Of a DNA stretch of 64,000 nt, positions 1 to 64,000 are shown piece after piece. Every line of letters begins with the position of its first letter. Positions within the stretch are counted from its first letter, which is position 1. The translations under genes and the position numbers were made by a program. This DNA comes from an uncultured candidate division WWE3 bacterium (lineage in GTDB: Bacteria > Patescibacteriota > WWE3 > UBA101185 > UBA10185): positions 32,505 to 96,504 of the forward strand of contig CAIRNR010000006.1 of NCBI GenBank assembly GCA_903879985.1, written 5' to 3'. The notes beneath the pieces were generated by a model. That model made no database searches. It saw only the letters and a program-made list of their open reading frames with translations, and was not told the origin of the DNA.

Positions 1-2
1 GA

Positions 3-494
3 CCAAACGGTGCCGGTAAATCAACCATCGTAAAAATAATAATGGGAGACGAACAGGCCATAAGTGGACTCTCAAAAGTCGGAGACAATATTAAAGTTGG
101 GTATTTTGCCCAAAAACAAACACATTTGGATTACGACCAAGACTTGTTCGAACATTTTATAGCCAGCACAGGATGCCCTTATTACGTGGCATATAAATAC
201 TTGGATAACTTTTTATTCAGTAAAGACGACATAAAAAAGCGCGTACGAAACTTAAGTCCTGGCGAACGTGCCCGTTTTGCTTTTGCGATATTCGCATACA
301 AAGATTACGACATGTTAATTTTAGACGAACCTTCTAACCATTTGGATATTGAGGCTAAAGAAGTTATTGAAGAAAGTTTGTCTAAATTTAAAGGAACCTT
401 ACTTTTAATTTCTCACGACCGATATTTTGTTGAGAGAGTAGGTATTGATAAAGTCTTGAATTTAAAAGATGGTATATTGAATTCGTATGCGTAA
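3..494 (+). CDS. ABC-F family ATPase, C-terminal ABC domain (5'-truncated by window edge)
   Basis: Frame 3 from nt 3 reads GPNGAGKSTIV (Walker A), then LSPGERARFAFA (ABC signature) and LILDEPSNHLD (Walker B). The gene continues upstream of the window. Confidence 0.6.
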   Translation, partial: PNGAGKSTIVKIIMGDEQAISGLSKVGDNIKVGYFAQKQTHLDYDQDLFEHFIASTGCPYYVAYKYLDNFLFSKDDIKKRVRNLSPGERARFAFAIFAYKDYDMLILDEPSNHLDIEAKEVIEESLSKFKGTLLLISHDRYFVERVGIDKVLNLKDGILNSYA

Positions 495-2596
495 CATATA
501 TAAAGCAGTCCTTATAATACTTGCGCAATACGTTTTATTTTTTTATCCGATTTTTTTACCACACAATATTTTAACTGGTTCATTTACTACAGATGCACTG
601 AGTTTGCACTATCCTTCACGGGCATTTTTATACGAAAAACTTCACCATGGCACACAGTTTTTTTGGACCGAAAGAATATATGGCGGTTTTCCTGTTTATA
701 CCGATTTGGAGCGCGGTTTTTTAAATCCCATAAATATTTTGTCGCTTTATTTATTTGATCCGTATACGTCTTACAAGGTTATTCACTTTATATATTATTT
801 TATTGGCGCGGTTTTCCTATATTTATTTTTAAAAGAAAAAAAGCTTGGGTTGATTGCCTTTGCTGTAGCGAACTTGATTTTCTTCTTTTCCTTTTACAGC
901 ATGGTACGGCAAGAACTATTTAATACTGTGCTTATTGTGTACCTGTTACCCGTGGGATTATATCTTTCGGAGAAACTTATAAATACACAAAAACAACGCT
1001 ACGCAATATTAAAAGGTGTGTGGCTTTGGGCAATGATTTCGTGGGGACAGTTTAACTTTATAACCATACTTTTAATGATTGACGGGCTGTATCTACTTAT
1101 ATATTCGTACAAAACACTTAAAGTAAAACACTTCTTCGCTAATTTAGGGTTAATTGGATTAACCGCAACTATATTATGTTTGCCGTTATTATATCCATTC
1201 CTAAATGTATTTCTGGCAGGTGCTAGAGGTGGGGGAGACTTAAATTATTTAGAAGGATCTTATTCGCCAATTGTGGCTCTAACAAATCTTTTTCCATTTA
1301 TATGGGGAATACCCAACAATTACGTTGGCGACTTGATTAAAAACGGATATTACTTAAACGAGGTTTATAACTATTTAGGAATTTCTTCGGTAATATTGGC
1401 GACACTTGCTTTTTTATTGCTAAAAAAAAACAAAGGACAAAATATTTTTTGCTGTCTTAATAAGCATATATGTTTGTTTAGCGTTTATAAGATACGTGCC
1501 AATACTAAACAACGTAAACATACCTTTGATATCTTCATTTAGGTATTGGGGCAGAGCGTCATTGTTGCTCACATTTTCTTGTGCATACTTAGCCGCATTT
1601 GGTGTTGAAGAGCTAGGAAAATTAAAACTGCAGATTAAAAATCTAATATATTTAGCACCAGCAGGAATTATTTATTTAGGAATCACGCTTGCTAATTTAA
1701 ATAATATCGAAACTACAAAAACTCTTTCTTTTATGTTGCATGGAGGCATTGCTAAGGATTATGTTTTATATGCTTATTTGGGCATAACAGCTATAGTGCT
1801 GGCCGTTAGCATCTTTGCGATTATCAAAAAAACCAACAGCTCTACAATCAAACTAATATTAGCAATAGTCATCTGCCTGGATTTATTCGTGCCGGCAACC
1901 CAATTAACAAAATCATACTATGTAACGAAACAAAACTTTGAACAAAATATTAAGCTCGGTTTAGATAAATATAAAAACGAACGCATAATATTTTTAGACG
2001 ATAAGAAAATATTTGGTAACACCATGATGTATCAACAAAGCTGGGGAATGTTTGGATATAGCGCGCCACTTGAATCTACAAACTATATCAGTTATATAAA
2101 TTCTCTTGGTTTTGATAGCGTCCGAAGACCAAAACTGGATACGTCTCCTGAATTATGGAATCAATCGCAGATTTACAATTTATCTCACGCAGGCATAACA
2201 ACGATAATTAAAAAAGACGGCAAGGTTTTTCCACTGCGTGACACAAACGTTTTAGACATTTTGCAAAATACAAGCCCCGATGTAGCAGCACAATATCTAG
2301 CAAAGGAAGAAGGCAACGTTACATTAGCAATTAACACAAAAGGAATACGTCAGATTCAAACATCAATAAGAAATTACCAAGGTTGGCAGCTATATATAAA
2401 TGGCGTCCGCCAAAACTTTATAAGTAAACCAACTGATTTATTTTTAAAATTCGAAGTCCAAACAGGGAACAGTGTTGTGGAACTTAAATATATACCGGTA
2501 GGTTTTTACAAAGGCTTATATTATTCACTATGTTTGTTGATTGTTAGCGCAATATCCTACCTAATTTACCGTGATAAAATAAGAACGAATGCATAA
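487..2596 (+). pseudogene. YfhO-like polytopic membrane glycosyltransferase-family protein, split by a +1 frameshift in an A9 tract (1422-1430)
   Basis: ORFs 487..1542 and 1496..2596 are both highly hydrophobic multi-TM proteins, and the second ends in a soluble domain plus a final TM. Deleting one A from the A9 run joins frame 1 to frame 2 as ...LLKKTKDKIFFAVLISIYVCLAFIRYVPIL..., whereas the present frame-1 tail (NKGQNIFCCLNKHICLF...) looks non-native. Confidence 0.5.
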
Positions 2597-4085
2597 ATTC
2601 CTCAAAAATAACTGGAAACTAAAACTGGTTATATTCATAATTTCTTTGACTTTGTTTTTATATAAACTGGATTACACCTCAATCTTCACGGATGAAGTAG
2701 TGTACTGGGACGCGGGACGAAATTACATACTCAAAAATGAAGTAATAGCTAATTTACAACACCCGCTAATAGCAAAATATATAGCAGGGCTTGCGTCGTT
2801 ACCACAAGAAAACAATATATTTTTAATTCGTTTACCATTTGCAGTAATGGGAGCCATGGCAAGCGTTGTAGTTTTTGCAATCGCCGCTGAGTGGCTATCT
2901 GTTGGGTGGGCACTTTTTGCGTGCTTATTATATTTAACCTACCCATTTATCTTTTCGTCGGAACGCATGGCCATGATGGAAGCACCAATGCATTTATTCT
3001 GGTTACTGTTTAACTTATTCTTTTTGAAATATTTAAAAAGCAAATCGAAAAAAGACGTTATAATTTCAGGCGTTTTTTTGGGTTTAAGTTTGGCAACAAA
3101 ATTTACGTCCATCACGCTAATTCCATTTATTCCACTGGCAATCCTTTTATATTGTTATTTAAACAAACAGAAATTAAGCGAATACAAAAATATCTTTCTT
3201 ATTATTTTGCCGGCTATAATTGTTTTTGGACTTTCTTACACTCAACTTATTTTCAAACGAGGTTTTTATTTTGCAATTACCGATGTATTAAGAGCGAATA
3301 AAGATATTATCTTTGACAGAAACAGCGAAGGTAAAATTCATATTATCGGTAACAAGATTTACACCAAATCACCATGGTGGTTCTATTTTTATTACATATA
3401 CCAAGCATATTCGATTCCACAGATAATACTTACGATAGCAGCAACTTTAACAAACTTTTTTAAGAAAACATTCTTTGGTGCGTATTGGGGATTATTTTTG
3501 TTATTAAACGCCGTTTTGTTTTTTAACATGGGTTTGAAGAACGCGAGATACATTGGTTCTATGGAAATCGCATTAGTATTTTTGGTAGCCGCAGGTTCAA
3601 AGATATTACTGGAAAACATAAAAGTCCGCTGGGTAAGAATACTTTTTATCTCAGTTGTAATAGCCACAGTAATACTCCGCGTGTCTAATATTATTTCGAT
3701 GGAACCAACTTCATACAACGCGCTTAAAAATTACTTAATCAAAGAAACAAATAACTTCACAACAGGGGATCGTACATTTGCTTACGGTTCCATAAATAGC
3801 GGAAGGTGGACATTTAGAGAATACCAACAATATCAAAACTCACCGGTGTTATTTAGAAAAGACTTTGAACTCCGCTGCGACTTTGCCGACTTTAAATATA
3901 TAGTCTTTGATGACGTAGAACTTATAAAAGTTCAAGACAACGAGCTTTATAATTATATAAATGCTAACCGCGAACTTTACACCGAAGTACCAATGTCGGG
4001 TTTGACCTTATTTAAGAAAAAAGATAACGTCGCACCACTGGTGGATTCAAGCTGTTATCTACTGCCAAACAAGGGTTTTAACTAA
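2589..4085 (+). CDS. GT-C fold membrane glycosyltransferase (PMT/ArnT-like, GT39/83-type)
   Basis: Multi-TM protein with the DE-motif FTDEVVYWDAGRNY in the first extracytoplasmic loop. It overlaps the upstream gene by 8 nt (ATGCATAA), consistent with an operon. Confidence 0.5.
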   Translation: MHKFLKNNWKLKLVIFIISLTLFLYKLDYTSIFTDEVVYWDAGRNYILKNEVIANLQHPLIAKYIAGLASLPQENNIFLIRLPFAVMGAMASVVVFAIAAEWLSVGWALFACLLYLTYPFIFSSERMAMMEAPMHLFWLLFNLFFLKYLKSKSKKDVIISGVFLGLSLATKFTSITLIPFIPLAILLYCYLNKQKLSEYKNIFLIILPAIIVFGLSYTQLIFKRGFYFAITDVLRANKDIIFDRNSEGKIHIIGNKIYTKSPWWFYFYYIYQAYSIPQIILTIAATLTNFFKKTFFGAYWGLFLLLNAVLFFNMGLKNARYIGSMEIALVFLVAAGSKILLENIKVRWVRILFISVVIATVILRVSNIISMEPTSYNALKNYLIKETNNFTTGDRTFAYGSINSGRWTFREYQQYQNSPVLFRKDFELRCDFADFKYIVFDDVELIKVQDNELYNYINANRELYTEVPMSGLTLFKKKDNVAPLVDSSCYLLPNKGFN

Positions 4086-4136
4086 AACCCTCACAGTCTA
4101 GCAATCCAACCAGGTTCGTGCTAATATTTACAAACT

Positions 4137-5027
4137 ATGCAAACAAAAGTAGAAAAAACACCAAAAGCTACCATTAAACTCACCGTAACGGTTGAGGCGG
4201 ATAAAGTTAAAGAAGCCTATGAAAAGGTTCTGGATAAAGCCGTTGCTGAAACCACAATCCAAGGTTTTAGAATAGGTACAGCTCCAAAAGAGTTGGTAAA
4301 AGACAAAGTCGGCACCGATACTTTGTATGGTGATGCCGTCAATATCATTTTACAAACCTTTTACCCACAGGCACTTAAGGAAAACTTAATAATGCCAATT
4401 TCCAATCCTCATGTAGAAATTAAGGAATTTAGTTTAGATAAAGACTTTGAATTCACTGCAACAGTCGCAACAATGCCCGAAGTTAAAATGCAAGAATATA
4501 AAGAAGAGTTAAAAAAACGTTACGCCGCTAAAATTGAAGAAGCAAAAAAGAACTTAAAAGAAGGCGAAGAACTTCACGTACATATTGGACCAAACGAAAT
4601 AATTGAGACTTTAATGGAAAAATCAGAGGTTGAATTTTCTGATTTATTATTAGAAGAAGAAACCGAAAGATTGTTATCCAGATTAGTTAACCAAGCACAA
4701 TCCATCGGTTTATCCGTAGAACAATACTTAAAATCACAAAACAAAACACCAGAAGAATTACACAGTGATTATCAAAAAATTGCTGAACGTAACTTAAAAG
4801 CCGAGTTTGTATTGGCCCATTTGGTAAAAACCGAAAAAGTCGAAGTTTCCGACGAAGAAATCCAAGAAGCTATAGCCGCAGTATCCAGTGAAGAACAAAA
4901 ATCCTTATTAGACGACAAAACTCAGATGATTTATGTAAAAAGTATCTTGCAGAAAAATAAATTAATTACTAAATTAATTGAAGAGACAGAAGGTGAAAAC
5001 CACCATGAACATGAACATAAAGAATGA
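4137..5027 (+). CDS. tig: Trigger factor, short form apparently lacking the FKBP/PPIase domain, with a His-rich tail
   Basis: The N-terminus MQTKVEKTPKATIKLTVTVEADKV...IQGFRIGTAPKELV matches the trigger-factor ribosome-binding domain. It lies in the classic tig-clpP arrangement. The C-terminus is ENHHEHEHKE. Confidence 0.6.
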   Translation: MQTKVEKTPKATIKLTVTVEADKVKEAYEKVLDKAVAETTIQGFRIGTAPKELVKDKVGTDTLYGDAVNIILQTFYPQALKENLIMPISNPHVEIKEFSLDKDFEFTATVATMPEVKMQEYKEELKKRYAAKIEEAKKNLKEGEELHVHIGPNEIIETLMEKSEVEFSDLLLEEETERLLSRLVNQAQSIGLSVEQYLKSQNKTPEELHSDYQKIAERNLKAEFVLAHLVKTEKVEVSDEEIQEAIAAVSSEEQKSLLDDKTQMIYVKSILQKNKLITKLIEETEGENHHEHEHKE

Positions 5028-5037
5028 AAAAAATAAT

Positions 5038-5634
5038 ATGAAAAATCAATTAGTTCCTATAGTCGTAGAAAAAGAAGCAAACGGAATGGAAAGATCTTAC
5101 GATATCTATTCACGTCTTTTACGCGACTACGTAGTATTTGTTACAGGCCCAATCGATATGGGAGTAGCAAACACTTTTATAGCACAACTATTATTCTTAG
5201 AAAGCCAAGATCCCGACAGAGATATTAGTGTTTACATCAATAGTCCAGGCGGAGACGCTTATGCAGGACTTGCCATGTACGACACAATGAAACACGTTAA
5301 AAACGATATCGTCGCCATAAACGTAGGACTTGCCGCATCAGCCGGAGCTTTAATATTAGCCGCAGGTACAAAAGGTAAAAAGTACGCACTTCCAAGTTCA
5401 TTCACAATGATCCACCAAGTATTGGGCGGAGTTGAAGGCCAAGCAACAGAAGTTGAAATTACAGCAAGACACATGTTAAAACTTAGAGAGCTTTATGCGG
5501 AATGCCTAGCCAACGGAACAGGCCAAAGCGTAGAAAAAGTTAAAAAAGATATAGACCGCGATTACTGGATGGACGCAAAAGAGTCGTTGGAATACGGTAT
5601 TATCGATAAGATTATGACTCCTAAGAAGAAGTAA
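5038..5634 (+). CDS. clpP: ATP-dependent Clp protease proteolytic subunit
   Basis: ERSYDIYSRLLRDYVVFVTGPID...YINSPGG...MIHQVLGG motifs. An alternative start is ATG 5005, which has an upstream AAGGTG and overlaps the tig 3' end. Confidence 0.85.
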   Translation: MKNQLVPIVVEKEANGMERSYDIYSRLLRDYVVFVTGPIDMGVANTFIAQLLFLESQDPDRDISVYINSPGGDAYAGLAMYDTMKHVKNDIVAINVGLAASAGALILAAGTKGKKYALPSSFTMIHQVLGGVEGQATEVEITARHMLKLRELYAECLANGTGQSVEKVKKDIDRDYWMDAKESLEYGIIDKIMTPKKK

Positions 5635-5754
5635 GAGGCGAGTAACCCGGGGCGAGGCGACAAGCTGCGGGCGGGGAGTAGGCGCGATTGTACAGCTTTT
5701 GTGGCTTTCGAAAATTGGTTTAGTACGGTAGAATATACCCGTTATTGCTTTCAT

Positions 5755-5831
5755 GGGCGGTTAGCTCAGTTGGTTAGAGCGCCACATTGACATTGTGGAG
5801 GTCATAGGTTCAATTCCTATATCGCCCACCA
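5755..5831 (+). tRNA. tRNA-Val (anticodon GAC)
   Basis: The cloverleaf was folded by hand. Acceptor stem GGGCGGT/ATCGCCC, D-stem GCTC/GAGC, anticodon stem CCACA/TGTGG with loop TTGACAT, T-stem ATAGG/CCTAT with a TTCAATT loop, and a 3' CCA. An upstream TAGAAT -10-like element is present. Confidence 0.85.
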
Positions 5832-5948
5832 TGAATTAATTATAGGGTCAGTTATTTCCACTTTATCTTTTACTAACCACAAGTCGGCTTGTCGCTATAA
5901 TATAATTGTTCTACCAGAATCACTCCTATATAGGCAGAGAGCAACGTT

Positions 5949-5961
5949 ACTAGGTATAATC
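5949..5961 (+). promoter_or_regulatory. Promoter-like -10 (AGGTATAAT) upstream of the first island gene
   Basis: ttactaggtataatc lies about 8 nt before ATG 5969. A second TATAAT occurs at about 5897. Confidence 0.25.
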
Positions 5962-5968
5962 TAATCAA

Positions 5969-6490
5969 ATGAAAACTTTAACAACCAACACAACTGAACT
6001 AGATAAAAACTCCATATCCCTCGCAGGAGAATTTGCCGTTCTTTCCCAATTAGCACTACGAGGATACGACGCAAATTTAACTCTTGGGCATACAAAAGGT
6101 GTTGATATTCTTATCTCTAATCCTAAAACAAATAAAATGTTTAAAATGGAGGTTAAAACCTCCTATAAAAATGTTCCTACGACATATAAATTATTTGGTC
6201 ATTGTTTAGCCTGGGTAATGGGAGAGAAAAACGAAAATATAGCCGATCAAAATTTATTCTACTGCTTTGTTAATATAGAACATCCTGATTATAAATTCCG
6301 ATTCTTCATAATACCAAGTGCTGTGGTAGCAAAATATGTGAAAGAGCAGCATCAATATTGGATTTCAACAAGGACAGAAGATGTTGAAACTACAACAATG
6401 CGCCAATTTAGAATCGGACTGGAAGAAACGAAATACAACATAGATACGCCATTAGCAAGAGACTACGAAGATATGTGGGACCTTAGTTAG
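5969..6490 (+). CDS. Hypothetical protein with a YraN/Hjc-like PD-(D/E)XK nuclease signature
   Basis: GEFAVLSQLALRGYDANLTLGHTKGVDILIS...MFKMEVKTS reproduces the UPF0102/Holliday-junction-resolvase pattern GE..A..L..GY...D-I/L...hEVKt. Confidence 0.35.
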   Translation: MKTLTTNTTELDKNSISLAGEFAVLSQLALRGYDANLTLGHTKGVDILISNPKTNKMFKMEVKTSYKNVPTTYKLFGHCLAWVMGEKNENIADQNLFYCFVNIEHPDYKFRFFIIPSAVVAKYVKEQHQYWISTRTEDVETTTMRQFRIGLEETKYNIDTPLARDYEDMWDLS

Positions 6491-6580
6491 TAAAACAGTA
6501 ATAATCAGATACTCCCTAACACATTCTTCAGATAATTTAACTTCATATAAAGCCCAAAAGAAAAGGAATACAATTTAACT

Positions 6581-6778
6581 GTGAAAATAACCTTCCAAAT
6601 CGATCCTCAATACGACTACGATATGGTGTTACATATGTTGCGAGGAAAAGATTGGCAAAATAGGGCTAAACGCATGGGTTTAGATTTCTCTTTGGTTGAA
6701 AAAATTAATCAGGCAACCGGCACCGATATGTGTATTTTACTACAGACTAATCCTGCACAAAAAGGCAGCTATATCTAA
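6581..6778 (+). CDS. Hypothetical small protein
   Basis: ORF only; no recognisable motif. Confidence 0.2.
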   Translation: MKITFQIDPQYDYDMVLHMLRGKDWQNRAKRMGLDFSLVEKINQATGTDMCILLQTNPAQKGSYI

Positions 6779-6812
6779 TTATTTATACTAAAGATATCCG
6801 TTAACTCATGTT

Positions 6813-7616
6813 TTGTTGCCAGATGACACAAACCCCACTATAGACTATCCTATAATCAACATGTCCGAATACTACAACAACCAAAGAACACCAAAAAACT
6901 GCTACACAAAAGGCCAAACCGAACCATTTAAACTAAGCCGCTCCAAAATAGACAGCTTCCTCAAATGCCCCCGCTGCTTCTACATCGACCGCGTACTAGG
7001 CACAGGACAACCTCCGGGATTTCCATTTGCATTAAACAGTGCGGTAGACCATCTATTAAAACTAGAATTCGATATTCATAGGGCAGCTGGCTCAAAACAC
7101 CCACTAATCGAAAAATATGGTGTTGATGCAATACCTGCAGCTCACAAAGACTTAAATATATGGCGTGAAAACTTTAAAGGCGTTCAATTTCTACACAAAC
7201 CAACAAATTTATATGTATTTGGAGCCATAGATGACCTCTGGATCAACTCTAAAGGCGAATACATAGTTGTAGACTACAAATCCACAAGTAAGGACGAAGA
7301 AATAACAACATTAAATAAAGATTGGCAGGACGGCTATAAAAGACAAATGGAGGTTTATCAATGGTTGCTAAGACAAAATGGTTATAAGGTTTCGGAGACC
7401 GGTTACTTTGTATATTGTAACGGCGACACCGACAAAGCTGCCTTTGATGCAAAACTTGAGTTTGATATTACCTTGATTCCTTATGTTGGGGATGATAGTT
7501 GGATTGAAAAGGTTCTATTTGATATTAAAAAGTGCTTGGAGTCGGATGTGTTACCGGCCAGCGGTGAGGATTGTGATTATTGCGCATATTTTTATGCTAG
7601 GAAGGGACACGAATGA
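6813..7616 (+). CDS. Cas4-like / RecB-family PD-(D/E)XK nuclease with four Cys (probable Fe-S cluster)
   Basis: N-terminal CPRC, GAIDDLWINSKGEYIVVDYKS (D...E-hDYK), RQMEVYQWLL (QxxxY) and C-terminal CDYCAY. A possible internal start is MSEYYNN at 6861. Confidence 0.6.
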   Translation: MLPDDTNPTIDYPIINMSEYYNNQRTPKNCYTKGQTEPFKLSRSKIDSFLKCPRCFYIDRVLGTGQPPGFPFALNSAVDHLLKLEFDIHRAAGSKHPLIEKYGVDAIPAAHKDLNIWRENFKGVQFLHKPTNLYVFGAIDDLWINSKGEYIVVDYKSTSKDEEITTLNKDWQDGYKRQMEVYQWLLRQNGYKVSETGYFVYCNGDTDKAAFDAKLEFDITLIPYVGDDSWIEKVLFDIKKCLESDVLPASGEDCDYCAYFYARKGHE

Positions 7617-8119
7617 CTGAAATAACAATGTTTGCACCATCAGAAGACTTAATCTTTAACAAAGATATAAACGCTTTAAAAGAAAGAACTCGCCGCGGAA
7701 TCATGTGTATCTTAGGCCGAAAATTAGAAGATCCTAAAAATGAGTACTGGGTTAATTACTGCGTATGCATAAAGAACAATTACTTTATACAAATAATGAC
7801 AACAGAAAAAGAAGATGGGTTATTAATAGAACTAAGCAGCAGCCATTATTCTTCAGGCAGACTAAATCAAGCTAAGCTAGACATTATTTCAAGTTATGGC
7901 TATGAATTTGGAAATAAAATGAATCCAAACTTTCATAAAACCGTAACATTAACCCCGGACTTATTGTTCGAATTAGGTGACGAACTAACCGACATAATGT
8001 ATCGCGTCTTTGACCTTGAACAGCATCAGCCATTGAAGATTGAGTATGATCAGGATGTTTATCGGGCACCTTCACCATTTGCATCACGTTTATTTGGTTG
8101 GTTAAGAGGTATTAAATGA
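7613..8119 (+). CDS. Hypothetical protein (operon member)
   Basis: 4-nt ATGA overlap with the upstream gene; no known motif. Confidence 0.4.
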   Translation: MTEITMFAPSEDLIFNKDINALKERTRRGIMCILGRKLEDPKNEYWVNYCVCIKNNYFIQIMTTEKEDGLLIELSSSHYSSGRLNQAKLDIISSYGYEFGNKMNPNFHKTVTLTPDLLFELGDELTDIMYRVFDLEQHQPLKIEYDQDVYRAPSPFASRLFGWLRGIK

Positions 8120-8754
8120 ACCCAAACAACAAAACACTTTGCGCAACATGCAGCGGATTATTACCAGAAAACAAATGGCGACCTCGCCCAATAAACGAAT
8201 GGCGTGAAGTCATTTTATCCAAAGTATACAAATACGAAAACAACGACACCGATCCTAGATACGCCATATTCTCAAATGTCGCCTACAACCTTCAGTATTT
8301 AGAGTACTTACATAAATGCCTAGAAGAACAATATTTAACATCTGTTATTAGATCACAACTAGTAAAAACATTTACCTTAACATCTTCCCAAATTATTGAA
8401 TGCCTTTTGTATATCAAACTGCTTGATATGAAAGTAAACGAAAGCGAGATTTGGGAGTTTTCTAGAGCTTTGAAAATTGCCGAGCAAAAAAACGCGTACG
8501 GCCTTGGACCAATGTTTTATAAAAACGAATTGAAGAAAATTAAAGAGCTTAGAAATAAAGTTCATTTACAAACTTCTGAGGGTATCGCCGATGCTGATTA
8601 CGCTGTGTTTGCAAAAATTGAAGTGTTAAACGAAGTCAAAAAGATTTTGTTTAGTTTCATCCAAAAGTGTCTTTCGTTGCCAACGCCAACTATGAATGAA
8701 GTTTTTTATTTTTTGTTGCCTCTTGAGGATTATTTGCATTCGAGGAAGGATTAA
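8116..8754 (+). CDS. Hypothetical protein with an N-terminal CxxC (operon member)
   Basis: 4-nt ATGA overlap with the upstream gene; CATCSG near the N-terminus. Confidence 0.4.
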   Translation: MNPNNKTLCATCSGLLPENKWRPRPINEWREVILSKVYKYENNDTDPRYAIFSNVAYNLQYLEYLHKCLEEQYLTSVIRSQLVKTFTLTSSQIIECLLYIKLLDMKVNESEIWEFSRALKIAEQKNAYGLGPMFYKNELKKIKELRNKVHLQTSEGIADADYAVFAKIEVLNEVKKILFSFIQKCLSLPTPTMNEVFYFLLPLEDYLHSRKD

Positions 8755-8759
8755 AAACT

Positions 8760-9686
8760 ATGAAAAATTATTATAGAGTAATGTTAGGTCAAAAAAGCAT
8801 TTATGCTAAAGAAGCCTTTGAGGGTAACTTTATTGGAGCAGGATGGTTAGAAGATATTGATTTTACACATAAATTTCCGGATAACTGGCGCGAATTTAAC
8901 AAAAAATACATTCCTATCTACATAGAAGAGAACCCAGATAAAACAAAAGTTGCAGCCGGATTGGCCTGTGGGATGCTCTATACAATAACTAAAGGTATTC
9001 TTGTGGGTGATATTGTTTTATGTCCAGATGGTAAAGGAAACTACCTTGTAGGTGAAGTAATAGGTGAATATGAATATTTTAAGGGTGCGAATTTACCACA
9101 TAGACGAAAAGTTAGATGGTATCAAGATACGCTATCTCGAGATGAAATAAGTGAATCACTTAAGAATTCCGCTGGAAGCATTGGTACATTAAGTAATATT
9201 TCCAAATACGGAGCCGAAATTGAAGCTTTAATTTCGGGTAACCGTCCAGCTTCCATAATCTCTACGGACGAAACAATAGAAGATCCAAGCCTTTTTGCAC
9301 TTGAAAAACACTTAGAAGACTTTTTGGTACAAAATTGGCACCACACGGAACTTGGGCAACACTACGATATTTATTCAGAAGACGGAGAAATAGTAGGTCA
9401 ACAATACCCAAGCGACACCGGTCCAATTGACATTTTAGCTATAAGTAAAGATAAAAAAGAAATCCTTGTTGTAGAACTTAAAAAGGGAAGAGTAAGTGAT
9501 GTTGTAGTAGGTCAAATTCAAAGATACATGGGTTATGTTAAAGATGAATTAGCTGAAGAGAACCAAACAGTTAAAGGGGTTATTATAGGCTTTGAAGATG
9601 ATGTAAAGATACACAGAGCGTTATCTGTTGCACCCAACATTGATTTTTATACATATAAGATTCATTTTAAGTTAGAGAAAAAGTAA
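8760..9686 (+). CDS. Two-domain protein: N-terminal possibly PUA/EVE-like domain plus a C-terminal NucS/DUF91-like PD-(D/E)XK nuclease domain
   Basis: The C-terminus LEKHLEDFLVQNWHHTELGQHYDIYSEDGEIVGQQYPSDTGPIDILAISKDKKEILVVELKKGRVSDVVVGQIQRYMGYV fits E...D(IDIL)...ELK...Q..RY. The N-terminus has GAGW...ILVGDIVLCPDGKGNYLVGEVIGEYEY, which suggests a PUA-like fold. Confidence 0.5.
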   Translation: MKNYYRVMLGQKSIYAKEAFEGNFIGAGWLEDIDFTHKFPDNWREFNKKYIPIYIEENPDKTKVAAGLACGMLYTITKGILVGDIVLCPDGKGNYLVGEVIGEYEYFKGANLPHRRKVRWYQDTLSRDEISESLKNSAGSIGTLSNISKYGAEIEALISGNRPASIISTDETIEDPSLFALEKHLEDFLVQNWHHTELGQHYDIYSEDGEIVGQQYPSDTGPIDILAISKDKKEILVVELKKGRVSDVVVGQIQRYMGYVKDELAEENQTVKGVIIGFEDDVKIHRALSVAPNIDFYTYKIHFKLEKK

Positions 9687-9759
9687 TTATGGTGGATAAC
9701 GATGTCAGCTTGCTTAATATAAGAAATTTCAGAAATCATTTGGTATATAATGAAGCAGC

Positions 9760-10899
9760 ATGTTAGAAAACAATATTATCAACTCATTTAATGAATTTTT
9801 AACTTACTACGACGCATCCTCAAAGGATGAGCTTTGGAAAAATCAAAGCATAATTTTCCATAATTACTGGACAAGCAAAATCTTAAACAACAGTGATGAA
9901 TTAAACGACTTCGAAACTGATGAAATTGTTAAAATATTAGACAGAAACGGAAAAGGTAATACACACTCTAGTGATGCCATAGCCAAGGCTATGATACCTC
10001 AAGGCGCCTGGAGAAGGATGTTTAATGAAATTAAAAGCGAAGCTAGACTAAAGGAATTATTGAACAATATCTTCTCTGAAAACGATAACTCCAAGAAAAT
10101 TGAATATGTAAATCAATTATATAAATACAACGAAAAAAATAGAAATAGCCTAACAGGTAATAGCGGTACAGCAATAAATTGTATGGTTGCAGCTTGGGAC
10201 CCATTTAAAAACATAAGTGCTGTTTCTCTCAAGCATAGAAAGAAAATTTTTGAATTTCTGCAACTATCGGGGCTTGATTTTGATGAAGATACTCAAGGAA
10301 AAAAGATTGTAGTATCCAACGAACTAATATTAGGTTTTTTTGAAAACAAGGGCATAACAGCATCGGCAAGAACAATTTCTGCCTTCCTCTACAGTGACCC
10401 CATTAAAAAATTATGGGAAATAGACACAGGTGACGAAATTGTTCCTTATACAGAAGAAATACCCATATCCGAAACTGAGGGAACGACAAATCCTTCAATA
10501 TTTTATATGGAAAGCCAACTTGAGGATTTCATTATAGAAAACTGGGACAATACAGAATTAGGTAAAAGTTACGATTTGATTGAAGAAGAGGGTGAAATTG
10601 TAAGCCAACAATATCGCACACCAATAGGCATAATTGATATATTAGTTAAAGAAAAGAAAACAGACCGCTATGTCGTGATTGAACTAAAGAGGGATCAAAC
10701 TAGCGACTCTACTGTAGGTCAGTTAGCACGATACATGGGTTGGATTGAAGAAAATAAAGGCAAAGGCTTGCCACCCAAAGGTATCATCATCACTGCCAAA
10801 TATGACGAGAAATTGTTTTATGCACTTAAAAAAATCAAGGACACCGAAATTTATTTATACGAGGTTAAGTTTAAATTAAACGAATTCAAAAAATCCTAA
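9760..10899 (+). CDS. Two-domain protein: unknown N-terminal domain plus a C-terminal NucS/DUF91-like PD-(D/E)XK nuclease domain (paralog of the previous gene's C-terminus)
   Basis: MESQLEDFIIENWDNTELGKSYDLIEEEGEIVSQQYRTPIGIIDILVKEKKTDRYVVIELKRDQTSDSTVGQLARYMGWI aligns motif-for-motif with the C-terminus of 8760..9686. Confidence 0.5.
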   Translation: MLENNIINSFNEFLTYYDASSKDELWKNQSIIFHNYWTSKILNNSDELNDFETDEIVKILDRNGKGNTHSSDAIAKAMIPQGAWRRMFNEIKSEARLKELLNNIFSENDNSKKIEYVNQLYKYNEKNRNSLTGNSGTAINCMVAAWDPFKNISAVSLKHRKKIFEFLQLSGLDFDEDTQGKKIVVSNELILGFFENKGITASARTISAFLYSDPIKKLWEIDTGDEIVPYTEEIPISETEGTTNPSIFYMESQLEDFIIENWDNTELGKSYDLIEEEGEIVSQQYRTPIGIIDILVKEKKTDRYVVIELKRDQTSDSTVGQLARYMGWIEENKGKGLPPKGIIITAKYDEKLFYALKKIKDTEIYLYEVKFKLNEFKKS

Positions 10900-11024
10900 G
10901 AAACTTTAAAATTTAGTTACAACCATTTATAGATCCGTAAAACAGCATAATCAATGTAATTTTCTTATTCCAATGCTACCATTACTAGTATCGCTAATTG
11001 TTTTGTACACAATAGGATCACTTT

Positions 11025-12140
11025 ATGGCCATAGTGTATAACCAAATAGGTTCATTAACTGAGTTATTAAACAGATGTAGAGAAAAAGGGATTACATTCG
11101 ACTCCATGGAGCAGGTAGAGGAATTTTTAAACAGCTACCATGAAAATATAAAAGTCGCCGCCGAAAAAGCAGAAGAAAACTTCAATAAAACCATAGGAGA
11201 GGCTAACAACACACTGAATATCGCCGTGGAAAATTATGAGGTAGAAAAGAAAGCTATAGTTGCTTTAATTGATAACAAATTAGCAGCTTTGTCTGTTGCA
11301 ATAGCTACGTCACAAAGTACCACCACAAATCCTATTAGCAAAATATTGAATAATCTACGTGTTAATAAATATACACAGGCGCGAGTCAAACTAGAAAACA
11401 ATTATGATGCTGAAATCGAAAAACATCTTAAAATATTCACTGAAGAAATCAACAATGCAAGATCAGACCTTAACTATAAACTTATTAATCACGATATCTT
11501 GACCACTAAATATAAAGACGACTACATAAACAAGCTACAGCATACTTATGAAATTTTAATGGAAAATGGTGCTTTCCTTTACGGTGCTAAAGGCGAACAC
11601 ATGGCCTTAATAGAGCTTAAAAAACTCCCTGACACATATACTGTTATTAACAATGCCTGCTTCAACTTTCGACCGGGAATTCATGATAAAGGAAACAATG
11701 ATTGGATATATTCCGCACAAATTGATCACGTTGTAGTAGGACCAACAGGTATTTTTCTTATAGAAACTAAGAATTGGCGCCAAGAATCTACAACCAATAA
11801 AGATTTCTTTTCTCCGGTTAAACAAATTAATCGCTCGGGACTTGCTATATACGTGCGTCTAAATAATGCAATTAAAGATGGATATTTAATAAGCTTCAAC
11901 ATTCAGTGGGGGACACAAAAGATAACCATGAAAAAGTTGGTATTATTAACAGGTTACAGTCAAAGCGACGAATACGATTTTGTTAAATTAGTAACATTAA
12001 GGGATTTAAGATCGTATATTACTTACGGTAAACTCGTTTATAACGAGACACAAATTAAGGATATTGTGAGGTTCTTTCGTGAAGAGGGCTACGGGAATAA
12101 TACTTCAAGGTCAATCGGAATGGGCGATTTTAGGAGGTGA
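11025..12140 (+). CDS. NERD (nuclease-related domain) protein with an N-terminal coiled-coil
   Basis: GAKGEHMALIELKKLPDTYTVINNACF...QIDHVVVGPTGIFLIETKNW matches the NERD signature G.KGE...L..L......V.N.......IDHVVV...GIF.IE.K. Confidence 0.55.
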   Translation: MAIVYNQIGSLTELLNRCREKGITFDSMEQVEEFLNSYHENIKVAAEKAEENFNKTIGEANNTLNIAVENYEVEKKAIVALIDNKLAALSVAIATSQSTTTNPISKILNNLRVNKYTQARVKLENNYDAEIEKHLKIFTEEINNARSDLNYKLINHDILTTKYKDDYINKLQHTYEILMENGAFLYGAKGEHMALIELKKLPDTYTVINNACFNFRPGIHDKGNNDWIYSAQIDHVVVGPTGIFLIETKNWRQESTTNKDFFSPVKQINRSGLAIYVRLNNAIKDGYLISFNIQWGTQKITMKKLVLLTGYSQSDEYDFVKLVTLRDLRSYITYGKLVYNETQIKDIVRFFREEGYGNNTSRSIGMGDFRR

Positions 12141-12234
12141 TAAAGTAGAATAAATACAGCCCTGCTCCCTAAACTTTATAACGATTATTGAAAAAATTGC
12201 GGAATACACTGAAACAAGAAATTCACTTGCAGAA

Positions 12235-12546
12235 TTGTTACTTAAAGGAATTTTTGTTGGTGTAGTTGAAGATATATGCAGAGGAACATTCACTATAGAA
12301 AAGCTAAAAGAAAATCGATACGTATCATCACGTTTCGTTAAAAAGTGGGAAACTATTTCAAGAGAGTATACCTGTAACCCTAAGATTTCAATTCCATACG
12401 AGGTTAAGGAATTAATCAACCAACAGGCTGAAGTTACTACTTTAAACGACAATATTTTTAAGGATTTTTATGTTACTGAAGAACTTCTTGAAAAACGCAC
12501 TAAACACTTGGTAACGATAAGCTACTATCTACATCTTGCTATGTAA
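12235..12546 (+). CDS. Hypothetical small protein (weak)
   Basis: ORF only; an ORF on the opposite strand overlaps it. Confidence 0.15.
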   Translation: MLLKGIFVGVVEDICRGTFTIEKLKENRYVSSRFVKKWETISREYTCNPKISIPYEVKELINQQAEVTTLNDNIFKDFYVTEELLEKRTKHLVTISYYLHLAM

Positions 12547-12588
12547 TACAGACGCATCCCACGTGAAAAACTATAATCTGGTAAAACT

Positions 12589-13206
12589 CTAATTCATTAC
12601 CTCTGCTTCAAAATAAACCTGCTTCTTGCATTTATCGCATAAAACAAGCCAACCCATTCTCCCGGCCAATTTCCACCAAGTCCAATCGGGACTCTTAAAA
12701 TAAATCACATCAAGTGAATCTAATCCTCTATTACAACCAGTACATTTTATGTCTTTGTGTTTTGGATCATTTTTAAAATCGTCTGCAGTTCTATAAACAT
12801 GCTTTGACGATTTTTCGTTTAGACAAGCAGAAACATCAGGCCATGGAAAAAATACGGTGTGATCGTAATCCTTATATTTAATGGCTTCCTTTTCATAGAA
12901 TTCTTTTATCTGTTTTTCGTCATGGGCTTTTGCTAACTGGCGCTGGTTTTTTTCCTCTTCCCAGGATTTTATAAAACTGGTTACACCTTCTGCGGTTACC
13001 AATACTTCCCTTGGTTTATTTCCACGAGACGGTCCAACAAACCCAGCTTCTTCCATTTCATCGATAATCCTGGCAGCTCGTGCGGATCCTATCGAGAGTT
13101 TTCTTACTAAAAGGTTTGGAGAAGCTTTTGCTGCGGAAACAACTATATTTAAGGCTAAATCGAATAACTCATCATAAGCATCAAACATGGAGTAATTATA
13201 GTACAA
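12589..13206 (-). CDS. FtsK-gamma-like winged-helix domain protein with a C-terminal Zn-ribbon (CxxC...CxxC)
   Basis: DELFDLALNIVVSAAKASPNLLVRKLSIGSARAARIIDEMEEAGFVGPSRGNKPREVLVT closely resembles the FtsK gamma (KOPS-binding) domain. The C-terminus has CTGCN...CDKCKK. Confidence 0.5.
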   Translation of the reverse strand: MYYNYSMFDAYDELFDLALNIVVSAAKASPNLLVRKLSIGSARAARIIDEMEEAGFVGPSRGNKPREVLVTAEGVTSFIKSWEEEKNQRQLAKAHDEKQIKEFYEKEAIKYKDYDHTVFFPWPDVSACLNEKSSKHVYRTADDFKNDPKHKDIKCTGCNRGLDSLDVIYFKSPDWTWWKLAGRMGWLVLCDKCKKQVYFEAEVMN

Positions 13207-13227
13207 ATAGTTAGTTTATAAGGAATC

Positions 13228-13779
13228 TTAATTAGCCGACGTAGCCTTTTTAGCATTATACTCAACAGCAAACTGACTAAACTTCTCTCTGATACTTTTC
13301 ATATCGTATATTCCTAAATCCCATGAATCAAGCCCTCTTGCGTAGACTACATAGTTTGGATATTTCGTATTAAATTTTAGGTTACCATTCATTGGGTCTA
13401 CACCCCACCATTCATCTTTTATAAAACATTCAGCAAAAACATGTCCTCCGACTCTATCAGGATTGTCTGAAAAATAAGATTTAGAGATTACTTCAACATA
13501 CTTTGTGGGTATACCTTTGGCCCGTGCAATAGCTACAAACACAAGAGCAAAATCGGTGCAGCCAGTTGCAAAACCATCGTTTATTATTTGATCTGCGGTT
13601 CTTGTTCTAAAGATATCGTTTTTTTCAATACCATCTGGAGCAGGGTATTTAATATTTTTATTAACCCAGCGTAAAGCTTTAACAACAAATTCGAAATCAG
13701 TAACTTCAATAGAGTTAACTATTTCTGTAATTTTTGGTGTTATTTCAGTTTGTTTTCCTGCCTTTAAAAAGTTTTCCAT
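13228..13779 (-). CDS. Transglutaminase-like superfamily cysteine peptidase-like protein
   Basis: GCTDFALVFVAIARAKGIPTKYV...GGHVFAECF...WWGVDP gives a Cys-His-Asp arrangement. The N-terminal MENFLKAGKQTE is shared with the next gene. Confidence 0.5.
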   Translation of the reverse strand: MENFLKAGKQTEITPKITEIVNSIEVTDFEFVVKALRWVNKNIKYPAPDGIEKNDIFRTRTADQIINDGFATGCTDFALVFVAIARAKGIPTKYVEVISKSYFSDNPDRVGGHVFAECFIKDEWWGVDPMNGNLKFNTKYPNYVVYARGLDSWDLGIYDMKSIREKFSQFAVEYNAKKATSAN

Positions 13780-13794
13780 AGCAGCAGTTTAGCC
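13743..13794 (-). repeat. 52-bp repeat copy A: 15 nt of 5'-UTR plus the first 37 nt of the CDS
   Basis: tttcAgtttgttttcctgcctttaaaaagtTttccatagcagcagtttagcc is near-identical (2 mismatches) to 14316..14367. Confidence 0.8.
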
Positions 13795-13841
13795 TATACT
13801 AAATAGTTCGAATATCCCAACAGGAATCTTACCAAGAAAAC

Positions 13842-14351
13842 CTAATTCTCTTTGAAACACTTAGCCATCTCGACCATTTCAATCTTTTCGTTATCCAAAG
13901 GAAACTCAATACTCTTAACTTTTTTAAAACCAAGGGACTCGTAAAAGGGAACAGCGTTTAAGGTTGCAAATAAAGAAATCTTTTCTTTGCGGTTATTTAT
14001 AAAGTCTCTCTCAATAAAAGAGTATAGAAACTTTCCATAACCTTTACCTTGAAAACTTGGATCTATTTGGATTTGATAAAGCTCTTCGCCGTCAAGGTCA
14101 TATTGGCAAAATCCAACAGTGCTGTTTGCTTCCTTTAGGACAAGCCACTTAGTGTTGCTAAACTGATCTAACACATTTTTTTCGTTTATTTGGTTTACCC
14201 ATTCTTTGACAACGTTTTCTGAGTAAGTTTTTGAATTAGTTTTTAAGATACAGTCTTTGTGAATGTTAACAATATCAGCAACGTCTTCTTTGGTTGCTTC
14301 TAAAAGATTGACCATTTCGGTTTGTTTTCCTGCCTTTAAAAAGTCTTCCAT
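13842..14351 (-). CDS. GNAT family N-acetyltransferase
   Basis: QIDPSFQGKGYGKFLY...LNAVPFYESLGFK acetyl-CoA binding motifs. The N-terminus MEDFLKAGKQTEM is shared with the previous gene. Confidence 0.6.
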   Translation of the reverse strand: MEDFLKAGKQTEMVNLLEATKEDVADIVNIHKDCILKTNSKTYSENVVKEWVNQINEKNVLDQFSNTKWLVLKEANSTVGFCQYDLDGEELYQIQIDPSFQGKGYGKFLYSFIERDFINNRKEKISLFATLNAVPFYESLGFKKVKSIEFPLDNEKIEMVEMAKCFKEN

Positions 14352-14367
14352 AGCAGCAGTTTAGCCC
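14316..14367 (-). repeat. 52-bp repeat copy B: 15 nt of 5'-UTR plus the first 37 nt of the CDS
   Basis: See copy A. Confidence 0.8.
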
Positions 14368-14485
14368 AAAGTCGCGGGTGTGTAAAAACCAAGACATGCA
14401 AACCGCACTGCTGGTTTGGAATACTAGCCAATACATGCTATAACTACGCCAACAAATCGAAACAATAGAGAGGAGAAAAAATACT

Positions 14486-15820
14486 ATGGACACGCTGAAG
14501 CCCAAAGATTGGCTTTTTCTTATTCCATTTCCAAACCAACCGTTTTTCTTGCTATACGCTCCCTTGCATGGCCTGGTAACAAAGTTATCTCCAGCAGGAG
14601 CTGAACAGCTGCAAAATTTGCTAGATACTGTTTCGGCTGGTGGTAGTAAAGCGGAATTTAACCCAGTTATGGTCAAGTTTCTTACAGATAATAATTTACT
14701 GTCGCTTCCGGCACACTGGGCTATACCCAATAAAGTATTGCCGGGTGAACAAGGAATTACGGTATCTTTGACCAATGACTGTAATCTTCGCTGTATTTAC
14801 TGCTACGCGGGGGCCGGTTGCGATACGATGACAATTCCCTATGACGTAGCAAAGAACGCAATAATTTATGGTTTGCGTTTAGCAAAGGCACGTGGAAGAG
14901 CCCATTTTAGGCTAACATTCCACGGGGGCGGTGAATCACTAAAGCGCAAAGATCTGCTCAAAAAATGTATCATTTTTGCACTGAAAGAAGCTAAGGCGCT
15001 TGGGCTAACGTTGCATGTGAGCATTGTAACTAATGCAACGCTTATTTCTGAAAGTTTTGCACGGTGGTTAAAAGCACACAGCGTTGATAACATCACCGTT
15101 TCACTAGATGGTGTAGCACCGGTACAGGATTTACAACGCCCTCTGGTAAACGGTAAAGGATCGTTTAAAGCCGCCATGTTGGGAATATCTAACCTCAAAA
15201 AAGTTGGCTTAGATTTCTCTATTCGTGCGACTGTTACCAGAAAGAGTGTGGAGGAAATGCCGAATTTTGTAAGATTCCTTGCACACGAAGTTCTTAATGG
15301 TGTAAACGGACTCGTACATTTCGAGCCTTTATCACTTTGTGGAAAGGCACGTGGAGCTACCCATTTAGACGTTGATCCGCAGCTCTTTGTAAAATATTAC
15401 ACTGAAGCGCGCAAGGTCGGGTTAGAGCTGGGTATTCGCATTGTCTGCACGTTAGATACTTTCCGCAAGGATAAATTGCAATTCTGTGGAGCAAGTACAG
15501 GTACCATGTTTTGTGTATGTCCGGATGGTTCCATTTCAGGGTGCTCGCGCGTTACAAAAAAGCAAGATCCCGGCGCGGAGTTGTTTTTCTATGGCAAATT
15601 CAAACCCGCCATAAAGCAACCTGAAATAGACCAAGATGCACAAGCACTTATAGCAAAACATGGTCAATTACCTGAAAAGCTATGTTCAACATGCTTCGCA
15701 AGGTGGAATTGCCAAGGATTCTGTCCGATTTCAAGATTCCTGGGCGAAGATACCTTTCAAGAGTCTTGTATAATTGTGAAGCAGATGCTTCTACAAGACA
15801 TGTTGTTAGAATTCTTATAG
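14486..15820 (+). CDS. Radical SAM / SPASM-domain peptide maturase
   Basis: CNLRCIYCYA (CxxxCxxC), GGGE-like HGGGESL, and a C-terminal Cys cluster CSTCFARWNCQGFCP (SPASM/twitch). Confidence 0.8.
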   Translation: MDTLKPKDWLFLIPFPNQPFFLLYAPLHGLVTKLSPAGAEQLQNLLDTVSAGGSKAEFNPVMVKFLTDNNLLSLPAHWAIPNKVLPGEQGITVSLTNDCNLRCIYCYAGAGCDTMTIPYDVAKNAIIYGLRLAKARGRAHFRLTFHGGGESLKRKDLLKKCIIFALKEAKALGLTLHVSIVTNATLISESFARWLKAHSVDNITVSLDGVAPVQDLQRPLVNGKGSFKAAMLGISNLKKVGLDFSIRATVTRKSVEEMPNFVRFLAHEVLNGVNGLVHFEPLSLCGKARGATHLDVDPQLFVKYYTEARKVGLELGIRIVCTLDTFRKDKLQFCGASTGTMFCVCPDGSISGCSRVTKKQDPGAELFFYGKFKPAIKQPEIDQDAQALIAKHGQLPEKLCSTCFARWNCQGFCPISRFLGEDTFQESCIIVKQMLLQDMLLEFL

Positions 15821-15836
15821 AAAGGAGAAAATAACA

Positions 15837-16016
15837 ATGGGTACCGATTTCACGCAAGTTGTTCGATGGCAACCTCGGTTAGCTGTAAACGCAAACTGCT
15901 CAGCTGAGACATGTCCCTCTGATGGAAAATGCTCTTCAGATGACAGTTCCGGTCATTCTTGCAGCGGCAACACTAACGACCCGTGTCCGCACGACAGTTC
16001 CTGTCCAAAAGACTAA
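15837..16016 (+). CDS. 59-aa Cys-rich putative RiPP precursor peptide (not in the ORF track)
   Basis: An AAAGGAGAAAA RBS lies 6 nt before the ATG, immediately after the rSAM stop. It translates to MGTDFTQVVRWQPRLAVNANCSAETCPSDGKCSSDDSSGHSCSGNTNDPCPHDSSCPKD, with six Cys in C-x-x-(D/E/N) repeats. Confidence 0.55.
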   Translation: MGTDFTQVVRWQPRLAVNANCSAETCPSDGKCSSDDSSGHSCSGNTNDPCPHDSSCPKD

Positions 16017-16033
16017 CGACACCTGTCACAAAC

Positions 16034-16082
16034 AAAGGGACTACTTCTTATATACTTAGAAGTAGTCCCTTTACCTTTTTTT
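16034..16082. terminator. Rho-independent terminator between convergent genes
   Basis: Perfect 15-bp stem AAAGGGACTACTTCT / AGAAGTAGTCCCTTT with an 8-nt loop, followed by ACCTTTTTTT. Confidence 0.65.
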
Positions 16083-16101
16083 AATGAAAAATTGTGTTAA
16101 C

Positions 16102-16983
16102 TTAATATTTTATTTTATTGAGATAGTCTGTTGTCAATTTTTCGGGCTTATCTTTTTCCAAAACCTCTAAATACTTTGCAGGCAATAGCATATCTAAATC
16201 AGTTCCTACTAATGAATAATTCTGTATGTTTTCTTCTGAATGACTTAAATACACTACAAGTGCACGGATTATGGATTCCTCTACATAAGTACTTGGATCC
16301 GCGTATGATCCCAAAACTTCTTCTGGCATTTTTTTGAGATAATCAACTACATCTTCTGGAATGGTTAAGGTACATTTATCTAAATAGCTGTGAGTTAATT
16401 CGTGCAGTATTTGACTTAAATTTATTCCTTCTTTTTTCCATCCAACCATAATGTAATAACCATCTTTAGTTTTTATACATTTTCCTGATGTATCCCAATT
16501 TCTAGTTAAATAAAAAGTCTTAATATCAGGTTCGAAGTCGAAGTGATTTTTAAAAAGATTTTCTATATCACTAAAACGTTCTTCAAATTCGTTTAGGCGC
16601 TTATCAAAATCCGGTTCGTATTGTTTCCACAGATTTTGTAATTCCGGTAATAAAGATATTCGGTCAACATAATCTAAAACTTCTTTGGCAGGAAGCATAA
16701 ACTTACCGTTATCATCATAGCCAGCGGAGTTAAATATTCCCATAAGATAATGGTAGCTATGCATGGGCATATCCAGTTTTGGAGTTCCTGATTTCTCAAG
16801 TATTGCTACAACCTTATCTTTGAGTTCAGAAACCCAATCTTTGTAGCCAATAGTGCGATTATTAGCATAAAACATAGCACAGTACATGTGGAAATGTTTT
16901 TGTAACTTAACTGTTTTAAGTTCCATACCACCATGATACAACAAATGTGGGGTTTTGAACGATAAGCCCACCTCCGGCACCAA
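16102..16983 (-). CDS. Hypothetical HExxH zinc-metallopeptidase-like protein
   Basis: LHELTHSYLD motif; no other recognisable domain. Confidence 0.4.
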   Translation of the reverse strand: MVPEVGLSFKTPHLLYHGGMELKTVKLQKHFHMYCAMFYANNRTIGYKDWVSELKDKVVAILEKSGTPKLDMPMHSYHYLMGIFNSAGYDDNGKFMLPAKEVLDYVDRISLLPELQNLWKQYEPDFDKRLNEFEERFSDIENLFKNHFDFEPDIKTFYLTRNWDTSGKCIKTKDGYYIMVGWKKEGINLSQILHELTHSYLDKCTLTIPEDVVDYLKKMPEEVLGSYADPSTYVEESIIRALVVYLSHSEENIQNYSLVGTDLDMLLPAKYLEVLEKDKPEKLTTDYLNKIKY

Positions 16984-17000
16984 AATGCTAAACTACACGT

Positions 17001-17681
17001 ATGCTTAATCTAAATATTCAATATTCCTTAGAGAAAGATGCTGAAACTTACGTTAGCTACGTCTACCAATTTGAAGCTTTAGAACATGGCAGAGTAAACC
17101 CAAAAAAAGAATTACTCGAAAGACTTGATCAGGAATTACAAAATATTTTGGCTAACACAAAAGATAAGGAAACGGCATATACAGAGGTACTTTCTTACCT
17201 AACTAAAAAGAACTATGAAAACCCACAGTTGCTCAAAAATAGCATCAAAACCCTTGAAGACCGCTGGAACGCTGTAGGAAGCCAAGTAATTTATTCTTTA
17301 GAATTTTTATATAATAAACCCTTTCCGTTTGAAAACGTCACACTGTATTTAACAACCAATAATATATGTCCATATTCTTATGAAGATAAGTATTTCTTTG
17401 CAAACTACAAATATGCCTCAGAACAAATGGATATCGCAAAACATGAACTAAACCATTTTATGTTCTATTACTATTACGATTCATTAAGAAATAAACTGGA
17501 CTTAGAAAAATATGAGCTTCTTAAAGAAGCATTAACGCTTTTTTCAAGTCCTAACCAAACTGGAAAACCAAACGAACTTCCTTTAAGAAAGTTTTTTGAA
17601 ACAAAGTTATGGGCAAATCTTGATGAGGCTATTGCAGCTGGTTGTGATTTCCTATTAAAGTACTATCCTGAAGTCAAATAA
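17001..17681 (+). CDS. Hypothetical HExxH-motif protein
   Basis: AKHELNHFMF motif. Confidence 0.35.
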   Translation: MLNLNIQYSLEKDAETYVSYVYQFEALEHGRVNPKKELLERLDQELQNILANTKDKETAYTEVLSYLTKKNYENPQLLKNSIKTLEDRWNAVGSQVIYSLEFLYNKPFPFENVTLYLTTNNICPYSYEDKYFFANYKYASEQMDIAKHELNHFMFYYYYDSLRNKLDLEKYELLKEALTLFSSPNQTGKPNELPLRKFFETKLWANLDEAIAAGCDFLLKYYPEVK

Positions 17682-17782
17682 TAGGCAGGTACTGTAAGGA
17701 ATAAGGGAATTAAGCTGTAACAACGCAAAAGTTCCAAACACACAATACGCAAATAAAATACCAGTGTTATCATTAAAACCAG

Positions 17783-18163
17783 ATGCTCATATACAAATAC
17801 ATCGAAAACTACTTTGAAGATAATCCGGGTGCAGAAGCTTTCTGCGAGGAACACGACATAGTATATTTCACACCTACACCTGAGCGAAAAGCATGGCTTG
17901 AAAACTGGCTTAAAACTGCAAAACCTCCGATTATTGAATGTACGCCTGATGTTGTTTGCTATTGGAGATACTTTGGGGTTTGGGGAGAATATCACCCAAA
18001 CAATAATTCCATATCAATATGCCCAATTGAAATAGAAAAGGCCGGGGGTTTGGAGGAGGTTATTAGACACGAACTAGTGCACCTGCAACATCCTGAAGCT
18101 AACGATATGCCTCACGAGGAAAAAGAGGATTATATAAATAACGCAGGTAAAAGCAAAGAATAG
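17783..18163 (+). CDS. Small HExxH protein, SprT/WLM-like
   Basis: IRHELVHLQHPE is HExxH plus a downstream His, as in SprT-like domains. Confidence 0.35.
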   Translation: MLIYKYIENYFEDNPGAEAFCEEHDIVYFTPTPERKAWLENWLKTAKPPIIECTPDVVCYWRYFGVWGEYHPNNNSISICPIEIEKAGGLEEVIRHELVHLQHPEANDMPHEEKEDYINNAGKSKE

Positions 18164-18420
18164 CCTAGTCTTCCTAAAGAGTTTTTTAATCGATGACTCT
18201 GCAAAAGTTCCAAACATCCTCCATAATCTCCCACCAGGCTTTTCAGCTTGGTATACCAACATTATTTTTATATACCCAACTAGGAATTTAGACCTATCCA
18301 CGACCAAACCACTACCCTATAGTTTGACTATTTACCCATTTTATCCTATAATTACATCATAAATCGTTATTAAACCGCACAATTATGACGGCTAATCAAA
18401 AATAAAAAGGGAGATAAAAA

Positions 18421-18681
18421 ATGGTACGCAACACAATGATGCTACCCAAAGTAATGGGCGATGAAACAACTGACACCAGAGATGCGTTGGAAAAACTGGG
18501 ATTCATCATAACCAACGACACATATTCCGACTCATACGAAGTGTTGGCACCGGAAGGTTGGACAATAGAATGGAAAGGTCGCGATGGCGCTGTTTTTAAT
18601 GAAAAACATGAGGCTGTTGTCTGGCTTTGGAGAAAAACGGATTTCTGGCAACCGATATTTACGATGCGTCTGCATCCCTAA
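18421..18681 (+). CDS. Hypothetical small protein
   Basis: AAAAGGGAGAT RBS; preceded by a partial copy of the repeated leader. Confidence 0.35.
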   Translation: MVRNTMMLPKVMGDETTDTRDALEKLGFIITNDTYSDSYEVLAPEGWTIEWKGRDGAVFNEKHEAVVWLWRKTDFWQPIFTMRLHP

Positions 18682-18715
18682 GTCGCCAGAAATAAACAGA
18701 AGGATGTATATTTAG

Positions 18716-18843
18716 CACAAGAGGCAAACAGTAGAAATCCTTACTGCTTTGCCTCCTAACTCAAGTTTATTTTTTTAAAGTAGATTTAAGTTAGGAAGTT
18801 TAACCGCATAAATGACTGCGGAATCATAATCAAAGGAGACGAC
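18716..18843 (+). repeat. Repeated structured intergenic element, copy 1 (hairpin, T-run and conserved leader)
   Basis: GAGGCAAACAGTAG...TACTGCTTTGCCTC hairpin, then CTAACTCAAG...TTAAGTTAGG, then CCGCA...TGCGG just before the AAAGGAGA RBS. Paralogous to 19325..19457 with compensatory changes. Confidence 0.6.
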
Positions 18844-19305
18844 GTGAAAACGATAAAGGCTACAATAGAAATTTTGGATAAGTTACATCAAGTACTGATG
18901 GAATGCGGTGAAACTGCCGAGATTACTGGGGAAAATAAAAAGTTTTACTTTATTGAAAAACCCAGCAGAGTAATCTCAAAGAGATCAAAAGGATTGGTAA
19001 TTTTGACCCCGGATGAAGTCCTAAATCTTCACCTGCAAAGACTTGACGGAGAAGATTTTGAAAAGTTTCTCAAAAATAGCACACTGGGAGATCAATGGGC
19101 GCCTGCAATACACACCATCTGGAACACATACAAACAACGTGCAGGTGTGGAAACAGTGGAGGACCATGCTGATAACTATAACCTCGGGCATGGATTAATT
19201 CGATACTGGTTCAAAACAGCACGAAAGAATTTATGGTACTGCGAAGTGCGCCAGAAGGAATCAGAAACGATAATGTCCAGGTATTTTCATTTTTACGGGT
19301 ACTAA
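18844..19305 (+). CDS. Hypothetical protein (GTG start)
   Basis: AAAGGAGAC RBS; ORF only. Confidence 0.35.
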   Translation: MKTIKATIEILDKLHQVLMECGETAEITGENKKFYFIEKPSRVISKRSKGLVILTPDEVLNLHLQRLDGEDFEKFLKNSTLGDQWAPAIHTIWNTYKQRAGVETVEDHADNYNLGHGLIRYWFKTARKNLWYCEVRQKESETIMSRYFHFYGY

Positions 19306-19324
19306 AAGTAATCAGAAAATGCGC

Positions 19325-19457
19325 AGTGTAACAAGGGACAAACAGTAGCACAATTTTACTGCTTGTCCCCTAACTTAAGTCTATTTACCAAAGTAGGTTT
19401 AAGTTAGGAATTTAATCGCATACGATCTGATGCGAAATTATAAAAGGAGAGACAGCT
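19325..19457 (+). repeat. Repeated structured intergenic element, copy 2
   Basis: GGGACAAACAGTAG...TACTGCTTGTCCCC, then CCTAACTTAAG...CTTAAGTTAGG, then TCGCAT...ATGCGA before the AAAGGAGAG RBS. Confidence 0.6.
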
Positions 19458-19691
19458 ATGCCAATGAAAATCGATAGTATGAAAGTGGGCGAAAAATACA
19501 AGATAAATGTTCACGACGAAGACAACAAGCCGCTAACCCTGGAATTCACCATCCTTGAAATAGATTGGTATCCAAGTGCCACGGGCAGAGGATTTTTCCA
19601 CGGCACGAAGGTTCAATTTACAACGGGAGAAATTGAAATCCTTCCATTTCTCGTGCTTGATTCCGCTGAAAAAGTAAAGGAAGAGGCATAA
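19458..19691 (+). CDS. Hypothetical small protein
   Basis: RBS plus ORF; a terminator follows. Confidence 0.35.
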   Translation: MPMKIDSMKVGEKYKINVHDEDNKPLTLEFTILEIDWYPSATGRGFFHGTKVQFTTGEIEILPFLVLDSAEKVKEEA

Positions 19692-19709
19692 GTTAATATC
19701 TGCACTAAA

Positions 19710-19756
19710 AGGGTCTTTGACAGTTAAAATGCTGCTAAAGACCCTGATTTTTTTTA
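19710..19756 (+). terminator. Rho-independent terminator
   Basis: AGGGTCTTT...AAAGACCCT stem followed by GATTTTTTTTTATT. Confidence 0.55.
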
Positions 19757-19815
19757 TTCTTTAACAACACAAAAATTCCATTGACACTAGAAATTAAATA
19801 GAACTAAACTAAGAT

Positions 19816-20007
19816 ATGAAAAAGATTGCAATCTTACTTGGCATAATTATATTAATTTTAATGGCATATTTTTCGTATTCTTTCTTTTACATGAAATCCT
19901 TCTTAGGTAAACCTACTATTACTTGTGCCAAAGGAGAATATATACATCAAGGTCCTATTTGGCCAAATCCTAATTATTGTTGTCCAAAAGACACGATTTG
20001 TGACTAA
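19816..20007 (+). CDS. Small membrane/secreted Cys-rich peptide (63 aa)
   Basis: N-terminal hydrophobic helix MKKIAILLGIIILILMAYF, then 4 Cys (TCAKGEY...YCCPKDTICD). Confidence 0.3.
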   Translation: MKKIAILLGIIILILMAYFSYSFFYMKSFLGKPTITCAKGEYIHQGPIWPNPNYCCPKDTICD

Positions 20008-20143
20008 TAAATAAGTTAAACCTCTAATTCACGCGAACATCTTATAGCGTTTGACCTTTTATCCGAGTACAGCTACAATACCAAGCAATTGCAATATTAA
20101 CCGCAACAAATAAAGTAGCGGAATAAACGGAAACGGAGGAAAG

Positions 20144-20407
20144 ATGATCTTAAAAGATTTTGTTGAAGGAAAAGAGTACATATTATCCAATGTACCAGGG
20201 CTGACCACGTTTACCTTTGAAACAAACTCCGACAAACGTGTGCTTTTTACCGCGCCAGAAGTGCGCTTAAAGTTTTTGCAACCGAATCTGGAATTCGATG
20301 GCAATTACTTAACCTTTGAGGTTCTCGATGGCGAGCACAAAGGAAAGACAGTGGACATCATGGTGAGCAACGTCGACCGGATTTCTGAAAGCGAAAAGGA
20401 AAACTAA
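20144..20407 (+). CDS. Hypothetical protein
   Basis: GGAGGAAAG RBS; translationally coupled (taacATG) to the next ORF. Confidence 0.35.
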   Translation: MILKDFVEGKEYILSNVPGLTTFTFETNSDKRVLFTAPEVRLKFLQPNLEFDGNYLTFEVLDGEHKGKTVDIMVSNVDRISESEKEN

Positions 20408-20408
20408 C

Positions 20409-21080
20409 ATGCCTTGCATAAGAATTTGGGCAAAACAGCAGGACCTGGATAAAATTTCCACTACGCCACAACGGCTGGAAAGAATACAGGAAGCGTTGGA
20501 AGATTTACTGATGAAAACTTTGGCCGAAACATTGAGCCAAAACGGTAATGTTGTGACGCCGGATAAGATCGAAGTTGTGTGGGCCATTACTCAACGCACG
20601 CGCAACTCAGTGAATTATGCTGTGGACATTTTGTTTTCAGAACGAAGTGAAACTGGTGATCCTGGCTACATAACCGACCCGGAACTGCGACAGCAAATTC
20701 GTGATGAGATGCTGTACGCAGTAACCACGTTTCAAAAGTTACCTTTGAACGCTACGGTAGGTGTATGGGTCTGCCCGCAACTTGGTGGAGCATACACATC
20801 AGGACAATGCCAACCTGATATGGCAAAAGAAAGGTTTGTTCCAAAAAAGTATTACGTACTCCAGAATAGGGCGGGAACAAAAACCTTTGGCCTCGTGACA
20901 CGCACAAACAGTGTGGTCGCCTTGGCAGAAGGACACATAACAATGCGTTTTGTTGGATATACCCAAAAACCCGGAGAGGATCTGTTTTTGACCTTTAAAG
21001 TTGAAAGCGGCGCAAACATCGGTGAAGTCATTGATATACGACCATCAAATGCGCACAAGTTTGTTGAGTCGTACGTTTAA
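20409..21080 (+). CDS. Hypothetical protein (GC-elevated segment)
   Basis: ORF followed by a strong terminator. Confidence 0.4.
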   Translation: MPCIRIWAKQQDLDKISTTPQRLERIQEALEDLLMKTLAETLSQNGNVVTPDKIEVVWAITQRTRNSVNYAVDILFSERSETGDPGYITDPELRQQIRDEMLYAVTTFQKLPLNATVGVWVCPQLGGAYTSGQCQPDMAKERFVPKKYYVLQNRAGTKTFGLVTRTNSVVALAEGHITMRFVGYTQKPGEDLFLTFKVESGANIGEVIDIRPSNAHKFVESYV

Positions 21081-21093
21081 GTTTAGTACCAAA

Positions 21094-21131
21094 AACCCTC
21101 TACGGATGAGAAACGCAGAGGGTTATTTTTT
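21094..21131 (+). terminator. Rho-independent terminator
   Basis: AACCCTCT...AGAGGGTT stem followed by ATTTTTTCC. Confidence 0.6.
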
Positions 21132-21325
21132 CCACCTACTGTTTTCGCTATAGGTTGTAAAGCAGCAAGCCTTATGTTATATTATCCACAATCTAAACCA
21201 ACCTAGGAGGAAGGTGTATTGTTTTTAAACGTTGCGGTGACAACAGGGTTACTGCAAAGTTTGTTTTTTTTAACCCAGGTATTTAAATATTTGGGAACCT
21301 ATTCGAACCAAAAGGAAGGGTAAGA

Positions 21326-21673
21326 ATGTTATCAGCACGTATGTACTGGGACGGCAATTCATGGCATATGGAGTTGAATGAGAATAAAAAAATTCATTCG
21401 GCTACCACAACTCGAGCAAGAACAATTTCCGAGTTCCTGGGCATGGCTAAACAAACTGGATTGCCAGAAGATATTGACGCGTACGATGTTACACTGGAAA
21501 AAGTCATGGTGAAACCTCGTATCGGCGGCGATTGCATGGCAGGAAAAAGGTTGATTGTTGAAGTTTGCCCCTACTGTGGTAAGCAACACATTCACACCAC
21601 GCGCTTTGGGGCCGATGAAACAATGGATCGAATGGCAGACTGCGGGGGTGAATACACGCTAGACTGCAACTAA
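21326..21673 (+). CDS. Hypothetical protein with a CxxC...C Zn-ribbon-like motif
   Basis: AAAAGGAAGGG RBS; VCPYCGKQH...DC motif. Confidence 0.35.
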   Translation: MLSARMYWDGNSWHMELNENKKIHSATTTRARTISEFLGMAKQTGLPEDIDAYDVTLEKVMVKPRIGGDCMAGKRLIVEVCPYCGKQHIHTTRFGADETMDRMADCGGEYTLDCN

Positions 21674-21711
21674 ATTAATCTACGAAACCTTAAAAACTTC
21701 GTAGAAACAAC

Positions 21712-21757
21712 AGGGAGCTACATCAAATAAAACTGATGCCGGCTCCCTTATTTTTTG
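21712..21757 (+). terminator. Terminator-like hairpin plus T-run
   Basis: AGGGAGC...GCTCCCT stem followed by TATTTTTTGG. It is preceded by a second perfect hairpin CTACGAA...TTCGTAG (21680-21703). Confidence 0.45.
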
Positions 21758-21844
21758 GCCTTAACTATATTCTAAATATTAATGTGAAAAATTATGCAAA
21801 AAAATTGCCCCTTAGAACCATGTTATGGATTCGTTCGGGGCATT

Positions 21845-21960
21845 TAAAGAAAAAAGCAGGAGCGGTAGGAGTAGTGGTAGTGGTTTCTCTTCTGGTAGTG
21901 GTGGCGGTTCTAGTGGTAGCACTTCTATTAGCAGTAGTTTCGAATTTTACCCTTCAATCC
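21845..21960. repeat. Low-complexity GGT/AGT-rich tract (Gly/Ser-rich in one frame, poly-Val/Leu in another)
   Basis: ggagcggtaggagtagtggtagtggtttctcttctggtagtggtggcggttctagtggtagc. The overlapping ORFs 21736..22047 and 21825..22067 are of uncertain reality. Confidence 0.4.
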
Positions 21961-22244
21961 CAGGCGTGGGTGTTTTCCATACTTGCAATGTCTTTCATAG
22001 ATTTAGTATGGGACCATCACATTTCCAACCTAGAGGTTACCTGTTAAGCTTCTCTTTCACTATTTGAGGTATATTCACTCAAACACCGACATGTCGTGAA
22101 ATCAACATAATCGGGAAGCTGGGCGCCGTAGATTCAGGCTGATGTTGGTATATTACCAGAAACCTATAGGTTTCGCAACCTGTACGAAGCCGGTTGCCCC
22201 AATTTACTATTTATTTATTTTTCTCAGTGATATATCATTTATTA

Positions 22245-24416
22245 ATGAATACTGCCAAAAAGTTTATAGTATCCTTTTTAGTTCTTTCAGTAGCTTTCAC
22301 ATTATTTCCTCAAAAAACAACCAGCGCCGAAGCAGTGTTTGCCAGCGGTAACGGTACTGAAGGTACTCCTTATATGGTAAACGATTGTGTGCAACTCCAA
22401 CGAGTTGGAAATTATGTAACTTCATATTTTGAATTGGTAGGGGATATTGACTGTGCAGCAACTAATCCAAACGATCCATCTTTTGACATAACTTTACCCT
22501 GGCATGACCATTTAGGATTTAACCCAATAGGCTTCGATGCGCCATTTACCGGTCACTTTGACGGAAAAGGTTTTAAAATTAAAAATCTCTTTATAAACAG
22601 ACCAACAGAAACTGCTGTAGGACTTTTTGGAAATGTATCAGGTAGTGCGGAAATAAAAAACTTTACCATGGAAAACGGAAGTATAACTGGAGCACTACAA
22701 GTGGGATCACTAGCTGGAAATATTACTGGTTCAAGTTTAGTCCTAAACGTTACAAGTAATCTTAATGTAACAGCTTATTATGACGTAACCATACCCGGTA
22801 GTGGTGAAAAAGTTGGAGGATTAGTTGGCTATGTGGAAGACTCCCTACTAGATACAACATCATTTTCAGGTACAGTCACCGGATTACGCAGGATCGGGGG
22901 TTTAATTGGTTATGTAAATAACTGTACATTGAATTATTCACATAATTCGAGTCCTGTTTCAGGAGAGTACCTTGTAGGCGGACTAATCGGTGGAGGAAAC
23001 AGCACGAATATAAATTATTCATATAACACAGCAAAAATAACAGGAACATACACTGGCCCCACAGAAAATAAGGGAATAGGAGGGTTAATTGGTTCAGCAT
23101 TCACAATAAACATTGATAGTTCATACAACACAGGCATGGTTAAATCTATAGGAACCTTATATCTGGGAGGCCTTGCAGGTTCAGGATATTGGATCACACT
23201 TACAAAATCTTATAACGCCGGATATGTTAACGGCGACAGCGCAACACACACTGCCGGCGGTTTAATTGGGGCAAGTCTTACAGCAAATATGTCCGATTGT
23301 TATAACCATGGAAATGTTAAGGGATTTAAAAGAGTAGGTGGTTTAATTGGATTTGCGCCGGAAATAGATTTTTATAACTCATACAACAGTGGTAGCGTAA
23401 CTGCAACATTCACCGCCGAAGATACTAATACAGGTGTAGGCGGATTAGTGGGAGTAAATTCGGTAACCGGATTTAGTGGTCCGTTTAGCTATGCAAATAG
23501 CATTCAAATGGAAGGTACTTTTAATGTAGGTACAACCACAGGGGTAACACCAAACGGAGGTTTGATTGGTTCTTTGGGAGACATAGACAGCAAAGAAACA
23601 TATTTTTCCAATAATTGGTGGTTTAATACACAAACCAACGGCATCGGTAACGGAGAAGCCATTGGCTGGGACGAGCAAAGTGTTGAAGAATATGACAGAG
23701 CAAATTCTGCAGATGTATTTAAAAATACTTCTTCAAATGCCCCTATGTATGCATGGAATTTTAATGATGAACCACTATGGAGGGTAACCGATGCGTATCC
23801 TGTATTAATGGGCATCAATGCAGTTGATGTTTCTCAAGAAGATACTGCAGATATACCAGATACACAGCAAAGCACCGGTTCAACACATATAAAATTTACA
23901 ACCTCAAAAAGTTCCAGCGGAAAATACGACTTTGGAACAAAAGTAAAACTAACCAACGACGATGGTCACGAAATAAAATATCAATGGGTTAAAGGCTGGA
24001 CCAAAACCTATAATCCCGATAAATGGAAAGATTATAGTAACCCAACAAAAGCTCCAGTTGGTAAATATACATTGTATTTGAAAGTCGACGGCGATATTAG
24101 TCACAAGCATATTGAAACAAAAGCCTTAAGCACTATAAGCAATGCCAAAGCGACTATAGATTGGGTAAATAAATCAATTAAACTAACATGGGACATTAGC
24201 AATCCTAGCGCACTAAAAGAAGTTAAAATTTACCGATCGACAATTGAAAACTTTACACCAACAGCGTCCACGTTAATAGGTACAAATACTCCAACGGATA
24301 CAAACTTTTTTATGAACAGCGTGCACTCTTGGAATAACTACTACTATAAAATAGTTTCGTACGATATAAACGGAAAACAAATAGACACCAAGTCCGTGGT
24401 TGTTAAAGTACAATAG
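22245..24416 (+). CDS. Secreted GLUG-motif repeat protein with a C-terminal Ig/FN3-like domain
   Basis: Signal peptide MNTAKKFIVSFLVLSVAFTLFPQKTTSAEA. At least 10 repeats of [VIL]GGL[IVA]G at roughly 22-25 aa spacing (VGGLVGY, IGGLIGY, VGGLIGG, IGGLIGS, LGGLAGS, AGGLIGA, VGGLIGF...). Start chosen at 22245 rather than the ORF-track 22194. Confidence 0.6.
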   Translation: MNTAKKFIVSFLVLSVAFTLFPQKTTSAEAVFASGNGTEGTPYMVNDCVQLQRVGNYVTSYFELVGDIDCAATNPNDPSFDITLPWHDHLGFNPIGFDAPFTGHFDGKGFKIKNLFINRPTETAVGLFGNVSGSAEIKNFTMENGSITGALQVGSLAGNITGSSLVLNVTSNLNVTAYYDVTIPGSGEKVGGLVGYVEDSLLDTTSFSGTVTGLRRIGGLIGYVNNCTLNYSHNSSPVSGEYLVGGLIGGGNSTNINYSYNTAKITGTYTGPTENKGIGGLIGSAFTINIDSSYNTGMVKSIGTLYLGGLAGSGYWITLTKSYNAGYVNGDSATHTAGGLIGASLTANMSDCYNHGNVKGFKRVGGLIGFAPEIDFYNSYNSGSVTATFTAEDTNTGVGGLVGVNSVTGFSGPFSYANSIQMEGTFNVGTTTGVTPNGGLIGSLGDIDSKETYFSNNWWFNTQTNGIGNGEAIGWDEQSVEEYDRANSADVFKNTSSNAPMYAWNFNDEPLWRVTDAYPVLMGINAVDVSQEDTADIPDTQQSTGSTHIKFTTSKSSSGKYDFGTKVKLTNDDGHEIKYQWVKGWTKTYNPDKWKDYSNPTKAPVGKYTLYLKVDGDISHKHIETKALSTISNAKATIDWVNKSIKLTWDISNPSALKEVKIYRSTIENFTPTASTLIGTNTPTDTNFFMNSVHSWNNYYYKIVSYDINGKQIDTKSVVVKVQ

Positions 24417-24421
24417 ATCGT

Positions 24422-24994
24422 ATGGATATTTTAATAGTAGATAACGGAACGGAACATCTTAGCGAACTAGAAAAAATATTGTCTCAACATAACGTGAGTG
24501 TTATTTCCAAAGAAAAACTTAATGCTACTGTCGTAGAAAAACACGATCTACTAATTCTTAGCGGCAGTATCCAATCACCTGTAATGGAAAAGCCTGAAAT
24601 ATATGCCAAAGAGATAGCTATTATCCAAAACAGCACCAAACCAATTATTGGTATTTGCATGGGATTTGAAATAATCGCTTACGCTTTTGGCGCGGAACTT
24701 AGAGAATTGCCATTTAAAGAAGAAAGCTTAATGGAAATAAAAGTAGTAAACAACGATTCTATATTTACACAAGATACTTACAAAGTAGAAGAACGCCACC
24801 GCTGGGTTGTAACAAGCGTGGTTAAACCGTTAGTGGCAATTGCAACATCAAAAGACGGTATAGAAGCCATAAAACATGAGGGTAAAAATATATACGGGTT
24901 TCAGTTTCATCCCGAAATATTCGACAACAACAACGAAGGCGCGGAAATATTTGTGAAGTTACTTGAAAAGCTTAGTCCCGTTAATACAATCTAG
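24422..24994 (+). CDS. Class I glutamine amidotransferase-like protein
   Basis: GICMGFE (nucleophilic Cys elbow) and FQFHPE (His-Glu). Confidence 0.6.
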   Translation: MDILIVDNGTEHLSELEKILSQHNVSVISKEKLNATVVEKHDLLILSGSIQSPVMEKPEIYAKEIAIIQNSTKPIIGICMGFEIIAYAFGAELRELPFKEESLMEIKVVNNDSIFTQDTYKVEERHRWVVTSVVKPLVAIATSKDGIEAIKHEGKNIYGFQFHPEIFDNNNEGAEIFVKLLEKLSPVNTI

Positions 24995-25416
24995 TACAAA
25001 CCGTGATCGTTAAAACATTTCACGTATTTTTTATCCATATAATCCAGGTGATGCACCAACCAATCTTCGAGAAAATCCAAAAGCTCCGCACCAAAAGTAT
25101 ATACATCAGTACTATCTTTTTTTGCTATCAGCTTATCTAGTTGTGACAACAAACCTTTATGTGCGGCCTTATGTTCTGCGGTGCCTTCAAAATCAAATTT
25201 ATCAAAATATTCTTCCTCAGTTTTAAAGTGTAATACAGCATAATCGTGAATTTTGCCAAGAATATTTAGTATATCTTCAGAAGAACGTTTTTCGGCTACA
25301 AAACCATATGCTTCATTCAGTAAGGATATAAAATACTTATGCTGATCGTCGATTAACTTAACATTTACGCTGTAATCTGGAATCCATTCGAAATTTTTCA
25401 TACTAAAAGTATACAC
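24991..25416 (-). CDS. Hemerythrin-like metal-binding protein
   Basis: H...HxxxE (HFKTEEEYF), HKAAHKGL and WLVHHLDYMD ligand pattern. Confidence 0.6.
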   Translation of the reverse strand: MYTFSMKNFEWIPDYSVNVKLIDDQHKYFISLLNEAYGFVAEKRSSEDILNILGKIHDYAVLHFKTEEEYFDKFDFEGTAEHKAAHKGLLSQLDKLIAKKDSTDVYTFGAELLDFLEDWLVHHLDYMDKKYVKCFNDHGLY

Positions 25417-25486
25417 AATATTTACTCGGTTAGTGTATGTTTCACGCGATTCCTATATAATTTAATTAGGAAAGTAAACCTGCCCA

Positions 25487-27823
25487 ATGAAAATAAGATC
25501 CAAGATCGTAACAATATTTTTAGTTATATTTATAGTTATATTTGGTGTAGCAACAACAATTGAACTAAATTTTGCCAATAATCTTATATTTACCCAAATA
25601 TCTCAACACATAACTACCGCGTCAATTTGGCGATTTAATGCTCTAGAACTATACATAAAGGATCAAAAAGAAATGATTTCGTTAATGGGAGCAAGCACAG
25701 TTTTTAGAGATTTTTTAAACACAAACACTCAAGATAGGAATTATATATCCCAAAAAAACATAGCGGAGCAAAGATTGACCAGATCAATAAAAGAAACACC
25801 TCAAATTATTCAAATGTTTATCTTAAACACATCAGGCAAGGTAGTTGCATCCTCTAGTAAAGAGCATGAAGGAACCGATTTTTCCAATGACGATTTTTAT
25901 ACTCAAGCTCAAAACAAAACGTATTTTAAAGATATGTACAACTCAAAAGATGATCAAGCACTCGTATATGCGATTTCGACACCTATTAAAGATGATGCTA
26001 CAGGAAAAACCCTTGGCGTAGTTGTGGCAGAAATAGACACAACAGAATTGTACGCGTTACTACTAGACAGAAGTGGTATGGGTGATACAGGAGAAACCTA
26101 TATCGTAAATGGAAATGGCTTCTTTATTTCACCGTCTAGATTTTTGGACAACAGCATATTGTTAGCAAAGAAAAACACGACTCAAAACGTTACCGAATGC
26201 CTAAATAACAAAGATAATGATCCGAATATTGTTAAATTTTATACAGATTATCGTGGAATCCAAACAATAGGCACGCATAATTATATATCCGAAACCGGCT
26301 GGTGCTTGATTACAAAAATGGATAAATCTGAATATCTGGCTGAGAACACAAATTTATTAGAAATCGTTATTTTTATATTTTTGTGCGGCTTAACACTATT
26401 CACAATCTTTGGGTTCATTTTTTCAAAAAAGATCACTGAACCAATTGTTGCCCTTACCAAAGGCGTAAAAATAATCGAAGCAGGAGATTTAAATCACAAG
26501 GTAAGCATAAATACTAAAGATGAGACCGGAGAATTATCTGTAGCTTTTGATAATATGACTGATAAGTTTAGAGAAATTTACGACAATTTTGAAGATAAAA
26601 TTAAGCAAAGAACAAGTCAGCTGGAGCAGAGTAATAAAGAAATGTCCGAAAGAAATCACGATCTGGAAGAAACACGAAAAGCTATTCAAAATATCTTAGA
26701 TGATGTCGCTGCAGACAAAATTAAGCAAGATGTTTTACTAGCCGGAGTAGGTGAAGGCATTATAGCCACAGATAAATCTACGAACATAATTTTTGTAAAT
26801 AAAGCCGCCGAAGACGTTTTGGGATTTTCTTATCAGGAACTGATAGGAAGAAAATACAGCTCTGTTGTGAAATCGGTAGACTCCCACGGGGCAACTATAG
26901 AAGATAGTGATCGAATAATTAATAAGGTCCTAAAAACAGGTCTGTCTATTAAAACCGATGTACAGGCGGATTTATACTACGTAAAAAGAAATGGATCAAC
27001 ATTCCCTGTAGCAATTACTGTTACACCAATCATTCAAAAAAAAGAATTGACCGGAGAGATTTGCGTATTTAGAGACATTACCAAAGAAAAAAATATCGAC
27101 AGCATGAAAACAGAATTTATATCTCTAGCGTCACACCAACTTAGAACACCTTTATCGGCAATTAAATGGTACCTAGAAATGCTTATAGATGGCGATGCTG
27201 GTGAACTACAAAAAGAGCAAATGGAGTTTATAAACAACATTAACCTTTCCAACGAACGTATGATTGAACTGGTTAACTCCTTGCTAAACGTATCCAGAAT
27301 AGAGTCGGGAAGAATTATTATCGATCCACAACCAACCGATATAAAAGAGCTAATTAATAATACCGTATTTGAACTAACACAAAAATTCGAACAGAAAGAA
27401 ATAAGGCCACTATTAAGTATTAATCAAAATCTACCAGAAATTGATATTGATAAAAAACTTATCAGGCAAGTATTCTTGAATCTATTATCGAACGCTATTA
27501 AATACACGCCGACTGGCGGAGAAATTAGTATTTTTATATCAAAAGATAGCAAGGATTTAATTACCCAAATTACAGATAACGGTTATGGAATTCCAGCAAA
27601 AGATGCAGCCCGAGTATTCACAAAGTTTTACCGCGGAGAAAATATAATAAAAACCGAAACCGATGGTAACGGATTAGGATTATATCTAGTTAAAGCAATT
27701 GTTGAATCATCCGGGGGTAAAATATGGTACGAGAGTGAAGAAGGAAAGGGCACAACTTTTTGGTTTTCACTACCTTTGTCTGGTTCTACCAAAAAAGAAG
27801 GTTCTGTGTCAATTGACAGTTAG
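25487..27823 (+). CDS. Sensor histidine kinase (TM, extracytoplasmic Cache-like domain, HAMP, PAS, HisKA, HATPase_c)
   Basis: H-box SHQLRTPLSAI; N-box LLSNAIKYT; G-boxes DNGYGIP and GLGLYLVK; two TM segments flanking an extracytoplasmic domain of about 270 aa. Confidence 0.8.
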   Translation: MKIRSKIVTIFLVIFIVIFGVATTIELNFANNLIFTQISQHITTASIWRFNALELYIKDQKEMISLMGASTVFRDFLNTNTQDRNYISQKNIAEQRLTRSIKETPQIIQMFILNTSGKVVASSSKEHEGTDFSNDDFYTQAQNKTYFKDMYNSKDDQALVYAISTPIKDDATGKTLGVVVAEIDTTELYALLLDRSGMGDTGETYIVNGNGFFISPSRFLDNSILLAKKNTTQNVTECLNNKDNDPNIVKFYTDYRGIQTIGTHNYISETGWCLITKMDKSEYLAENTNLLEIVIFIFLCGLTLFTIFGFIFSKKITEPIVALTKGVKIIEAGDLNHKVSINTKDETGELSVAFDNMTDKFREIYDNFEDKIKQRTSQLEQSNKEMSERNHDLEETRKAIQNILDDVAADKIKQDVLLAGVGEGIIATDKSTNIIFVNKAAEDVLGFSYQELIGRKYSSVVKSVDSHGATIEDSDRIINKVLKTGLSIKTDVQADLYYVKRNGSTFPVAITVTPIIQKKELTGEICVFRDITKEKNIDSMKTEFISLASHQLRTPLSAIKWYLEMLIDGDAGELQKEQMEFINNINLSNERMIELVNSLLNVSRIESGRIIIDPQPTDIKELINNTVFELTQKFEQKEIRPLLSINQNLPEIDIDKKLIRQVFLNLLSNAIKYTPTGGEISIFISKDSKDLITQITDNGYGIPAKDAARVFTKFYRGENIIKTETDGNGLGLYLVKAIVESSGGKIWYESEEGKGTTFWFSLPLSGSTKKEGSVSIDS

Positions 27824-27840
27824 CGTCGTAGCAAGTTATT

Positions 27841-28230
27841 ATGGGATTAAATATGTCTATACAAATAATGGTAATTGAAGATGAAGAACTTTTATTAAAG
27901 GCTATTGTTAAAAAACTCACAATACATAACTTTGAAACTATTTCCTGTACAAGTGCAGAACAAGCATTGGACTACATGGAAAGTTTGGAAAAGAATCCAG
28001 ATGCAATTTGGCTTGATTACCACTTAAAAGGGATGAATGGCCTGGAGTTTATTGAAAAAGTTAAAGAAAATACTAAATGGGCAAATATTCCTATTGTTGT
28101 TGTAAGCAATTCTGCTGGAGATGAAACCGTAAAAACAGTATTAGCACTTGGCGCAGATAAATATTTATTAAAAGCAAAATATAAACTTGAAGACGTTATA
28201 GCCATCGTACAAGAATTAATTAAAAAGTAA
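27841..28230 (+). CDS. Stand-alone response-regulator receiver (REC) domain protein
   Basis: IMVIEDEE...WLDYHLKGMNG...IVVVSN; no output domain. The start may be ATG 27853. Confidence 0.7.
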   Translation: MGLNMSIQIMVIEDEELLLKAIVKKLTIHNFETISCTSAEQALDYMESLEKNPDAIWLDYHLKGMNGLEFIEKVKENTKWANIPIVVVSNSAGDETVKTVLALGADKYLLKAKYKLEDVIAIVQELIKK

Positions 28231-28234
28231 ATCT

Positions 28235-28597
28235 ATGAAAAAAATACTAATAGCCGAAGACGACAGATTTTTACAGAATATATATAGAGTGAAACTTACC
28301 AAAGAAGGCTTTGAAGTCCGTGTAGCAGGAGATGGCCAAGAATTTTTAGAAGAATTAAAAACTTTTACTCCCGATGTAATACTTTTGGATTTAGTCATGC
28401 CTGTGGTAGACGGATTTACTGTGCTACAAACTGTAAAATCGGACCCAAAGTTTAAAAATATCCCTGTTATTGTCACTTCAAACTTGGGACAAGACGAAGA
28501 TGTTAAAAAAGCGATGAAACTTGGAGCGAAAGATTACATTATAAAAAGCGACACAGCACTATCGGGTATAATCGAAAAAATAAAAGCTGATTTGTGA
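28235..28597 (+). CDS. Stand-alone response-regulator receiver (REC) domain protein
   Basis: KILIAEDD...ILLDLVMPVVDG...VIVTSN...K; no output domain. Confidence 0.75.
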   Translation: MKKILIAEDDRFLQNIYRVKLTKEGFEVRVAGDGQEFLEELKTFTPDVILLDLVMPVVDGFTVLQTVKSDPKFKNIPVIVTSNLGQDEDVKKAMKLGAKDYIIKSDTALSGIIEKIKADL

Positions 28598-28612
28598 TAA
28601 TATTTATTAATA

Positions 28613-30277
28613 ATGCCTGCCCCAATAGATCAACAACTTGTTAATTCCCTTATTGAATTAGAGCTTATTAAAAAAGAGCAACTGGATAAAGCTATCGCTG
28701 AAGCTAAAAGTAGTAACACTGATTTGGGCGTATATTTAGTTGAAAACGATTTTATCTCTGACGAAAACCTTGGCAAACTTATTGCCGATTTACTTAAATT
28801 TCCACTAATCAGGCTTGCGAATGTAAACATTCCGCCAAACATTATAAGCATTGTACCCGCAGAATTTGCCGAGAAATTTAAGATCATACCTTTTAAACGA
28901 GATCAAGGAAAACTTTTAGTTGCCACCACTAATCCAAACAACAAAGAGGTTATGGATAATCTTTCTAAGAAAAGTGGCTTGCCTGTTGAGGTTTATTACG
29001 CAACCGAACTTGATATTAAAGAAAACCTGCATTTGTTTAAAAAGAAATTGGAAACAGTTTACAAAGACTTAACCGTAAGTAATAAAGGAGCAAAGTTAGG
29101 AAAAATTCTCGACGACAACTTACCAATAGATAAAATTGTTATTACTCTTGTGGAATACGCCTATGATAATAGGGCATCAGATATTCATATAGAGCCTCGA
29201 GATCAGCATTCGGTAATCAGGTTTAGAATCGACGGCACACTTCACGACATGTTAACAATCCCAAAAACTACACATGACCAAATAATTAACAAAATAAAAG
29301 TGGATTCTAAGCTAAGAACGGATGAGCACATGAGTTCACAAGACGGAAAAATGCAGGAAAAAGTTAAGGAGGAAGAAATTGATATCAGAATTTCTATTAT
29401 GCCTGTAGTTGGGGGAGAAAACTGCGTTTTACGACTTTTAACGTCAACGTCACACCAATACGGATTGCAAGATTTAGGAATGAGCGAAAAAGATTTTAAA
29501 AAGGTCACAAATGGTTTTACAAAACCTTACGGAATGATTTTATCAACAGGACCTACTGGTTCAGGTAAAACTACATCCATGTATTCCATATTAAAAATAC
29601 TAAACACGAGGGAAGTGAATATAGCTACAATCGAAGATCCGGTTGAATATACTATCGAAGGAATTACCCAGATCCAAGTAAACAATAAAACCAACTTATC
29701 ATTTGCCGCCGGTTTACGTTCAATATTAAGACAGGACCCAAACATTATATATGTGGGAGAAATTCGAGATTCAGAAACTGCGGGAATAGCTATTAACTCC
29801 GCAATGACAGGACACTTAGTTTTATCCACACTACACACAAACGACGCCGCCACAGCTCTGCCACGACTTATTGATATGGATATAGAACCGTTTTTAATAG
29901 CTTCAACTGTTAACGTAATTGTTGCACAACGACTTGTTAGAAAAATTTGTGACTCCTGCAAGGTTTCTTACAGCATAACTCCAGCTGAAATAACGAAAAA
30001 ATATGGCTTAACCTTAAGTAAAACGACTGATACACTTTACATGGGAAAAGGATGTCCTGTTTGCAATAACACAGGATATGCCGACCGAATTGGTATTTTT
30101 GAAATTCTTGAAATCACGGACGCAATAAGAAAACTGATTACACAAAAGGCAACCGCAGACGAAATAGCACAACAAGCGGTAAAAGAGGGCATGACAACAA
30201 TGCTTAAAGACGGAATAGGTAAAGCCGTAATGGGAATTACAACGCTGGACGAAATATTAAGAGCAACTCGAGGATAA
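28613..30277 (+). CDS. pilB: Type IV pilus assembly ATPase PilB/GspE family
   Basis: N-terminal GSPII_E_N-like domain, Walker A GPTGSGKTT, Walker B/Asp box, and tetra-Cys CDSC...CPVC. Confidence 0.85.
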   Translation: MPAPIDQQLVNSLIELELIKKEQLDKAIAEAKSSNTDLGVYLVENDFISDENLGKLIADLLKFPLIRLANVNIPPNIISIVPAEFAEKFKIIPFKRDQGKLLVATTNPNNKEVMDNLSKKSGLPVEVYYATELDIKENLHLFKKKLETVYKDLTVSNKGAKLGKILDDNLPIDKIVITLVEYAYDNRASDIHIEPRDQHSVIRFRIDGTLHDMLTIPKTTHDQIINKIKVDSKLRTDEHMSSQDGKMQEKVKEEEIDIRISIMPVVGGENCVLRLLTSTSHQYGLQDLGMSEKDFKKVTNGFTKPYGMILSTGPTGSGKTTSMYSILKILNTREVNIATIEDPVEYTIEGITQIQVNNKTNLSFAAGLRSILRQDPNIIYVGEIRDSETAGIAINSAMTGHLVLSTLHTNDAATALPRLIDMDIEPFLIASTVNVIVAQRLVRKICDSCKVSYSITPAEITKKYGLTLSKTTDTLYMGKGCPVCNNTGYADRIGIFEILEITDAIRKLITQKATADEIAQQAVKEGMTTMLKDGIGKAVMGITTLDEILRATRG

Positions 30278-30290
30278 TTGAGGATAATTT

Positions 30291-31334
30291 ATGAGTTTTA
30301 ATACAGACAAACTTTTATTTACAAAACATTTAGCAATCATGCTTAAGGCAGGTATTCCTATTGCCGAGGCAATTGAAACTGTATCAGATCAAAGCGCCAA
30401 TTCGGGATTCAAAAAAATATTAACCAGCATTTATAAAGATGTTTCAGAGGGACGCACATTACAAACCGCTTTGTCACGATATCCAAAAGTTTTTGATGCT
30501 ATTTACATAAACCTTGTTAGAACCGGTGAAGAATCGGGCGATCTCGACGAAAGTTTAAAATTTTTAACAGAACAACTAGAACGTGACGGAAAATTCAGGC
30601 AAAAAGTAATAGCAGCATCAATGTATCCTTCAATTGTATTAATCACAGCCTTTATTGTTAGCGCGCAAATCAGCTTATATGTACTTCCAAAACTTACCGA
30701 TTTGTTTCAATCAATGGACGTGGATCTTCCGATTACAACAAAAATATTGTTATGGTTTGCAGACTTAATGAAATACCATGGATATGAAATTTTCGGCGGG
30801 ATCTTTGCACTTGGAGTACTTTTTAGGTTAACGTTGTTAAACAAAAAAATCAGATATGCTTGGCAATCTCTCATACTCAAACTTCCAACAATTGGAAACT
30901 TTAATAGAAACATAGAAATGGCAATAATATGCAGAAATATCGGAACAATGCTACGAAGTGGTGTTCCAATAGCTAAAACTCTAGATACATTAAGCTTATC
31001 AACATCAAACTTAATTTTTAGAGACTACCTTAGAGATCTTTTAAAATCCGTTACCATGGGAACAACATTTTCTTCGGAACTGCGTAACAAAAAATATAAA
31101 TACATTCCAAAAATTGCTGTAAAGATGATTGGGGTAGGGGAGAAAACCGGAAAATTGGATGAGTCATTTATTTATCTAGGAGACTATTTTGAAGATGAGG
31201 TAGATAACCTAATGAAAAATCTTTCAACAATTTTGGAACCGGCACTTTTACTGGTAATTGGTTTTTTCGTTGCATTTTTAGCACTCGCAATTATTACACC
31301 AATTTATCAATTTACCGGTAGTATACATAACTAA
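30291..31334 (+). CDS. pilC: Type IV pilus platform protein PilC/GspF family
   Basis: Two T2SSF-like repeats (LVRTGEESGDLDESL; MIGVGEKTGKLDESF) and 3 TM segments. Confidence 0.75.
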   Translation: MSFNTDKLLFTKHLAIMLKAGIPIAEAIETVSDQSANSGFKKILTSIYKDVSEGRTLQTALSRYPKVFDAIYINLVRTGEESGDLDESLKFLTEQLERDGKFRQKVIAASMYPSIVLITAFIVSAQISLYVLPKLTDLFQSMDVDLPITTKILLWFADLMKYHGYEIFGGIFALGVLFRLTLLNKKIRYAWQSLILKLPTIGNFNRNIEMAIICRNIGTMLRSGVPIAKTLDTLSLSTSNLIFRDYLRDLLKSVTMGTTFSSELRNKKYKYIPKIAVKMIGVGEKTGKLDESFIYLGDYFEDEVDNLMKNLSTILEPALLLVIGFFVAFLALAIITPIYQFTGSIHN

Positions 31335-31335
31335 A

Positions 31336-31761
31336 ATGAAAGGTTTTACATTATCAGAAATGTTATTGGTTGTTACCATTATCATAATTCTGAGTCTTAT
31401 TGGAACTCCACTTTTCAGCAGACTTATAATGCAAACCTCCGTAACACGTACGGCAGAACAAATAGTAGCCACGATGAGAAAAGCTCAAAGCTATGCTATG
31501 TCCGATAAACAAAATAGTAACTGGGGAGTAACTTACACTGGAGGTAATATGGTACTTTTCTCAGGCACTACGTATGCTACTAGAACCGCAGCCTTTGATG
31601 AAACAACAGCATTAAACCCAAATATAGCGATAACCGGATTCACGGAAACTGTATTTTTAAAACCCACAGGTAATGTTGCTGCACCTGTAACCATAAATTT
31701 GACCGAACCTGAAAGATCCGAAACAATTACAGTAAACACACAGGGAGTTGTAAGTCGATGA
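31336..31761 (+). CDS. Pseudopilin / minor pilin (prepilin-type N-terminal cleavage/methylation domain)
   Basis: MKG|FTLSEMLLVVTIIIIL: class III signal with G-1, F+1, E+5. Confidence 0.65.
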   Translation: MKGFTLSEMLLVVTIIIILSLIGTPLFSRLIMQTSVTRTAEQIVATMRKAQSYAMSDKQNSNWGVTYTGGNMVLFSGTTYATRTAAFDETTALNPNIAITGFTETVFLKPTGNVAAPVTINLTEPERSETITVNTQGVVSR

Positions 31762-33206
31762 CGATTGTAAAAGGTAAAAAAAATGGATTCTCAGTAATAG
31801 AAGTCATTTTAGCTGCAGGACTATTTGTAATGTTTGCCTCCGGAATAATGACGTTAACTGTGGATGGTTTGGGTATGGGCCGATTAGCAATAGAGCAATT
31901 ACAAGCAAGTGAATTTAATTCTGAGGGTAAAGAAGCTGTAAGGTCTATAAAAAATGAATCGTACGCGGCACTAACAGCAGGATCAAACTACGGCGTAGCT
32001 TCTTCAACTAATGGGTGGGTACTTAAAGCAGGTTCCGATAATTTTGACAAATATTATAGAGCCATATCAATCTCAACGGTACAAAGAGACGCTAACGGAA
32101 ATATAGTTGCATCTGGAGGTACCGTAGATGCAAACACAATGCGTGCGGATATCACGACTACATGGAATTATTCACCGACAAGAAGTAATTCTGTATCATT
32201 CAATAATTATTTTACAAACTGGGAATTGAAATTTATAGGAAATTATAGTTCGCCTTTGCAAGACGCCATTGTAAATTTAACCGGAAGCACAGGAGGATAC
32301 GATATAGCAGCAAGTGGTAACTTTGCGTACGTCACCGTGGTAGCGGCATCATCTAACTTTGCTGTAATAAATATCACAAATTCATCATCGCCTTCCATTT
32401 CATCAAGCATCAACTTACCAGGTAAACCTGCAGGAATTAATCATGCTATGACCGGAAACTATGCATATGTGGCAAATTCGGCCACAGCTAATGAACTAGA
32501 AGTAGTAAACGTGACCACACCAACTGCAGCCATTTTATCGGGAAGTTACAATGCTGCAGGTAATAATGCAGGTACCGATGTCTTTGTCCAAGGAACAAGG
32601 GCGTACCTTACAAGGGCAGGTTCAACACCATCACCTAATTTTATTGTATTAAATATAACTTCACCAACTTCACCAGCGCTAATGGGATCATTAACATTGG
32701 CCGGCAGTGCTGTGGCGTTATACGTATCAGGAAGTTATGCATTTGTGGCAAGCTCAACTGCACCGCAAGGATTACAAGTAGTTAATATAACCTCACCGTC
32801 ATCACCAACGCTGGCAGGGTCATTGAGTTTAACTGGAACAGCACCCAGTACAGCCATAGATGTTTACGGAAATACTGCTTTTGTGGGTAGAAGGGATGGG
32901 TCAATCGCGGTCATAAATATTACAGCGCCTTCGTCACCAACACTTATATCAACATACTCAACAGGGACTGTAGCTGTAACAGGAATAGACACGGATCCGA
33001 CGGGAACATATTTATTTGCGTCCACAGCAACCACAACGGCAGGAATAAAAATAATAGATATATCCACACTCACAGCACTGGTTCCTTATGGAAGTTATAC
33101 AACCACGTCGGCTAACAATAATATCTTTTATCATGCTGCAAAAGATAGGCTACTGGTAGCAAATTCCAACTCAGCACAAGAAGTAATTATTTTGAAACCG
33201 CAGTAG
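31758..33206 (+). CDS. Prepilin-like protein fused to LVIVD-repeat beta-propeller (putative tip/minor pilin adhesin)
   Basis: N-terminus KKNG|FSVIEVILAAGLFV. About 6 repeats of ...YA(Y/F)VA....L.VVNIT.PS.P.L.GS... (LVIVD-type). Confidence 0.55.
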   Translation: MTIVKGKKNGFSVIEVILAAGLFVMFASGIMTLTVDGLGMGRLAIEQLQASEFNSEGKEAVRSIKNESYAALTAGSNYGVASSTNGWVLKAGSDNFDKYYRAISISTVQRDANGNIVASGGTVDANTMRADITTTWNYSPTRSNSVSFNNYFTNWELKFIGNYSSPLQDAIVNLTGSTGGYDIAASGNFAYVTVVAASSNFAVINITNSSSPSISSSINLPGKPAGINHAMTGNYAYVANSATANELEVVNVTTPTAAILSGSYNAAGNNAGTDVFVQGTRAYLTRAGSTPSPNFIVLNITSPTSPALMGSLTLAGSAVALYVSGSYAFVASSTAPQGLQVVNITSPSSPTLAGSLSLTGTAPSTAIDVYGNTAFVGRRDGSIAVINITAPSSPTLISTYSTGTVAVTGIDTDPTGTYLFASTATTTAGIKIIDISTLTALVPYGSYTTTSANNNIFYHAAKDRLLVANSNSAQEVIILKPQ

Positions 33207-33226
33207 TGCAGTAATTTGAATATTAT

Positions 33227-33760
33227 ATGAAAAATGTTAAAAACGGAATTACATACATAGAATTGTTGTTATATATAGCGTTGATTGGTGTTTTAATTTC
33301 AGCTGTAATACCTTTTACCTTAGCCGTAATTCAAAATGGTGAAAAGAGTAATACTCAAAGAGAGGTTACAAATGCAGCATACGTTGTTACCGAAAAAATA
33401 AAAGCTCAAATACGTAACGGTAGAACAATTAACTCAGGATCATCTAACTTTGACGTAGATTTGGCGTCAAGTTCGGCAAACCAAATTTCAATCGGAGGTT
33501 CCGCACCAAACGATCCGATTTTAATTAACGTTACACCTCAAGGAATTGCTCAAATAAAGATCGGGGCAAATGCGGCGGTTGCATTAAATCCAGCGAGTAC
33601 ACATGTTTCCAGTTTGGTATTTAAAAATAATTCGCCCACAGATTTAAGATCGAAAAACCTGTCTTTTATACTAACAATGACTTCCTCTTACGCAGGAAGC
33701 AGTCCGTACTATACTTACAGTATTACAGTACGAAGTGCAGCGGAACTCCGGAGTAACTAA
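33227..33760 (+). CDS. Pseudopilin / minor pilin
   Basis: VKNG|ITYIELLLYIALIGVL prepilin N-terminus. Confidence 0.55.
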   Translation: MKNVKNGITYIELLLYIALIGVLISAVIPFTLAVIQNGEKSNTQREVTNAAYVVTEKIKAQIRNGRTINSGSSNFDVDLASSSANQISIGGSAPNDPILINVTPQGIAQIKIGANAAVALNPASTHVSSLVFKNNSPTDLRSKNLSFILTMTSSYAGSSPYYTYSITVRSAAELRSN

Positions 33761-34176
33761 TGAAAAATACAAAACTAATAGTACAAAAACACAAAGAAGC
33801 GCGTAAAAATGGATTTGCGGCAATGCTAACTGTTTTAATATTGTCGGCGGTTATTTTAATTATCGTGGGAACAATTTCACTATTATCAATAGGGCAGGGA
33901 CAGGCAATGCTGGCAAACACAAATGGAGCTACCGAACGGGACCAAGCTTATAGCTGCGCCGAAGAAGCGTTAGCACGCTTAAGAGTTGCTGCTGGTTATA
34001 CAGGAGGAACTATAACATTTCCTAATGGAACGTCATGTGCAGTTACAGTGACACATGTGTTAAGAGTTTATACGCTTACAGTTACTACAAACGATTCAAC
34101 CAAATACGTAACAACACTTAAGATAATAGTTACAAGAGCAAATGCAATTACAATTTCATCTTGGATAGAAATCTGA
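33760..34176 (+). CDS. Pseudopilin-like protein (no Glu at +5)
   Basis: RKNG|FAAMLTVLILSAVILIIV; hydrophobic N-terminal helix but no E5. Confidence 0.45.
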   Translation: MKNTKLIVQKHKEARKNGFAAMLTVLILSAVILIIVGTISLLSIGQGQAMLANTNGATERDQAYSCAEEALARLRVAAGYTGGTITFPNGTSCAVTVTHVLRVYTLTVTTNDSTKYVTTLKIIVTRANAITISSWIEI

Positions 34177-34183
34177 CCTAAAA

Positions 34184-34212
34184 TTGACAATCATATATTT
34201 TAGACATAGTAT
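34184..34212 (+). promoter_or_regulatory. Sigma70-like promoter of pilin 1 (TTGACA-17-TAGTAT)
   Basis: The hexamers were read directly from the sequence. A conserved AGTAGATATTTAAGGA 5'-UTR follows, shared with pilin 3. Confidence 0.4.
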
Positions 34213-34243
34213 TTATGGAGTAGATATTTAAGGAATTATTAAA

Positions 34244-34708
34244 ATGAAACTGCCTAAAAATGAGAAAGCTTTTACACTTATTGAACTTTTACTCGTAGTC
34301 GCAATTATTGCCACGTTAGCCGTAGTCGTATTTGTTGCTTTGAATCCTGCACAAAGATTAAAGGATTCCAAGGATGCCAGAAGAACTTCTGATATAGACA
34401 CAATACTGTCAGCCGTTCATGAATACATAATTGATAATAAAGGTGCATTACCAACATCTTCACCACAAGCAGAAGTCCAGCTAGGTACATCAGCGTCAGG
34501 TTGTGCAATATCAACTGGTGGTTGTTCTGCAGTAGCTGCAGCTTGCTATGATATGTCTACACTGTTAAATAAATACCTAAAATCTATGCCTATAGATCCA
34601 ACAGGAACTGCCGCAGGTACAAAGTACACAATCACAGTTGATGCAAATAACATTGTAACCGTTAAAGCTTGCGCGGCTGACACAGGTACAATTGTAGTTT
34701 CTAGATAA
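34244..34708 (+). CDS. pilA: Type IV major pilin, paralog 1
   Basis: MKLPKNEKA|FTLIELLLVVAIIATLAVVVFVALNPAQRLKD. Ala rather than Gly at -1. The C-terminal half carries 4 Cys. Confidence 0.7.
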   Translation: MKLPKNEKAFTLIELLLVVAIIATLAVVVFVALNPAQRLKDSKDARRTSDIDTILSAVHEYIIDNKGALPTSSPQAEVQLGTSASGCAISTGGCSAVAAACYDMSTLLNKYLKSMPIDPTGTAAGTKYTITVDANNIVTVKACAADTGTIVVSR

Positions 34709-34736
34709 ATTTAGAAATCTAAACTCGAATACATTT

Positions 34737-34767
34737 AAGGGTGCTGGGACAACAAACCAGCGCCCTT
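34737..34767 (+). terminator. Hairpin downstream of pilin 1 (weak T-tract)
   Basis: AAGGGTGCTGG...CCAGCGCCCTT with one G-U pair. Confidence 0.3.
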
Positions 34768-34849
34768 AATTATTCTCAGAAAAAATAAAGTTGACACTTG
34801 TTTTATACAGATCTATCCTTAACATAGTAAAAAAATTTTTCTATTTTAG

Positions 34850-35314
34850 ATGAAACTGCCCAATAACCAAAAAGCCTTTACACTTATAGAACTTCTTTTA
34901 GTCGTGGCAGTAATTGCTACCCTTGCCGTTATAGTATTTCTTGCGTTAAACCCAGCACAAAGACTGAAAGATGCAAAAGACGCTAGAAGAACTACTGACG
35001 TTGACCAGATTTTATCAGCAATACATGAATATGTTATTGATACAAAAGGTACATTTCCTGTAAGTTCGCCACAGGCCGAGGTACAACTTGGTACTGCAAC
35101 TTCTGGGTGCGGTATTGTTACCGGAGGATGCAATGCGCTATCAACAGCATGCACCGACTTATCCGTAAAACTCGTAAAATACCTAGACGTCATGCCAATA
35201 GATCCAACCGGCACACAATATGTTACAAAATACACTGTAATAGTTGATGCTAACAATATTGTAACCGTTAGAGCCTGCGCAGCCGATAATGGAAACATAT
35301 CCGCCTCAAGATAA
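34850..35314 (+). CDS. Type IV major pilin, paralog 2 (most divergent)
   Basis: MKLPNNQKA|FTLIELLLVVAVIATLAVIVFLALNPAQRLKD. Own TTGACA promoter at 34791. Confidence 0.7.
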   Translation: MKLPNNQKAFTLIELLLVVAVIATLAVIVFLALNPAQRLKDAKDARRTTDVDQILSAIHEYVIDTKGTFPVSSPQAEVQLGTATSGCGIVTGGCNALSTACTDLSVKLVKYLDVMPIDPTGTQYVTKYTVIVDANNIVTVRACAADNGNISASR

Positions 35315-35349
35315 ATACAAATATTAACTCACTTCCTACTGGATTTGAA

Positions 35350-35378
35350 TTGACATCTATCCCTTTAAGCCCTAGACT
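35350..35378 (+). promoter_or_regulatory. Sigma70-like promoter of pilin 3 (TTGACA-17-TAGACT)
   Basis: The hexamers were read directly from the sequence. Conserved 5'-UTR AGTAGATATTTTTTAAGGAG. Confidence 0.35.
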
Positions 35379-35410
35379 TTATGCAGTAGATATTTTTTAA
35401 GGAGAAAATA

Positions 35411-35875
35411 ATGAAACTGCCCAAAAATGAAAAAGCTTTTACATTAATTGAGCTTTTGTTAGTTGTCGCAATTATTGCAACGTTAGCCGTAGTAGTTTTC
35501 GTGGCTTTAAATCCAGCACAAAGACTTAAGGATTCTAAAGACGCAAGAAGAACCTCAGACGTAGATACTATATTGTCTGCAGTTCACGAATATATAATTG
35601 ATAACAAGGGTGTGTTACCAACCACATCACCACTTAACGAAATCCAGCTCGGTACATCCGCAGTAGGTTGTGCAATAGGTACAGGAACCTGCTCAGCCAA
35701 CGGAACCGCTTGTTTAGATTTAACGTCCACTTTAAACAAATACCTAAAATCTATACCTATCGATCCAACCGGAGTAGTAGGTGCTACAAAGTACACAATG
35801 GCTGTTGATTCCAACAACATTGTAACTGTCAAAGCCTGCGCTGCAGATACGTCAACAATATCAGCGTCTAGATAA
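35411..35875 (+). CDS. Type IV major pilin, paralog 3
   Basis: The N-terminal 70 aa are nearly identical to paralog 1. The central/C-terminal region diverges. The C-terminal NNIVTVKACAADT motif is conserved. Confidence 0.7.
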   Translation: MKLPKNEKAFTLIELLLVVAIIATLAVVVFVALNPAQRLKDSKDARRTSDVDTILSAVHEYIIDNKGVLPTTSPLNEIQLGTSAVGCAIGTGTCSANGTACLDLTSTLNKYLKSIPIDPTGVVGATKYTMAVDSNNIVTVKACAADTSTISASR

Positions 35876-35890
35876 TAAAGGAGAAAAAAT

Positions 35891-36667
35891 TTGTTTAATA
35901 GTGCCCTCGTCATTTTGTATGTTAAATCCCAGTCCCTGTGCGTTTACAAACAGGGGCTGGGTTTGTTAGCGAAGCTAGAACTCACCGAAGATTTGGTAGA
36001 ACATTTAGATATCATTAATCAAGATTTATTTTCAAAAACTGTAGCAGAATTTTTAATCAAACTTAAACTTAAAGGAAAAGAGGTTGGGATATTATTGGGA
36101 GATGATTGTATTTTCAGAAAAACTTTTGCTTCTATTACGCAACAAACTCAAGTAACTCAAACCGATATAGATGCTTTTTTGGAAACAGTTCCTTTAGAAA
36201 GAACAGATATTTTAAATAACGTTATCGAGGTTAGGGGAGAGACCAATATTTTTGCCACGAGTAAGATCTTTATTAATTCAATAAAAACAGCGTTATCTGC
36301 TAACAATATTTCTATAAATTATACTGCTCCTGTATGTGTAGTTTTACCCGATCCAAACAACATCATATTTGATAAAGATCAATTTAAAGAAATAAAAAGA
36401 CAAGAAGAAATTATTCATAGGGCGAGTTTTTTAGGGGAGCAAACGCAGAAAAAGAGACCTAACCCATTTGTAGTAGGCATATTTATATGTGTAGCACTAG
36501 CAGGAATAATATATGCAAGTGAAATGTATATTATTTATGCAAACAAACACCAAGCGTTATTAAAAATAAGACCAATACTGGAGCAAGTAACAGAAACGTC
36601 ACAGTCATCTCAAACGCCACAAACTTCCGAAACCAAAGAAACAAGCCCATCCGTAGACGTTAAATAG
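35891..36667 (+). CDS. Putative pilus-assembly membrane protein (PilM/PilN-like?) with a C-terminal TM and an S/T/Q-rich tail
   Basis: Position after the pilins. One TM (FVVGIFICVALAGIIYA), then SQSSQTPQTSETKETSPS. No diagnostic motif. Confidence 0.3.
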   Translation: MFNSALVILYVKSQSLCVYKQGLGLLAKLELTEDLVEHLDIINQDLFSKTVAEFLIKLKLKGKEVGILLGDDCIFRKTFASITQQTQVTQTDIDAFLETVPLERTDILNNVIEVRGETNIFATSKIFINSIKTALSANNISINYTAPVCVVLPDPNNIIFDKDQFKEIKRQEEIIHRASFLGEQTQKKRPNPFVVGIFICVALAGIIYASEMYIIYANKHQALLKIRPILEQVTETSQSSQTPQTSETKETSPSVDVK

Positions 36668-36717
36668 AAACACATATGCCATTGGCATAAATCGAGGTTT
36701 TACTTTACAATTTACGC

Positions 36718-37416
36718 ATGAACAAAAAAACTCAAGTTACATTACACTCATATTCGCTATTAATAATATTAGGTGTCGTAATTGCTTTTTCTTTCGGTGC
36801 ATGGTTCTTCATGGCTCTAAAAAGTCGCAACGAGGGGCAGTCTTCTAAAAGCAACAATAGTCCAGTGGTTGTCCAAACAGATACAAATTCTTTAACAACT
36901 AAGGACTTAACCTCAGCATCAACACCTGAATCCTCACCAACGCCACCAGCCGTTAAAACCAACGTAAGATCCGACGGAAAATTAACAACAGAAGATGGTT
37001 TTGCAATACGCTTTGACGGCACACCTTATACAAATGTTAGCGCACCAACTTCTGCAGGAACTACAAGTACTGAATATGCCGTCTCATCCGGTGGTAACGA
37101 CTACAGCGTAATAGTTTTGGTATATAACGCAATTCCACAGGCTAAAATTACAAAAACCGATTTGGATTCAATGCTAGAAAGCTCGGTGCTAGCCAACGGC
37201 TTTGAAACGGTGAAAAACTCAATTTTCTATTCAACAATGGGAGATGGCTCATTAGACTTTTTTGTATACAACAGCGCAAATAAAGACTATATGGACGGTA
37301 GAGTTGTAACCAAAAGTAGGGGATCACAATTTTATGTTTACATAGTCTCGGCTGTTTCAACAGAACAGGATCCTGTAGCCGTGACAAACTTCGTGAATTC
37401 GTTTGAGCTTCTGTAA
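36718..37416 (+). CDS. Membrane-anchored hypothetical protein (N-terminal TM, S/T-rich linker, globular domain)
   Basis: TM LLIILGVVIAFSFGAWFFMAL; low-complexity SSKSNNSP...TPESSPTPP. Confidence 0.35.
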   Translation: MNKKTQVTLHSYSLLIILGVVIAFSFGAWFFMALKSRNEGQSSKSNNSPVVVQTDTNSLTTKDLTSASTPESSPTPPAVKTNVRSDGKLTTEDGFAIRFDGTPYTNVSAPTSAGTTSTEYAVSSGGNDYSVIVLVYNAIPQAKITKTDLDSMLESSVLANGFETVKNSIFYSTMGDGSLDFFVYNSANKDYMDGRVVTKSRGSQFYVYIVSAVSTEQDPVAVTNFVNSFELL

Positions 37417-37435
37417 ACCAGAATAATAGAATAAT

Positions 37436-38983
37436 ATGAAGCGAACACAACTTTTAATTATATTACTAGTAACTGCTGTTCTATTTGCTATTCTTTTCCC
37501 TATTTCATCGAGAATTAATTTTTATCAAAACGATGACTGGATATATTACCGAACCGTAAAAGATTTTATGCATGGCTATTTTATAATAAATGGCTACATT
37601 GAAACTTCTTTTTACACTCAGGGGTTTTTAGGTTTGGGTTTCGCAAAACTTTTTGGACTTCAACATCTACCTGTACTTACGCTAATATTTTCGGTTCTTA
37701 ACTTTGGCATTTTCACTTTAATTTTAAATAAGTTTTATGTTAAAAAAACGCTGGATGCCATTTTAATTGGCCTGATTTTCTTTTTATCGCCATTGCACAT
37801 TTACGCAACCTTAGGATTTATGACCGACAATTATTTTTTGTTTTTTGCACTAGTGGCGATATACCTTATGGAAGAATTCCTTCACACTAAAAAGCAAATT
37901 TATCTAATACCTTTTTTTGTTGTAATTCTGCTGGGCTTTTTTGTCCGCCAATTGGAAATAGCAGTTCCTGTTACATTAGTCGCGTATTTGTTTATTACAA
38001 AAGAATTTAAACAGGCGCTAAAAGTAGGAATTCCAACCGCAATTTTACTAATATACTATTTCTTTTTTTACGGAAAAACCGAAGCAATGGCACAAAATCA
38101 GAACTTTGTGATTTCAAACCTTTTAGATTTTCAATATACTTTTGACACCATTTATGTCTCTTTATTTTATGCGGTATGTTTTATTTTACCCATCACAATC
38201 TTTTTACCATTTTATAATAGAGAAAAATTAAAAAGACCAGTTTACATAGTGCTATTTATAGCGGCAGTTATAGGTGTTTATTTTGCAATAACATTTTTTT
38301 ATAAACCTACCAGATTTTACATGCCTGAAATGTTCTATTTAAAAAACACAGTTACAAAAACAGGCTTTTTTACAAGCGAAAGTTTGGGAAAACACGCAAC
38401 TATAATAGGGGATAACACTTTGTATTTTTACTGGCGACTAATAACCAATATTACTTTGGCAATAACGATTGTGTGTCTGCTGCTAACCAAAAAAAAGCTT
38501 CTAAATTACTACACGGTTTTTGGTGTTTTATACATTGGTTTAATGTGTGTTATGCAAGATTTGTACGATAGATATTTTTTAATATTAATTCCCGTAATCA
38601 TACTGGCAATCATAAACGCGTCTTCACAATTTAAGCTTAATTGGTGGATACGCACAGTCTTTATTGTGTTTATCGCGACCATGACCTTTTATTTATACAA
38701 CATAAGCATGGACTTTTTACTTACAAACAATAGTGTGTGGCAAAAATCAAATGATTTAGTCGTCACAACCAACGTTAAACCAACACTTATTGGCGCAGGA
38801 TCAGGATGGCAAAGAACGTATTTTAATCCAACAGCAAGATATAAATATGTGTTTATGTTTAAGAGTCTTCCCGAAACGCCCTCAATGCAGATTACATTTC
38901 AACCTTACGATTCTTATAATATCTGGTACCCATTTGATTTTTATTCTAGCCATAATATATATGTATATAAGAGGCGTCTTTAA
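37436..38983 (+). CDS. Polytopic membrane protein, GT-C-like glycosyltransferase candidate
   Basis: At least 12 TM segments, with an acidic motif QNDDWIYY in the first loop after TM1. Confidence 0.45.
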   Translation: MKRTQLLIILLVTAVLFAILFPISSRINFYQNDDWIYYRTVKDFMHGYFIINGYIETSFYTQGFLGLGFAKLFGLQHLPVLTLIFSVLNFGIFTLILNKFYVKKTLDAILIGLIFFLSPLHIYATLGFMTDNYFLFFALVAIYLMEEFLHTKKQIYLIPFFVVILLGFFVRQLEIAVPVTLVAYLFITKEFKQALKVGIPTAILLIYYFFFYGKTEAMAQNQNFVISNLLDFQYTFDTIYVSLFYAVCFILPITIFLPFYNREKLKRPVYIVLFIAAVIGVYFAITFFYKPTRFYMPEMFYLKNTVTKTGFFTSESLGKHATIIGDNTLYFYWRLITNITLAITIVCLLLTKKKLLNYYTVFGVLYIGLMCVMQDLYDRYFLILIPVIILAIINASSQFKLNWWIRTVFIVFIATMTFYLYNISMDFLLTNNSVWQKSNDLVVTTNVKPTLIGAGSGWQRTYFNPTARYKYVFMFKSLPETPSMQITFQPYDSYNIWYPFDFYSSHNIYVYKRRL

Positions 38984-39006
38984 TAGTACAATACCCAACA
39001 TACTGT

Positions 39007-40128
39007 ATGAATACTAAATTGAGTTCACTTACAATTTTTTTTCCTTTTTACAACGACTCGGGAACAGTAGAAGAATCTATAGATTTGGCTTACAAAATAG
39101 GCCGTGAATATACAGATGATTTGGAAGTTATAGCAATCCACGGCGGTCCATCAAAAGACGATACATTCGACAAAATTAAAGAAATGCAAAAAAAATATCC
39201 CAAACTTGTTATTGTAGACAAAACTGATAACACCGAAGGCTATGCTGTAATAAAAAACGGCTTTAACGCAGCAACAAAAGATTGGGTGTTTTATACCGAC
39301 GGCGACCGACAATATCACATGGAAAACGATTTTCAAAAGCTTGTAAAAGCACAGTTTAAAACAGATGCCGATATTGTGAACGGTTATAAAAAAGAGCGTG
39401 GTGACAACGTTGTACGACTATTTCTTGGAAACGCGTACGCAACAATAAGCTCGCTTTTATTTGAACTTCCAATCCGCGACACCGACTGCGATTTCCGACT
39501 TATGCGCATGTCAAAAATGAAAAAAATAACATTGGAAAGCCACGACGCATCAATATTACCCGAGCTTATTAAAAAACTTCAAATCGCCGGTGCCAAATTT
39601 ACAGAAGTGCCTGTTAGTCATTTCGAAAGAGTTTACGGAAAATCTAATTACACAGCTTTTAGTTTGCTCAAAGAGAAAGTGCTTGGCGACTTTAAGTTGT
39701 ACATGAAAATGAGAAAAATAAAAAAAGGTGGCGGTTACCGCATAATTTCTTTTGGAATGATCGGCGTTGTAAGCGTTGTTTTACAAACCGTAAGTTTTAA
39801 CTTTTTACTTTTGTTTTCGGCAATACAACCTGCGGCTGCCACAGTTTTGTCAGATCAACTTGTTATTGTGATTTCGTTTATCTTAAATAACTCACTAACA
39901 TTTCGAAACAAGCTGGCACTTCAAGCATCATTGCTAAAAAAATTCGTTCAGTTTTATATTACAGTTATTGTGTCAACGCTTGTCCAAGCTCTAATTGTAT
40001 ATATAGGAACTTCAATGTTTGGAAATAATATTATCGTTTCAAATGTTTCGTTTGTAATTGGCTTGGGAATCGGCTTTTTGTGGAACTACACTATTCAAAG
40101 TAGAATCATTTGGAAAAAGCAGGGTTAA
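39007..40128 (+). CDS. GT2 polyprenyl-phosphate glycosyltransferase (DPM/ArnC/GtrB-like) fused to a C-terminal GtrA-like 4-TM domain
   Basis: FFPFYNDSGTVEESI, a DxD-like YTDGDRQYH, and a C-terminal run of TM helices. Confidence 0.7.
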   Translation: MNTKLSSLTIFFPFYNDSGTVEESIDLAYKIGREYTDDLEVIAIHGGPSKDDTFDKIKEMQKKYPKLVIVDKTDNTEGYAVIKNGFNAATKDWVFYTDGDRQYHMENDFQKLVKAQFKTDADIVNGYKKERGDNVVRLFLGNAYATISSLLFELPIRDTDCDFRLMRMSKMKKITLESHDASILPELIKKLQIAGAKFTEVPVSHFERVYGKSNYTAFSLLKEKVLGDFKLYMKMRKIKKGGGYRIISFGMIGVVSVVLQTVSFNFLLLFSAIQPAAATVLSDQLVIVISFILNNSLTFRNKLALQASLLKKFVQFYITVIVSTLVQALIVYIGTSMFGNNIIVSNVSFVIGLGIGFLWNYTIQSRIIWKKQG

Positions 40129-40171
40129 AAAGCTCCGTGTTTACGTTAGCACCTAAGTTAACGCGGCGACG

Positions 40172-41674
40172 CTAGGCTAAAGCTTCAAACTTATTCATCA
40201 CCTCAACCACTTTATAAATTTCAGCCTCAGTATTCGAATACGAAATAGGCAAACTCAAAATTGTTTCGTGAATCTTTTCGGCTATTGGATAATCTCCTGT
40301 TAAAATTCCTTGCATAGCTTTTTGTTTATGAGGAGGAAGCGGGTAGTGAATATCGGTTTTTATACCGTTATCCAGCAAATATTTTTTAAGTTCATCTCGG
40401 CGCTCGTGACGAATCGCGTAAATATGATAAACATCAAAGTAATCGTCATCAACAATAGGTTTTATAAATTTATCACTTAGATTTTTATTATAAATATCAG
40501 CTAGTTTTCGTTTATGGGCATTGATTTTGTCTAAACTCTTTAACTTAACCGACAAAAATCCTGCTTGTACTTCATCGAGTCTGGAATTTATTCCAACATA
40601 ATCGTTGTAATACTTTTTAAATGAACCATAGTTGCGCAAAGCCATAACTTTGTCGTAATACATATAATTTTTGCAAATAACGGCACCCGCATCACCTAAG
40701 GCACCAAGATTTTTTGTTGGGTAAAAACTGAACGCACCAAAATCACCAAATGTTCCGGTTTTAACGCCTTTGTACATAGCACCATGGGATTGCGCGCAGT
40801 CTTCGATAACAACTAAACCGTTATCGTTTGCAATCTTTAAAATCGGCGTCATATCGCAGGATTTGCCGTACAGGTGCACGGGCATTATAGCTTTTGTTTT
40901 TTTGGTTATTTTCTCAGCAATTTTTGTCGGGTCGATGTTGTAGGTAGTTATATCGGGCTCAACTAAAACAGGTTTTAGGCCGGCATTAAGTATGGCTAAA
41001 ATAGTAGCAATATACGTATTGGAAGGAACTATAACTTCGCTGTCAGCAGGCATGTCTAAATTTTTTAATGCTAACAACGAAAGTGTAAGTGCGTCCAAAC
41101 CGTTAGCTACACCTAGACATTTTCCTGATTGCAAATAGTTTTGAAATTCTTGTTCAAAGTTTTTTACGTTATTACCTAAAACAAAATATCCGGAGTTTAA
41201 AACTTCATCAAACTTTGCTTTGTAATCATTCATAAATTCTTTGTTAACCTTGTATAAGTTTTCGTATTCAATAAAGTCCGGGTATTCGTCGTCAATGTAA
41301 TCTTGTAAATTATAAAGTTCGGATGATAGAACTAATAAAACAGATGTTTCATCCAAACCAACCATTGTGTGCCAATCAGCAGGTTCTAAAAGTAAACAAT
41401 CATCAGGAGAACTTAAAACGTATGTTTCTTTTTTAACACCATTATTAGTGTAAATGCTGTAAGAACCGGACGTGCAAATTAAAGCTTGTCGTGTTTTTAT
41501 ATGTCTATGCCCACCTCGTTCAACGTGATTACTTCCGTAAATATAAAAAACTCTTTTTACTTCAAAGGGAATATCTTTGTTATTTTCTAAAATGGATAAA
41601 TATCCTCGTGCAACGTCTGCTGCTTCGCCAGTTCTTTTTGTTGTGTACGTTCTTATCTTTATAAGCTTAGCCAT
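40172..41674 (-). CDS. Bifunctional FdtA/WxcM-like cupin (sugar 3,4-ketoisomerase) fused to a DegT/DnrJ/EryC1/StrS PLP-dependent sugar aminotransferase
   Basis: N-terminal cupin [23 protein letters not shown]...; C-terminal aminotransferase with the PLP-lysine context [17 protein letters not shown]. Confidence 0.7.
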
Positions 41675-41722
41675 ATTTTGTTGGTACAGTATATCACCGC
41701 GTTTTGTGAAAACAATGCGGCT

Positions 41723-42985
41723 CTATTCTTTTTCAGCTGTGTCTATTCCAACGTACTTTGCTAAAACTTTAATTTCTCGATCCGCAAAATTTTGTTTTTT
41801 AAGCAGTTGCATACCAATAGCACCCCAACGACTTTTAACTATTTCTTTAGCAATAATATCAAGCTCAGGTCCAGATAAAGGTAGCTTTTGTATAACAACA
41901 TTTGGAAAGCCATAGTTAACAATACGTTCGCCATATTGCACTAACAAGTTGTTGGGAATATCCGCAGGAAACCTTAAAACAATTAAATTATTTTCATTAT
42001 CACCACCAGTTTCAGAGCCACCGATAAGGTCCCGCACAGTATCAATAAATGCGACTTCCTTTGCAACATCAGCACCTAAAGTAAATGATTCCATTGAAGC
42101 ACCTGCATAAGTTCTGCCAAAATCCGAGGCCTTACCGGTATACTGCACAGCGCCTGTGGGACTATTACGCGTAAGTTCCAGTAATCTGCTTAACTCATCA
42201 GCCGTATAAGCTTTGACTTCAACAACGCCGACACCCGCACCTTCAGCATTTACTAATATGCCATCCGGTATAACTGTGGAAGCAAATATTTCTCCAGCAG
42301 GAAATTTTCCCTTACCTTCTTTTACTTCACCGTAGACCATACCTTCTTTAAACTCCCTGGTAATAGTTTCTTCCGTACGTGCCAAATACTCTTGAAGTAG
42401 TCTTTGACGTTCTTCGTATGAAACTTTTGGTGCGTGATTTTTACGGCGTTCTTCCTCAAATTTTTCAATTAATATTTTGTTATGCAATGGATCGGCACCA
42501 AACAAATGCATCGGGTGTTCTTCAAAAGATGTGTTAAGGGCTGTTCCTAAAACATCACCTTTTCTGTTTGTAGGCGATTCAACATAATCTCGGGGTGAAA
42601 TTATATTTAAATCTGCCAGAGGGATCTCACGTGAAGAATATACAGTTTCAGCCATTGAAACTGGCAAACGATCACCAACATATTCAGCAAAAAAACCTCT
42701 AAGACCACCAACCATACGTTGCGTGGAAGCTTCTTCATTCCATGGAATACCTTTAACCCTACTAAAACTTAGTGACCACTTCAACCTCGAAAGTGTCTCT
42801 TCACAAGCGCCTTCATCCTTTAAAACTTCGGTATAAATTTTCTGTGCAAATTCTTGCTTAGCCTCGTCTGAAGAAATTGGTGCTTCTGTCGCAACAGGTA
42901 ACTGATCTAAAGACATGTTTATAGGTGTAGTCATACAAAAATTATGACTGTATACTAAACCTATGTCAAAACTTGTTATAAACAT
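41723..42985 (-). CDS. Hypothetical protein (420 aa)
   Basis: ORF only; no confident motif. Confidence 0.4.
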   Translation of the reverse strand: MFITSFDIGLVYSHNFCMTTPINMSLDQLPVATEAPISSDEAKQEFAQKIYTEVLKDEGACEETLSRLKWSLSFSRVKGIPWNEEASTQRMVGGLRGFFAEYVGDRLPVSMAETVYSSREIPLADLNIISPRDYVESPTNRKGDVLGTALNTSFEEHPMHLFGADPLHNKILIEKFEEERRKNHAPKVSYEERQRLLQEYLARTEETITREFKEGMVYGEVKEGKGKFPAGEIFASTVIPDGILVNAEGAGVGVVEVKAYTADELSRLLELTRNSPTGAVQYTGKASDFGRTYAGASMESFTLGADVAKEVAFIDTVRDLIGGSETGGDNENNLIVLRFPADIPNNLLVQYGERIVNYGFPNVVIQKLPLSGPELDIIAKEIVKSRWGAIGMQLLKKQNFADREIKVLAKYVGIDTAEKE

Positions 42986-43346
42986 TCAAAAAGAATCCTT
43001 AGAAAATAATTATTTCCGTAGAGTAGTTACCACGTCGCCAAACAGTCAGCTTGTAGTTATGTCCTTAAAACCAATGGAAGAAATTGGTATGGAGGTTCAC
43101 GTTGTTGATCAATTTTTTAGAGTAGAGCAGGGAAGTGGAAAAGCAGTTTTAGATGGTGAAGAATTCGTTTTAGAAAATGATTTTGCCGTAGTTATTCCTG
43201 CTGGAACCCAACATAATATTATAAATACTTCGGCGACCGAAGAAATGAAACTGTATACCATATATAGTCCGGCACATCATACCGACGGCATGGTTCATAA
43301 AACCAAAGAAGATGCTAAAGCGGATGAAGCAGAAGAAATTAATTAG
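42963..43346 (+). CDS. Cupin domain protein
   Basis: MEVHVVDQFFRVEQGSG...VVIPAGTQHNIINTS, a two-His cupin motif pattern. Confidence 0.5.
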   Translation: MSKLVINIQKESLENNYFRRVVTTSPNSQLVVMSLKPMEEIGMEVHVVDQFFRVEQGSGKAVLDGEEFVLENDFAVVIPAGTQHNIINTSATEEMKLYTIYSPAHHTDGMVHKTKEDAKADEAEEIN

Positions 43347-43353
43347 TTTATAA

Positions 43354-44262
43354 ATGCCCGTGTCTACAAAAACATATTGGATAAAATTGGGAATACTTTC
43401 TTTTCTACTCGCACTAGAAACGTACGGTTTGGTTTTTGTTATCGACCAATTCGTTTTAACCCAAAATTACTTTGGTATTGATTGGCAATTTACCTTAATA
43501 TCCATGCTACTAATGTTGGCAATTTTGCACACGTACGCCTTAACCATGGGCGCTTGGAATCAGTTTTCCCACAGCATTATTCCTGCCACCGGAATTTCCT
43601 TAGGTATTTTTGCAGCACTTTTCACACACAGCCTGTATTACACCAGCTTAATCACAGTATTTTCGTGGTTAATCTTGGTTTACGACGGTTATCAGTCGTA
43701 CAAAACTAAGAACATGCTTATTAAGTTTGATCCAAGGTTGATATTTTCGATTAGTGCACAAGGAATACTTTTAATAGTAAGTCTTTTAGCCGGGGTATTA
43801 GTGCTTTTTGAATCAGCAGGTATAACAACAGTAGATATTAGTAAAAAAGTCACAGCGTTGGTCTCACAGCCCGTAAAAACAGCGGTTGAAGCACAGCTAA
43901 AGAATCAATTTGATACTCAAATGAATAACTTCGGCGGAACCTTTGGCTCGGACGCACTTCAAAATATTCTCTCAACCTACGGTATTTCTACAGACAATGC
44001 TGATTCCTTTGTAACAACAGAGAATCTTGGGATAAACTTTGATCAAATTATTCAAGACCAAATAAATAAAGTATTGGCACCATACCAAGCTTTTATTTTA
44101 CCGGTTATAGCCCTGATTATATTCGGGCTATTACAGTTTATGGCGTTTTTTGTGATGATTTTATTTAAAATGACCAGCGGAATGGTGTTTTCGGCAGCTA
44201 TTGCCACGGGATTGCTGCACAAAAGTACGATAACGGTTCAAAAGGAAGAGTTAAACTTTTAA
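43354..44262 (+). CDS. Hypothetical membrane protein
   Basis: Multiple TM helices; no motif. Confidence 0.4.
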   Translation: MPVSTKTYWIKLGILSFLLALETYGLVFVIDQFVLTQNYFGIDWQFTLISMLLMLAILHTYALTMGAWNQFSHSIIPATGISLGIFAALFTHSLYYTSLITVFSWLILVYDGYQSYKTKNMLIKFDPRLIFSISAQGILLIVSLLAGVLVLFESAGITTVDISKKVTALVSQPVKTAVEAQLKNQFDTQMNNFGGTFGSDALQNILSTYGISTDNADSFVTTENLGINFDQIIQDQINKVLAPYQAFILPVIALIIFGLLQFMAFFVMILFKMTSGMVFSAAIATGLLHKSTITVQKEELNF

Positions 44263-44270
44263 GCCTCCCG

Positions 44271-44993
44271 TTAACCTTCAATGCTTTGCGCATTTTCCAA
44301 CCTATAATCACCAATTGCAGTACGAACCAAAGAAAACATAACACCTTCAGTTCCAAATGCCTTTGCAATATCTACAGCCAGCGAACGTATGTACGTTCCG
44401 GACGAGCAAGTTATTTTTATTTTAATCGTGGGAAGTAGCACAGCACCTTTATCCGTTACCACAGAAGTCTCATAAACGCCCAAATTTTGAATGTCAAATA
44501 TTGTTATGTGCTTAACAGGGAGCGCAATTCCTTCCATTCTGCCATGTCGGGCCTCTTTATATAAAACTTTGCCGTTAACTTTTTTGGCTGAATATGCAGG
44601 AGCTGTTTGGTCTTGCTCGCCGATAAAACTTTCTAATATGCTTCCAACTTTTTCCTGCACTTCCGTCATCGAAGGAATGTTGGCGGATAAAATCGGAATC
44701 TGTTCCATGTCATAAGTTTCAGAAAAAGCTCCAAGCACAACTTCCGAAATATATTCTTTGCGTTGTTCCATAAATTCAGTTTGTTTTTTTGTATCAGCGT
44801 CGGTAAGTATAAGCAGTACACCGGTAGCCAACGGATCAAGTGTTCCAGCATGTCCAATATGCTTTGTATTAAGTTTTTTTCTCATATAGGACACAACATC
44901 AAAGCTTGTCCATGTTCTTGGTTTGTTTATGTTTATGATCACGGGTTGATTATAGCGCACAACTTCTTTTTTATTGACTCCTTTCCCAAACAA
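44271..44993 (-). CDS. truB: tRNA pseudouridine(55) synthase
   Basis: HAGTLDPLATGVLLILT catalytic-Asp motif. Confidence 0.8.
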   Translation of the reverse strand: MFGKGVNKKEVVRYNQPVIININKPRTWTSFDVVSYMRKKLNTKHIGHAGTLDPLATGVLLILTDADTKKQTEFMEQRKEYISEVVLGAFSETYDMEQIPILSANIPSMTEVQEKVGSILESFIGEQDQTAPAYSAKKVNGKVLYKEARHGRMEGIALPVKHITIFDIQNLGVYETSVVTDKGAVLLPTIKIKITCSSGTYIRSLAVDIAKAFGTEGVMFSLVRTAIGDYRLENAQSIEG

Positions 44994-45182
44994 GCGTAAA
45001 AAATATATATGGTATTCGCCAGTCAGTTCTCAACTTTATTAACTACAACTACTACCCCTCAAAGGGGTTAATTTCGTAACTACAATTAAACTATACGTTT
45101 CAACCAATTTTCATATATATCCCTTACAGGGATGTACTCTCACCAACGTTCGAGTATAATTAGTTCAAAATAGGAAAACCTT

Positions 45183-46991
45183 ATGTCAGAACAAAAACAA
45201 AAAGTAATAGAAAAACTAATAAATGATCCATTAATGCCTTTAAGACATTCTGCAGAGCATGTACTTCACATGAGTATTGAGTCTTTGTACCCAGGTGCAA
45301 AAAAGGTTATGGGGCCCCCAATTGAAAACGGTTTCTACGGTGATTTTGATGTTGAAGCTAAAATTTCCCAAGAAGACTTTGAAAAGATTGAAGCACGCAT
45401 GCAGGAGATTATTAACGCCAAATTGTCTGTGATACTAAAAGAAGTATCCGCAGAAGACGCAAAGCAATTATTTAAAGACAATCAATACAAAATGGAGTTT
45501 GTGAACGAATTTGCTGGTCAGGGTAAAAACATTACAGTCTGTGAAATAGGTGATTCAACCTCAAAATTCCACGATGTAGACCTATGCGCCGGACCTCATA
45601 TTAACAATACAGGCGATATAAAAGCTTTTAAGATTCTAAACGTGGCAGGTGCCTACTGGCGAGGTGACGAAAAGAACAAAATGTTAACCAGAATTTACGC
45701 AACAGCCTTTGATTCCAAGGAAAATTTACAAAAATACCTGGATTTACAAGAAGAAATCAAAAAACGTGACCACCGCAAAATTGGTAAGGATATGGACCTT
45801 TTCGCCTTTTCTGATTTGGTAGGTAAAGGATTACCTTTGTTTACCGAAAGAGGAACAACTATTTACAGAGAGCTTTCCAGATTTGTCGTAGACGAAGAAA
45901 TAAAACGCGGCTACAAGCATGTACATACACCAAACGTCGCCAAAACCGATTTATATAGAAAATCAGGTCACTATCCTTATTACAAAGAAACTATGTATCC
46001 TCCAATGCAAATAGATGAAGACGAACTGATATTAAGGCCAATGACGTGCCCTCATCATTTTGCCTTATACATGAGTAAACCAAGAAGTTATAAAGAATTA
46101 CCTATTAGATATGCTGAATTAGCGCAACTTTACCGTTACGAGAAATCAGGTGAACTTACAGGTTTAATGCGTGTAAGAGAGTTTTGCTTAGCCGATTCAC
46201 ACAACTTTGTACGTAAAGAACAAGCAGCCGAAGAAATTGGATTAGTTCTTGATTTAATAGAAAGCTCCACAGGCGTTTTAGGCTTTAAAAAAGGCGAAGA
46301 CTACAGATATCGCTTATCCTTAGGCGACAGAAAAAACACCACAAAGTTCTATGATTCGCCAAGTGAATGGGATTATGCCGAAAACGTACTCAGAACTGTA
46401 TTAACCCAAAGAAATGCACCTTTTTACGAAGCTGAAGGCGAAGCCGCTTTCTATGGTCCAAAAATTGATATACAACTAGACAACGTTACAGGTAAAGAAG
46501 AAACGGCTTTTACAGTACAATATGACTTTGTTTTACCAAAACGATTTGAACTTGAATACGTAAACGAAAAGAACGAAATGGACCAACCGGTAGTCATTCA
46601 CAGATCGTCAATTGGAGCTATCGAAAGAACAATGGCATTTATGATCGAAAAATACGCAGGAGCATTCCCGGTTTGGCTTTCACCTCAACAGGTAGCTATA
46701 ATACCTATAGGCGAAAAGCATTTAGAGTATGCACAAAAGGTTGAACAGTTGTTTAGAGAAAAAAACATAAGAGTTTCGGTAGATTCAAGAAACGAGCCAA
46801 TGAACGCCAAAATACGAAATGCGCAAACCCTAAAAGTGCCTTATATGTTGATAATAGGGGATAGAGAAGTGGAAAATGGTACAGTTAGCGTAAGATTAAG
46901 AACCGAAGAAAACTTGGGAGCAAAGCCTATAGCCGAAGTTGTGGCTAAGGTAAGCGAAATGTATTTGACCAAGAGCCTATATTTATGGTAA
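45183..46991 (+). CDS. thrS: Threonine--tRNA ligase (no N-terminal TGS domain; editing-domain HxxxH present)
   Basis: RHSAEHVLHMS, RDHRKIGKDMDLF, class II motifs and a C-terminal anticodon-binding domain. Confidence 0.85.
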   Translation: MSEQKQKVIEKLINDPLMPLRHSAEHVLHMSIESLYPGAKKVMGPPIENGFYGDFDVEAKISQEDFEKIEARMQEIINAKLSVILKEVSAEDAKQLFKDNQYKMEFVNEFAGQGKNITVCEIGDSTSKFHDVDLCAGPHINNTGDIKAFKILNVAGAYWRGDEKNKMLTRIYATAFDSKENLQKYLDLQEEIKKRDHRKIGKDMDLFAFSDLVGKGLPLFTERGTTIYRELSRFVVDEEIKRGYKHVHTPNVAKTDLYRKSGHYPYYKETMYPPMQIDEDELILRPMTCPHHFALYMSKPRSYKELPIRYAELAQLYRYEKSGELTGLMRVREFCLADSHNFVRKEQAAEEIGLVLDLIESSTGVLGFKKGEDYRYRLSLGDRKNTTKFYDSPSEWDYAENVLRTVLTQRNAPFYEAEGEAAFYGPKIDIQLDNVTGKEETAFTVQYDFVLPKRFELEYVNEKNEMDQPVVIHRSSIGAIERTMAFMIEKYAGAFPVWLSPQQVAIIPIGEKHLEYAQKVEQLFREKNIRVSVDSRNEPMNAKIRNAQTLKVPYMLIIGDREVENGTVSVRLRTEENLGAKPIAEVVAKVSEMYLTKSLYLW

Positions 46992-47020
46992 TTTATCTTG
47001 CGCTTAGGAGGAATTGACTT

Positions 47021-47527
47021 ATACAACCACAACATTTATTAAACGAACGAATTAGAGAACCACAATTAATGGTAATTGATGACAATGGTAAGAGCTTGGG
47101 AGTAATGGTTACTAAAGAAGCAATCGCAGCTGCAAGAGCTAAAGATCTTGACCTGTTAGTTGTTGCTCCAAACGCACAGCCTCCAGTGGCACGTTTTGTT
47201 AATTTCGCAAAGTTCTTATACGACGAGCGAAAAAAGGCAAGCGCTGCAAGAGCTAAAAGCAAAAAGAGTGAGCTTAAAGAACTAAGATTTGGCCCACGAA
47301 CAGGTGATGGAGACATAAACCGATTTATCGAAAGAGCAAAAGGTTTCATTGAAAACGGCGATAGAGTTAAGATAACAGTTAAAATGCGAGGCCGTGAAGC
47401 AATGTTTCCGGAAGTAGCAATGGAAAAGTTAAAAAAAGTTGAGGTAGGGCTTAGCGAAGTAGCAAAACCCGAAGCTCCAATCAAAAACATTGGCGGAATG
47501 CTCTGGCAAGTTTTTGTAGGTAAATAA
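47021..47527 (+). CDS. infC: Translation initiation factor IF-3, probable non-AUG (AUA) start
   Basis: The in-frame extension upstream of ATG 47069 reads IQPQHLLNERIREPQLMVIDDNGKSLGV, matching the IF3 N-terminus (..INE.IRA.EVRLI..DG.QLGV). A strong AGGAGG lies 9 nt before ATA 47021. Confidence 0.65.
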   Translation: MQPQHLLNERIREPQLMVIDDNGKSLGVMVTKEAIAAARAKDLDLLVVAPNAQPPVARFVNFAKFLYDERKKASAARAKSKKSELKELRFGPRTGDGDINRFIERAKGFIENGDRVKITVKMRGREAMFPEVAMEKLKKVEVGLSEVAKPEAPIKNIGGMLWQVFVGK

Positions 47528-47537
47528 GGACAATATT

Positions 47538-47768
47538 ATGCCAAAAATGAAAACAAGAAAAACATTAACAAAAAGAGTAAGAGTAACCAAAAATGGTTAT
47601 TTAGTAATGAAACAGACCAGAATGGGTCACTTAAAAAGAAAATTTGATTCGAGTAGAAAATTTAGAAAGAATAAACTAGTATCACAACCAAACGCTGGCC
47701 ACGTAAAAGTCATTAAAAGAATGTTGGTCAAGTTGGGTAGAGGAGTAAAAATACATGCCAAGAGTTAA
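47538..47768 (+). CDS. rpmI: 50S ribosomal protein L35
   Basis: MPKMKTRKTLTKRVRVTKNG... Confidence 0.85.
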   Translation: MPKMKTRKTLTKRVRVTKNGYLVMKQTRMGHLKRKFDSSRKFRKNKLVSQPNAGHVKVIKRMLVKLGRGVKIHAKS

Positions 47769-48114
47769 AGGTGGAACACGCACAAGAAGAATACATAAAA
47801 AAGTTCTTAAGTTAGCTAAAGGCTACCGAGGAACAAGAAGCAGACTCTTTAAGAGAGCTAATGAGGCAGTTATAAGAGCCGGTGAACATGAATTTGCAGG
47901 ACGAAAACAAAGAAAAAGAGATATCCGCAGATTATGGATTGTCAGAATTTCAGCCGCATTAATGGGTAAAGATATAATGTATAGTCGTTTTATCAACTAT
48001 TTAGGTAAAGCTAACATTACATTAAACAGAAAAACTTTATCCGAAATGGCTATTCACGATCCAAAAGCTTTTGATGCTATTGTTGAACAAGCTAAAGCAG
48101 CTGCAACAAATTAA
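47755..48114 (+). CDS. rplT: 50S ribosomal protein L20
   Basis: MPRVKGGTRTRRIHKKVLKLAKGYRGTRSRLFKRANEAV...; overlaps rpmI by 14 nt. Confidence 0.9.
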   Translation: MPRVKGGTRTRRIHKKVLKLAKGYRGTRSRLFKRANEAVIRAGEHEFAGRKQRKRDIRRLWIVRISAALMGKDIMYSRFINYLGKANITLNRKTLSEMAIHDPKAFDAIVEQAKAAATN

Positions 48115-48192
48115 TCGCTTAGCCGGATCTAACCTAAATTTCCTTTAAATAACATACTTGTAATCGTATTTGTAAAGCTATATCTTGTTCTA

Positions 48193-50058
48193 ATGGCTAC
48201 AAAAGCTGCAAAAGACACAAAAAACGATTTTCAAAAAGTAAGTCTCAACGAATTTTTTAACATTACCAAATGGGTATTGTCTCTTTTGTTAGACATACAC
48301 CCTTGGGCTACCATTACCTACATCACAACTGCAGCCCTTGTCGGCGTTGAAGATTTGGTTTATACCTATATTTTCGCTAAAGCTATTGATCAGTTAATTA
48401 AAGTAGCGTCAACACCAAACGCGGCACTACCACAACTTTACCCATTTTTAGCCATACTTTTGATATATAACATTGCCGATACCGTACTTAGCTACGTAAA
48501 CAGTTACACGTCATTGGTTATAAGAACAGATAGTAGACCAAGAATTCGTCAAAAGTTTTATACAAAACTAAATACATTGGGTATTCAAACATTGGAACAG
48601 CCTGGAGTTAATGACAAAATATTTAGAGCAAACGACTATTTATCAAACGTAATTCCTTACCTGGAAAGTATTGTCAGATTAACAACCAGCATTTTTCGCG
48701 CTGTCACAGCAATGATAGTTTTCATATCTTTTATGCCAATATTGGCGGCATTACTCTTGGCTATAGCAATTCCATACGTCATATTTGATAAAAACATGAG
48801 AACAAAGATTTATCGCTTCGACTTTGAAAACACCGAAGGCAACCGAAAAGCTTCGAATGCAGCAAGCACATTGGTAACAAAAAACCAGCTCGAAGAAGTT
48901 ACCATTACAGGAATTTTTCCTTTCCTTGATAAAAAGTTTATTGAATATCAAAACTGGGCAAACAAAATACGACTCAACATTTTCAGAAACTGGCGTTTGG
49001 GAAGTCATTCATACGGCTTTGCCACCGACATATTTGCACTTGCAGCCTATGTTCAAATATTTGGAAAGCTAATTGCTAAAACTATTTCTGTAGGTGACAC
49101 AGTATTCTGGATGCGCGCCTTGGACATTATGCAAAGAGGTATAAATACAGCTTTTCAACAACTAAATGACTTACTAGAAACGTCACTTCAACTTAAAGAT
49201 ACATATACTTTATTTAACACAAAATCTGCATTTACTGATGGTGATGTAAACATTGGGCGTTTAGATAAAGGTCCTGAAATTGCGTTTAATAATGTGAAGT
49301 TTAAATATCCAGCTACAGAAAGATTTATATTAGACGGCATAAACTTGAAAATTAAAAAAGGTGAGAAGTTGGCAATAGTAGGACAGAATGGCGCCGGAAA
49401 AACCACATTAATTAAACTGATAAGTAAATTCTATCAAGCAAACGAGGGTGAAGTACTAGTAAACGGTGTAAACATTAACAGGATATCAGGAGCGTCTTTA
49501 GCCAATAATATGGGCGTACTATTCCAAGATTTTAACGTCTATTCCTACCTTTCTGTCAGAGAAAATATTTACGTTGGCGATACATCAAAACCCATTGATA
49601 ACGAAAACATAAAACTAGCCGCCGCTGCTGCCGACGCCAGCGAATTTATTGACCAATATCCAAACAAATACGATCAGATTTTGGGAGAAAGTTATAAAGG
49701 TGGCATAAGACCAAGTTCTGGCCAATGGCAAAAGTTAGCGTTAGCCCGATTCTTTTACCGAAACTCTCCATTGGTTATTTTTGACGAGCCAACCGCCTCG
49801 ATAGATGCCGTATCAGAATATAATATTTTTAATCGCATATATGAATTTTTTAAGGGTAAAACAGTCATTATTATTTCGCATAGATTTTCAACCGTACGCA
49901 ACGCCGACAGAATAGTGGTTTTAGACAAAGGACATATTGTTGAAGAAGGCACCCACGAGGAACTTATGGCTATGAAAGGAAAATACGCACACGGATTTAA
50001 ACTACAAGCTCAGGGATATCAAATAGGACAAGACGGCGTAGTCGACAAACAAGCCTAA
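48193..50058 (+). CDS. ABC exporter, fused TMD-NBD (MsbA-like half transporter)
   Basis: 6 TM segments, then GQNGAGKTTLIKLI (Walker A), SSGQWQKLALARFF (signature) and IFDEPTASID (Walker B). Confidence 0.8.
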   Translation: MATKAAKDTKNDFQKVSLNEFFNITKWVLSLLLDIHPWATITYITTAALVGVEDLVYTYIFAKAIDQLIKVASTPNAALPQLYPFLAILLIYNIADTVLSYVNSYTSLVIRTDSRPRIRQKFYTKLNTLGIQTLEQPGVNDKIFRANDYLSNVIPYLESIVRLTTSIFRAVTAMIVFISFMPILAALLLAIAIPYVIFDKNMRTKIYRFDFENTEGNRKASNAASTLVTKNQLEEVTITGIFPFLDKKFIEYQNWANKIRLNIFRNWRLGSHSYGFATDIFALAAYVQIFGKLIAKTISVGDTVFWMRALDIMQRGINTAFQQLNDLLETSLQLKDTYTLFNTKSAFTDGDVNIGRLDKGPEIAFNNVKFKYPATERFILDGINLKIKKGEKLAIVGQNGAGKTTLIKLISKFYQANEGEVLVNGVNINRISGASLANNMGVLFQDFNVYSYLSVRENIYVGDTSKPIDNENIKLAAAAADASEFIDQYPNKYDQILGESYKGGIRPSSGQWQKLALARFFYRNSPLVIFDEPTASIDAVSEYNIFNRIYEFFKGKTVIIISHRFSTVRNADRIVVLDKGHIVEEGTHEELMAMKGKYAHGFKLQAQGYQIGQDGVVDKQA

Positions 50059-50115
50059 TTTTAAATATAACCCAGTTTCTGCTACAATCGCACGTAATCA
50101 ACCAAAGGAGAACAT

Positions 50116-50403
50116 ATGGAAGGCTTAAAGTGGAGTTGGTACTGTATCAAAATGCTCGTACACCGGCGATCGTTTTGGGTTGGCGGCATGTTAATGTTTC
50201 TGTTGGGGCTTCTTGCAATTTTTTACGTTTACTGCGTCAAACCACAGAGCATGGTTTTTTCTTACCTACAAGGATGGTACGCCGTAGTAGCCGGGATATT
50301 TTGGTTATATCTCTCAATGATGCTCGGAGGCTTTCTTGGAGTTGAAATCAAGGATGAAGCTCAACGGGCATGGGAACTGGAACAGGAAGAAAGAGGATTG
50401 TAA
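50116..50403 (+). CDS. Small membrane protein, hypothetical
   Basis: AAAGGAGAAC RBS; two TM helices. Confidence 0.3.
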   Translation: MEGLKWSWYCIKMLVHRRSFWVGGMLMFLLGLLAIFYVYCVKPQSMVFSYLQGWYAVVAGIFWLYLSMMLGGFLGVEIKDEAQRAWELEQEERGL

Positions 50404-50462
50404 AAGCAAAACAAAAAGCGCGCAGATAATTTAAAATGTCTGTGCGCTAATTTCTTTTAAGA

Positions 50463-52337
50463 CTACTTTTTTAAAGTAATTCCAAACTCTTTTGCTAACA
50501 TTCCCACGATGTTCTCGCGAATAGTCTTGGTATCTTCACTTGTTATCTGCTTATTTCGATCCAAAAATTCAAACGATAAAGTGAGAGCGTTTTTATATAA
50601 GTCTTTAAATTCTATTTTCTCGTTACGGGAATCTACACTTTTTATCTTTAAAATAATATCCGCGTAATATTCTGTGCCTTTAACCTCAAAAGTCATGTCC
50701 TCTTTAATAGCGTTGAAATGTGTAACAGGTGTGTATGTTCCGGTATTTTTGGCCAACAAAACCATTTCTTCAAAAGGTAATTCAACACCATAAACGTTTT
50801 TTCCGTAATCTTTAATTTCAACCTGAGAAAAACCCGTTATACGCATTTCGGCATAAATGGCTTCAACAATTCCTTTAACGTTCAAATAATCCAAACCTTT
50901 TGTAACAAGAGCAAGTCGCAACGGTTGCGCTGGCAAAGTTCCAGAGACCTTATGATATGTGCTGGCCAACTCGAAAAGTTTAATCTTATCGGAGTATCCT
51001 TGGTTTTTGTCCATAACCTCTTTTAACTGAGGCAACAAAGATGTTTTCAAACTAGTTAAGTCTTCGTTTAACGGATTCGCAATTTCAACAGGATCGCTAC
51101 CAGCTAACTTTTTAGTTGTCATGGAAGTAGTGTAAATTTCAAAGAAACCTAAATTCTTTAACATGTCCTTTATACGATCTTCCCAATAAAATGAGGGTGA
51201 AGCACTTGTAAGTGGAATTGGTGTACTTAATAATGTGTTGGGCAATTTGTAATAACCATAAAGTCTAATAACTTCTTCGGCGAGATCTTCGGCAATATCA
51301 ATGTCGTCATATCTCCAAGATGGAACTAAAACCTTACCATCTCTTATAACAAAGCCTAAATCCATTAAGGATTGTTCAGCTGTTTTTTTATCTATTTCTA
51401 TACCGGCAACGTAGTTTATGCGTGCATAATCAAACGCAACCATTTTTTCTGGCTTACTCACATTCACAATATCAATAAGTGGTGAGGAAACACGTGCGGC
51501 AGCGGTTTGTTGTAACATTTCGACAGCTTCCCAAAGTGCCGGTAAAATACCAGCTGTATCAATTCCTTTTTCAAAACGTAAGGCAGCTTCGGTTCGATGA
51601 CCCAAACTCATACTAGCTTTTCTAATTCTTTGAGGGTCGTATTCTTGAACAAATAACAAAACTTTTTTGGTGTTCTCGTCGACTTCACTGTTTTTAGCAC
51701 CCATGATTCCGCATAAATCAATTAAACGACCATCGCCGTCTTCAATAACAATGACGCCTGCGGGCAATACTCGTTTAACACTGTCCAAAGTGATAACTTC
51801 TTCACCTGCTTTTGATTCGCGAACAATCATTTTGTGACCACCAATTTTGTCGTAGTCAAATGCATGCATTGGTTGGCCTTTATCAAACATCATGTAGTTT
51901 GTAACATCGATAACATTGTTAAGTGCTCTTGTACCAACTTTTAGTAACCTTTGGTGAGTTAGAGTAGGGGACTGTGCAATTTTTATGTTGTCCAAAACTA
52001 CAGCGCTAAATCGTGGAACCAAAGTTGGATCTGTTATAACAACTTCAAGTTTATCGGTTGTACCTTCGGATACTTTTAAGGCGCGCTGTTCAATCCATTC
52101 AGCTTTAAAACCTTGGCGGGGCAACACAGCTTTGAGTTCACGAGCAATTCCCAAAACGGACAAAGCATCACCTCTGTTAGGAGTAATTTCTATTTCGAAT
52201 AGAGAATCACCGTCTTCTGATTTTATTATTTTTTCGCATGAAAAAGCGTGTAACGACAAAGCGTTAGCGATATCAGCAGGTTTAGCGTCGGTCTTTATAT
52301 AATCCAATAACCATGAATGTGGAATTAGTACGTTCAT
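50463..52337 (-). CDS. pheT: Phenylalanine--tRNA ligase beta subunit (short form)
   Basis: Adjacent to and co-directional with pheS. B3/4 and B5 region motifs; about 620 aa. Confidence 0.8.
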   Translation of the reverse strand: MNVLIPHSWLLDYIKTDAKPADIANALSLHAFSCEKIIKSEDGDSLFEIEITPNRGDALSVLGIARELKAVLPRQGFKAEWIEQRALKVSEGTTDKLEVVITDPTLVPRFSAVVLDNIKIAQSPTLTHQRLLKVGTRALNNVIDVTNYMMFDKGQPMHAFDYDKIGGHKMIVRESKAGEEVITLDSVKRVLPAGVIVIEDGDGRLIDLCGIMGAKNSEVDENTKKVLLFVQEYDPQRIRKASMSLGHRTEAALRFEKGIDTAGILPALWEAVEMLQQTAAARVSSPLIDIVNVSKPEKMVAFDYARINYVAGIEIDKKTAEQSLMDLGFVIRDGKVLVPSWRYDDIDIAEDLAEEVIRLYGYYKLPNTLLSTPIPLTSASPSFYWEDRIKDMLKNLGFFEIYTTSMTTKKLAGSDPVEIANPLNEDLTSLKTSLLPQLKEVMDKNQGYSDKIKLFELASTYHKVSGTLPAQPLRLALVTKGLDYLNVKGIVEAIYAEMRITGFSQVEIKDYGKNVYGVELPFEEMVLLAKNTGTYTPVTHFNAIKEDMTFEVKGTEYYADIILKIKSVDSRNEKIEFKDLYKNALTLSFEFLDRNKQITSEDTKTIRENIVGMLAKEFGITLKK

Positions 52338-52338
52338 A

Positions 52339-53376
52339 TTAAAACTGCTCCAAAAACTTTAAATCATTACCAAGTAAATGTCTTATATCATCAATGCGTG
52401 TTCCGGATTTCATCATGTATACGCGCTCTACGCCCCAGCCAAATGCAAACCCACTGTATTGTGTAGGATCAACTCCTCCGGCTATTAAAACGTTAGGGTG
52501 AACCATTCCTGCGCCACCTAACTCAAGCCAGCCACCTTTACACAACTTGCAACCAACGCCTCCACAGATTCCACAAGAAATATCAATTTCAAAACTCGGT
52601 TCAGTAAATCTAAAGTCGTAAGGACGCAAACGAATTTGGCGATCAGGCCCGTAAAAGTTTTTAGCGAAGTAGTTTAAAACGCCTTTTAAGTGAGAAATAT
52701 TAATTCCTTTATCTACAACTAATCCTTCGAACTGAAAGAATGTTGGATTGTGACTAATATCGGATTGGCGGCGTCCGCATCGTGAAATATTTAACATGCG
52801 TATTGGTAAGTCGCCTTTTAACATTTCGCGGATTTGTCCGTTTGAAGTATGTGGAGTAATAACTTGTCGGCTCATTTTTGGGTCAACAGGCGCGTCTATG
52901 AAAAAGGTTTCCCACTCATCACGTGCCGGATGTGTTGCCGGAATATTTAATGCTTCAAAAGCGTAATATTCCCAATCAATTTCCGGATGACGAACGCGGG
53001 TAAAGCCTAATGGTTTAAACACTTCCACAATTTCGCGAATTGCTTGAGTTGTAACATGTAAGTGACCGATCTCAGGTTTTTTTCCAGGAAGTGTTTTAAC
53101 AAAATCTTCTAGAGAATCCGCTTTATGTTGGGTTGAAAGTTGTTCGGTAGCCAAAGCCAAGCCTGTTTCCACTTCCTGCTTTATTTCGTTTATAACCAAA
53201 CCAACTTGTTTTTTATCTTCAACGGAAAGTGATGCTAACTCCGCGGTAAGGCGTTTTAGTACGCCATTTTTACCGAGAAATTTTACACGCAGGTTTTCAA
53301 TCGCCGCCAAAGAATCAGCTGTTTTAAGTTCTTCTTTTATTTCGTTTTTGGCTAGTGAAAGACTGGACAAATCCAT
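52339..53376 (-). CDS. pheS: Phenylalanine--tRNA ligase alpha subunit
   Basis: Class II core FRFTEPSFEIDI...GWLELGGAGMVHPNVL...GFAFGWGVERV. Confidence 0.85.
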   Translation of the reverse strand: MDLSSLSLAKNEIKEELKTADSLAAIENLRVKFLGKNGVLKRLTAELASLSVEDKKQVGLVINEIKQEVETGLALATEQLSTQHKADSLEDFVKTLPGKKPEIGHLHVTTQAIREIVEVFKPLGFTRVRHPEIDWEYYAFEALNIPATHPARDEWETFFIDAPVDPKMSRQVITPHTSNGQIREMLKGDLPIRMLNISRCGRRQSDISHNPTFFQFEGLVVDKGINISHLKGVLNYFAKNFYGPDRQIRLRPYDFRFTEPSFEIDISCGICGGVGCKLCKGGWLELGGAGMVHPNVLIAGGVDPTQYSGFAFGWGVERVYMMKSGTRIDDIRHLLGNDLKFLEQF

Positions 53377-53440
53377 AGTGCTATTCTATCGCGTTCCCGA
53401 TGCATCGCCAATAAGAAAAGTTTACGCCACACTGGCGCAT

Positions 53441-56137
53441 TTACTGAGCTGAATAACCTACAACCTGTAATTTAACAGTATCACTTCCTTTGTTACCACT
53501 CTTATCTTCAGCCGTAGCTTCAAACTCATGTGTACCAATATCGCCAGCAGAAAGGTCAAAGCTGTAACCATAAGGGGCGCTGGAATCATCTGCAATCTTT
53601 TTACCATCCATATAAATTCGGACTTGTTTAAGTTTGTTGTATGCTGAAACTTCAATATTAAGTCTGAATTTTAAACTGACTTTGTCGTTATCATTTACCC
53701 CAACTATTTTTACGCCAACATTATCCTGATTTGTAACATCGCTGCCATCAAATTCAAGTTGAGAAGTCATTTGAGGTGGGAAGTACTTTGTATCATCCTT
53801 GTAATTTTCCTTTACCCAAGAGTCAGCCGCAGATTGCCACTCGGTATATGGAGCTGTTATCTTTACGAAGTTTTTAACACTTGTCTCGTCGGCATCTTTG
53901 CATCCTTGGTTAGCTAAACGCCCGTCAATTTTACAAACTTCTAGTTTTTGATACCAATCACTTTTAGCTGTTGGTTCCGTACCTTTTACAAACCACTCAG
54001 GTCTGGTTGGGAAATCTTCATAAGGTAAACCACCGGTTAAAGTATCTACTGTAATTTTTTGAACATCCGCAGGTGGGTCGAATTTTTCTACAGGTTTATC
54101 GGCAAGGTATGTTTTCATGAAAGTATTCCAAATTGGTGAAGCTCCTGAGATACCTGACGCAACATAAGGATTCATTTTGTCGTTATTACTATTACCAACC
54201 CATACACCAACTACTACCGAAGGCGTATAGCCAATTGCATAGTTGTCACGTTTATCATCAGTAGTTCCTGTTTTAACAGCAACTTGGCGACCCGAAATAT
54301 TAAGTAAACTACCAACGCCAAATACGGCACTTCGTGCGCCATCGTCAGACAAAACATCCGAAATTATAAAGGCAACTCCTTCGTCTAAGGCCTTTACACC
54401 TTGAGCCTGGGGTTTATAAATAACTTTTCCACTTGGGTCATCAATTTCAATAATTGGTGTAGGAGGATGATACAAACCTTTATCGGCAAAAACGGAATAA
54501 GCGTTTGTTAGCTCGAGTAGTTTTGTTTCACCACCGCCCAAAGTTAAGGCCAAACCATAACGGCTTGGATCGGTAAATGTGGTTATTCCCATTTTTTGAG
54601 CCTGCGCAATCATGTTACTAATTCCGGCAATCTTTAAAGCTTCTACAGCAGGAATATTTTCAGAATTTCCCAAAGATTTACGTAAAGACATAACACCTTG
54701 ATAAGTTCCTTCATAGTTCTCTGGAATATATGGTTGATCCGGAGCTGCGCCTTCAAAAGCAATTGGAACATCTAAAAATGGATAGGCGGCTGTATAACCT
54801 TGTGAAAGCATTGTTGCGTAAGTTATTGGTTTTATTGCAGATCCCGGCTGTCGTTTTGATATCGCAACATTAACGTACGGATCAAACGTACAACTGTTAT
54901 CGCCAGTTGTTCCCGAAACACATCCTGCAGGTTGAGGATCAAGATTGTAGCCTTTAGAACCAACCATCGCTAATATTTCACCGTTTTGAGGATTGATAAC
55001 AACCATGGAAGCATTCCAAATGTTTAAGCTTTGAGAAGATTTAGTTAATTCGTTGGTTATCGTGTCTTGCGCCAAATTCTGTGCAGTCATATCTAGAGTC
55101 GTTTTAATTTTAAGTCCGCCTTTTTCAACAACATCAGATCCAAGTAAGTCGGCTGCATATTGTTTTGCGTAATAAATAAAATGAGGTGCCGCTAAAGGAA
55201 CACGTTCAGTTTGGAAATTTAATTTTTCTTCTTTGGCTTTGTTATAAGCATCATCACTTATGAAAAAACGCTTTCCATCGGGACCAAGCCATCCGTGATC
55301 ATGCATTAAATACAAAACGTAATCTTTTCTGGCTAAACCAGCTTCGGGATTACTACCAAACTGAGAATAATAACTTGGACTTTGGGGTAAGCCCGCTAGG
55401 TAAGCAGCTTCGGCTAAAGTTAAATCTGCAGGAACTTTGTTAAAGTAAGCTTTAGCGGCAGAGTAAACTCCGTAGTTCTGGCCACCATATGGCGTTTCGT
55501 TTAAGTACATTTGTAAAATCTGATCTTTACTATAGCGACTTTCCAACTGCAAAGACAAAATAAGTTCTTTTATTTTTCTGGTGACAGTTTGTTCTTGAGA
55601 TAGGAGAGTATTTTTAATAACCTGCTGAGTTAAGGTAGAACCACTTTGCAAACTTCCACCAAAGAAAATGTTTTTGGCCGCACGAGCCATACCAACTATA
55701 GAATAGCCTTGGTGTGTATAAAAAGATGCGTCCTCAGTCGCTAAAGTAGCGTGTTGCATATCAGTAGGAATTGATTGCATGGTTACAAGCGTTCTGTTTT
55801 TGTCGCCATAAACTTCGTAAATTAAGTTGTCGTTTCGATCGTAAAAACGTGTTGAGAGCTCTAAGCTTCTTTCGAGCAAAGTGTTTGGATTAGGCAAGTC
55901 GCGCGAAAAATAAGCAAAAACAAAAATTACACCCACCAAACCTATGACCATTACCGAGAAAACAAATGTTGATAGATAAGTGAGTATTCTAAGTTTAGTT
56001 GTACCTAAATGCTTAAACGAACGTCTGGAAACGCTATCGGCATTTTTTTTAATGGTTCCTATATGTGTGTCTAGCCCGAGATTGTTTAAAAACTTTAATC
56101 TTCTGCGACTAAAAAATCCGCCTGAAACTTTTGGCAT
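53441..56137 (-). CDS. Class A penicillin-binding protein (transglycosylase plus transpeptidase) with a C-terminal extension
   Basis: GT51 motif LATEDASFYTHQGYS; transpeptidase SAIKP (SxxK) and KTGTTDD (KTG); a C-terminal domain of about 150 aa beyond the TPase. Confidence 0.85.
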   Translation of the reverse strand: MPKVSGGFFSRRRLKFLNNLGLDTHIGTIKKNADSVSRRSFKHLGTTKLRILTYLSTFVFSVMVIGLVGVIFVFAYFSRDLPNPNTLLERSLELSTRFYDRNDNLIYEVYGDKNRTLVTMQSIPTDMQHATLATEDASFYTHQGYSIVGMARAAKNIFFGGSLQSGSTLTQQVIKNTLLSQEQTVTRKIKELILSLQLESRYSKDQILQMYLNETPYGGQNYGVYSAAKAYFNKVPADLTLAEAAYLAGLPQSPSYYSQFGSNPEAGLARKDYVLYLMHDHGWLGPDGKRFFISDDAYNKAKEEKLNFQTERVPLAAPHFIYYAKQYAADLLGSDVVEKGGLKIKTTLDMTAQNLAQDTITNELTKSSQSLNIWNASMVVINPQNGEILAMVGSKGYNLDPQPAGCVSGTTGDNSCTFDPYVNVAISKRQPGSAIKPITYATMLSQGYTAAYPFLDVPIAFEGAAPDQPYIPENYEGTYQGVMSLRKSLGNSENIPAVEALKIAGISNMIAQAQKMGITTFTDPSRYGLALTLGGGETKLLELTNAYSVFADKGLYHPPTPIIEIDDPSGKVIYKPQAQGVKALDEGVAFIISDVLSDDGARSAVFGVGSLLNISGRQVAVKTGTTDDKRDNYAIGYTPSVVVGVWVGNSNNDKMNPYVASGISGASPIWNTFMKTYLADKPVEKFDPPADVQKITVDTLTGGLPYEDFPTRPEWFVKGTEPTAKSDWYQKLEVCKIDGRLANQGCKDADETSVKNFVKITAPYTEWQSAADSWVKENYKDDTKYFPPQMTSQLEFDGSDVTNQDNVGVKIVGVNDNDKVSLKFRLNIEVSAYNKLKQVRIYMDGKKIADDSSAPYGYSFDLSAGDIGTHEFEATAEDKSGNKGSDTVKLQVVGYSAQ

Positions 56138-56256
56138 AGTCCTTAGATTTTATCATTTACAAGAGTGGTGCGCCAATGCGGTAAAGGGCTTGTTGACGGT
56201 CACTTCCCATAGTAATACAATGCAGGGACAATTCATTCTAGTAAAAGGAGAGTGTT

Positions 56257-56577
56257 ATGTTAGATGCTGTTGTATTAGGCACGAAATCTACAAGCATCAC
56301 CGAGAAAAATCGAACGTCACAAAAAATCCTGTTCGATATTACCGGGGTGCCTGCACGATCGGTGGGTAATGTTGGCAATAAAGCTGAAGTTACCATTGAA
56401 GGCAAAAAGCCAACCGTTGGAAACAACCCCTGCGGATGCACAAAGGTTGTTATGATTAAGAATCATAAAGGCCGTTGGGAATTAACTCCGGAAGCATTGT
56501 TGAAACTTGCAAAATGCTTCAAAGGCCACGCAAACGAAATCGGCGAGCATATCCTGGCAACCGCCAACAGCGCGTAA
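56257..56577 (+). CDS. Hypothetical small protein
   Basis: AAAGGAGAG RBS 7 nt upstream; a strong terminator immediately downstream. Confidence 0.45.
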   Translation: MLDAVVLGTKSTSITEKNRTSQKILFDITGVPARSVGNVGNKAEVTIEGKKPTVGNNPCGCTKVVMIKNHKGRWELTPEALLKLAKCFKGHANEIGEHILATANSA

Positions 56578-56600
56578 AATTGACATCATTGTAGTGAACT

Positions 56601-56639
56601 AATCCGTCTTTTAACAAAATTAAAAGGCGGATTTTTTTG
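56601..56639 (+). terminator. Rho-independent terminator
   Basis: AATCCGTCTTTT...AAAAGGCGGATT stem followed by TTTTTTT. Confidence 0.6.
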
Positions 56640-56692
56640 TTGTATTAGACTAAAATATTGGTAACACAATATCAGTTGTAAGAGAGGGTACT

Positions 56693-56905
56693 ATGCGAAA
56701 AGCAACGACGCTTAAGAGTTTTTCGTTTGGGAGTAGGGGAACCGAATTAATATTCACAGGTTTCCAGTTAAGAAGGAACCAAATTGTCCGTTTAGGTAAC
56801 ACTGGCTGTTTTGTCCGCGTAATAAAAGGACCAACACCTGTAACCGGAGAAAATGGAGAGCACACTATCATGTACACGGTATCTAGGAATTTATGTGAAA
56901 AATAG
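56693..56905 (+). CDS. Hypothetical small protein
   Basis: GAGAGGG RBS; a CCCGC...GCGGG hairpin plus T-run follows. Its overlap with minus ORF 56650..56922 is unresolved. Confidence 0.3.
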   Translation: MRKATTLKSFSFGSRGTELIFTGFQLRRNQIVRLGNTGCFVRVIKGPTPVTGENGEHTIMYTVSRNLCEK

Positions 56906-56987
56906 GTTCCTAAAATAACCACCCGCTTTTTAAAACAAGGCGGGTCTTTTTATCCAAAATCATTCACCGTTCTGATATACTATTGTC

Positions 56988-58202
56988 ATGTCTACACCAA
57001 CATCAAAAGTCAGAACAGATCCGGAACTAATTGAAAAATTTCTCACCCGTGGTGTTGATACTGTTTATCCAACAAAAGAAGCTTTACGAAAAAAATTAAT
57101 GTCAGGCGAAAGAATCCGAGCATATCAAGGTTTTGATCCAACTGGTCCTTTTTTACATATGGGACATGCTATGGGAATCCGAGCTTTGAGAATCCTTCAG
57201 GAACTCGGTCACGAAGTTATATTTTTAGTTGGTGACTACACATCAAAAGTGGGTGATCCCGATAAACGTCGCGAGATAATGTCTGATGAAGCTATTCACA
57301 AGAATGAAGAAGGTTGGAAAACACAGGCGTCACAAATAATTAACTTTGAAGGCGAAAACCCGGTTCAATTTAAACATAACTTTGAATGGCTATCGAAACT
57401 CACACTTCACGACTTAATTCACTTAATGTCTAATGCCACAGTTCAACAAATGGTTGAGCGCGATATGTTTCAACGCCGACTTGCCGAAAACGATCCAATT
57501 AGATTGCAGGAATTTATATACCCGTTGATGCAAGGTTATGATAGTGTCGCCATGGATGTTGATTTAGAGATTGGCGGAACAGACCAAACATTTAATATGT
57601 TAATGGGACGAGAGCTTGTGAAAAAATACAACAACAAAGAAAAGTTTGTGAGAACAAATGAAATCATGGAAGCACCTGACGGATTGATCATGAGTAAAAC
57701 AAAGGGTAACGGGATTAATTTGGGTGATACATCCGAAGATATTTACGGCAAAGCCATGTCGTACCCGGATAACTTAATTTTACGCGCGATGAAATTGTTA
57801 ACGGACATTCCAATGGAAAATATTGCAGACGCCGAAGCTCAAATGAAATCAGGTGAAAACCCAATGAAGTTTAAAAAGATTTTGGCATATGAACTTGTAA
57901 AAATGTTACGTGGCCAAGCTGATGCCGAAAAAGGTGAAAAACATTTTGAAGCAGTTGTTCAGAATAAAACAGCAGATCTTGATGGCGCAACAGAAGTTAA
58001 CTTAACCGGAAATATGCAATTAGTTGAAGCTTTAAAGCGTGCCCTTGGAGATACGGAATCTGCAAGCAACATTAAACGCTTGATAGAGCAGGGTGGGGTA
58101 GAGGTAGATGGAAAAAAGGAAGCCAATCCTTTTGCAGAAATAACTTTTAAAACAGGAACAATTGTAAAATTTGGAAAAAGAAAGTATTTTAAGGTTGTAT
58201 GA
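56988..58202 (+). CDS. tyrS: Tyrosine--tRNA ligase
   Basis: YQGFDPTGPFLHMGH (HIGH), VGDPD, KMSKS-like IMSKTKGNG, and a C-terminal S4-like domain. Confidence 0.8.
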   Translation: MSTPTSKVRTDPELIEKFLTRGVDTVYPTKEALRKKLMSGERIRAYQGFDPTGPFLHMGHAMGIRALRILQELGHEVIFLVGDYTSKVGDPDKRREIMSDEAIHKNEEGWKTQASQIINFEGENPVQFKHNFEWLSKLTLHDLIHLMSNATVQQMVERDMFQRRLAENDPIRLQEFIYPLMQGYDSVAMDVDLEIGGTDQTFNMLMGRELVKKYNNKEKFVRTNEIMEAPDGLIMSKTKGNGINLGDTSEDIYGKAMSYPDNLILRAMKLLTDIPMENIADAEAQMKSGENPMKFKKILAYELVKMLRGQADAEKGEKHFEAVVQNKTADLDGATEVNLTGNMQLVEALKRALGDTESASNIKRLIEQGGVEVDGKKEANPFAEITFKTGTIVKFGKRKYFKVV

Positions 58203-58332
58203 TCGAACTTAAAAGAACATTAAGAAAAATCTGGAAAAAAATAACCAAGCGCGAATTTTTGTACAAAACGCTAATTATTGTTAGTTCATTAGCGTTAATC
58301 GCGACTTCGGTATTACCTTATATTTTAAGATA

Positions 58333-58364
58333 AAAGCCTCAGTTGTTTAGTCTGAGGCTTTTTG
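58333..58364. terminator. Bidirectional terminator hairpin
   Basis: AAAAGCCTCAG ttgtttagt CTGAGGCTTTT; paralogous to the hairpin at 58929. Confidence 0.55.
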
Positions 58365-58365
58365 A

Positions 58366-58605
58366 TTAACATCCCCCGTCATTATCTTCCATCCGGTACT
58401 CAAAGTTGGTGTTCAAAACAGCCCAGGATACAGAAAGTATTATGCATACATAGTTCTTAAGTTTCTCAGGAATTTCTACCACGAACGAAAAACCTTCTTG
58501 AGAGCTATCCTGCTTTACTTCCACAAGCGAACCCGGGTACATATTGCGCACCACACCAGCTACACCAAGAGCGGTCTCTTCGGTCTTTACAAAAAGTTGC
58601 ATCAC
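58366..58605 (-). CDS. Hypothetical small protein (second gene of a 2-gene operon)
   Basis: AAGGAGAAG RBS; 16-nt gap after the upstream gene. Confidence 0.3.
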   Translation of the reverse strand: MMQLFVKTEETALGVAGVVRNMYPGSLVEVKQDSSQEGFSFVVEIPEKLKNYVCIILSVSWAVLNTNFEYRMEDNDGGC

Positions 58606-58621
58606 TTCTCCTTACTTCTTT

Positions 58622-58855
58622 TCAGGCATAAGCCGGAACTTGAACAACCTGGCCGCTGACGATCTTGCCCAAGCGATAAACATGGCAAAACGTCCTGAAG
58701 TCGGCCTGAACTGCGACGTTTATAGAATATACAAAATACACGCCACAAGCCCGGTAAATATTCTGGTTCCTTAATATGGGGTTGGTAACTCTCCGATTGT
58801 TGTTGTATGCCAAAATGGCATCTTCAGCCTCTTGTAGTGAACTAAACTCAACCAT
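58622..58855 (-). CDS. Hypothetical small protein, paralog A
   Basis: Perfect SD AAGGAGGAG 5 nt before the second in-frame ATG (MVEFSS...). The ORF-track start at 58870 lies inside the SD. Confidence 0.4.
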   Translation of the reverse strand: MVEFSSLQEAEDAILAYNNNRRVTNPILRNQNIYRACGVYFVYSINVAVQADFRTFCHVYRLGKIVSGQVVQVPAYA

Positions 58856-58928
58856 TTTCTCCTCCTTCATCTATTCGTACACGGTTTATATCAATTAAGG
58901 AAATAATAGCATGGTTTTAAAAAGAGTT

Positions 58929-58955
58929 AAGCCCCAGGTGTTTGGTCTGGGGCTT
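58929..58955 (-). terminator. Terminator hairpin for paralog B
   Basis: AAGCCCCAG gtgtttggt CTGGGGCTT, followed on the minus strand by AACTCTTTTTAAAA. Confidence 0.5.
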
Positions 58956-58987
58956 AGGTAAAAAGTTCCAAGTAGGTCATGATGTCC

Positions 58988-59230
58988 TTATGCCATTACC
59001 ATTGACGAAAGTTGCACGGGGATTTCGTATACAACTTTTCCTAAGCGAAAAATGACACAAAAAATCCAAAAGACATCCATCACCGCGTTGTTAGCGTTTT
59101 CAACGTAGAAATGAGCATCGATTTGGCAAATGTCTGTTCTCCAGGAAAGTACGGTATCGGCGGCGGACCGGTTGTAGTTGAAGGCGATAATTGCCTTTTC
59201 AGCGGCTTCGCGCGAATAAAATTCAATCAT
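58988..59230 (-). CDS. Hypothetical small protein, paralog B
   Basis: Same AAGGAGGAGAAAATG start context as paralog A. MIEFYSREAAEKAIIAFNYNR versus MVEFSSLQEAEDAILAYNNNR. Confidence 0.4.
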   Translation of the reverse strand: MIEFYSREAAEKAIIAFNYNRSAADTVLSWRTDICQIDAHFYVENANNAVMDVFWIFCVIFRLGKVVYEIPVQLSSMVMA

Positions 59231-59277
59231 TTTCTCCTCCTTCATCTAAGATTTTGGTTTACTGGTAAAATAGTAGC

Positions 59278-61302
59278 ATGTTTTCACTCGACGCATCTAT
59301 AGGCTCTTTACCAAAAATAGGACCAAAATATAAAGTGCTTTTACAAAATCTGGAAATCTTTACTATTGAAGATCTTTTGTACCATTTTCCTTTTAGATAC
59401 GACGATTTTAGCCAGATTAAAAAAATAGGCGATTTAGTTGAAGGTGAGGTAGTTACTGTTGAAGCAGTTATGGGACCGGTTACAAATATCTTTACACGAA
59501 ACGGCAAGAAACTAACGCGGGCAAAAGCATTTGATTACACCGGAGAAATCGAAATAGTTTGGTTTAATCAACATTATATAAAAAGCATGTTAAAAACCGG
59601 GCAAACTTACATGATTAGTGGCAAGGTTGGAACTTTTGATCGTAAATTAAGTTTTACCGCACCTGAACTGGAAGAAAAGAGTGATAACAGTTTGAATACA
59701 GGTCGTTTGGTTTCTATTTATCCTGAAACGGCAGGCGTTAGCTCCAAATTTTTGCGCAGTAGAAATTACGACGTCTTACATCACGAAACAGATTTAAAGG
59801 AATTTTTGCCGGAAATGCTTTTAAAAGAAAAAAAATTAAAAGAAATTGATTGGTGTTTTAACCAAATTCATTTTCCCGACAACATTACCGAAGCAACCCA
59901 CGCGCACCGACGTTTTGAATTTGAGGAACTGTTTCTGGAACTACTAAACGTAGAAAAGCGAAAGCATGCATGGAAACTGCAGCTAAAAAGTAATCAGATG
60001 ATACCTTTTGAAGCCGAAATAAAAACGTTTATCGATAGCTTGGCGTTTGAACTAACTGATTCACAAAAAACGTCAGTACAAGAAGTCATTCAGGACTTGC
60101 TACAACCTCATCCTATGAATCGATTGCTAGAAGGTGATGTAGGAACCGGAAAAACAATTGTGGCCGTGATAGCTTCATATTTGGCTGTTTTAAACGGGTA
60201 CAAGGTATTGTACATGGCACCAACGGAAATATTGGCTAACCAACATTTTGAAACTTTCCAAAAATTGCTACCAAAAGAAAAGGTAAGTATTGCCTTAAAA
60301 ACATCAGCAACCTCGAAAACCTTTGATAGTAATGCCGACATAATTATTGGAACTCACGCCATTTTGTTCGGAGAACAACAATACGAAAAAGTTGGTTTAA
60401 TTATTATTGATGAACAACATCGCTTTGGTGTTGAACAACGTGGGAAAATCGTGGAAATGGCAACAGACGCTAAAACAAAAGCCACGCCACATTTGCTGAC
60501 TATGACGGCAACACCAATTCCACGAACTTTAGCTTTAACTTTGTACGGAGATCTTTCTATATCGGTACTTAAAACACATCCTAATGCCCATAGAAAAATC
60601 ACAACGAAAATAATTCCTGAAAGCTCCCGAGAAAAAGCCTATCAATGGATTCGTGACAGAAACGAACCAACCTTTATAGTGTGTCCATTAATAGATGAAT
60701 CCGAAAGCATTAGTTTAGAAAACGTTAAAGGAGCCCAAGCCGAGTTTGAAAAATTACGAAATGGCGTATTTAAAGATTTAGAAGTTGGCCTATTACACGG
60801 ACGTATGAAACCAGCAGAAAAGCAGGAAGTTATTGAAAAATTCCGCAAAGGTTTAGTCAAGGTTTTGGTCTCTACTCCGGTTATAGAGGTAGGTATCGAC
60901 GTTCCAGATGCAACTGTTATAGTGATTGAAAGCGCTGAGCGATACGGGCTAGCGAGTCTGCATCAATTACGAGGACGTGTTGGTAGAGGAGACAAAGAGG
61001 GTTTTTGCTTTGCCTACATGAGCAATAACGCGCAAAGCTCGTATCAGCGCTTGAAGTATCTGGAAGAAATTGATAACGGCTTGGAACTCGCGGAAATGGA
61101 TATGAAACTTAGGGGACAGGGAGATGTGTTTGGAATCATGCAACACGGAGATAAACGTTTTAGAATCGCCAGTTTGGACGACCTTGAACTATTAGAGGAG
61201 GCAAAGTTGGAAGCTCAAAAGTATTACACGCAATTGGACAAATATCCATTGCTGGATTCAACATTGACTAGGCGCGTCGGAAAGTATATATCTAACAACT
61301 GA
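59278..61302 (+). CDS. recG: ATP-dependent DNA helicase RecG
   Basis: N-terminal wedge/OB domain, GDVGTGKT (motif I), IIIDEQHRFGV (motif II) and QLRGRVGRG (motif VI). Confidence 0.85.
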   Translation: MFSLDASIGSLPKIGPKYKVLLQNLEIFTIEDLLYHFPFRYDDFSQIKKIGDLVEGEVVTVEAVMGPVTNIFTRNGKKLTRAKAFDYTGEIEIVWFNQHYIKSMLKTGQTYMISGKVGTFDRKLSFTAPELEEKSDNSLNTGRLVSIYPETAGVSSKFLRSRNYDVLHHETDLKEFLPEMLLKEKKLKEIDWCFNQIHFPDNITEATHAHRRFEFEELFLELLNVEKRKHAWKLQLKSNQMIPFEAEIKTFIDSLAFELTDSQKTSVQEVIQDLLQPHPMNRLLEGDVGTGKTIVAVIASYLAVLNGYKVLYMAPTEILANQHFETFQKLLPKEKVSIALKTSATSKTFDSNADIIIGTHAILFGEQQYEKVGLIIIDEQHRFGVEQRGKIVEMATDAKTKATPHLLTMTATPIPRTLALTLYGDLSISVLKTHPNAHRKITTKIIPESSREKAYQWIRDRNEPTFIVCPLIDESESISLENVKGAQAEFEKLRNGVFKDLEVGLLHGRMKPAEKQEVIEKFRKGLVKVLVSTPVIEVGIDVPDATVIVIESAERYGLASLHQLRGRVGRGDKEGFCFAYMSNNAQSSYQRLKYLEEIDNGLELAEMDMKLRGQGDVFGIMQHGDKRFRIASLDDLELLEEAKLEAQKYYTQLDKYPLLDSTLTRRVGKYISNN

Positions 61303-61868
61303 TGACTACACCACAAACGCAAAAGCAATTGCGTATTACAACAGGAATAGCTAAGAACAAACGCTTAAGAGCCCCGGGAATCGAGGGTTTTAGAGCAGTA
61401 CAAGAAGTTGCCAAATCAGCTTTGTTTTCTATTTTAGACAAAAGAGTTGAAGGTGCCGTGTGCCTAGACTTGTTTGCAGGTAGCGGCAACCTTGGCTTAG
61501 AAGCCCTTAGCCGTGGTGCCACCTGGTGTGATTTTGTTGACGGAAACTGGGAAAGTATTGAAGTTATAAACGACAACCTACGAAACTGCGGTTTTGAAGA
61601 CAAAGCAGGAGTATTTTTAAAGGACTCAGGAAAGTACGTTGCAAGCCCGGAAAACAACTACGACATAGTTTTTATGGATCCATTCTATGAGGATACCGCT
61701 CAAATTCACTTACTAAAGAACTTACCAAACATTTTAAACGATAACGCCGTCGTAGCCTTTTTCCATGGTCCAGCTTTAGATGTTACAACATTGCTAGGGG
61801 ACAGTGGTTTTAAGCTTGTAGATGAACGAAAGTTTGGTGGTAGTGTTTTGAGTTTTTTGAAGTTATAA
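61302..61868 (+). CDS. rsmD: 16S rRNA (guanine966-N2)-methyltransferase RsmD-like
   Basis: LDLFAGSGNLGLEALSRGA (SAM motif I) and FMDPFY (DPPY-type motif). Confidence 0.7.
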   Translation: MTTPQTQKQLRITTGIAKNKRLRAPGIEGFRAVQEVAKSALFSILDKRVEGAVCLDLFAGSGNLGLEALSRGATWCDFVDGNWESIEVINDNLRNCGFEDKAGVFLKDSGKYVASPENNYDIVFMDPFYEDTAQIHLLKNLPNILNDNAVVAFFHGPALDVTTLLGDSGFKLVDERKFGGSVLSFLKL

Positions 61869-61989
61869 CCCCAAGAAAAACTTATGGGTACCAGTGTTAT
61901 AAATAACAGAGATACCCATTTTTAGTAGCCGAATGCTCGCGAGACATAAGGCTTTTCACATAGCGTTTCAGATTGCAATAATTTGCAGC

Positions 61990-62256
61990 TTACCGGCAAG
62001 GCTCGAACGTGATATCGGTCACCCTGATCGTGCTGACATCTTTCTTGCCATTAATCTCCATGACTTCAAGTAAGCTCACCTCGATAGTCGTAGTCCCCGG
62101 ATCCACGCGCTGGTTATCAACGACGCGACCATTCAGCAAAACTTCATACGTGAGTTCAGCATCACAATGCCTGTAAAAAGAAAATCCTAATTTCTTGGCA
62201 TCATCCATCGTCATGGAAACACCCTTATATATAGAAACTGACGCTAATTTCGCCAT
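61990..62256 (-). CDS. Hypothetical small protein
   Basis: ORF only. Confidence 0.3.
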   Translation of the reverse strand: MAKLASVSIYKGVSMTMDDAKKLGFSFYRHCDAELTYEVLLNGRVVDNQRVDPGTTTIEVSLLEVMEINGKKDVSTIRVTDITFEPCR

Positions 62257-62462
62257 CTCTTACCACTCCTTCACTATTTGGTTATAACGTACACTAATAG
62301 CGCGACAATAATATCTGAAACGTAGCTAGCATACTAACACTATAGGTGTTCTTTCGTCAACTCGGGCCAAAACCACGGGGAAAACAACCAAAACCACACT
62401 AAAAACCCAAACCAAGATGCTACCTTGACAAACCACCCCCAAAACCACTATAGTGCTACGGT

Positions 62463-62609
62463 ATGGCAGTACCAAAAAGAAGACATTCATTATCAAGAAC
62501 CAGACAAAAGCGTAACGCCCATTACACTCGAGAACCTGTACAGGTTCAAAAAACCAAGGACGGAAAAGGATATAAACGCCCTCATGTTGACGAGTATATT
62601 GAGCTTTAA
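62463..62609 (+). CDS. rpmF: 50S ribosomal protein L32 (48 aa; not in the ORF track)
   Basis: MAVPKRRHSLSRTRQKRNAHYTREPVQVQKTKDGKGYKRPHVDEYIEL, a canonical L32 N-terminus. Track ORF 62425..62613 is the wrong frame. Confidence 0.7.
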   Translation: MAVPKRRHSLSRTRQKRNAHYTREPVQVQKTKDGKGYKRPHVDEYIEL

Positions 62610-62632
62610 TTAAAAGTAAGTATCATATAACA

Positions 62633-63097
62633 ATGCGATCAAAAGCAGATCCACGACATACTTCCAGAAAACTGGCTCTATCCTCAATTTTTTGCTGGCT
62701 TTTCACTGAGCCTACAAACGATGAGTGTTTACTTTTATCCAAAGATACATTGGAAACTGAAGATGTAGAGTTCGACAGAGATTTAGTCGAATATATAGTA
62801 GGTGGCGTAAAGACCCATTTAGTTGATATTGACAACATAATCGCCGATAGTGCTCCGGAGTGGCCTATTGACAAAATCGCAAAAGTTGATTTAGTGATAC
62901 TCCGCATTGCTGTTTTTGAGGTTGTCTTTGGAAAAAAGACCCCAATTAAAGTAGCAATTGACGAAGCTGTTGAGTTGTCTAAGGAATTTGGCAACGATAC
63001 ATCGCATAAATTTGTTAACGGCGTCTTAGGAACTGTGGTTGAAAAACACGCAACTCCGGCAGAAGCTGAAATAGTAGAAGAAAAAAAAGATGAATGA
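62633..63097 (+). CDS. nusB: Transcription antitermination factor NusB
   Basis: RKLALSSIF...DLVILRIAVFEV...INEAVELSKEFG...FVNGVLG. Confidence 0.75.
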   Translation: MRSKADPRHTSRKLALSSIFCWLFTEPTNDECLLLSKDTLETEDVEFDRDLVEYIVGGVKTHLVDIDNIIADSAPEWPIDKIAKVDLVILRIAVFEVVFGKKTPIKVAIDEAVELSKEFGNDTSHKFVNGVLGTVVEKHATPAEAEIVEEKKDE

Positions 63098-63323
63098 ATA
63101 TTTAACACAAATTAAAAAGGTTATACAAGAAAAAACAGGACATGAAGCTAAAGATGTTCAGGATACTTCTTATTTTGAAGATGATTTGAACATTGGAGAA
63201 ACAGAGCTTTCAGAGATCTTGGCAGAGTTAGAAGAAATTTATCAAGTCGATTTGGTTGAAGAACAGGGAAATATCGAAACTGTTCAGGACTTGGTTGAGT
63301 TAATTTCTGAGCAAATCGAGTAA
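63090..63323 (+). CDS. Acyl-carrier-protein-like small acidic protein lacking the canonical phosphopantetheinyl Ser
   Basis: DLNIGETELSEILAELEEIY aligns with the ACP motif [20 protein letters not shown], with Glu at the Ser position. It sits in the acpP-rnc position. Confidence 0.4.
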   Translation: MNEYLTQIKKVIQEKTGHEAKDVQDTSYFEDDLNIGETELSEILAELEEIYQVDLVEEQGNIETVQDLVELISEQIE

Positions 63324-63403
63324 CTGAAAAACGTAGTTGGCAATTTTTAAAGGTGTGTCGTTTCAAATTTATCTTCCTTAAGGTGGCTTTGAACTGATAC
63401 AAT

Positions 63404-64000
63404 ATGCTTATGGGATTTGATTTCGCTAAAGTCCAAGAAATACTAAAAACAGAACTTACCGACGAGAATTTATTTAAAACTTCTTTTACACACAGATCTT
63501 ACTTAAACGAGCACCAAGACTACACTAATCCATCTAACGAACGCCTAGAGTTTTTAGGTGATGCCGTTTTACAATTGCTATCCTCAGACTTTTTATTTAA
63601 AAAATATCCTAAGTCTCCTGAAGGTGATTTAACCAACTACAGATCTTCACTTGTGTGCACCACATCCATTGGCGCCGAAGCCCGAAGACTTGGCTATGGC
63701 GAAATGCTTTTATTATCAAATGGTGAGGAAGCTACAGGCGGTCGTGAAAGAGAATATATATTGGCTAACACATTCGAGGCCGTTTTAGGCGCCTTGTACA
63801 CGGAAAAAGGAATAGATTTTTGTAGGGAGTTTGTAGCCAGAGAATTGTTATATAAAATAGACGACGTTGTTGAGAACGAAGCTTACAAAGACGCAAAATC
63901 CCGCTTTCAAGAGGTTGCACAAGAAAAGTTAAACACTACACCGGTGTATCAAGTTTTGGAATCGTGGGGACCGGATCACGAAAAAATGTTTAAGGTTGGC
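63404..64000 (+). CDS. rnc: Ribonuclease III (3'-truncated by window edge)
   Basis: ERLEFLGDAVLQL RNase III signature; ...EAVLGALY. Confidence 0.8.
   Translation, partial: MLMGFDFAKVQEILKTELTDENLFKTSFTHRSYLNEHQDYTNPSNERLEFLGDAVLQLLSSDFLFKKYPKSPEGDLTNYRSSLVCTTSIGAEARRLGYGEMLLLSNGEEATGGREREYILANTFEAVLGALYTEKGIDFCREFVARELLYKIDDVVENEAYKDAKSRFQEVAQEKLNTTPVYQVLESWGPDHEKMFKVG

What the first reader, a model, noticed from the sequence alone, without database searches (positions are those of the whole stretch)
5755..22100. About 16-kb accessory island at the 3' end of tRNA-Val, dense in nuclease-fold genes and compositionally patchy
Core genes tig-clpP end at tRNA-Val(GAC). About 25 small or hypothetical genes follow before the housekeeping-like context resumes. 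They include a YraN/Hjc-like gene (5969), a Cas4-like gene (6813), two NucS-like genes (8760, 9760), a NERD gene (11025), an FtsK-gamma/Zn-ribbon gene (12589), a RiPP cassette, three HExxH proteins and a series of short ORFs. GC content rises to roughly mid-40s% in segments 14486-16020 and about 18400-21700, against roughly 33-36% in the flanks. No integrase or direct repeat of the tRNA 3' end was found by eye.
Basis: partly seen in the sequence, partly recalled or inferred. Interest (0 to 1): 0.6.

Follow-up and report, generated by a model that had tools for sequence, protein, structure and literature searches.

The report
Defence-gene island beside tRNA-Val in WWE3
Next to a tRNA-Val gene in an uncultured candidate division WWE3 bacterium lies lineage-specific DNA with no integrase, made of a horizontally acquired cluster of nuclease-type defence genes, a peptide-modification cassette and a run of orphan small genes; it is a fairly ordinary flexible genomic island, but larger and more composite than first described.

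Summary
tRNA-Val(GAC) is at 5755-5831, after tig-clpP, and about 24 small or hypothetical genes follow. Six have nuclease folds. Two patches are GC-rich.

- In 19 related WWE3 genomes, tRNA-Val is followed within 0.02-8.7 kb by cupin-truB-thrS-infC. In the window that block starts at 42963, so about 37 kb is lineage-specific and 22100 is not a boundary.
- The closest species (tig 77% identical) has the DNA that follows its tRNA matching window 18226-18295. This sets off a 12.4-kb segment (5832-18238) absent at that site in that species.
- The tRNA-proximal 8.5 kb holds a 173-aa PD-(D/E)XK protein, a Cas4-like protein, a full-length PADLOC PDC-S02 candidate, its paralogue, NERD, an FtsK-gamma protein and others. 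These genes have normal composition but are 76-84% identical to genes in other Patescibacteria. One such locus is an intact element with a serine recombinase and primase, inserted at tRNA-Gln in another WWE3 genome.
- The rSAM/SPASM, Cys-rich peptide and HExxH module has positional analogues in two relatives.
- The small-gene array at 18.4-21.7 kb is GC3-rich and orphan. It shares only its intergenic elements with the sister species.

No integrase or significant att repeat is present. Verdict: a new member of a known kind, an additive tRNA-adjacent defence island. One unexplained item is a conserved 33-37-nt motif at boundaries of variable DNA.

The parts
5755..5831 (+). tRNA-Val(GAC), the proximal anchor of the island
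   Evidence: ARAGORN and Rfam tRNA at 72.5 bits. clpP-tRNA-Val is conserved in all WWE3 relatives examined.
5969..6490 (+). 173-aa PD-(D/E)XK nuclease-fold protein
   Evidence: No Pfam hit. phrog_26985 at 1.9e-10. 869 homologues at 56-72% identity across CPR. D46/E61/K63 are invariant. AF2 pLDDT 89. Foldseek hits SPARDA DREN, I-Ssp6803I and Hjc. In L141 and L142 it is paired with a Cas4-like gene.
6581..6778 (+). 65-aa ORF of unknown function
   Evidence: ORF list. No family hits. Called as a gene in some assemblies only.
6861..7616 (+). Solo Cas4-like PD-(D/E)XK nuclease, 251 aa as called (the ORF is open from 6813)
   Evidence: PDDEXK_1 at 9.5e-15. PADLOC Cas4 models at 2.5e-10. 76% identical to the copy in the tRNA-Gln element of WWE3 contig L094 and 59% to L092.
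7613..8754 (+). Two overlapping ORFs (168 aa at 7613-8119 and 212 aa at 8116-8754), packed tightly between the Cas4-like and PDC-S02 genes
   Evidence: Start and stop codons overlap. No family hits in Pfam, PADLOC, NCBIfam or PHROGs.
8760..9686 (+). PDC-S02 candidate defence protein: a YTH/EVE-like N-terminal domain (Pfam DUF8426) fused to a NucS-type PD-(D/E)XK nuclease
   Evidence: PADLOC PDLC04799 at 1.4e-160 over the full length. NucS_C. More than 8000 homologues, with the top 120 at 75-85% identity across several Patescibacteria lineages. AF2 pLDDT 77. Foldseek hits NucS/EndoMS at 4e-6 and YTH domains at 5e-3 to 8e-3.
9760..10899 (+). 379-aa protein with a different N-terminus and a PDC-S02/NucS-type C-terminal nuclease
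   Evidence: NucS_C at 3.6e-12 and YhcG_C. Matches the C-terminal part of PADLOC PDC-S02 at 1.1e-42.
11025..12140 (+). NERD-domain protein, 371 aa
   Evidence: NERD at 1.4e-14. 48% identical to the NERD gene at the end of the L094 element.
12235..12546 (+). 103-aa ORF of unknown function
   Evidence: ORF list. No family hits.
12589..13188 (-). FtsK-gamma winged-helix protein with a CxxC...CxxC Zn-ribbon
   Evidence: FtsK_gamma at 3.3e-22. PHROG FtsK/SpoIIIE-like at 8.9e-12. The Cys pairs are read from the translation.
13228..14351 (-). Transglutaminase-like cysteine protease (13228-13779) and GNAT acetyltransferase (13842-14351), which share a duplicated 5' end
   Evidence: Transglut_core at 2.5e-13 and Acetyltransf_10 at 4.1e-17. 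A 53-nt direct repeat at 96% identity covers the RBS and the first 13 codons of both genes.
14486..16016 (+). RiPP-like cassette: a radical SAM/SPASM maturase (14486-15820) and a Cys-rich 59-aa ORF (15837-16016); GC-rich patch
   Evidence: Radical_SAM at 7.8e-18. NCBIfam rSAM/SPASM peptide-maturase models (PapB 1.6e-35 and others) all score below their cut-offs. Peptide sequence. GC 43.5-50%, GC3 z = 1.7-2.5.
16102..18163 (.). Three HExxH proteins: 16102-16983(-) with HELTH, 17001-17681(+) with HELNH and 17783-18163(+) with HELVH
   Evidence: Motifs located. No family hits. The 226-aa protein is homologous to the HExxH gene that precedes the same motif in L138 (phmmer 1.5e-7).
18202..18238 (+). 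Conserved 33-37-nt motif ending in CCCACCA (ATCTCCCACCA here; the tRNA ends ATCGCCCACCA); it marks the distal end of the segment absent in the sister species
   Evidence: Alignment with L088. nhmmer finds 11 instances in four WWE3 species, all in the same orientation and all intergenic. On its own the similarity to the tRNA end is not significant.
18237..18295 (+). Element 'A': the sequence that directly follows tRNA-Val in the sister species
   Evidence: Window 18226-18295 is 88.6% identical to L088 11805-11874.
18309..18378 (+). Element 'C': a conserved promoter and 5'UTR (TTGACT-17-TATAAT)
   Evidence: 85.7% identical to L088 12720-12789. Promoter scan scores 11 of 12.
18421..21673 (+). Array of seven small orphan genes (86, 153, 77, 63, 87, 223 and 115 aa) with repeated upstream elements (D copies at 18748-18813 and 19360-19422; 5'UTR hairpin TTAAYCGC..GCGR)
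   Evidence: No Pfam or PHROG hits. Six of the seven have GC3 of 0.41-0.51, z = 2-4. The 223-aa protein has 8 relatives among 1.84e9 representatives. D elements are shared with L088 13391-13455. The hairpin pattern matches 3 times against 0.23 expected, with 2 compensatory pairs.
42963..43346 (+). Cupin gene, first gene of the conserved cupin-302aa-truB-thrS-infC-rpmI-rplT block that follows tRNA-Val in other WWE3 genomes; the true distal limit of lineage-specific DNA
   Evidence: blastp and tblastn synteny in L008-L024, L088 and L138. Pfam.

Best explanation
This is a composite flexible ('additive') genomic island with no integrase, at the 3' side of tRNA-Val in a candidate division WWE3 (Patescibacteria) chromosome.

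The tRNA-proximal part (about 5.9-14.4 kb) is a horizontally acquired cluster dominated by nuclease-fold defence-type genes: a small PD-(D/E)XK protein paired with a solo Cas4-like protein, the PDC-S02 candidate, its paralogue, and NERD, plus an FtsK-gamma DNA-binding protein, a transglutaminase-like protease and a GNAT.

The most likely route of arrival is delivery by tRNA-targeting integrative elements of the kind seen intact in another WWE3 genome (large serine recombinase + primase + the same cargo). The recombinase and replication module would then have been lost, so the island can no longer move by itself.

Distal to this lie two further modules. One is an older RiPP-type module (rSAM/SPASM maturase, Cys-rich peptide, HExxH putative peptidases). 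The other is a hypervariable array of orphan small genes driven by conserved promoter and 5'UTR elements.

Inferred function: restriction-like attack on foreign DNA. PDC-S02 is read as a modified-base reader (YTH/EVE-like) fused to a NucS-type nuclease, which would make it a type IV-like restriction enzyme. The island would also make a modified peptide.

Shown: gene content, absence from relatives at this site, boundaries against the sister species, and the cross-lineage identity pattern. Inferred: the mode of delivery and all biochemical functions.
For: 1. Location and absence in relatives. tig-clpP-tRNA-Val is conserved, but no island gene occurs downstream of it in the 17 relatives of L008-L024 that have sequence past the tRNA, nor in L088 or L138.
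2. In the sister species L088, tRNA-Val is followed directly by sequence A. In the window, A lies at 18237, preceded by ATCTCCCACCA, which matches 10 of the last 11 nt of the tRNA.
3. Signature of horizontal transfer.
- PDC-S02 is 75-85% identical to homologues annotated as Woesebacteria, Paceibacterota and 'Patescibacteria group'.
- The Cas4-like protein is 76% identical to a copy in a WWE3 genome whose tig is only 61% identical.
- By comparison, the best non-self tig hit is 77% and the rest about 60%, and ClpP is 53-56% identical to non-WWE3 CPR.
4. The same cargo is found on mobile elements.
- In L094/L095, tRNA-Gln is overlapped by the 3' end of a 549-aa large serine recombinase gene. Then follow a Toprim primase, DUF5659 and a Terminase_2-like gene, then PDC-S02, PLD/SNF2, a methyltransferase, the Cas4-like gene, FtsK and NERD.
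- L091 has a serine recombinase, an HTH_17 protein, PDC-S02 and an MmeI-type RM system.
- L092, L141 and L142 place these genes next to RM modules.
5. tRNA-Val ends are duplicated nearby in other WWE3 genomes: a perfect 21-nt repeat in L024 and a 13-nt exact copy in L088.
6. Six nuclease-fold proteins are confirmed.
7. The arrangement is real. Independent assemblies from at least four samples carry it.
8. The architecture fits the published additive-island model for tRNA-adjacent islands built by transient integrative elements (tycheposons; bioRxiv 10.1101/2020.12.28.424599). Genomic islands carrying RM genes are already reported in Patescibacteria (PMC12455944).
Against: - There is no integrase, recombinase or primase gene in the window, and no pseudogene remnant of one.
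- There is no statistically significant repeat of the tRNA end within the window.
- The 'displaced tRNA end' at 18202-18238 belongs to a motif family that also occurs away from tRNA-Val and is conserved between species. It therefore cannot be a simple decaying att relic.
- Gene order differs from the intact L094 element, and only three genes are shared with it.
- The tRNA-proximal genes have native composition.
- In more distant WWE3 genomes the same interval holds ordinary genes (P-type ATPase, PPDK), and no integrase family was among the families listed. The interval may therefore simply be a synteny breakpoint.
- All available same-species contigs are identical, so presence/absence polymorphism is not demonstrated.
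- None of the defence functions has been tested. PDC-S02 is only a PADLOC candidate.
Confidence: 0.6

Rival explanations
1. A flexible region maintained by homologous recombination, with no site-specific integration. DNA taken up by natural transformation (the genome encodes type IV pilus genes) recombines through the conserved flanks, clpP-tRNA-Val on one side and cupin-truB-thrS on the other. Content between the flanks is swapped or accreted, and the tRNA is incidental.
For: - Both flanks are conserved across WWE3, and the content between them differs in nearly every species. That content includes ordinary metabolic and transport genes, and no integrase family was among the families listed.
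- No integrase and no significant att repeat are present here.
- Against L088, the small-gene array keeps its intergenic elements but changes its genes.
- A type IV pilus cluster is present at 28.6-36.7 kb.
Against: - The junction with the sister species falls exactly at the tRNA 3' end or its 11-nt look-alike.
- Duplicated tRNA-Val ends occur in L024 and L088.
- The same cargo genes travel on an element with a serine recombinase inserted at a tRNA in another WWE3 genome.
Confidence: 0.25
2. An ancestral WWE3 region kept here and lost in the relatives (differential loss), not acquired.
For: - The RiPP + HExxH + motif module has positional analogues in L138 and L088.
- The genes at 5.9-14.4 kb have native GC and GC3.
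Against: - At least 19 independent losses would be needed.
- PDC-S02, the Cas4-like protein and the 173-aa protein are more similar to copies in distant CPR lineages than housekeeping proteins are.
- Their homologues sit in different genomic contexts elsewhere.
Confidence: 0.07
3. A degraded prophage or phage satellite.
For: - The related intact elements carry Terminase_2-like, DUF5659 and primase genes.
- The 173-aa, 379-aa and FtsK-gamma proteins have weak PHROG hits.
Against: - No structural, lysis, terminase, primase or integrase genes, or fragments of them, are present in the window.
- No close PDC-S02 relatives and no motif copies were found in IMG/VR.
Confidence: 0.06
4. An assembly chimera joined at the conserved tRNA.
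For: Two Logan contigs end inside the tRNA, at window position 5791.
Against: Contigs from several independent samples and assemblers span clpP-tRNA-island and island-GLUG-pilus with 100% identity.
Confidence: 0.02

Closest known systems
tRNA-adjacent additive genomic islands built by transient integrative elements (Prochlorococcus 'tycheposon' islands; Hackl et al., bioRxiv 10.1101/2020.12.28.424599)
   Same: - The island abuts the 3' side of a tRNA gene in a small streamlined genome.
- It is a heterogeneous mix of transferred material that cannot move as a unit.
- Defence cargo is present.
- A related intact element (recombinase + primase + cargo) is seen at another tRNA in a related genome.
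- tRNA-end look-alikes lie inside the region.
   Different: - No resident element or integrase fragment is present here.
- The partial-tRNA evidence is weak: 10 of 11 nt, within a motif that also occurs away from tRNAs.
- The recombinase in the related WWE3 element is a large serine recombinase, and no tyrosine recombinase was seen.
- Strain-level turnover is not shown, because all available contigs are identical.
Classical tRNA-integrated genomic islands as catalogued by Islander (PMC4383910)
   Same: It lies at the 3' end of a tRNA gene, the tRNA is intact, it is absent from relatives, and it carries cargo of accessory genes.
   Different: The defining integrase and the displaced tRNA fragment that mark the endpoints are missing or not significant.
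Defence islands, and the PADLOC candidate single-gene system PDC-S02
   Same: - It carries a full-length PDC-S02 match (E = 1e-160) clustered with Cas4-like, NERD and other PD-(D/E)XK genes.
- In other genomes the homologues sit beside type I, type III/ISP and MmeI-type RM systems and on mobile elements.
   Different: - No RM methyltransferase, CRISPR array or experimentally validated system is present here.
- PDC-S02 itself is untested.
- The host is a Patescibacterium, and the protein is unusually conserved (75-85% identity) across several Patescibacteria lineages.
Type IV (modification-dependent) restriction enzymes with PUA-like/EVE/YTH or SRA reader domains fused to PD-(D/E)XK nucleases (for example the MspJI and McrBC families), and NucS/EndoMS
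   Same: The predicted two-domain architecture is a YTH-like reader plus a NucS-type nuclease.
   Different: - Fold matches to MspJI and McrBC are weak.
- Neither the specificity of the reader domain nor catalysis is known.
- NucS is a mismatch-repair enzyme with a different N-terminal domain.
rSAM/SPASM RiPP clusters (ranthipeptide/sactipeptide type)
   Same: The rSAM has the CxxxCxxC motif and a C-terminal SPASM-like Cys cluster, with an adjacent Cys-rich small ORF and nearby putative metallopeptidases.
   Different: - No NCBIfam equivalog cut-off is reached.
- The candidate precursor lies downstream of the enzyme, not upstream.
- The HExxH proteins match no known family.
Integron gene-cassette arrays
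   Same: In L138 and L139, single-gene units are separated by a conserved site in one orientation, and strain-variable content breaks exactly at that site.
   Different: There is no IntI-type integrase, the motif is not palindromic like attC, and only one strong copy occurs in the window.

Membership tests
tRNA-integrated genomic island (Islander-type) | Abuts the 3' end of an intact tRNA or tmRNA gene | tested here: met
   tRNA-Val is at 5755-5831 and the first island gene starts at 5969.
tRNA-integrated genomic island (Islander-type) | Encodes an integrase (tyrosine or serine recombinase) | tested here: not met
   No recombinase family was found in Pfam, NCBIfam, PHROG or PADLOC scans. tblastn with the L091 and L094 recombinases and primase finds nothing in the window.
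tRNA-integrated genomic island (Islander-type) | A displaced copy of the tRNA 3' fragment marks the distal end | tested here: inconclusive
   - There is no exact repeat of 12 nt or more, and no 18-mer copy with up to 3 mismatches.
- The local-alignment score is within the null range.
- However, 10 of 11 nt (ATCTCCCACCA) directly precede the sequence that follows the tRNA in the sister species.
- That 11-mer is part of a conserved motif also found away from tRNAs.
tRNA-integrated genomic island (Islander-type) | Absent at this site in related genomes | tested here: met
   19 WWE3 relatives lack these genes downstream of tRNA-Val.
tRNA-integrated genomic island (Islander-type) | Atypical composition | tested here: inconclusive
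   The whole region has the same GC as the window mean, 37.1%. Only the rSAM cassette and the small-gene array deviate, in GC3 with z up to 4.
Defence island | A cluster of several recognised defence genes | tested here: inconclusive
   One full-length PADLOC candidate (PDC-S02), one partial PDC-S02 match and Cas4-like matches are present. NERD and the 173-aa protein have no PADLOC hit, and no validated system is present.
Defence island | Homologues co-localise with known defence systems or mobile elements elsewhere | tested here: met
   Homologues lie next to type I, MmeI-type, type III/ISP-like RM and PLD-SNF2 systems, and on elements carrying a serine recombinase.
Defence island | Protection against phage or foreign DNA | not testable with these tools
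   This needs heterologous expression and a phage or plasmid challenge.
Tycheposon-like element | Recombinase plus replication (primase/helicase) module plus cargo, flanked by tRNA att repeats | tested here: not met
   It is not met in the window. The recombinase + primase + cargo beside a tRNA are seen in the related WWE3 locus L094, but its distal end was not retrieved, so flanking repeats are unverified.
PADLOC PDC-S02 | Full-length match to the family HMM | tested here: met
   PDLC04799 at E = 1.4e-160, covering 1-307 of 308.
Cas4 (CRISPR adaptation nuclease) | PD-(D/E)XK domain with a Cys cluster, encoded in a CRISPR-cas locus | tested here: not met
   The domain match is present. No cas genes were found in the scanned ORFs and no repeat array in 5600-22600, so it is a solo Cas4-like gene.
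rSAM/SPASM RiPP maturase cluster | rSAM CxxxCxxC motif, SPASM auxiliary Cys cluster, and an adjacent precursor peptide | tested here: inconclusive
   Radical_SAM and many rSAM/SPASM maturase models match over residues 90-424, but all score below their curated cut-offs. The adjacent Cys-rich 59-aa ORF is an unverified precursor.
Integron | IntI integrase, attI site, and palindromic attC sites bounding the cassettes | tested here: not met
   There is no integrase. By eye the motif lacks dyad symmetry.

The most novel reading that the evidence does not exclude
The 33-37-nt motif (consensus about AnTAGTTCGCACATCCTnACAnATGGCCCACCA; window copy at 18202-18238) could be the recombination site of an undescribed cassette-exchange system in WWE3 bacteria.

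The supporting pattern is as follows.
- The motif is conserved at 83-90% between species whose housekeeping genes are about 70% identical at the DNA level.
- It is always in one orientation and usually lies 7-41 nt after a gene end.
- It ends like the tRNA-Val acceptor strand.
- In two strains of one species (L138 and L139), DNA that is 99.8% identical begins exactly at the motif, and the motif-separated single-gene units to its left are unrelated.

Under this reading, the region downstream of tRNA-Val is an integron-like accretion site. The real tRNA end would serve as the primary attachment site, and each incoming unit would bring a new motif copy.
Probability: 0.15. Interest if true: 0.75.

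Novelty: new member of a known kind. Interest (0 to 1): 0.4.

Why it matters
Patescibacteria have tiny genomes, mostly lack CRISPR, and are thought to be poor in classical defence. How they gain and keep accessory genes is not well mapped. This locus gives a concrete, independently assembled example of a tRNA-anchored flexible region in WWE3. Its tRNA-proximal cargo is a set of nuclease genes that are far more conserved across several Patescibacteria lineages than housekeeping proteins are. In a related genome the same genes ride on a tRNA-inserted element with a serine recombinase and a primase.

Three things become testable:
- PDC-S02 as a widespread CPR defence nuclease that may depend on DNA modification.
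- The conserved pair of the small PD-(D/E)XK protein and the Cas4-like protein as an RM accessory module.
- The boundary motif as a possible recombination site.

As a genomic island in itself it is not surprising.

Tried and rejected
1. Exact or near-exact copies of the tRNA 3' end in the window: none of 12 nt or more, and no 18-mer with up to 3 mismatches. A Smith-Waterman scan gave scores within the shuffle null.
2. Strain polymorphism: all same-species contigs are 100% identical. The apparent 11-nt indel in L144 is a run of Ns at a scaffold gap.
3. A metagenome scan with a 20-mer from element A gave 35 hits. None showed extended similarity, so all are chance matches and the scan was wasted.
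4. IMG/VR scans with elements A, C and D, with three versions of the motif, and with the PDC-S02 protein gave either nothing or chance hits.
5. Integrases in the variable interval of 12 relatives: the families listed are ordinary metabolic and transport families, and 2 of the 27 families matched were not shown.
6. Remnants of recombinase or primase genes in the window: none.
7. Homology between the window's 168-, 212- and 103-aa proteins and the small neighbours of the Cas4-like gene in L092 and L094: none.
8. Orthology of the L138 rSAM with the window rSAM: only 25% identity, which is similarity at family level only.
9. A by-eye similarity between the L024 spacer and L088 region X was not supported by blastn.
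10. Rfam, at gathering thresholds on the whole window and at E-value thresholds on 17.6-22.3 kb, found only the tRNA.
11. Reading the motif as a foldable tRNA T-arm or as a sigma-70 promoter: by eye it has no complementary stem and no consistent hexamers or spacing.
12. High GC3 as a mark of high expression: ribosomal protein and infC genes in the window have low GC3, so this was rejected.

Full report
ORGANISM AND OBSERVATION

The window comes from a candidate division WWE3 (Patescibacteria) chromosome. The best ClpP matches among GTDB species representatives are WWE3 MAGs at 64-79% identity. tRNA-Val(GAC) lies at 5755-5831, after a trigger factor that matches only the Trigger_N and Trigger_C Pfam domains and ClpP. 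From 5969 to 21673 there are 24 ORFs.

- PDDEXK_1/Cas4-like at 6861-7616.
- Two NucS_C/YhcG_C proteins at 8760-9686 and 9760-10899.
- NERD at 11025-12140.
- FtsK_gamma at 12589-13188(-).
- Transglutaminase-like and GNAT genes on the minus strand.
- A radical SAM/SPASM enzyme at 14486-15820, followed by a Cys-rich 59-aa ORF.
- Three proteins with HExxH motifs.

The 173-aa protein at 5969 had no family hit. It nevertheless has invariant D46, E61 and K63 across 33 homologues and a confident model (pLDDT 89). Its fold matches PD-(D/E)XK nucleases: SPARDA DREN, I-Ssp6803I, Hjc and EcoRV. 'Dense in nuclease-fold genes' is therefore correct, with six such genes in 6 kb.

COMPOSITION

The region as a whole is 37.1% GC, identical to the window mean. 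Segment 14486-16020 is 44.2% GC and 18400-21700 is 40.4% GC.

At gene level, genes outside the region have GC3 of 0.306 +/- 0.051. Genes at 5969-14351 are normal (|z| up to 1.7). The rSAM gene (z = 1.7), its peptide (z = 2.5) and six of the seven small genes at 18421-21673 (GC3 0.41-0.51, z = 2-4) stand out.

GC peaks elsewhere in the window, for example in the pilin genes, come from GC2 and not from GC3. Tetranucleotide correlation with the window dips at about 9-14 kb, but similar dips occur at 34-36.5 kb. 'Patchy' is right. However, composition does not flag the part that comparative evidence shows most clearly to be foreign.

COMPARATIVE TEST

Seventeen of the nineteen relatives L008-L024 retrieved by ClpP have sequence past the tRNA. 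In all of them, and in the two closer relatives found through trigger factor (L088 at 77% tig identity; L138 at 61%), tig-clpP-tRNA-Val is conserved. It is followed, after only 0.02-8.7 kb, by a conserved block of cupin, a 302-aa protein, truB, thrS, infC, rpmI and rplT.

In the window that block starts at 42963. About 37 kb (5832-42962) is therefore lineage-specific at this site, not 16 kb.

What follows 22100 is not housekeeping. It is a GLUG-motif protein (probably surface-located), a glutamine amidotransferase, a hemerythrin, a histidine kinase with two response regulators, a type IV pilus cluster and glycosylation genes. Some of these have homologues elsewhere near tig in relatives, and their GC3 is native. 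I read that part as rearranged resident DNA, but this is not resolved.

None of the island genes occurs after tRNA-Val in any relative.

In more distant relatives the variable interval holds ordinary genes (P-type ATPases, PPDK), and no integrase family was among the families listed.

BOUNDARY AGAINST THE SISTER SPECIES

In L088 the tRNA is followed directly by ...ATCGCCCACCA|GGATTTTCAGCTTGGTATACCAA.... The window has ...ATCTCCCACCA|GGCTTTTCAGCTTGGTATACCAA... at 18226-18295, which is 88.6% identical over 70 nt.

Two further non-coding blocks follow in the same order in both genomes:
- Block C, window 18309-18378, which contains TTGACT-17-TATAAT.
- Block D, window 18748-18813, with a second copy at 19360-19422.

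The genes between these blocks are unrelated in the two species.

Against L088, the window thus has a 12.4-kb segment (5832-18238) between the tRNA and its former flank. It also has a small-gene array that is positionally homologous but has different gene content.

WHAT THE 'DISPLACED tRNA END' REALLY IS

On its own, the similarity of 18202-18238 to the tRNA end is not significant.

More importantly, this sequence belongs to a conserved 33-37-nt motif family. It has 11 instances in four WWE3 species: window 18202; L088 12517; L138 277, 1706, 2402 and 14306; L139 119, 994, 2401 and 14306; and L019 4288. It has no instance in the other roughly 1.5 Mb of loci searched.

All copies are intergenic and in one orientation. 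Most lie 7-41 nt after a gene end, and they are often followed by a sigma-70-like promoter.

L138 and L139 encode identical trigger factors. Their DNA is 99.8% identical from exactly the motif at 2402 onward and unrelated to its left, where each carries different single genes separated by further motif copies.

In L138 the motif at 14306 closes the variable interval between tRNA-Val and the cupin gene. It shares the 11-nt string GCCCACCATAG with the end of the tRNA and the first bases after it.

An HExxH gene sits directly upstream of the motif in the window, in L088 and in L138. L138 also has an rSAM/SPASM gene with a Cys-rich 58-aa ORF next to it. The RiPP + HExxH + motif module (window 14.5-18.2 kb) is therefore a recurrent resident of this locus and not a recent import.

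I cannot decide whether the motif is a recombination site, a regulatory element or a transcript-end signal. It is absent from IMG/VR and from Rfam.

Independently, the tRNA-Val end is duplicated nearby in other WWE3 genomes. L024 has a perfect 21-nt repeat 143 nt downstream, and L088 has a 13-nt exact copy. This is what integrase-mediated insertion leaves behind.

ORIGIN OF THE tRNA-PROXIMAL CLUSTER

The 308-aa protein is a full-length member of the PADLOC candidate PDC-S02 (E = 1.4e-160). It has more than 8000 homologues. The top 120 are 75-85% identical and are annotated as Woesebacteria, Paceibacterota and 'Patescibacteria group'.

By comparison, the best non-self trigger factor hit is 77% and the rest about 60%. 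ClpP is 53-56% identical to non-WWE3 CPR.

The Cas4-like protein is 76% identical, and the NERD protein 48% identical, to genes on a 263-kb WWE3 contig whose tig is 61% identical.

On that contig (L094/L095), tRNA-Gln is overlapped by the 3' end of a 549-aa large serine recombinase gene. The following genes come next, in order:
- a Toprim primase, DUF5659 and a Terminase_2-like gene;
- PDC-S02, a PLD/SNF2 helicase and a methyltransferase;
- the Cas4-like gene, FtsK and NERD.

The same contig has an ordinary tRNA-Val locus.

Other contexts are these:
- L091: a serine recombinase, an HTH_17 protein, PDC-S02 and an MmeI-type RM system.
- L092: PDC-S02, a type I RM system and a Cas4-like gene.
- L141 and L142: the 173-aa family lies directly upstream of a Cas4-like gene and downstream of RM helicase and methyltransferase genes.

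The window contains no recombinase or primase gene and no fragment of one.

LIKELY FUNCTIONS (INFERRED)

The PDC-S02 model (pLDDT 77) matches NucS/EndoMS (E = 4e-6). Its N-terminal half matches YTH domains (E = 5e-3 to 8e-3). Matches to MspJI and McrBC are weak. This suggests a modified-base reader fused to a PD-(D/E)XK nuclease, that is, a type IV-like restriction enzyme. The literature lists PDC-S02 only as a PADLOC candidate.

The rSAM enzyme matches many rSAM/SPASM peptide-maturase models, all below their cut-offs. The HExxH proteins may be peptidases associated with it.

The small-gene array is made of near-orphans: the 223-aa protein has 8 relatives among 1.84 billion representatives. 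Its genes share a 5'UTR hairpin, TTAAYCGC-loop-GCGR. The pattern matches three times, all within the array, against 0.23 expected. Two compensatory pairs are seen among six sequences.

RELIABILITY

Contigs from at least four independent samples and assemblers carry the same order, from clpP through the island into the pilus cluster, at 100% identity. Misassembly is excluded. For the same reason, no within-species presence/absence variation is available.

VERDICT

This is a real accessory region and a new member of a known kind: an additive, tRNA-adjacent genomic or defence island, as described for other streamlined bacteria, with genomic islands already reported in Patescibacteria.

It is composite, has lost any mobility genes, and its limits differ from those proposed.

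The best-supported mechanism is delivery of defence cargo by tRNA-targeting integrative elements, followed by decay. I put this at about 0.6 overall, and lower for the delivery step alone. The main rival is turnover between conserved flanks driven by homologous recombination, at about 0.25.

The most novel reading still open is that the conserved CCCACCA-ending motif is the site of a cassette-exchange system. I put its probability at about 0.15.

Noticed in passing
window 18202-18238; also L088 12517-12552; L138 277, 1706, 2402, 14306; L139 119, 994, 2401, 14306; L019 4288: A conserved 33-37-nt intergenic motif ends in CCCACCA and always has the same orientation. In two strains of one species, DNA that is 99.8% identical begins exactly at the motif, and unrelated single-gene units separated by the motif lie to its left.
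   Followed up: partly
window 18237-18295, 18309-18378, 18748-18813, 19360-19422; L088 11816-11874, 12720-12789, 13391-13455: Non-coding promoter and 5'UTR blocks are 82-89% identical between the two species, more than tig-clpP DNA at 72%. The small genes they precede are unrelated. The genes have elevated GC3 and almost no homologues.
   Followed up: partly
window 18800-18821, 19412-19435, 20097-20121 (variant at about 18366): A short 5'UTR hairpin, TTAAYCGC-loop-GCGR, lies upstream of the array genes. There are 3 exact pattern matches against 0.23 expected, and two compensatory base-pair changes among six sequences.
   Followed up: partly
window 13742-13794 and 14314-14366: A 53-nt direct repeat at 96% identity: the adjacent minus-strand transglutaminase-like and GNAT genes share the same ribosome-binding region and first 13 codons (MEnFLKAGKQTE).
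   Followed up: no
window 22194-42985: About 20 kb also lies between tRNA-Val and its usual neighbour in this lineage only. It holds a GLUG-motif protein (probably surface-located), GATase, hemerythrin, a histidine kinase with two response regulators, a type IV pilus cluster with three tandem 154-aa pilin-like genes, and glycosylation genes. GC3 is native, and it is probably rearranged resident DNA.
   Followed up: partly
L094 3102-4762 (WWE3 contig Ga0373628_0000020): A 549-aa large serine recombinase gene has a 3' end that overlaps tRNA-Gln on the opposite strand. It heads an element with a primase, DUF5659, a Terminase_2-like gene and defence cargo. This looks like a tRNA-targeting integrative element family in CPR. 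Its distal end was not retrieved.
   Followed up: partly
L024 10781-10801 and 10945-10965: A perfect 21-nt direct repeat of the tRNA-Val 3' end (CGATTCCTGTACCGCCCACCA) lies 143 nt downstream of the tRNA in another WWE3 genome. It is an att-like scar with no element between the copies.
   Followed up: partly
window 5969-7616; L141 6001-7267; L142 6001-7244: The 173-aa PD-(D/E)XK family and a Cas4-like PDDEXK_1 gene form a conserved adjacent pair in several CPR genomes, usually just downstream of RM helicase and methyltransferase genes. This may be an RM accessory module.
   Followed up: partly
L138 11758-14342: A second WWE3 species has an rSAM/SPASM gene, a Cys-rich 58-aa ORF, an HExxH protein (26% identical to window 17001-17681) and the boundary motif between tRNA-Val and the cupin gene. 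It is a positional analogue of window 14486-18238.
   Followed up: partly
window 8760-9686: PDC-S02-like proteins are 75-85% identical across several Patescibacteria lineages, more conserved than trigger factor or ClpP. More than 8000 homologues were found.
   Followed up: partly
window 5791: Two Logan contigs end inside the tRNA at the same base. This is probably due to k-mers shared with tRNA-Val of other WWE3 species in the sample and not to strain polymorphism.
   Followed up: no
window 21736-22067: A low-complexity stretch encodes Gly/Ser-rich or Val-rich peptides in overlapping frames, between the small-gene array and the GLUG protein gene. One frame is called as an 80-aa gene in other assemblies.
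   Followed up: no

Follow-up and report, generated by a model that had tools for sequence, protein, structure and literature searches.

A probable defence island of stacked nuclease modules beside a tRNA-Val gene in a candidate division WWE3 bacterium

Type IV restriction enzymes, among them McrBC, GmrSD, Mrr, MspJI/AspBHI and the PUA/EVE-HNH fusions, combine a variable sensor with a cleavage domain. ENDMag (MDV2503288.1; bioRxiv 10.1101/2025.03.31.646159) is a fusion of an Ogg-like (Ogg/iEndoIII) sensor to a NucS-like PD-DExK nuclease, which restricts phages with modified G and whose sensor has T. maritima Ogg among its three top HHpred matches (Yee et al. 2025, PMC12191111). The END prototype, END-PaCF1, uses a PLD nuclease and not a PD-(D/E)XK nuclease. 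PDC-S02 is listed in PADLOC-DB v2 as a single-gene 'phage defence candidate', flagged by 'guilt-by-embedding' in a type I restriction-modification (R-M) context; one representative, assayed in E. coli B, did not feature among the candidates that protected against T7, T5 and T4.

Five same-strand ORFs (g1–g5) lie at 6813–10899 of the window, i.e., the whole 64,000-nt stretch of candidate division WWE3 DNA that was analysed; they and all features below are on the plus strand. The five genes are almost certainly anti-phage, and the sequence-only reading of the region as defence-related is supported. The two main nucleases, g4 and g5, come from families that already appear in a catalogue or in the literature. 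The locus is probably the core of a defence island of ~6.6 kb (~5.8–12.5 kb) on the 3' side of tRNA-Val, composed of stacked, independently mobile and mostly single-gene nuclease modules. The modules are read as independent because g1–g5 are not co-conserved across loci anchored on g4, g3, g5 or g1, and the island setting is proposed because tRNA-Val adjoins the cluster, a NERD gene follows it, and the remainder of the window consists of housekeeping genes. In this low-GC genome, the modules would have been stacked head to tail by chance.

Gene order and the first three genes

The head-to-tail arrangement with ATGA overlaps or short gaps, as noted earlier, is seen throughout. ATGA overlaps join g1 to g2 (7613–7616) and g2 to g3 (8116–8119), g3 is followed by g4 after 5 nt and g4 by g5 after 73 nt, SD-like motifs precede g2, g3 and g4, and no terminator-like signal above chance occurs inside the cluster. 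Given the two overlaps, the 5-nt gap and the SD-like motifs, g1-g2-g3-g4 are probably co-transcribed as a single transcript in this genome and could cooperate.

The first gene, g1 (6861..7616), encodes a Cas4/RecB-like Fe-S nuclease of the PD-(D/E)XK type with conserved Cys residues; its likely start is ATG 6861, the gene callers' choice (251 aa), and not the alternative TTG at 6813. The protein matches PDDEXK_1 (E=9.5e-15; 55.6 bits, cutoff 22) and shares the RecB motifs GAIDD, DYK and QxxxY, together with conserved Cys on either side of the core, with the Cas4/RecB-family Fe-S nucleases (Cas4, the AddB nuclease domain, DUF2779 and phage Cas4-like exonucleases). PADLOC Cas4 HMMs match it at 3e-10, and PADLOC and NCBIfam Cas4 models together at ~1e-10 to 1e-9; however, it scores under the curated Cas4 cutoffs (Cas_Cas4, 16 bits against 22.7; TIGR00372, 38.3 bits against 65), and the window holds no CRISPR-like repeats. 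Of the earlier description, a PD-(D/E)XK nuclease with a Cas4-like Cys set and QxxxY, the nuclease and its motifs stand, while the C-terminal Cys number three and not two: homologs keep CPRC, GAIDD, VVDYK, Q..Y and KC...DCxxC. The Cys pattern of Cas4 is C ... CxxCx5C, whereas that of g1 is CxxC ... C-x(n)-CxxC. Homologs of g1 adjoin varied defence-like clusters, recurring as the end gene, and g1 may be a generic accessory for DNA-end processing.

The second gene, g2 (7613..8119; 168 aa), is a lineage-specific ORFan as judged by homology searches. Its sole match among 5.8 billion proteins was g2 itself; no family match was obtained in Pfam, PADLOC, NCBIfam or PHROG, nor any match in the PDB, and phmmer --max detected no relatives among the ORFs around g3 or g4 at their anchored loci. 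It is bordered by ATGA overlaps on both sides, appears translationally coupled to g1 and g3, and has a GGAAGG motif upstream. The sequence-only reading had left both middle genes without recognisable domains, which holds for g2; g3 (8116..8754), by contrast, has a HEPN fold.

From its fold and invariant residues (N54, Y57, Q60, E63, R146-N147-x-x-H150 and D161), g3 is a predicted stand-alone HEPN RNase, which may work as an abortive-infection or toxin-type effector. It departs in several respects from described HEPN toxins and Abi proteins (HEPN-MNT toxins including SO_3166, AbiA, Csm6 and RnlA): none of 23 members of its family matches a Pfam HEPN family even at E<=1, its Rx3H motif falls one residue short of the canonical Rx4-6H, it has no MNT partner, and its core is preceded by an N-terminal extension of ~45 residues that contains Cys in close homologs. 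The best structural matches nevertheless include toxins of HEPN-MNT modules (5yep, 8xdj and 7ae2), and g2 lies upstream of g3 with a 4-nt overlap, an arrangement in which g2 could be a fast-evolving cognate antitoxin or regulator, the two genes forming a toxin-antitoxin or abortive-infection pair. A same-strand upstream ORF that overlaps the g3 homolog or lies within 3 nt of it is also present at about 20 of 48 other loci. However, these upstream ORFs come from unrelated families (e.g., a methylase C-terminus and proteins of ~450–465 aa), for many g3 homologs no partner lies close upstream, and g2 matches no MNT or nucleotidyltransferase family. Such a pair, which would be compatible with the island model, has a modest chance of being real.

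The two NucS-like nucleases

The proteins g4 and g5 had been described as paralogs in their C-terminal 90 aa only. The NucS-like C-termini and the unrelated N-termini are confirmed, and the region common to both is longer, at ~143 aa (43% identity, E=7e-34). The expected PD-(D/E)XK domains retain their catalytic residues: D224, E239 and K241 of g4 are invariant in 33/33 homologs, and D293, E308 and K310 of g5 in 44/44. Both proteins fit the idea of sensor-nuclease fusions of the type IV kind, g4 through the fusion partners of its N-terminal domain and g5 through its ENDMag architecture.

End to end, g4 is PADLOC PDC-S02, matching two of its HMMs over the full length (PDLC04799, E=1.4e-160, residues 1–307 of 308; PDLC04824, E=3.6e-156). 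Its C-terminal nuclease (aa 167–308; 9258..9686) matches NucS_C with 31.6 bits (cutoff 24), and the g4 family profile aligns with NucS 2vld at E=5.6e-4, with IDIL, ELK and Q..RY placed on the nuclease core. The N-terminal domain (aa 1–165; 8760..9254) had been read as PUA/EVE-like, for which profile searches give no support, since neither a PUA/EVE nor a PDB relative was detected by them; precomputed annotation assigns it to PF28530 (DUF8426), and it is predicted to be a DNA or modification reader. DUF8426 occurs in 999 representative clusters at E<=1e-3, where it is placed N-terminally, internally or C-terminally and is fused to AAA_5/McrB-type, GmrSD_N/C, HSDR_N, Mrr_cat, HNH_2 and NucS_C domains. 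To judge by these arrangements, DUF8426 sits where type IV restriction enzymes carry their reader. The g4 sensor is thus common to McrB-type, GmrSD, Mrr_cat and HNH proteins, and g4, like the type IV enzymes, pairs it with a cleavage domain, which in both g4 and g5 is PD-(D/E)XK; it differs from them in that its candidate reader is not an established EVE, SRA, YTH or ASCH domain. As in type IV restriction, the N-terminal domain would recognise some mark on foreign DNA, most likely a modified base, and the DNA so recognised would be cut by the D-E-K nuclease.

The type I R-M embedding reported for PDC-S02 was seen again in 80 g4-anchored loci (58–83% identity, many phyla): 41/80 have hsdM/S-type genes nearby, 38/80 have hsdR-type genes, and 19/80 have a YgjP-like peptidase. 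On an Acinetobacter plasmid, for instance, RefSeq annotation gives the order hsdM-hsdS-[g4 homolog]-Abi-hsdR-SprT. With about half of its homologs between hsdM/S and hsdR, and with PADLOC's own embedding criterion being type I R-M, g4 could be conceived as a PrrC-like guard of type I R-M that is triggered when a phage inhibits Hsd and that persists here as a partner-less orphan. Yet g4 has no R-M neighbours here, no hsd genes were found among the 29 window ORFs scanned against PADLOC or Pfam, about half of the g4 homologs also lack hsd genes, and DUF8426 is joined to McrB-type GTPases, GmrSD, Mrr and HNH, i.e., to autonomous type IV effectors. A guard function is therefore improbable.

In g5, an all-helical N-terminal domain (aa 1–220; 9760..10419) is followed by a disordered linker (aa 222–247) and a NucS-like PD-(D/E)XK nuclease (aa 248–379; 10501..10899). 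The best non-nuclease structural match of the helical domain is T. maritima Ogg; an HhH-like hairpin is present in the family, whose lyase position is not a Lys, and glycosylase similarity was not detected by Foldseek or sequence profiles. By domain architecture, an Ogg-matching sensor with a NucS-like nuclease, g5 matches an ENDMag-type END nuclease as described, the comparison covering the reported architecture and HHpred matches. The protein can be envisaged as a NucS-like nuclease tethered by a flexible linker to a candidate Ogg-like HhH sensor that lacks the lyase Lys; it would probe for non-canonical (hypermodified) bases and then cleave the DNA bearing them. As to whether the genes fall into an already named system, g4 and the C-terminal domain of g5 (1e-42 to the same models) correspond to the candidate PDC-S02, whereas the g5 N-terminal domain lies outside every PDC-S02 HMM.

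Co-conservation and island setting

The proposal of one undescribed five-gene operon is not supported, since these genes do not recur together at other loci and PADLOC already places g4 and the g5 C-terminal domain in PDC-S02, itself a candidate of one gene and not of five. None of the 80 g4-anchored loci contains g2, g3 or the N-terminal domain of g5; g1 occurs in four, directly adjacent in three (L001, L022 and L023) and differently arranged each time, a small count against full independence. That g1 might serve g4 and g5 as a processor, as suggested earlier, would draw on this proximity. None of the other window genes occurred in 80 g3-anchored loci, whose synteny is lineage-specific only; the eight g5-anchored contexts all differ and contain no g1–g4 relatives, no other cluster gene was found in the seven independent g5-anchored loci with DNA, and relatives of g2–g5 were all absent from g1-anchored loci.

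Strand, overlaps, the 5-nt gap, the SD-like motifs and the lack of internal terminator-like signals would all suit a lineage-specific composite system, in which g1–g4, and possibly g5, form one operon with cooperating products: the sensor-nucleases would nick or cut invading DNA, g1 would degrade the ends, g3 would provide an RNA-level backup, and g2 would be an adaptor or regulator. The adjacency of g1 to g4 in those three loci and the habitual terminal position of g1 in other defence clusters are consistent with this. Against it, g2, g3 and g5 never accompany g4 and nothing accompanies g3 in the 80 loci of each sample, g2 has no homologs, each component stands alone in many other contexts, and only one strain population is known to have this organisation; a composite system is accordingly quite improbable. 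That g4 and g5 are housekeeping mismatch-repair endonucleases of the NucS/EndoMS type, with which they share the C-terminal nuclease fold, the D-E-K and Q..Y motifs, NucS_C matches above cutoff, NucS as the closest solved structure and a RefSeq label of homologs ('endonuclease NucS domain-containing protein'), is scarcely credible, since they score 35.8 and 47.5 against NCBIfam NucS equivalog cutoffs of 216–252, differing N-terminal modules replace the NucS N-terminal domain, homologs adjoin R-M and defence genes, and 58–83% identity across distant phyla, plasmids included, indicates horizontal transfer.

The defence island extends beyond 6813–10899. Directly 5' of the nuclease cluster lies tRNA-Val (GAC; 5755..5831; ARAGORN; Rfam RF00005, 72.5 bits), which may mark where the island inserted. 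The interval 5600–14000 holds no att-like direct repeat of the tRNA 3' end, and neither an integrase nor an 'empty site' relative was found, so that mobility of the island at this locus is presumed. Past the tRNA, the first gene is a 173-aa ORF (5969..6490) that matches phrog_26985 (E=1.9e-10), has no match in Pfam, PADLOC or NCBIfam, is missing from every g3-, g4- and g5-anchored locus, and carries a TATAAT hexamer 9 nt upstream of its ATG. The cluster is completed downstream by a nuclease-related NERD-domain protein (371 aa; 11025..12140; PF08378, E=1.4e-14) with weak similarity to NCBIfam MADS6 and a single weak match across the other anchored loci. The earlier observation that the window lacks a CRISPR array and cas1/cas2 holds, the latter among the 29 ORFs scanned. 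Apart from the Cas4-type matches of g1, the CRISPR-associated matches in that set were both weak: a Cas4 model with g5 (1.6e-6) and Csa3 with the FtsK_gamma protein (0.0064).

Gene layout and co-occurrence of the five genes

The five genes all lie on the plus strand, comprising g1 for a Cas4-like nuclease (6813-7616), the ORFan g2 (7613-8119), g3 for a HEPN-fold protein (8116-8754), and g4 (8760-9686) and g5 (9760-10899) for fusions to NucS-like nucleases. The ORFs, their common strand and their overlaps are as the sequence-only reading described them, with ATGA overlaps at g1/g2 and g2/g3 and spacings of 5 nt between g3 and g4 and 73 nt between g4 and g5; however, the start of g1 moves to the ATG at 6861, which gene callers use in public contigs and which yields a protein of 251 aa. 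The cluster is also larger than five genes, since a tRNA-Val (GAC) gene (5755-5831) stands directly 5' of it, a 173-aa ORF lies between this tRNA gene and g1, and a NERD-domain gene (11025-12140) closes it 3' of g5. A tRNA gene is a classic landmark of genomic islands. The search for att sites and direct repeats around tRNA-Val (5600-14000) returned short matches only, none of which involved the tRNA, and no integrase.

SD-like motifs precede g2, g3 and g4. A TATAAT hexamer stands ahead of the 173-aa gene (5950-5968), g1 (6850-6860) and g5 (9745-9759), at a distance of 5-9 nt from the ATG in each case, and such nearness suggests very short-leader or leaderless transcripts from what may be separate transcription units. 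Because a promoter/terminator consensus scan gave no signal above shuffled expectation, it is from sequence motifs that g1-g4 are read as probably co-transcribed, with g5 apart.

One undescribed five-gene defence module had been proposed, on the understanding that it would fail if the gene set was not conserved elsewhere. With g4 as the anchor, all window proteins were searched against 80 loci (58-83% identity), which were taken from species-representative genomes; these loci span Patescibacteria to Gammaproteobacteria and Bacteroidota, and include one Nitrosopumilus MAG. None of the 80 contained the ORFan g2, g3, the N-terminal domain of g5 or the 173-aa protein, while g1 relatives occurred in four and NERD, as a weak match, in one. 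Likewise, no other window gene was present in any of 80 metagenome loci anchored on g3 (0/80), and the synteny seen among neighbours of g3 homologues is lineage-specific throughout. Relatives of g1-g4 were absent from all seven independent g5-anchored loci with DNA, and g2-g5 were absent from the IMG/VR loci anchored on g1. The eight independent neighbourhoods of g5 homologues are each different. Among them, Shedu occurs once together with a type I/IIG R-M system and once together with DUF2779, which elsewhere accompanies a cytosine methylase; a Schlafen-like gene is present alongside two Dam methylases in one neighbourhood and alongside a large helicase in another, and a further one is a conjugative region. 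The gene set is therefore not co-conserved elsewhere, which refutes the single module by the terms set for it, and the PADLOC check places g4 in a named candidate, PDC-S02.

All contigs with an identical g5 or ClpP belong to one population and carry an identical island (1 SNP in 7.1 kb), so that the five-gene arrangement is known from one strain only; neither an empty site nor strain variants were found through these identical proteins. It is very unlikely, in our judgement, that in this Patescibacteria-like lineage the translationally coupled g1-g2-g3-g4, together with g5, constitute a young lineage-specific multi-effector unit, assembled from mobile parts and not yet spread. In such a unit, DUF8426 (the N-terminal domain of g4) and an Ogg-like sensor in g5 would be two different modification readers that trigger DNA cleavage, the Cas4-like exonuclease g1 would process the cut ends, and g3 would act as an abortive backup in the form of a new HEPN RNase of the Rx3H type, under the control of the ORFan g2. 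The five-gene 'module' is instead a defence island built of known kinds of parts; because the five-gene system does not stand, it is not worth pursuing as a new defence module.

Putative sensor-nuclease fusions g4 and g5

The C-terminal domains of g4 and g5 share 43% identity over 143 aa (E=7e-34), and their N-termini differ; the two proteins are thus related only at the C-terminus, as had been noted, although the shared stretch is 143 aa rather than the 90 aa first given. The assignment of both C-termini to the PD-(D/E)XK nucleases is borne out by NucS_C scores above the cutoff of 24 bits (31.6 bits for the C-terminal 140 aa of g4 and 46.8 bits for g5) and by invariant catalytic residues, which are D224, E239 and K241 in 33 g4 homologues from many phyla and the corresponding D, E and K throughout the g5 family. 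The NucS structure 2vld is matched by g4 in profile searches and is the top structural match of the g5 nuclease, for which Foldseek finds NucS/EndoMS. Both proteins share with NucS/EndoMS a C-terminal RecB-like nuclease domain with D-E-K; however, neither matches the NucS N-terminal domain, the N-terminus of g5 being all-helical, and their scores for NCBIfam NF003270 (35.8 for g4 and 47.5 for g5) are far below the cutoff of 216. A role as NucS mismatch-repair enzymes was therefore rejected.

In PADLOC, g4 is already catalogued as PDC-S02, a single-gene phage defence candidate, whose HMM (PDLC04799) it matches over its full length (span 1-307/308, E=1.4e-160), whereas g5 matches the same HMM in its C-terminal 139 aa only (E=1.1e-42). 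PDC-S02 entered PADLOC by 'guilt-by-embedding' in a type I R-M context; one representative, challenged with T7, T5 and T4 in E. coli B, was outside the four of eight candidates that were protective, and, in cold-seep genomes, one survey places PDC-S02 in the top twelve system types by abundance. Among the 80 g4-anchored loci, hsdM/S-type genes (N6_Mtase/Methylase_S) were found near the g4 homologue in 41, mostly 1-3 genes upstream, and hsdR-type genes in 38, mostly 1-3 genes downstream; a YgjP-like peptidase was nearby in 19. In RefSeq, the gene order annotated on an Acinetobacter plasmid is hsdM-hsdS-[g4 homologue]-Abi-hsdR-SprT.

At L177:8140-9075, on an Acinetobacter plasmid, the gene after the g4 homologue, within the same type I R-M operon, encodes an 'Abi family protein', and g4 homologues of equal or nearly equal identity occur on six further Acinetobacter plasmids. 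The pairing of a NucS-like nuclease with Abi recalls g3-g4, although Abi and g3 are not homologous. Another g4 homologue adjoins a type I HsdR of 1151 aa with a C-terminal Schlafen/AlbA_2 domain (L029:8899-12354).

The precomputed Pfam annotation assigns the N-terminal domain of g4 to DUF8426, which comprises 999 clusters at 50% identity and takes an N-terminal, internal or C-terminal position. Its fusion partners are McrB-type AAA_5, GmrSD_N/C with RAMA, HSDR_N, Mrr_cat, Mrr_cat_2, HNH_2 and NucS_C, and in one case the DUF8426-AAA_5 fusion also bears MrcB_N and DUF4357. The putative reader domain of g4 is thereby common to the McrB-type, GmrSD, Mrr and HNH effectors of type IV restriction enzymes. 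Since DUF8426 holds the DNA-modification reader slot of these enzymes, the architecture supports the modification-reader role that had been suggested for the g4 N-terminus; the PUA/EVE identity suggested with it finds no Pfam or PDB profile support. No match to the PUA superfamily at E<=0.1 and no PDB relative was obtained, PDB and Pfam profile searches with both conserved and diverse alignments returned nothing credible, and PUA_4 appeared at E=0.01 in one of 32 diverse DUF8426-family members. The ligand of DUF8426, once known, would give a function to PDC-S02, the module being abundant and sitting in the reader slot of McrB/GmrSD/Mrr/HNH/NucS-type enzymes.

END nucleases detect hypermodified phage DNA by means of an EndoIII/Ogg domain that has been inactivated (Yee et al. 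2025, PMC12191111). ENDMag, which combines such a sensor with a NucS-like PD-DExK nuclease, restricts phages with modified guanine, and its top HHpred matches are the Ogg enzymes of S. solfataricus, M. jannaschii and T. maritima (PMC12191111). The effector joined to the sensor of END nucleases may be a PLD nuclease, a NucS-like PD-DExK nuclease or an McrB partner; g5 likewise carries an N-terminal domain fused to a nuclease effector, here NucS-like, an architecture that was already published in 2025. In the g5 model (pLDDT 83.3), residues 1-220 form an all-helical domain, which a disordered linker (aa 222-247) joins to the nuclease. The g5 family has 799 matches, the best 120 of which are all full-length (~380 aa) and come from candidate-phyla bacteria (e.g., Curtissbacteria, Wolfebacteria and Yanofskybacteria), Nitrospinae and Woesearchaeota; no relatives were found in IMG/VR. 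Within the family, an HhH-like hairpin, L131-T-G-x-S-G136-x-A138, is invariant, and in a by-eye alignment, made without structural superposition, the position of the lyase Lys is Gly in 40/44 members and Ala in 4/44. An Asp-Arg pair follows this position in 38/44 members, the window g5 having His159 versus Asp159. On the strength of the hairpin, the by-eye Gly/Ala at the lyase-Lys position and the published ENDMag architecture, g5 is rather likely to be an ENDMag-type END nuclease. The Ogg-like structural match of g5 was not reproduced in a Foldseek cross-check, which did not detect the glycosylase, and a relaxed Pfam scan of the family gave only weak matches to DUF3253 (25/44 members). The protein would extend the END-nuclease idea, in which repair glycosylase folds serve as sensors of hypermodified DNA, to a large family of ~380-aa proteins.

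The other genes, g1, g2 and g3

The view of g1 as a PD-(D/E)XK nuclease with Cas4-like motifs stands, with PDDEXK_1 at 55.6 bits, PADLOC/NCBIfam Cas4 models matching at ~1e-10 to 1e-9, and the motifs CPRC, GAIDD, VVDYK and QxxxY kept in homologues; KC...DCxxC, which contributes three C-terminal Cys, is conserved across four full-length homologues. Thus, g1 shares with Cas4 the RecB nuclease motifs and putative Fe-S Cys ligands; it differs in scoring below the curated Cas4 cutoffs (TIGR00372, 38.3 vs 65; PF01930, 16 vs 22.7) and in having no cas1/cas2 nearby among the 29 ORFs scanned and no CRISPR array in the 64 kb. As had been stated, the window holds no CRISPR array, since CRISPR-like repeats were absent across all 64 kb, and PADLOC and Pfam detected no CRISPR-associated genes besides g1 among 29 ORFs, bar two weak matches (g5 to Cas4, 1.6e-6; an FtsK_gamma protein to Csa3, 0.0064).

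Defence-like clusters that are unrelated to one another end with a g1 homologue (42-75% identity). These include a Gabija-like pair of an OLD-type ATPase and UvrD (L174:3803-8762), proteins of 1063 and 948 aa (L175:2007-8756, also L176), a 938-aa protein (L002), proteins of 839 and 895 aa (L188:2781-8753), a four-gene cluster (L189:3079-8753), and g4 with hsdM/S (L001:9268-12503, also L023). The reading of g1 as a genuine CRISPR-associated Cas4 was rejected; its homologues adjoin non-CRISPR clusters. The Cas4-like g1, whose kind is already known, behaves as a generic accessory or island-associated nuclease rather than as a partner of g4 or g5, because its homologues end unrelated clusters. In genomes with g1 homologues, Cas4-like nucleases may be frequent additions to such clusters. 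No match to g1 was found in INPHARED phages. The IMG/VR 'viral' contigs L174, L175 and L176 look more cellular than phage, as they carry defence-like clusters and L174 and L175 share syntenic membrane-protein genes.

Both middle genes had been described as free of recognizable domains, which holds for g2 but not for g3. The sole match to g2 among 5.8 billion proteins is g2 itself, and searches yielded no family match, no PDB match and no remote homologue among neighbour ORFs. Among the 85 homologues of g3, none has a Pfam domain except one longer fusion-like match; residues N54, Y57, Q60, E63, K84, E95, R146-N147-x-x-H150 and D161 are invariant. The AlphaFold model built on the family alignment is confident (pLDDT 83.9, pTM 0.82) and predicts a four-helix up-down HEPN fold, from which g3 is taken as a HEPN-fold protein of an uncatalogued family. 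The canonical HEPN catalytic motif is Rx4-6H, whereas the g3 motif, R146-N-K-V-H150, is Rx3H and hence one residue short; a second His at R+6 occurs only among the more distant aligned members (28-39% identity to g3). By its predicted structure, g3 represents a new family in the HEPN fold with an unusual Rx3H motif, and is useful as such a family without a Pfam model.

Of 48 g3-anchored loci (from the set L081-L160), about 20 have a same-strand ORF upstream that overlaps the g3 homologue or is no more than 3 nt away from it; these ORFs come from unrelated families, which gives the impression of a HEPN gene appended to varied partners. Proteins with DUF2779 were noticed repeatedly beside or near g3-like and g5-like genes. 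They adjoin g3-like genes at L082:1155-2642 (Pfam-confirmed) and L084:2773-3375 (the same N-terminal sequence), and Pfam-confirmed copies are beside or near g5-like genes at L172:9137-10573 (L172/L173) and L179:3888-5483.

Proposed mechanism and island surroundings

From the observed domain identities, conserved catalytic residues and genomic contexts, we infer the substrates in the following mechanism. Both g4 and g5 would be autonomous sensor-nucleases, whose N-terminal domain checks whether DNA bears a non-host feature and whose NucS-like D-E-K domain makes the cut. A HEPN RNase-type effector would be supplied by g3, possibly restrained by g2, and g1 would trim DNA ends. That a very small genome places two putative modification-sensing nucleases side by side, each with a sensor of its own kind, hints that phages with modified DNA matter for these organisms.

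The 19 further window ORFs that were scanned have housekeeping functions or no defence match. At the island edge, a 205-aa protein (12589-13206, minus strand) consists of a lone FtsK gamma (KOPS-binding winged-helix) domain with C-terminal CxxC pairs. Beyond it, the region 14486-21080 begins with a 444-aa radical SAM protein and a 59-aa ORF; the ORFs that come after these are mostly small and lack Pfam matches, and the region may be a peptide-modification cluster.

What the first reader, a model, noticed from the sequence alone, without database searches (positions are those of the whole stretch)
13743..14367. Two adjacent, functionally unrelated genes share a near-identical 52-bp cassette spanning the 5'-UTR and first 12 codons
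Seen in sequence: 13743-13794 and 14316-14367 differ at 2 of 52 positions. On the coding (minus) strand each is ggctaaactgctgctATGGAARACTTTTTAAAGGCAGGAAAACAAACYGAAAT. This gives a transglutaminase-like Cys-peptidase (13228-13779) and a GNAT acetyltransferase (13842-14351) the same N-terminus ME(N/D)FLKAGKQTE, with no further similarity. Neither has an SD sequence. Possible explanations: a recombination or duplication scar from promoter/start capture or cassette swapping of enzymatic effector modules behind a constant start; a shared translational-regulatory element acting on the first codons; or a short N-terminal targeting tag. The pair sits divergently next to the RiPP cluster.
Basis: seen in the sequence. 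Interest (0 to 1): 0.6.

Follow-up and report, generated by a model that had tools for sequence, protein, structure and literature searches.

The report
Duplicated gene start left by insertion
A 53-base piece holding the promoter -10 box, start codon and first 12 codons of a protease-like gene was duplicated when an acetyltransferase gene was inserted into it, so both genes now begin identically; this is a one-off evolutionary scar (promoter and start capture), not a new kind of system.

Summary
The repeat is real. It is 53 nt long (13742-13794 and 14314-14366), matches at 51 of 53 positions, and the copies are 572 nt apart. Nine distinct, independently assembled contigs carry both copies with the same two differences.

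The shared N-terminus ME(N/D)FLKAGKQTE belongs to the transglutaminase-like (TGase) family. The motif persists in homologs down to about 40% identity, Gln10 is invariant, and the segment is ordered in the AlphaFold model. GNAT homologs lack it and start near what is Met13 here.

None of the TGase relatives' loci searched by tblastn has a GNAT, and none of 50 tested has a second copy of its own 5' end. Sequence upstream of copy A is orthologous to the relatives' TGase promoter (TTTACA, 17 nt, TA(A/G)ACT, 6-7 nt, ATG). Sequence downstream of copy B is the orthologous TGase coding sequence.

So 519 nt (a promoterless GNAT plus 47 nt) were inserted at TGase codon 13, duplicating the segment from the -10 box to codon 12. 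The missing SD is explained: the -10 box sits 6 nt from the ATG, the signature of leaderless transcription, which is common in this Patescibacteria genome.

The event occurred in one lineage only. The targeting-tag and recurrent cassette-swapping readings are not supported. Interest is low to moderate.

The parts
14314..14366 (-). Copy A of the 53-nt repeat. On the coding strand it reads GGC + TAAACT (-10 box) + GCTGCT + ATG + 11 codons + AT. It lies at the native position behind the TGase promoter and now heads the GNAT ORF.
   Evidence: The sequence upstream of it aligns with the TGase upstream regions of relatives.
13742..13794 (-). Copy B of the 53-nt repeat. It heads the TGase ORF and is followed by orthologous TGase coding sequence. 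The native -35 box is absent upstream of it.
   Evidence: The promoter scan finds no -35/-10 pair here.
13795..14313 (-). The 519-nt insert between the repeats: the GNAT coding sequence from the G of its probable native ATG (Met13 of the fused ORF), its stop codon, and 47 nt of 3' flank. It has no terminal inverted repeats, no hairpin and no other gene.
   Evidence: unique in the window; no inverted repeats at the ends; fold z-score -0.49.
13842..14351 (-). GNAT acetyltransferase ORF (169 aa): 12 TGase-derived residues fused in frame to a 157-aa GNAT core. The probable native start is Met13 at 14313-14315, which straddles the junction.
   Evidence: Pfam hits. The 30 homologs are mostly 150-166 aa (two longer) and lack the tag.
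13228..13779 (-). Transglutaminase-like Cys peptidase (183 aa), intact. C74 and H113 are invariant and D128 nearly invariant. The N-terminal motif FLxxGxQTxIT is native to the family.
   Evidence: AlphaFold model with pLDDT 94.9. Foldseek top hit is 3isr, a putative cysteine protease, at E 2.7e-8.
14358..14386 (-). Native TGase promoter, now driving GNAT: -35 TTTACA, 17-nt spacer, -10 TAAACT, then 6 nt to the ATG (leaderless geometry). The -10 hexamer (14358-14363) lies inside copy A. The -35 box lies outside the repeat.
   Evidence: Promoter scan. The same geometry is conserved in L013, L014, L015, L020 and L022.
13786..13791 (-). Duplicated -10 hexamer TAAACT, 6 nt upstream of the TGase ATG. 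It could act as a -10-only promoter for TGase.
   Evidence: Read directly from the sequence. Genome-wide, -10-like boxes peak at 6 nt from start codons and there is no -35 consensus.
14486..16016 (+). Context: the divergent radical SAM gene (444 aa) and a 59-aa Cys-rich peptide. These belong to a separately acquired module with higher GC. They replace the precursor and rSAM/SPASM pair found next to TGase in relatives.

Best explanation
The 53-nt repeat is a target duplication left by the insertion of a promoterless GNAT gene into the 5' end of a transglutaminase-like (TGase) peptidase gene. This happened in one Patescibacteria lineage.

Ancestral state (shown by relatives): the TGase gene lay divergent to a RiPP-like precursor and radical SAM pair. 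It was transcribed from a TTTACA-17-TA(A/G)ACT promoter whose -10 box lies 6-7 nt from the ATG, so the mRNA is probably leaderless.

The event (inferred): 519 nt (the GNAT ORF plus 47 nt) entered after codon 12 and 2 more nt of the TGase gene. The segment from 3 nt before the -10 box to that point was copied to both sides. The AT of the GNAT's Met13 codon comes from the repeat, which fits a 2-nt microhomology junction and therefore illegitimate or template-switch recombination.

The consequence (inferred): GNAT captured the full native promoter and the leaderless start. It is made with 12 foreign N-terminal residues. TGase stays intact behind its copied -10 box and start codon. It is expressed from that -10-only promoter, by read-through from GNAT, or both, since no terminator lies between the genes.

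The missing SD reflects leaderless organisation, which is common in this genome. It is not a special element.
For: Repeat and population evidence:
- The repeat is 51/53 identical with 0 matches expected by chance.
- Nine independent contigs carry the same structure and the same two differences.

The tag is native to TGase:
- The motif M-E-x-F-L-K-x-G-x-Q-T-x-I-T persists across homologs down to about 40% identity. Q10 is invariant and L5 nearly so.
- Residues 1-10 are ordered in the model, with pLDDT 92.

The tag is foreign to GNAT:
- The 30 homologs are mostly 150-166 aa, begin near Met13, and none carries the motif.

Chimeric anatomy:
- Upstream of copy A is the conserved TTTTACA -35 box shared with five relatives. 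Copy B lacks it.
- Downstream of copy B the sequence matches the relatives' TGase codons 13 onward, whereas copy A runs into GNAT.

Derived state:
- tblastn found no GNAT in any of the TGase relatives' loci then held (flanks up to 3-5 kb), including the 88%-identical L020/L021.
- None of 50 loci has a second copy of its own 5' end.

Leaderless geometry:
- The promoter scan finds TTTACA-17-TAAACT at 14386..14358.
- Across 52 window genes, -10-like hexamers peak at a 6-nt spacer (11 genes), then 8 nt (5) and 9 nt (4), against a background of mostly 0-2 per position.
- This matches the published leaderless signature of a Pribnow box 6-8 nt from gene starts (PMC6028130).

Other points:
- No terminator lies between GNAT and TGase.
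- Polarity of the two differences: ACT in copy B matches the relatives, and GAC in copy A is one step from the relatives' GAA. This suggests about one substitution per copy since the event.
Against: - No transcription start site or protein N-terminus has been measured. Leaderless transcription, translation of the 12-aa fusion and the activity of copy B's -10-only promoter are all inferred from sequence.
- No GNAT-free ('empty site') variant with the identical TGase protein was seen among the 17 contigs read that carry it. The ancestral state is inferred from relatives no closer than 88% identity.
- The donor of the GNAT and the molecular mechanism are unknown. A 53-nt duplication is much longer than classical transposon target duplications.
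- Two of four GNAT relatives examined sit next to a radical SAM gene. The GNAT's presence here beside a radical SAM cluster may therefore be functional rather than accidental.
Confidence: 0.8

Rival explanations
1. Campbell-type integration. A small circular or linear DNA carrying the GNAT together with a stretch homologous to the TGase 5' end recombined by homologous recombination. This produces the insert flanked by direct repeats of the homology segment. On this view the two mismatches are pre-existing donor-versus-recipient differences rather than later mutations.
For: The structure (repeat, insert, repeat) is what a single crossover with a circle gives. The two copies differ at 2 positions in all nine contigs, which is compatible with two different parental alleles. 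The longest perfect stretches are about 21-25 nt, close to the minimal length for RecA-type recombination (the minimal length is from general knowledge; the stretches are read).
Against: It requires a donor in which the GNAT was already joined to the TGase 5' segment, and no such arrangement was found in any collection searched. The junction lies exactly at the GNAT start codon with a 2-nt overlap, which looks more like an illegitimate join. No integrase or mobile-element gene lies in or next to the insert.
Confidence: 0.12
2. The 53-nt unit is kept identical by selection or gene conversion because it works as a shared expression module or a shared peptide tag. The module would consist of the -10 box, a leaderless AUG and unstructured first codons that set the translation rate. 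The tag would co-localise or co-regulate the two enzymes with the neighbouring RiPP pathway.
For: The unit contains a -10 box at leaderless spacing. The first 50 nt of both putative mRNAs are almost unstructured, at -3.1 and -1.6 kcal/mol. The fusion is in frame. GNAT relatives are sometimes linked to radical SAM clusters, and TGase is widely linked to them.
Against: There are only two copies, in one lineage. In the TGase the 12 residues are an ordered, conserved part of the fold, not a detachable tag. No GNAT homolog has them. One of the two differences is non-synonymous (N/D), so the copies are simply drifting. There is no RNA family or structure.
Confidence: 0.06
3. Assembly artefact: a chimeric join or a mis-resolved repeat in a metagenome assembly.
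For: The window comes from a metagenome-assembled contig, and repeats can cause mis-joins.
Against: The identical arrangement appears in nine distinct contigs spanning both copies, from several samples and at least three assembly pipelines. The repeat (53 nt) is shorter than the k=141 of those contigs and shorter than typical reads. Both ORFs are intact and in frame.
Confidence: 0.01

Closest known systems
Insertion with flanking target duplication, giving promoter capture and a chimeric N-terminus (illegitimate or microhomology-mediated template-switch recombination)
   Same: A single foreign segment is bracketed by direct repeats of the target. The upstream repeat keeps the native upstream context and the downstream repeat keeps the native downstream context. 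There is a 2-nt overlap at one junction. The inserted ORF becomes expressed from the resident promoter as an in-frame fusion.
   Different: The duplication is long (53 nt). It happens to span exactly the -10 box, the start codon and 12 codons, so the interrupted gene remains whole. No enzyme or mobile element can be assigned to the event.
Transposon or IS target-site duplication
   Same: Direct repeats of target sequence flank an inserted segment.
   Different: From general knowledge, target-site duplications are usually 2-15 bp. Here the insert has no terminal inverted repeats and no transposase, and consists of one ordinary ORF.
Integron gene cassettes expressed from a resident promoter
   Same: A promoterless single-gene unit is placed behind a resident promoter, so the inserted gene depends on the host site for expression.
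   Different: There is no attC-like hairpin and no integrase among the neighbouring genes. The flanking repeats are copies of the target gene's own 5' end, not recombination sites. There is no array.
Leaderless genes of bacteria (GeneMarkS-2 'group C' pattern; PMC6028130)
   Same: A -10 (Pribnow) box lies 6-8 nt upstream of the start codon and there is no SD. The pattern is seen in many first-in-operon genes of this window and throughout the TGase family.
   Different: The group is described mainly for Actinobacteria and Deinococcus-Thermus. Here it is a sequence-based inference for a Patescibacteria genome, with no transcript data.

Membership tests
Transposon/IS insertion with target-site duplication | Short target duplication (about 2-15 bp) | tested here: not met
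   The duplication is 53 nt.
Transposon/IS insertion with target-site duplication | Terminal inverted repeats and a transposase (or MITE-like ends) in the insert | tested here: not met
   No inverted repeats at the ends of 13795-14313. The insert encodes only the GNAT.
Integron gene cassette | attC imperfect palindrome at the cassette 3' end | tested here: not met
   The GNAT 3' flank plus repeat folds no better than shuffles (z -0.49). No inverted repeat was found.
Integron gene cassette | Adjacent IntI integrase and attI site | tested here: not met
   The neighbouring genes are a radical SAM, an FtsK-gamma protein, NERD and NucS-like nucleases. No integrase domain appears in the Pfam hits for the surrounding genes. 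The rest of the window was not scanned for integrases.
Leaderless transcription unit | -10 box 6-8 nt upstream of the start codon, with no SD | tested here: met
   TAAACT is followed by 6 nt and then ATG in both copies, and neither has GGAG or AGGA. The same geometry is found in TGase relatives and as a genome-wide peak at a 6-nt spacer.
Leaderless transcription unit | Transcription start at or within a few nt of the A of the start codon | not testable with these tools
   This needs 5'-end mapping (dRNA-seq or 5' RACE, or a metatranscriptome).
Transglutaminase-like cysteine peptidase (PF01841) | Profile match above the curated cut-off, a conserved Cys-His-Asp triad, and a papain-like transglutaminase fold | tested here: met
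   PF01841 at 50.7 bits against a cut-off of 23. C74 and H113 are invariant and D128 nearly invariant. The model has pLDDT 94.9, and its best solved match is 3isr at E 2.7e-8.
GNAT N-acetyltransferase (PF13673/PF00583) | Profile match above the cut-off and a Q/R-x-x-G-x-G/A acetyl-CoA motif | tested here: met
   PF13673 at 62.8 bits and PF00583 at 41.7 bits. QGKGYGK is present in the translation.
N-terminal targeting or sorting tag | A detachable segment shared by unrelated proteins, not part of either catalytic fold, and recurring in the genome | tested here: not met
   The segment is a conserved and ordered part of the TGase. It is absent from GNAT homologs. There are only two copies in the window and none elsewhere in the searched collections.

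The most novel reading that the evidence does not exclude
The 53-nt piece may be a self-sufficient, portable 'leaderless expression unit': a -10 box, a transcription start that coincides with the AUG, and unstructured first codons. On this reading, genomes that transcribe many genes without leaders add a gene behind a promoter only if this unit is copied too. The insertion would therefore illustrate a general constraint or route for gene gain in leaderless genomes.

A related possibility is that the two repeats allow precise RecA-mediated loss of the GNAT. That would make the GNAT an on/off accessory of the adjacent RiPP locus and would switch TGase between a weak and a full promoter.
Probability: 0.1. 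Interest if true: 0.5.

Novelty: new member of a known kind. Interest (0 to 1): 0.25.

Why it matters
This is a clean natural example of how a promoterless gene becomes expressed. It lands inside the 5' end of a resident gene, takes over that gene's promoter and start codon, and the resident gene survives only because its -10 box, start codon and first codons were duplicated.

It also shows that in a genome with many probable leaderless genes the promoter and the start codon behave as one physical unit of about 20 nt. That matters for gene calling and start-site annotation in Patescibacteria:
- The GNAT's annotated 169-aa product is a chimera.
- The absence of an SD is not evidence against a gene.

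Beyond that, it is a lineage-specific scar, not a new mechanism or system.

Tried and rejected
- **Codon-degenerate pattern scans.** The tag pattern ATGGARRANTTYYTNAARNNNGGNAARCARAC found nothing in the metagenome collection. In species-representative genomes it found one hit, a Saccharibacteria MAG with an ordinary single-copy TGase. An exact 38-mer scan of viral contigs found nothing. No other genes carrying the unit were found.
- **Hidden RNA element.** No Rfam match at E<=1. There is no significant structure in the intergenic region plus repeat (z -0.49) or in the first 50 nt of either mRNA.
- **Second 'start capture' on the other side of the intergenic region.** I first thought the radical SAM gene's 5' UTR was homologous to the relatives' precursor-gene 5' UTR. 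Comparison with the radical SAM's own relatives shows that its start and about 50 nt upstream belong to the radical SAM module (L105). The idea was rejected. The resemblance is just a similar SD region.
- **Intragenomic source of the GNAT.** No second copy or remnant exists in the window.
- **The hairpin upstream of GNAT relatives.** GGGGTTAGA...TCTAACCCC, found upstream of GNAT relatives, is not present in the window.
- **GNAT ancestral and lost elsewhere.** Rejected because no relative's locus has a GNAT by tblastn, none of 50 tested has a second 5' copy, GNAT homologs lack the tag, and the structure is chimeric.

Full report
**1. The observation**

On the minus (coding) strand the sequence GGCTAAACTGCTGCT-ATG-GAA-RAC-TTT-TTA-AAG-GCA-GGA-AAA-CAA-ACY-GAA-AT occurs twice, at 14366..14314 and 13794..13742. 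That is 53 nt with 51 of 53 positions identical and a spacing of 572 nt. Shuffled sequence gives no match, and the 64-kb window has no third copy at up to 3 mismatches. Everything else in the description holds:
- TGase-like ORF at 13228-13779(-), PF01841.
- GNAT ORF at 13842-14351(-), PF13673/PF00583.
- The same first 12 residues apart from N/D at position 3.
- No other similarity between the two proteins, and no SD.
- A divergent radical SAM gene at 14486.

Exact-protein look-ups returned 17 contigs carrying each protein. Nine distinct contigs that span both copies, from several samples and pipelines, show the same two copies with the same two differences. A misassembly is therefore excluded.

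**2. Whose sequence is it?**

The 79 TGase homologs found by search show that the N-terminal motif (M)-E-x-F-L-K-x-G-x-Q-T-x-I-T is a native family feature retained down to about 40% identity. In a 35-sequence alignment, Gln10 is invariant and Leu5 nearly so. An AlphaFold model (mean pLDDT 94.9) places residues 1-10 in ordered structure with pLDDT 92. The fold is a transglutaminase-like cysteine protease; the best solved match is 3isr at E 2.7e-8.

The 30 GNAT homologs are mostly 150-166 aa. None carries the motif, and all start a few residues before the conserved 'I-x-I-x-K-A-x-K-x-D...IV-x-IHK-x-C' block. That position corresponds to Met13 of the window ORF. The segment therefore belongs to the TGase and is a graft on the GNAT.

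**3. Anatomy and ancestral state**

I fetched DNA around TGase relatives. The closest relatives are L020/L021 (88% identity), L014 (82%), L013 (77%), L022 (75%) and L015 (69%). In each, the TGase gene is directly divergent from a small precursor gene plus a radical SAM/SPASM gene, with nothing in between.

- tblastn finds no GNAT in any relative's locus, while a radical SAM gene is present in about 30 of them.
- None of 50 loci contains a second copy of its own TGase 5' end.

The alignment of 5' regions is diagnostic:
- Upstream of copy A the window shares the relatives' TTTTACA box and spacing. Upstream of copy B it does not.
- Downstream of copy B the window continues with the relatives' TGase codons 13 onward (AACACCAAAAATTACAGAAATA against TACACCTAAAATTACTGAAATA in L020). 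Downstream of copy A it runs into GNAT.

This is the signature of an insertion with duplication of the target. The 519 nt at 13795-14313 (the GNAT from the G of its ATG, its stop codon, and 47 nt of 3' flank) entered after codon 12 plus 2 nt of the TGase gene, and 53 nt of target now flank it.

The ATG of Met13 straddles the junction. The AT comes from the repeat (codon 13, ATA, in the TGase) and the G from the insert. This is compatible with a 2-nt microhomology join (read from the sequence; the mechanism is inferred).

The insert has no terminal inverted repeats, no hairpin, no second gene and no other copy in the window. At the two variable sites, copy B's ACT equals the relatives' state, and copy A's GAC is one step from the relatives' GAA. 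This suggests about one substitution per copy since the event (inference).

**4. Why there is no SD, and what the repeat contains**

The promoter scan finds one sigma-70-like site on the coding strand: TTTACA, 17 nt, TAAACT at 14386..14358. Its -10 hexamer lies inside the repeat, 6 nt from the ATG.

The same geometry (TTTACA, 17 nt, TA(A/G)ACT, 6-7 nt, ATG) is conserved in L013, L014, L015, L020 and L022. More distant TGase genes also carry TATAAT-like boxes, mostly about 6-8 nt before the start, with no SD.

Across 52 ORFs in the window, -10-like hexamers peak sharply at a 6-nt spacer (11 genes). Further genes have spacers of 8 nt (5) and 9 nt (4), against a background of mostly 0-2 per position. 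These promoters often carry an extended-10 'TGn' and show no -35 consensus. Other genes in the window, including some within operons, do carry a GGAG-type SD.

A Pribnow box 6-8 nt from the start codon is the published signature of leaderless transcription (Lomsadze et al. 2018, PMC6028130). So the repeat spans 3 nt upstream of the -10 box, the -10 box itself, the probable transcription start at the AUG, and 12 codons. Leaderless transcription is inferred here, not measured.

The 5' 50 nt of both putative mRNAs are essentially unstructured, at -3.1 and -1.6 kcal/mol. No Rfam family matches.

**5. Most likely working**

GNAT now sits behind the complete native TGase promoter. It is probably translated from the 5'-terminal AUG as a 12-aa fusion. 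The fusion is in frame, and Met13 has no good SD.

TGase remains intact behind a copied -10 box and start codon but without the native -35 box. No terminator-like site lies between the genes. TGase is therefore expressed by read-through, from the -10-only copy, or both. The latter is plausible in a genome whose promoters show no -35 consensus.

Both enzymes keep their catalytic motifs: C74, H113 and D128 in the TGase, and QGKGYGK in the GNAT. The exact recombination mechanism remains open. The candidates are template switching, staggered-break repair, or Campbell-type integration of a DNA already carrying the homology.

**6. Context**

The TGase is a conserved neighbour of RiPP-like radical SAM clusters, so a role as a peptide-maturation protease is a reasonable guess (inference).

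In the window the original partner cluster has been replaced by a different, GC-richer module: a 444-aa radical SAM, a 59-aa Cys-rich peptide and a 274-aa ORF. This module occurs in unrelated contexts elsewhere (L105 at 79% identity, L106 at 58%). Its homology begins about 50 nt upstream of the radical SAM ATG. The intergenic region is thus itself a mosaic.

Two of four GNAT relatives examined lie just downstream of a 421-aa radical SAM that is 29% identical to the window's. The GNAT may therefore be functionally tied to such clusters. This is suggestive, not shown.

**7. Comparison with known things, and verdict**

The feature behaves like an illegitimate insertion with target duplication that produced promoter capture and a chimeric N-terminus.
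- It is not a transposon target-site duplication: the repeat is too long, and there are no inverted repeats and no transposase.
- It is not an integron cassette: there is no attC and no integrase nearby.
- It is not a targeting tag or a regulatory RNA.

It is a tidy, lineage-specific example of a known kind of event. It has some didactic value for leaderless gene organisation and for annotating Patescibacteria gene starts. Interest is 0.25.

Noticed in passing
window 14431-16983; L105 6001-8412; L106 5001-7398: The radical SAM (444 aa), the 59-aa Cys-rich peptide (MGTDFTQVVRWQPRL...CPHDSSCPKD) and a divergent 274-aa ORF form a conserved three-gene module found in unrelated contexts (79% and 58% identical radical SAMs). 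In the window its GC is 0.435-0.50 for the rSAM and peptide genes (the 274-aa ORF is 0.334), against 0.34 for the neighbouring TGase and GNAT. It replaces the precursor and rSAM/SPASM pair that accompanies the TGase in relatives. Homology to L105 starts about 50 nt upstream of the radical SAM ATG.
   Followed up: partly
L013, L014, L015, L017, L020-L022 (upstream of the TGase gene): TGase relatives are divergently paired with a 47-48-aa precursor (MSGxAIVSAVxxELQ...GYDNYQYPDxGDSYxNDDxDDSP) and a 366-393-aa radical SAM (SPASM domain recorded for L015/L016). The repeated aromatic-X-(N/D) motifs resemble three-residue-cyclophane (triceptide) precursors. That resemblance is from memory and untested. 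The TGase may be the leader peptidase of this RiPP family.
   Followed up: partly
L100 1688-1723; L101 1045-1080; L104 643-676: Two GNAT relatives in different gene contexts share a perfect hairpin, GGGGTTAGA-N(16-18)-TCTAACCCC, 11-12 nt upstream of their ATG. It may be a terminator or a cassette boundary that travels with the GNAT. It is absent from the window.
   Followed up: partly
L102 2504-4483 (also the contig of P0083): GNAT relatives at 59-60% identity lie directly downstream of a 421-aa radical SAM (29% identical to the window's), with a small Cys-containing ORF in between. This hints that this GNAT clade is a recurrent accessory of radical SAM peptide clusters.
   Followed up: partly
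whole window (for example 5969, 9760, 13188(-), 17001, 52339(-), 56988, 59278): Many first-in-operon genes have a -10-like box 6-9 nt before the start codon, often with an extended-10 TGn, no SD and no -35 consensus. This is a leaderless-type organisation in a Patescibacteria genome. The FtsK-gamma gene next to the TGase has TATAAT, 6 nt, ATG.
   Followed up: partly
window 58793-58873 and 59168-59248: An 81-nt direct repeat (77% identity) covers the 5' ends plus the SD and upstream region (…CATTTTCTCCTCCTTCATCTA) of two adjacent small minus-strand genes. They are probably tandem paralogs that share their start regions.
   Followed up: no
window 17710-17740, 18186-18216, 19754-19784; and 18777-18800, 19390-19413: Short conserved motifs (31 nt in three copies; 24 nt in two copies at 92% identity) recur upstream of several small genes of unknown function in the 17-20 kb stretch. 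They may be shared promoter or operator sequences.
   Followed up: no
window 34244-35875: Three tandem paralogous 154-aa genes (69-77% DNA identity over the first 300 nt).
   Followed up: no
L013 6671-7203: The TGase ortholog in the Saccharibacteria MAG CAYZRJ010000012 is split into two ORFs (83 and 104 aa). This is either a frameshift pseudogene or a sequencing error.
   Followed up: no
window 5755-13206: A tRNA-Val gene (5755-5831) is followed by a run of nuclease-type genes: a PD-(D/E)XK protein, two NucS_C/YhcG-like proteins, a NERD protein and an FtsK-gamma-domain protein. This looks like a variable or defence-type island, and it ends at the TGase/GNAT/RiPP locus.
   Followed up: no
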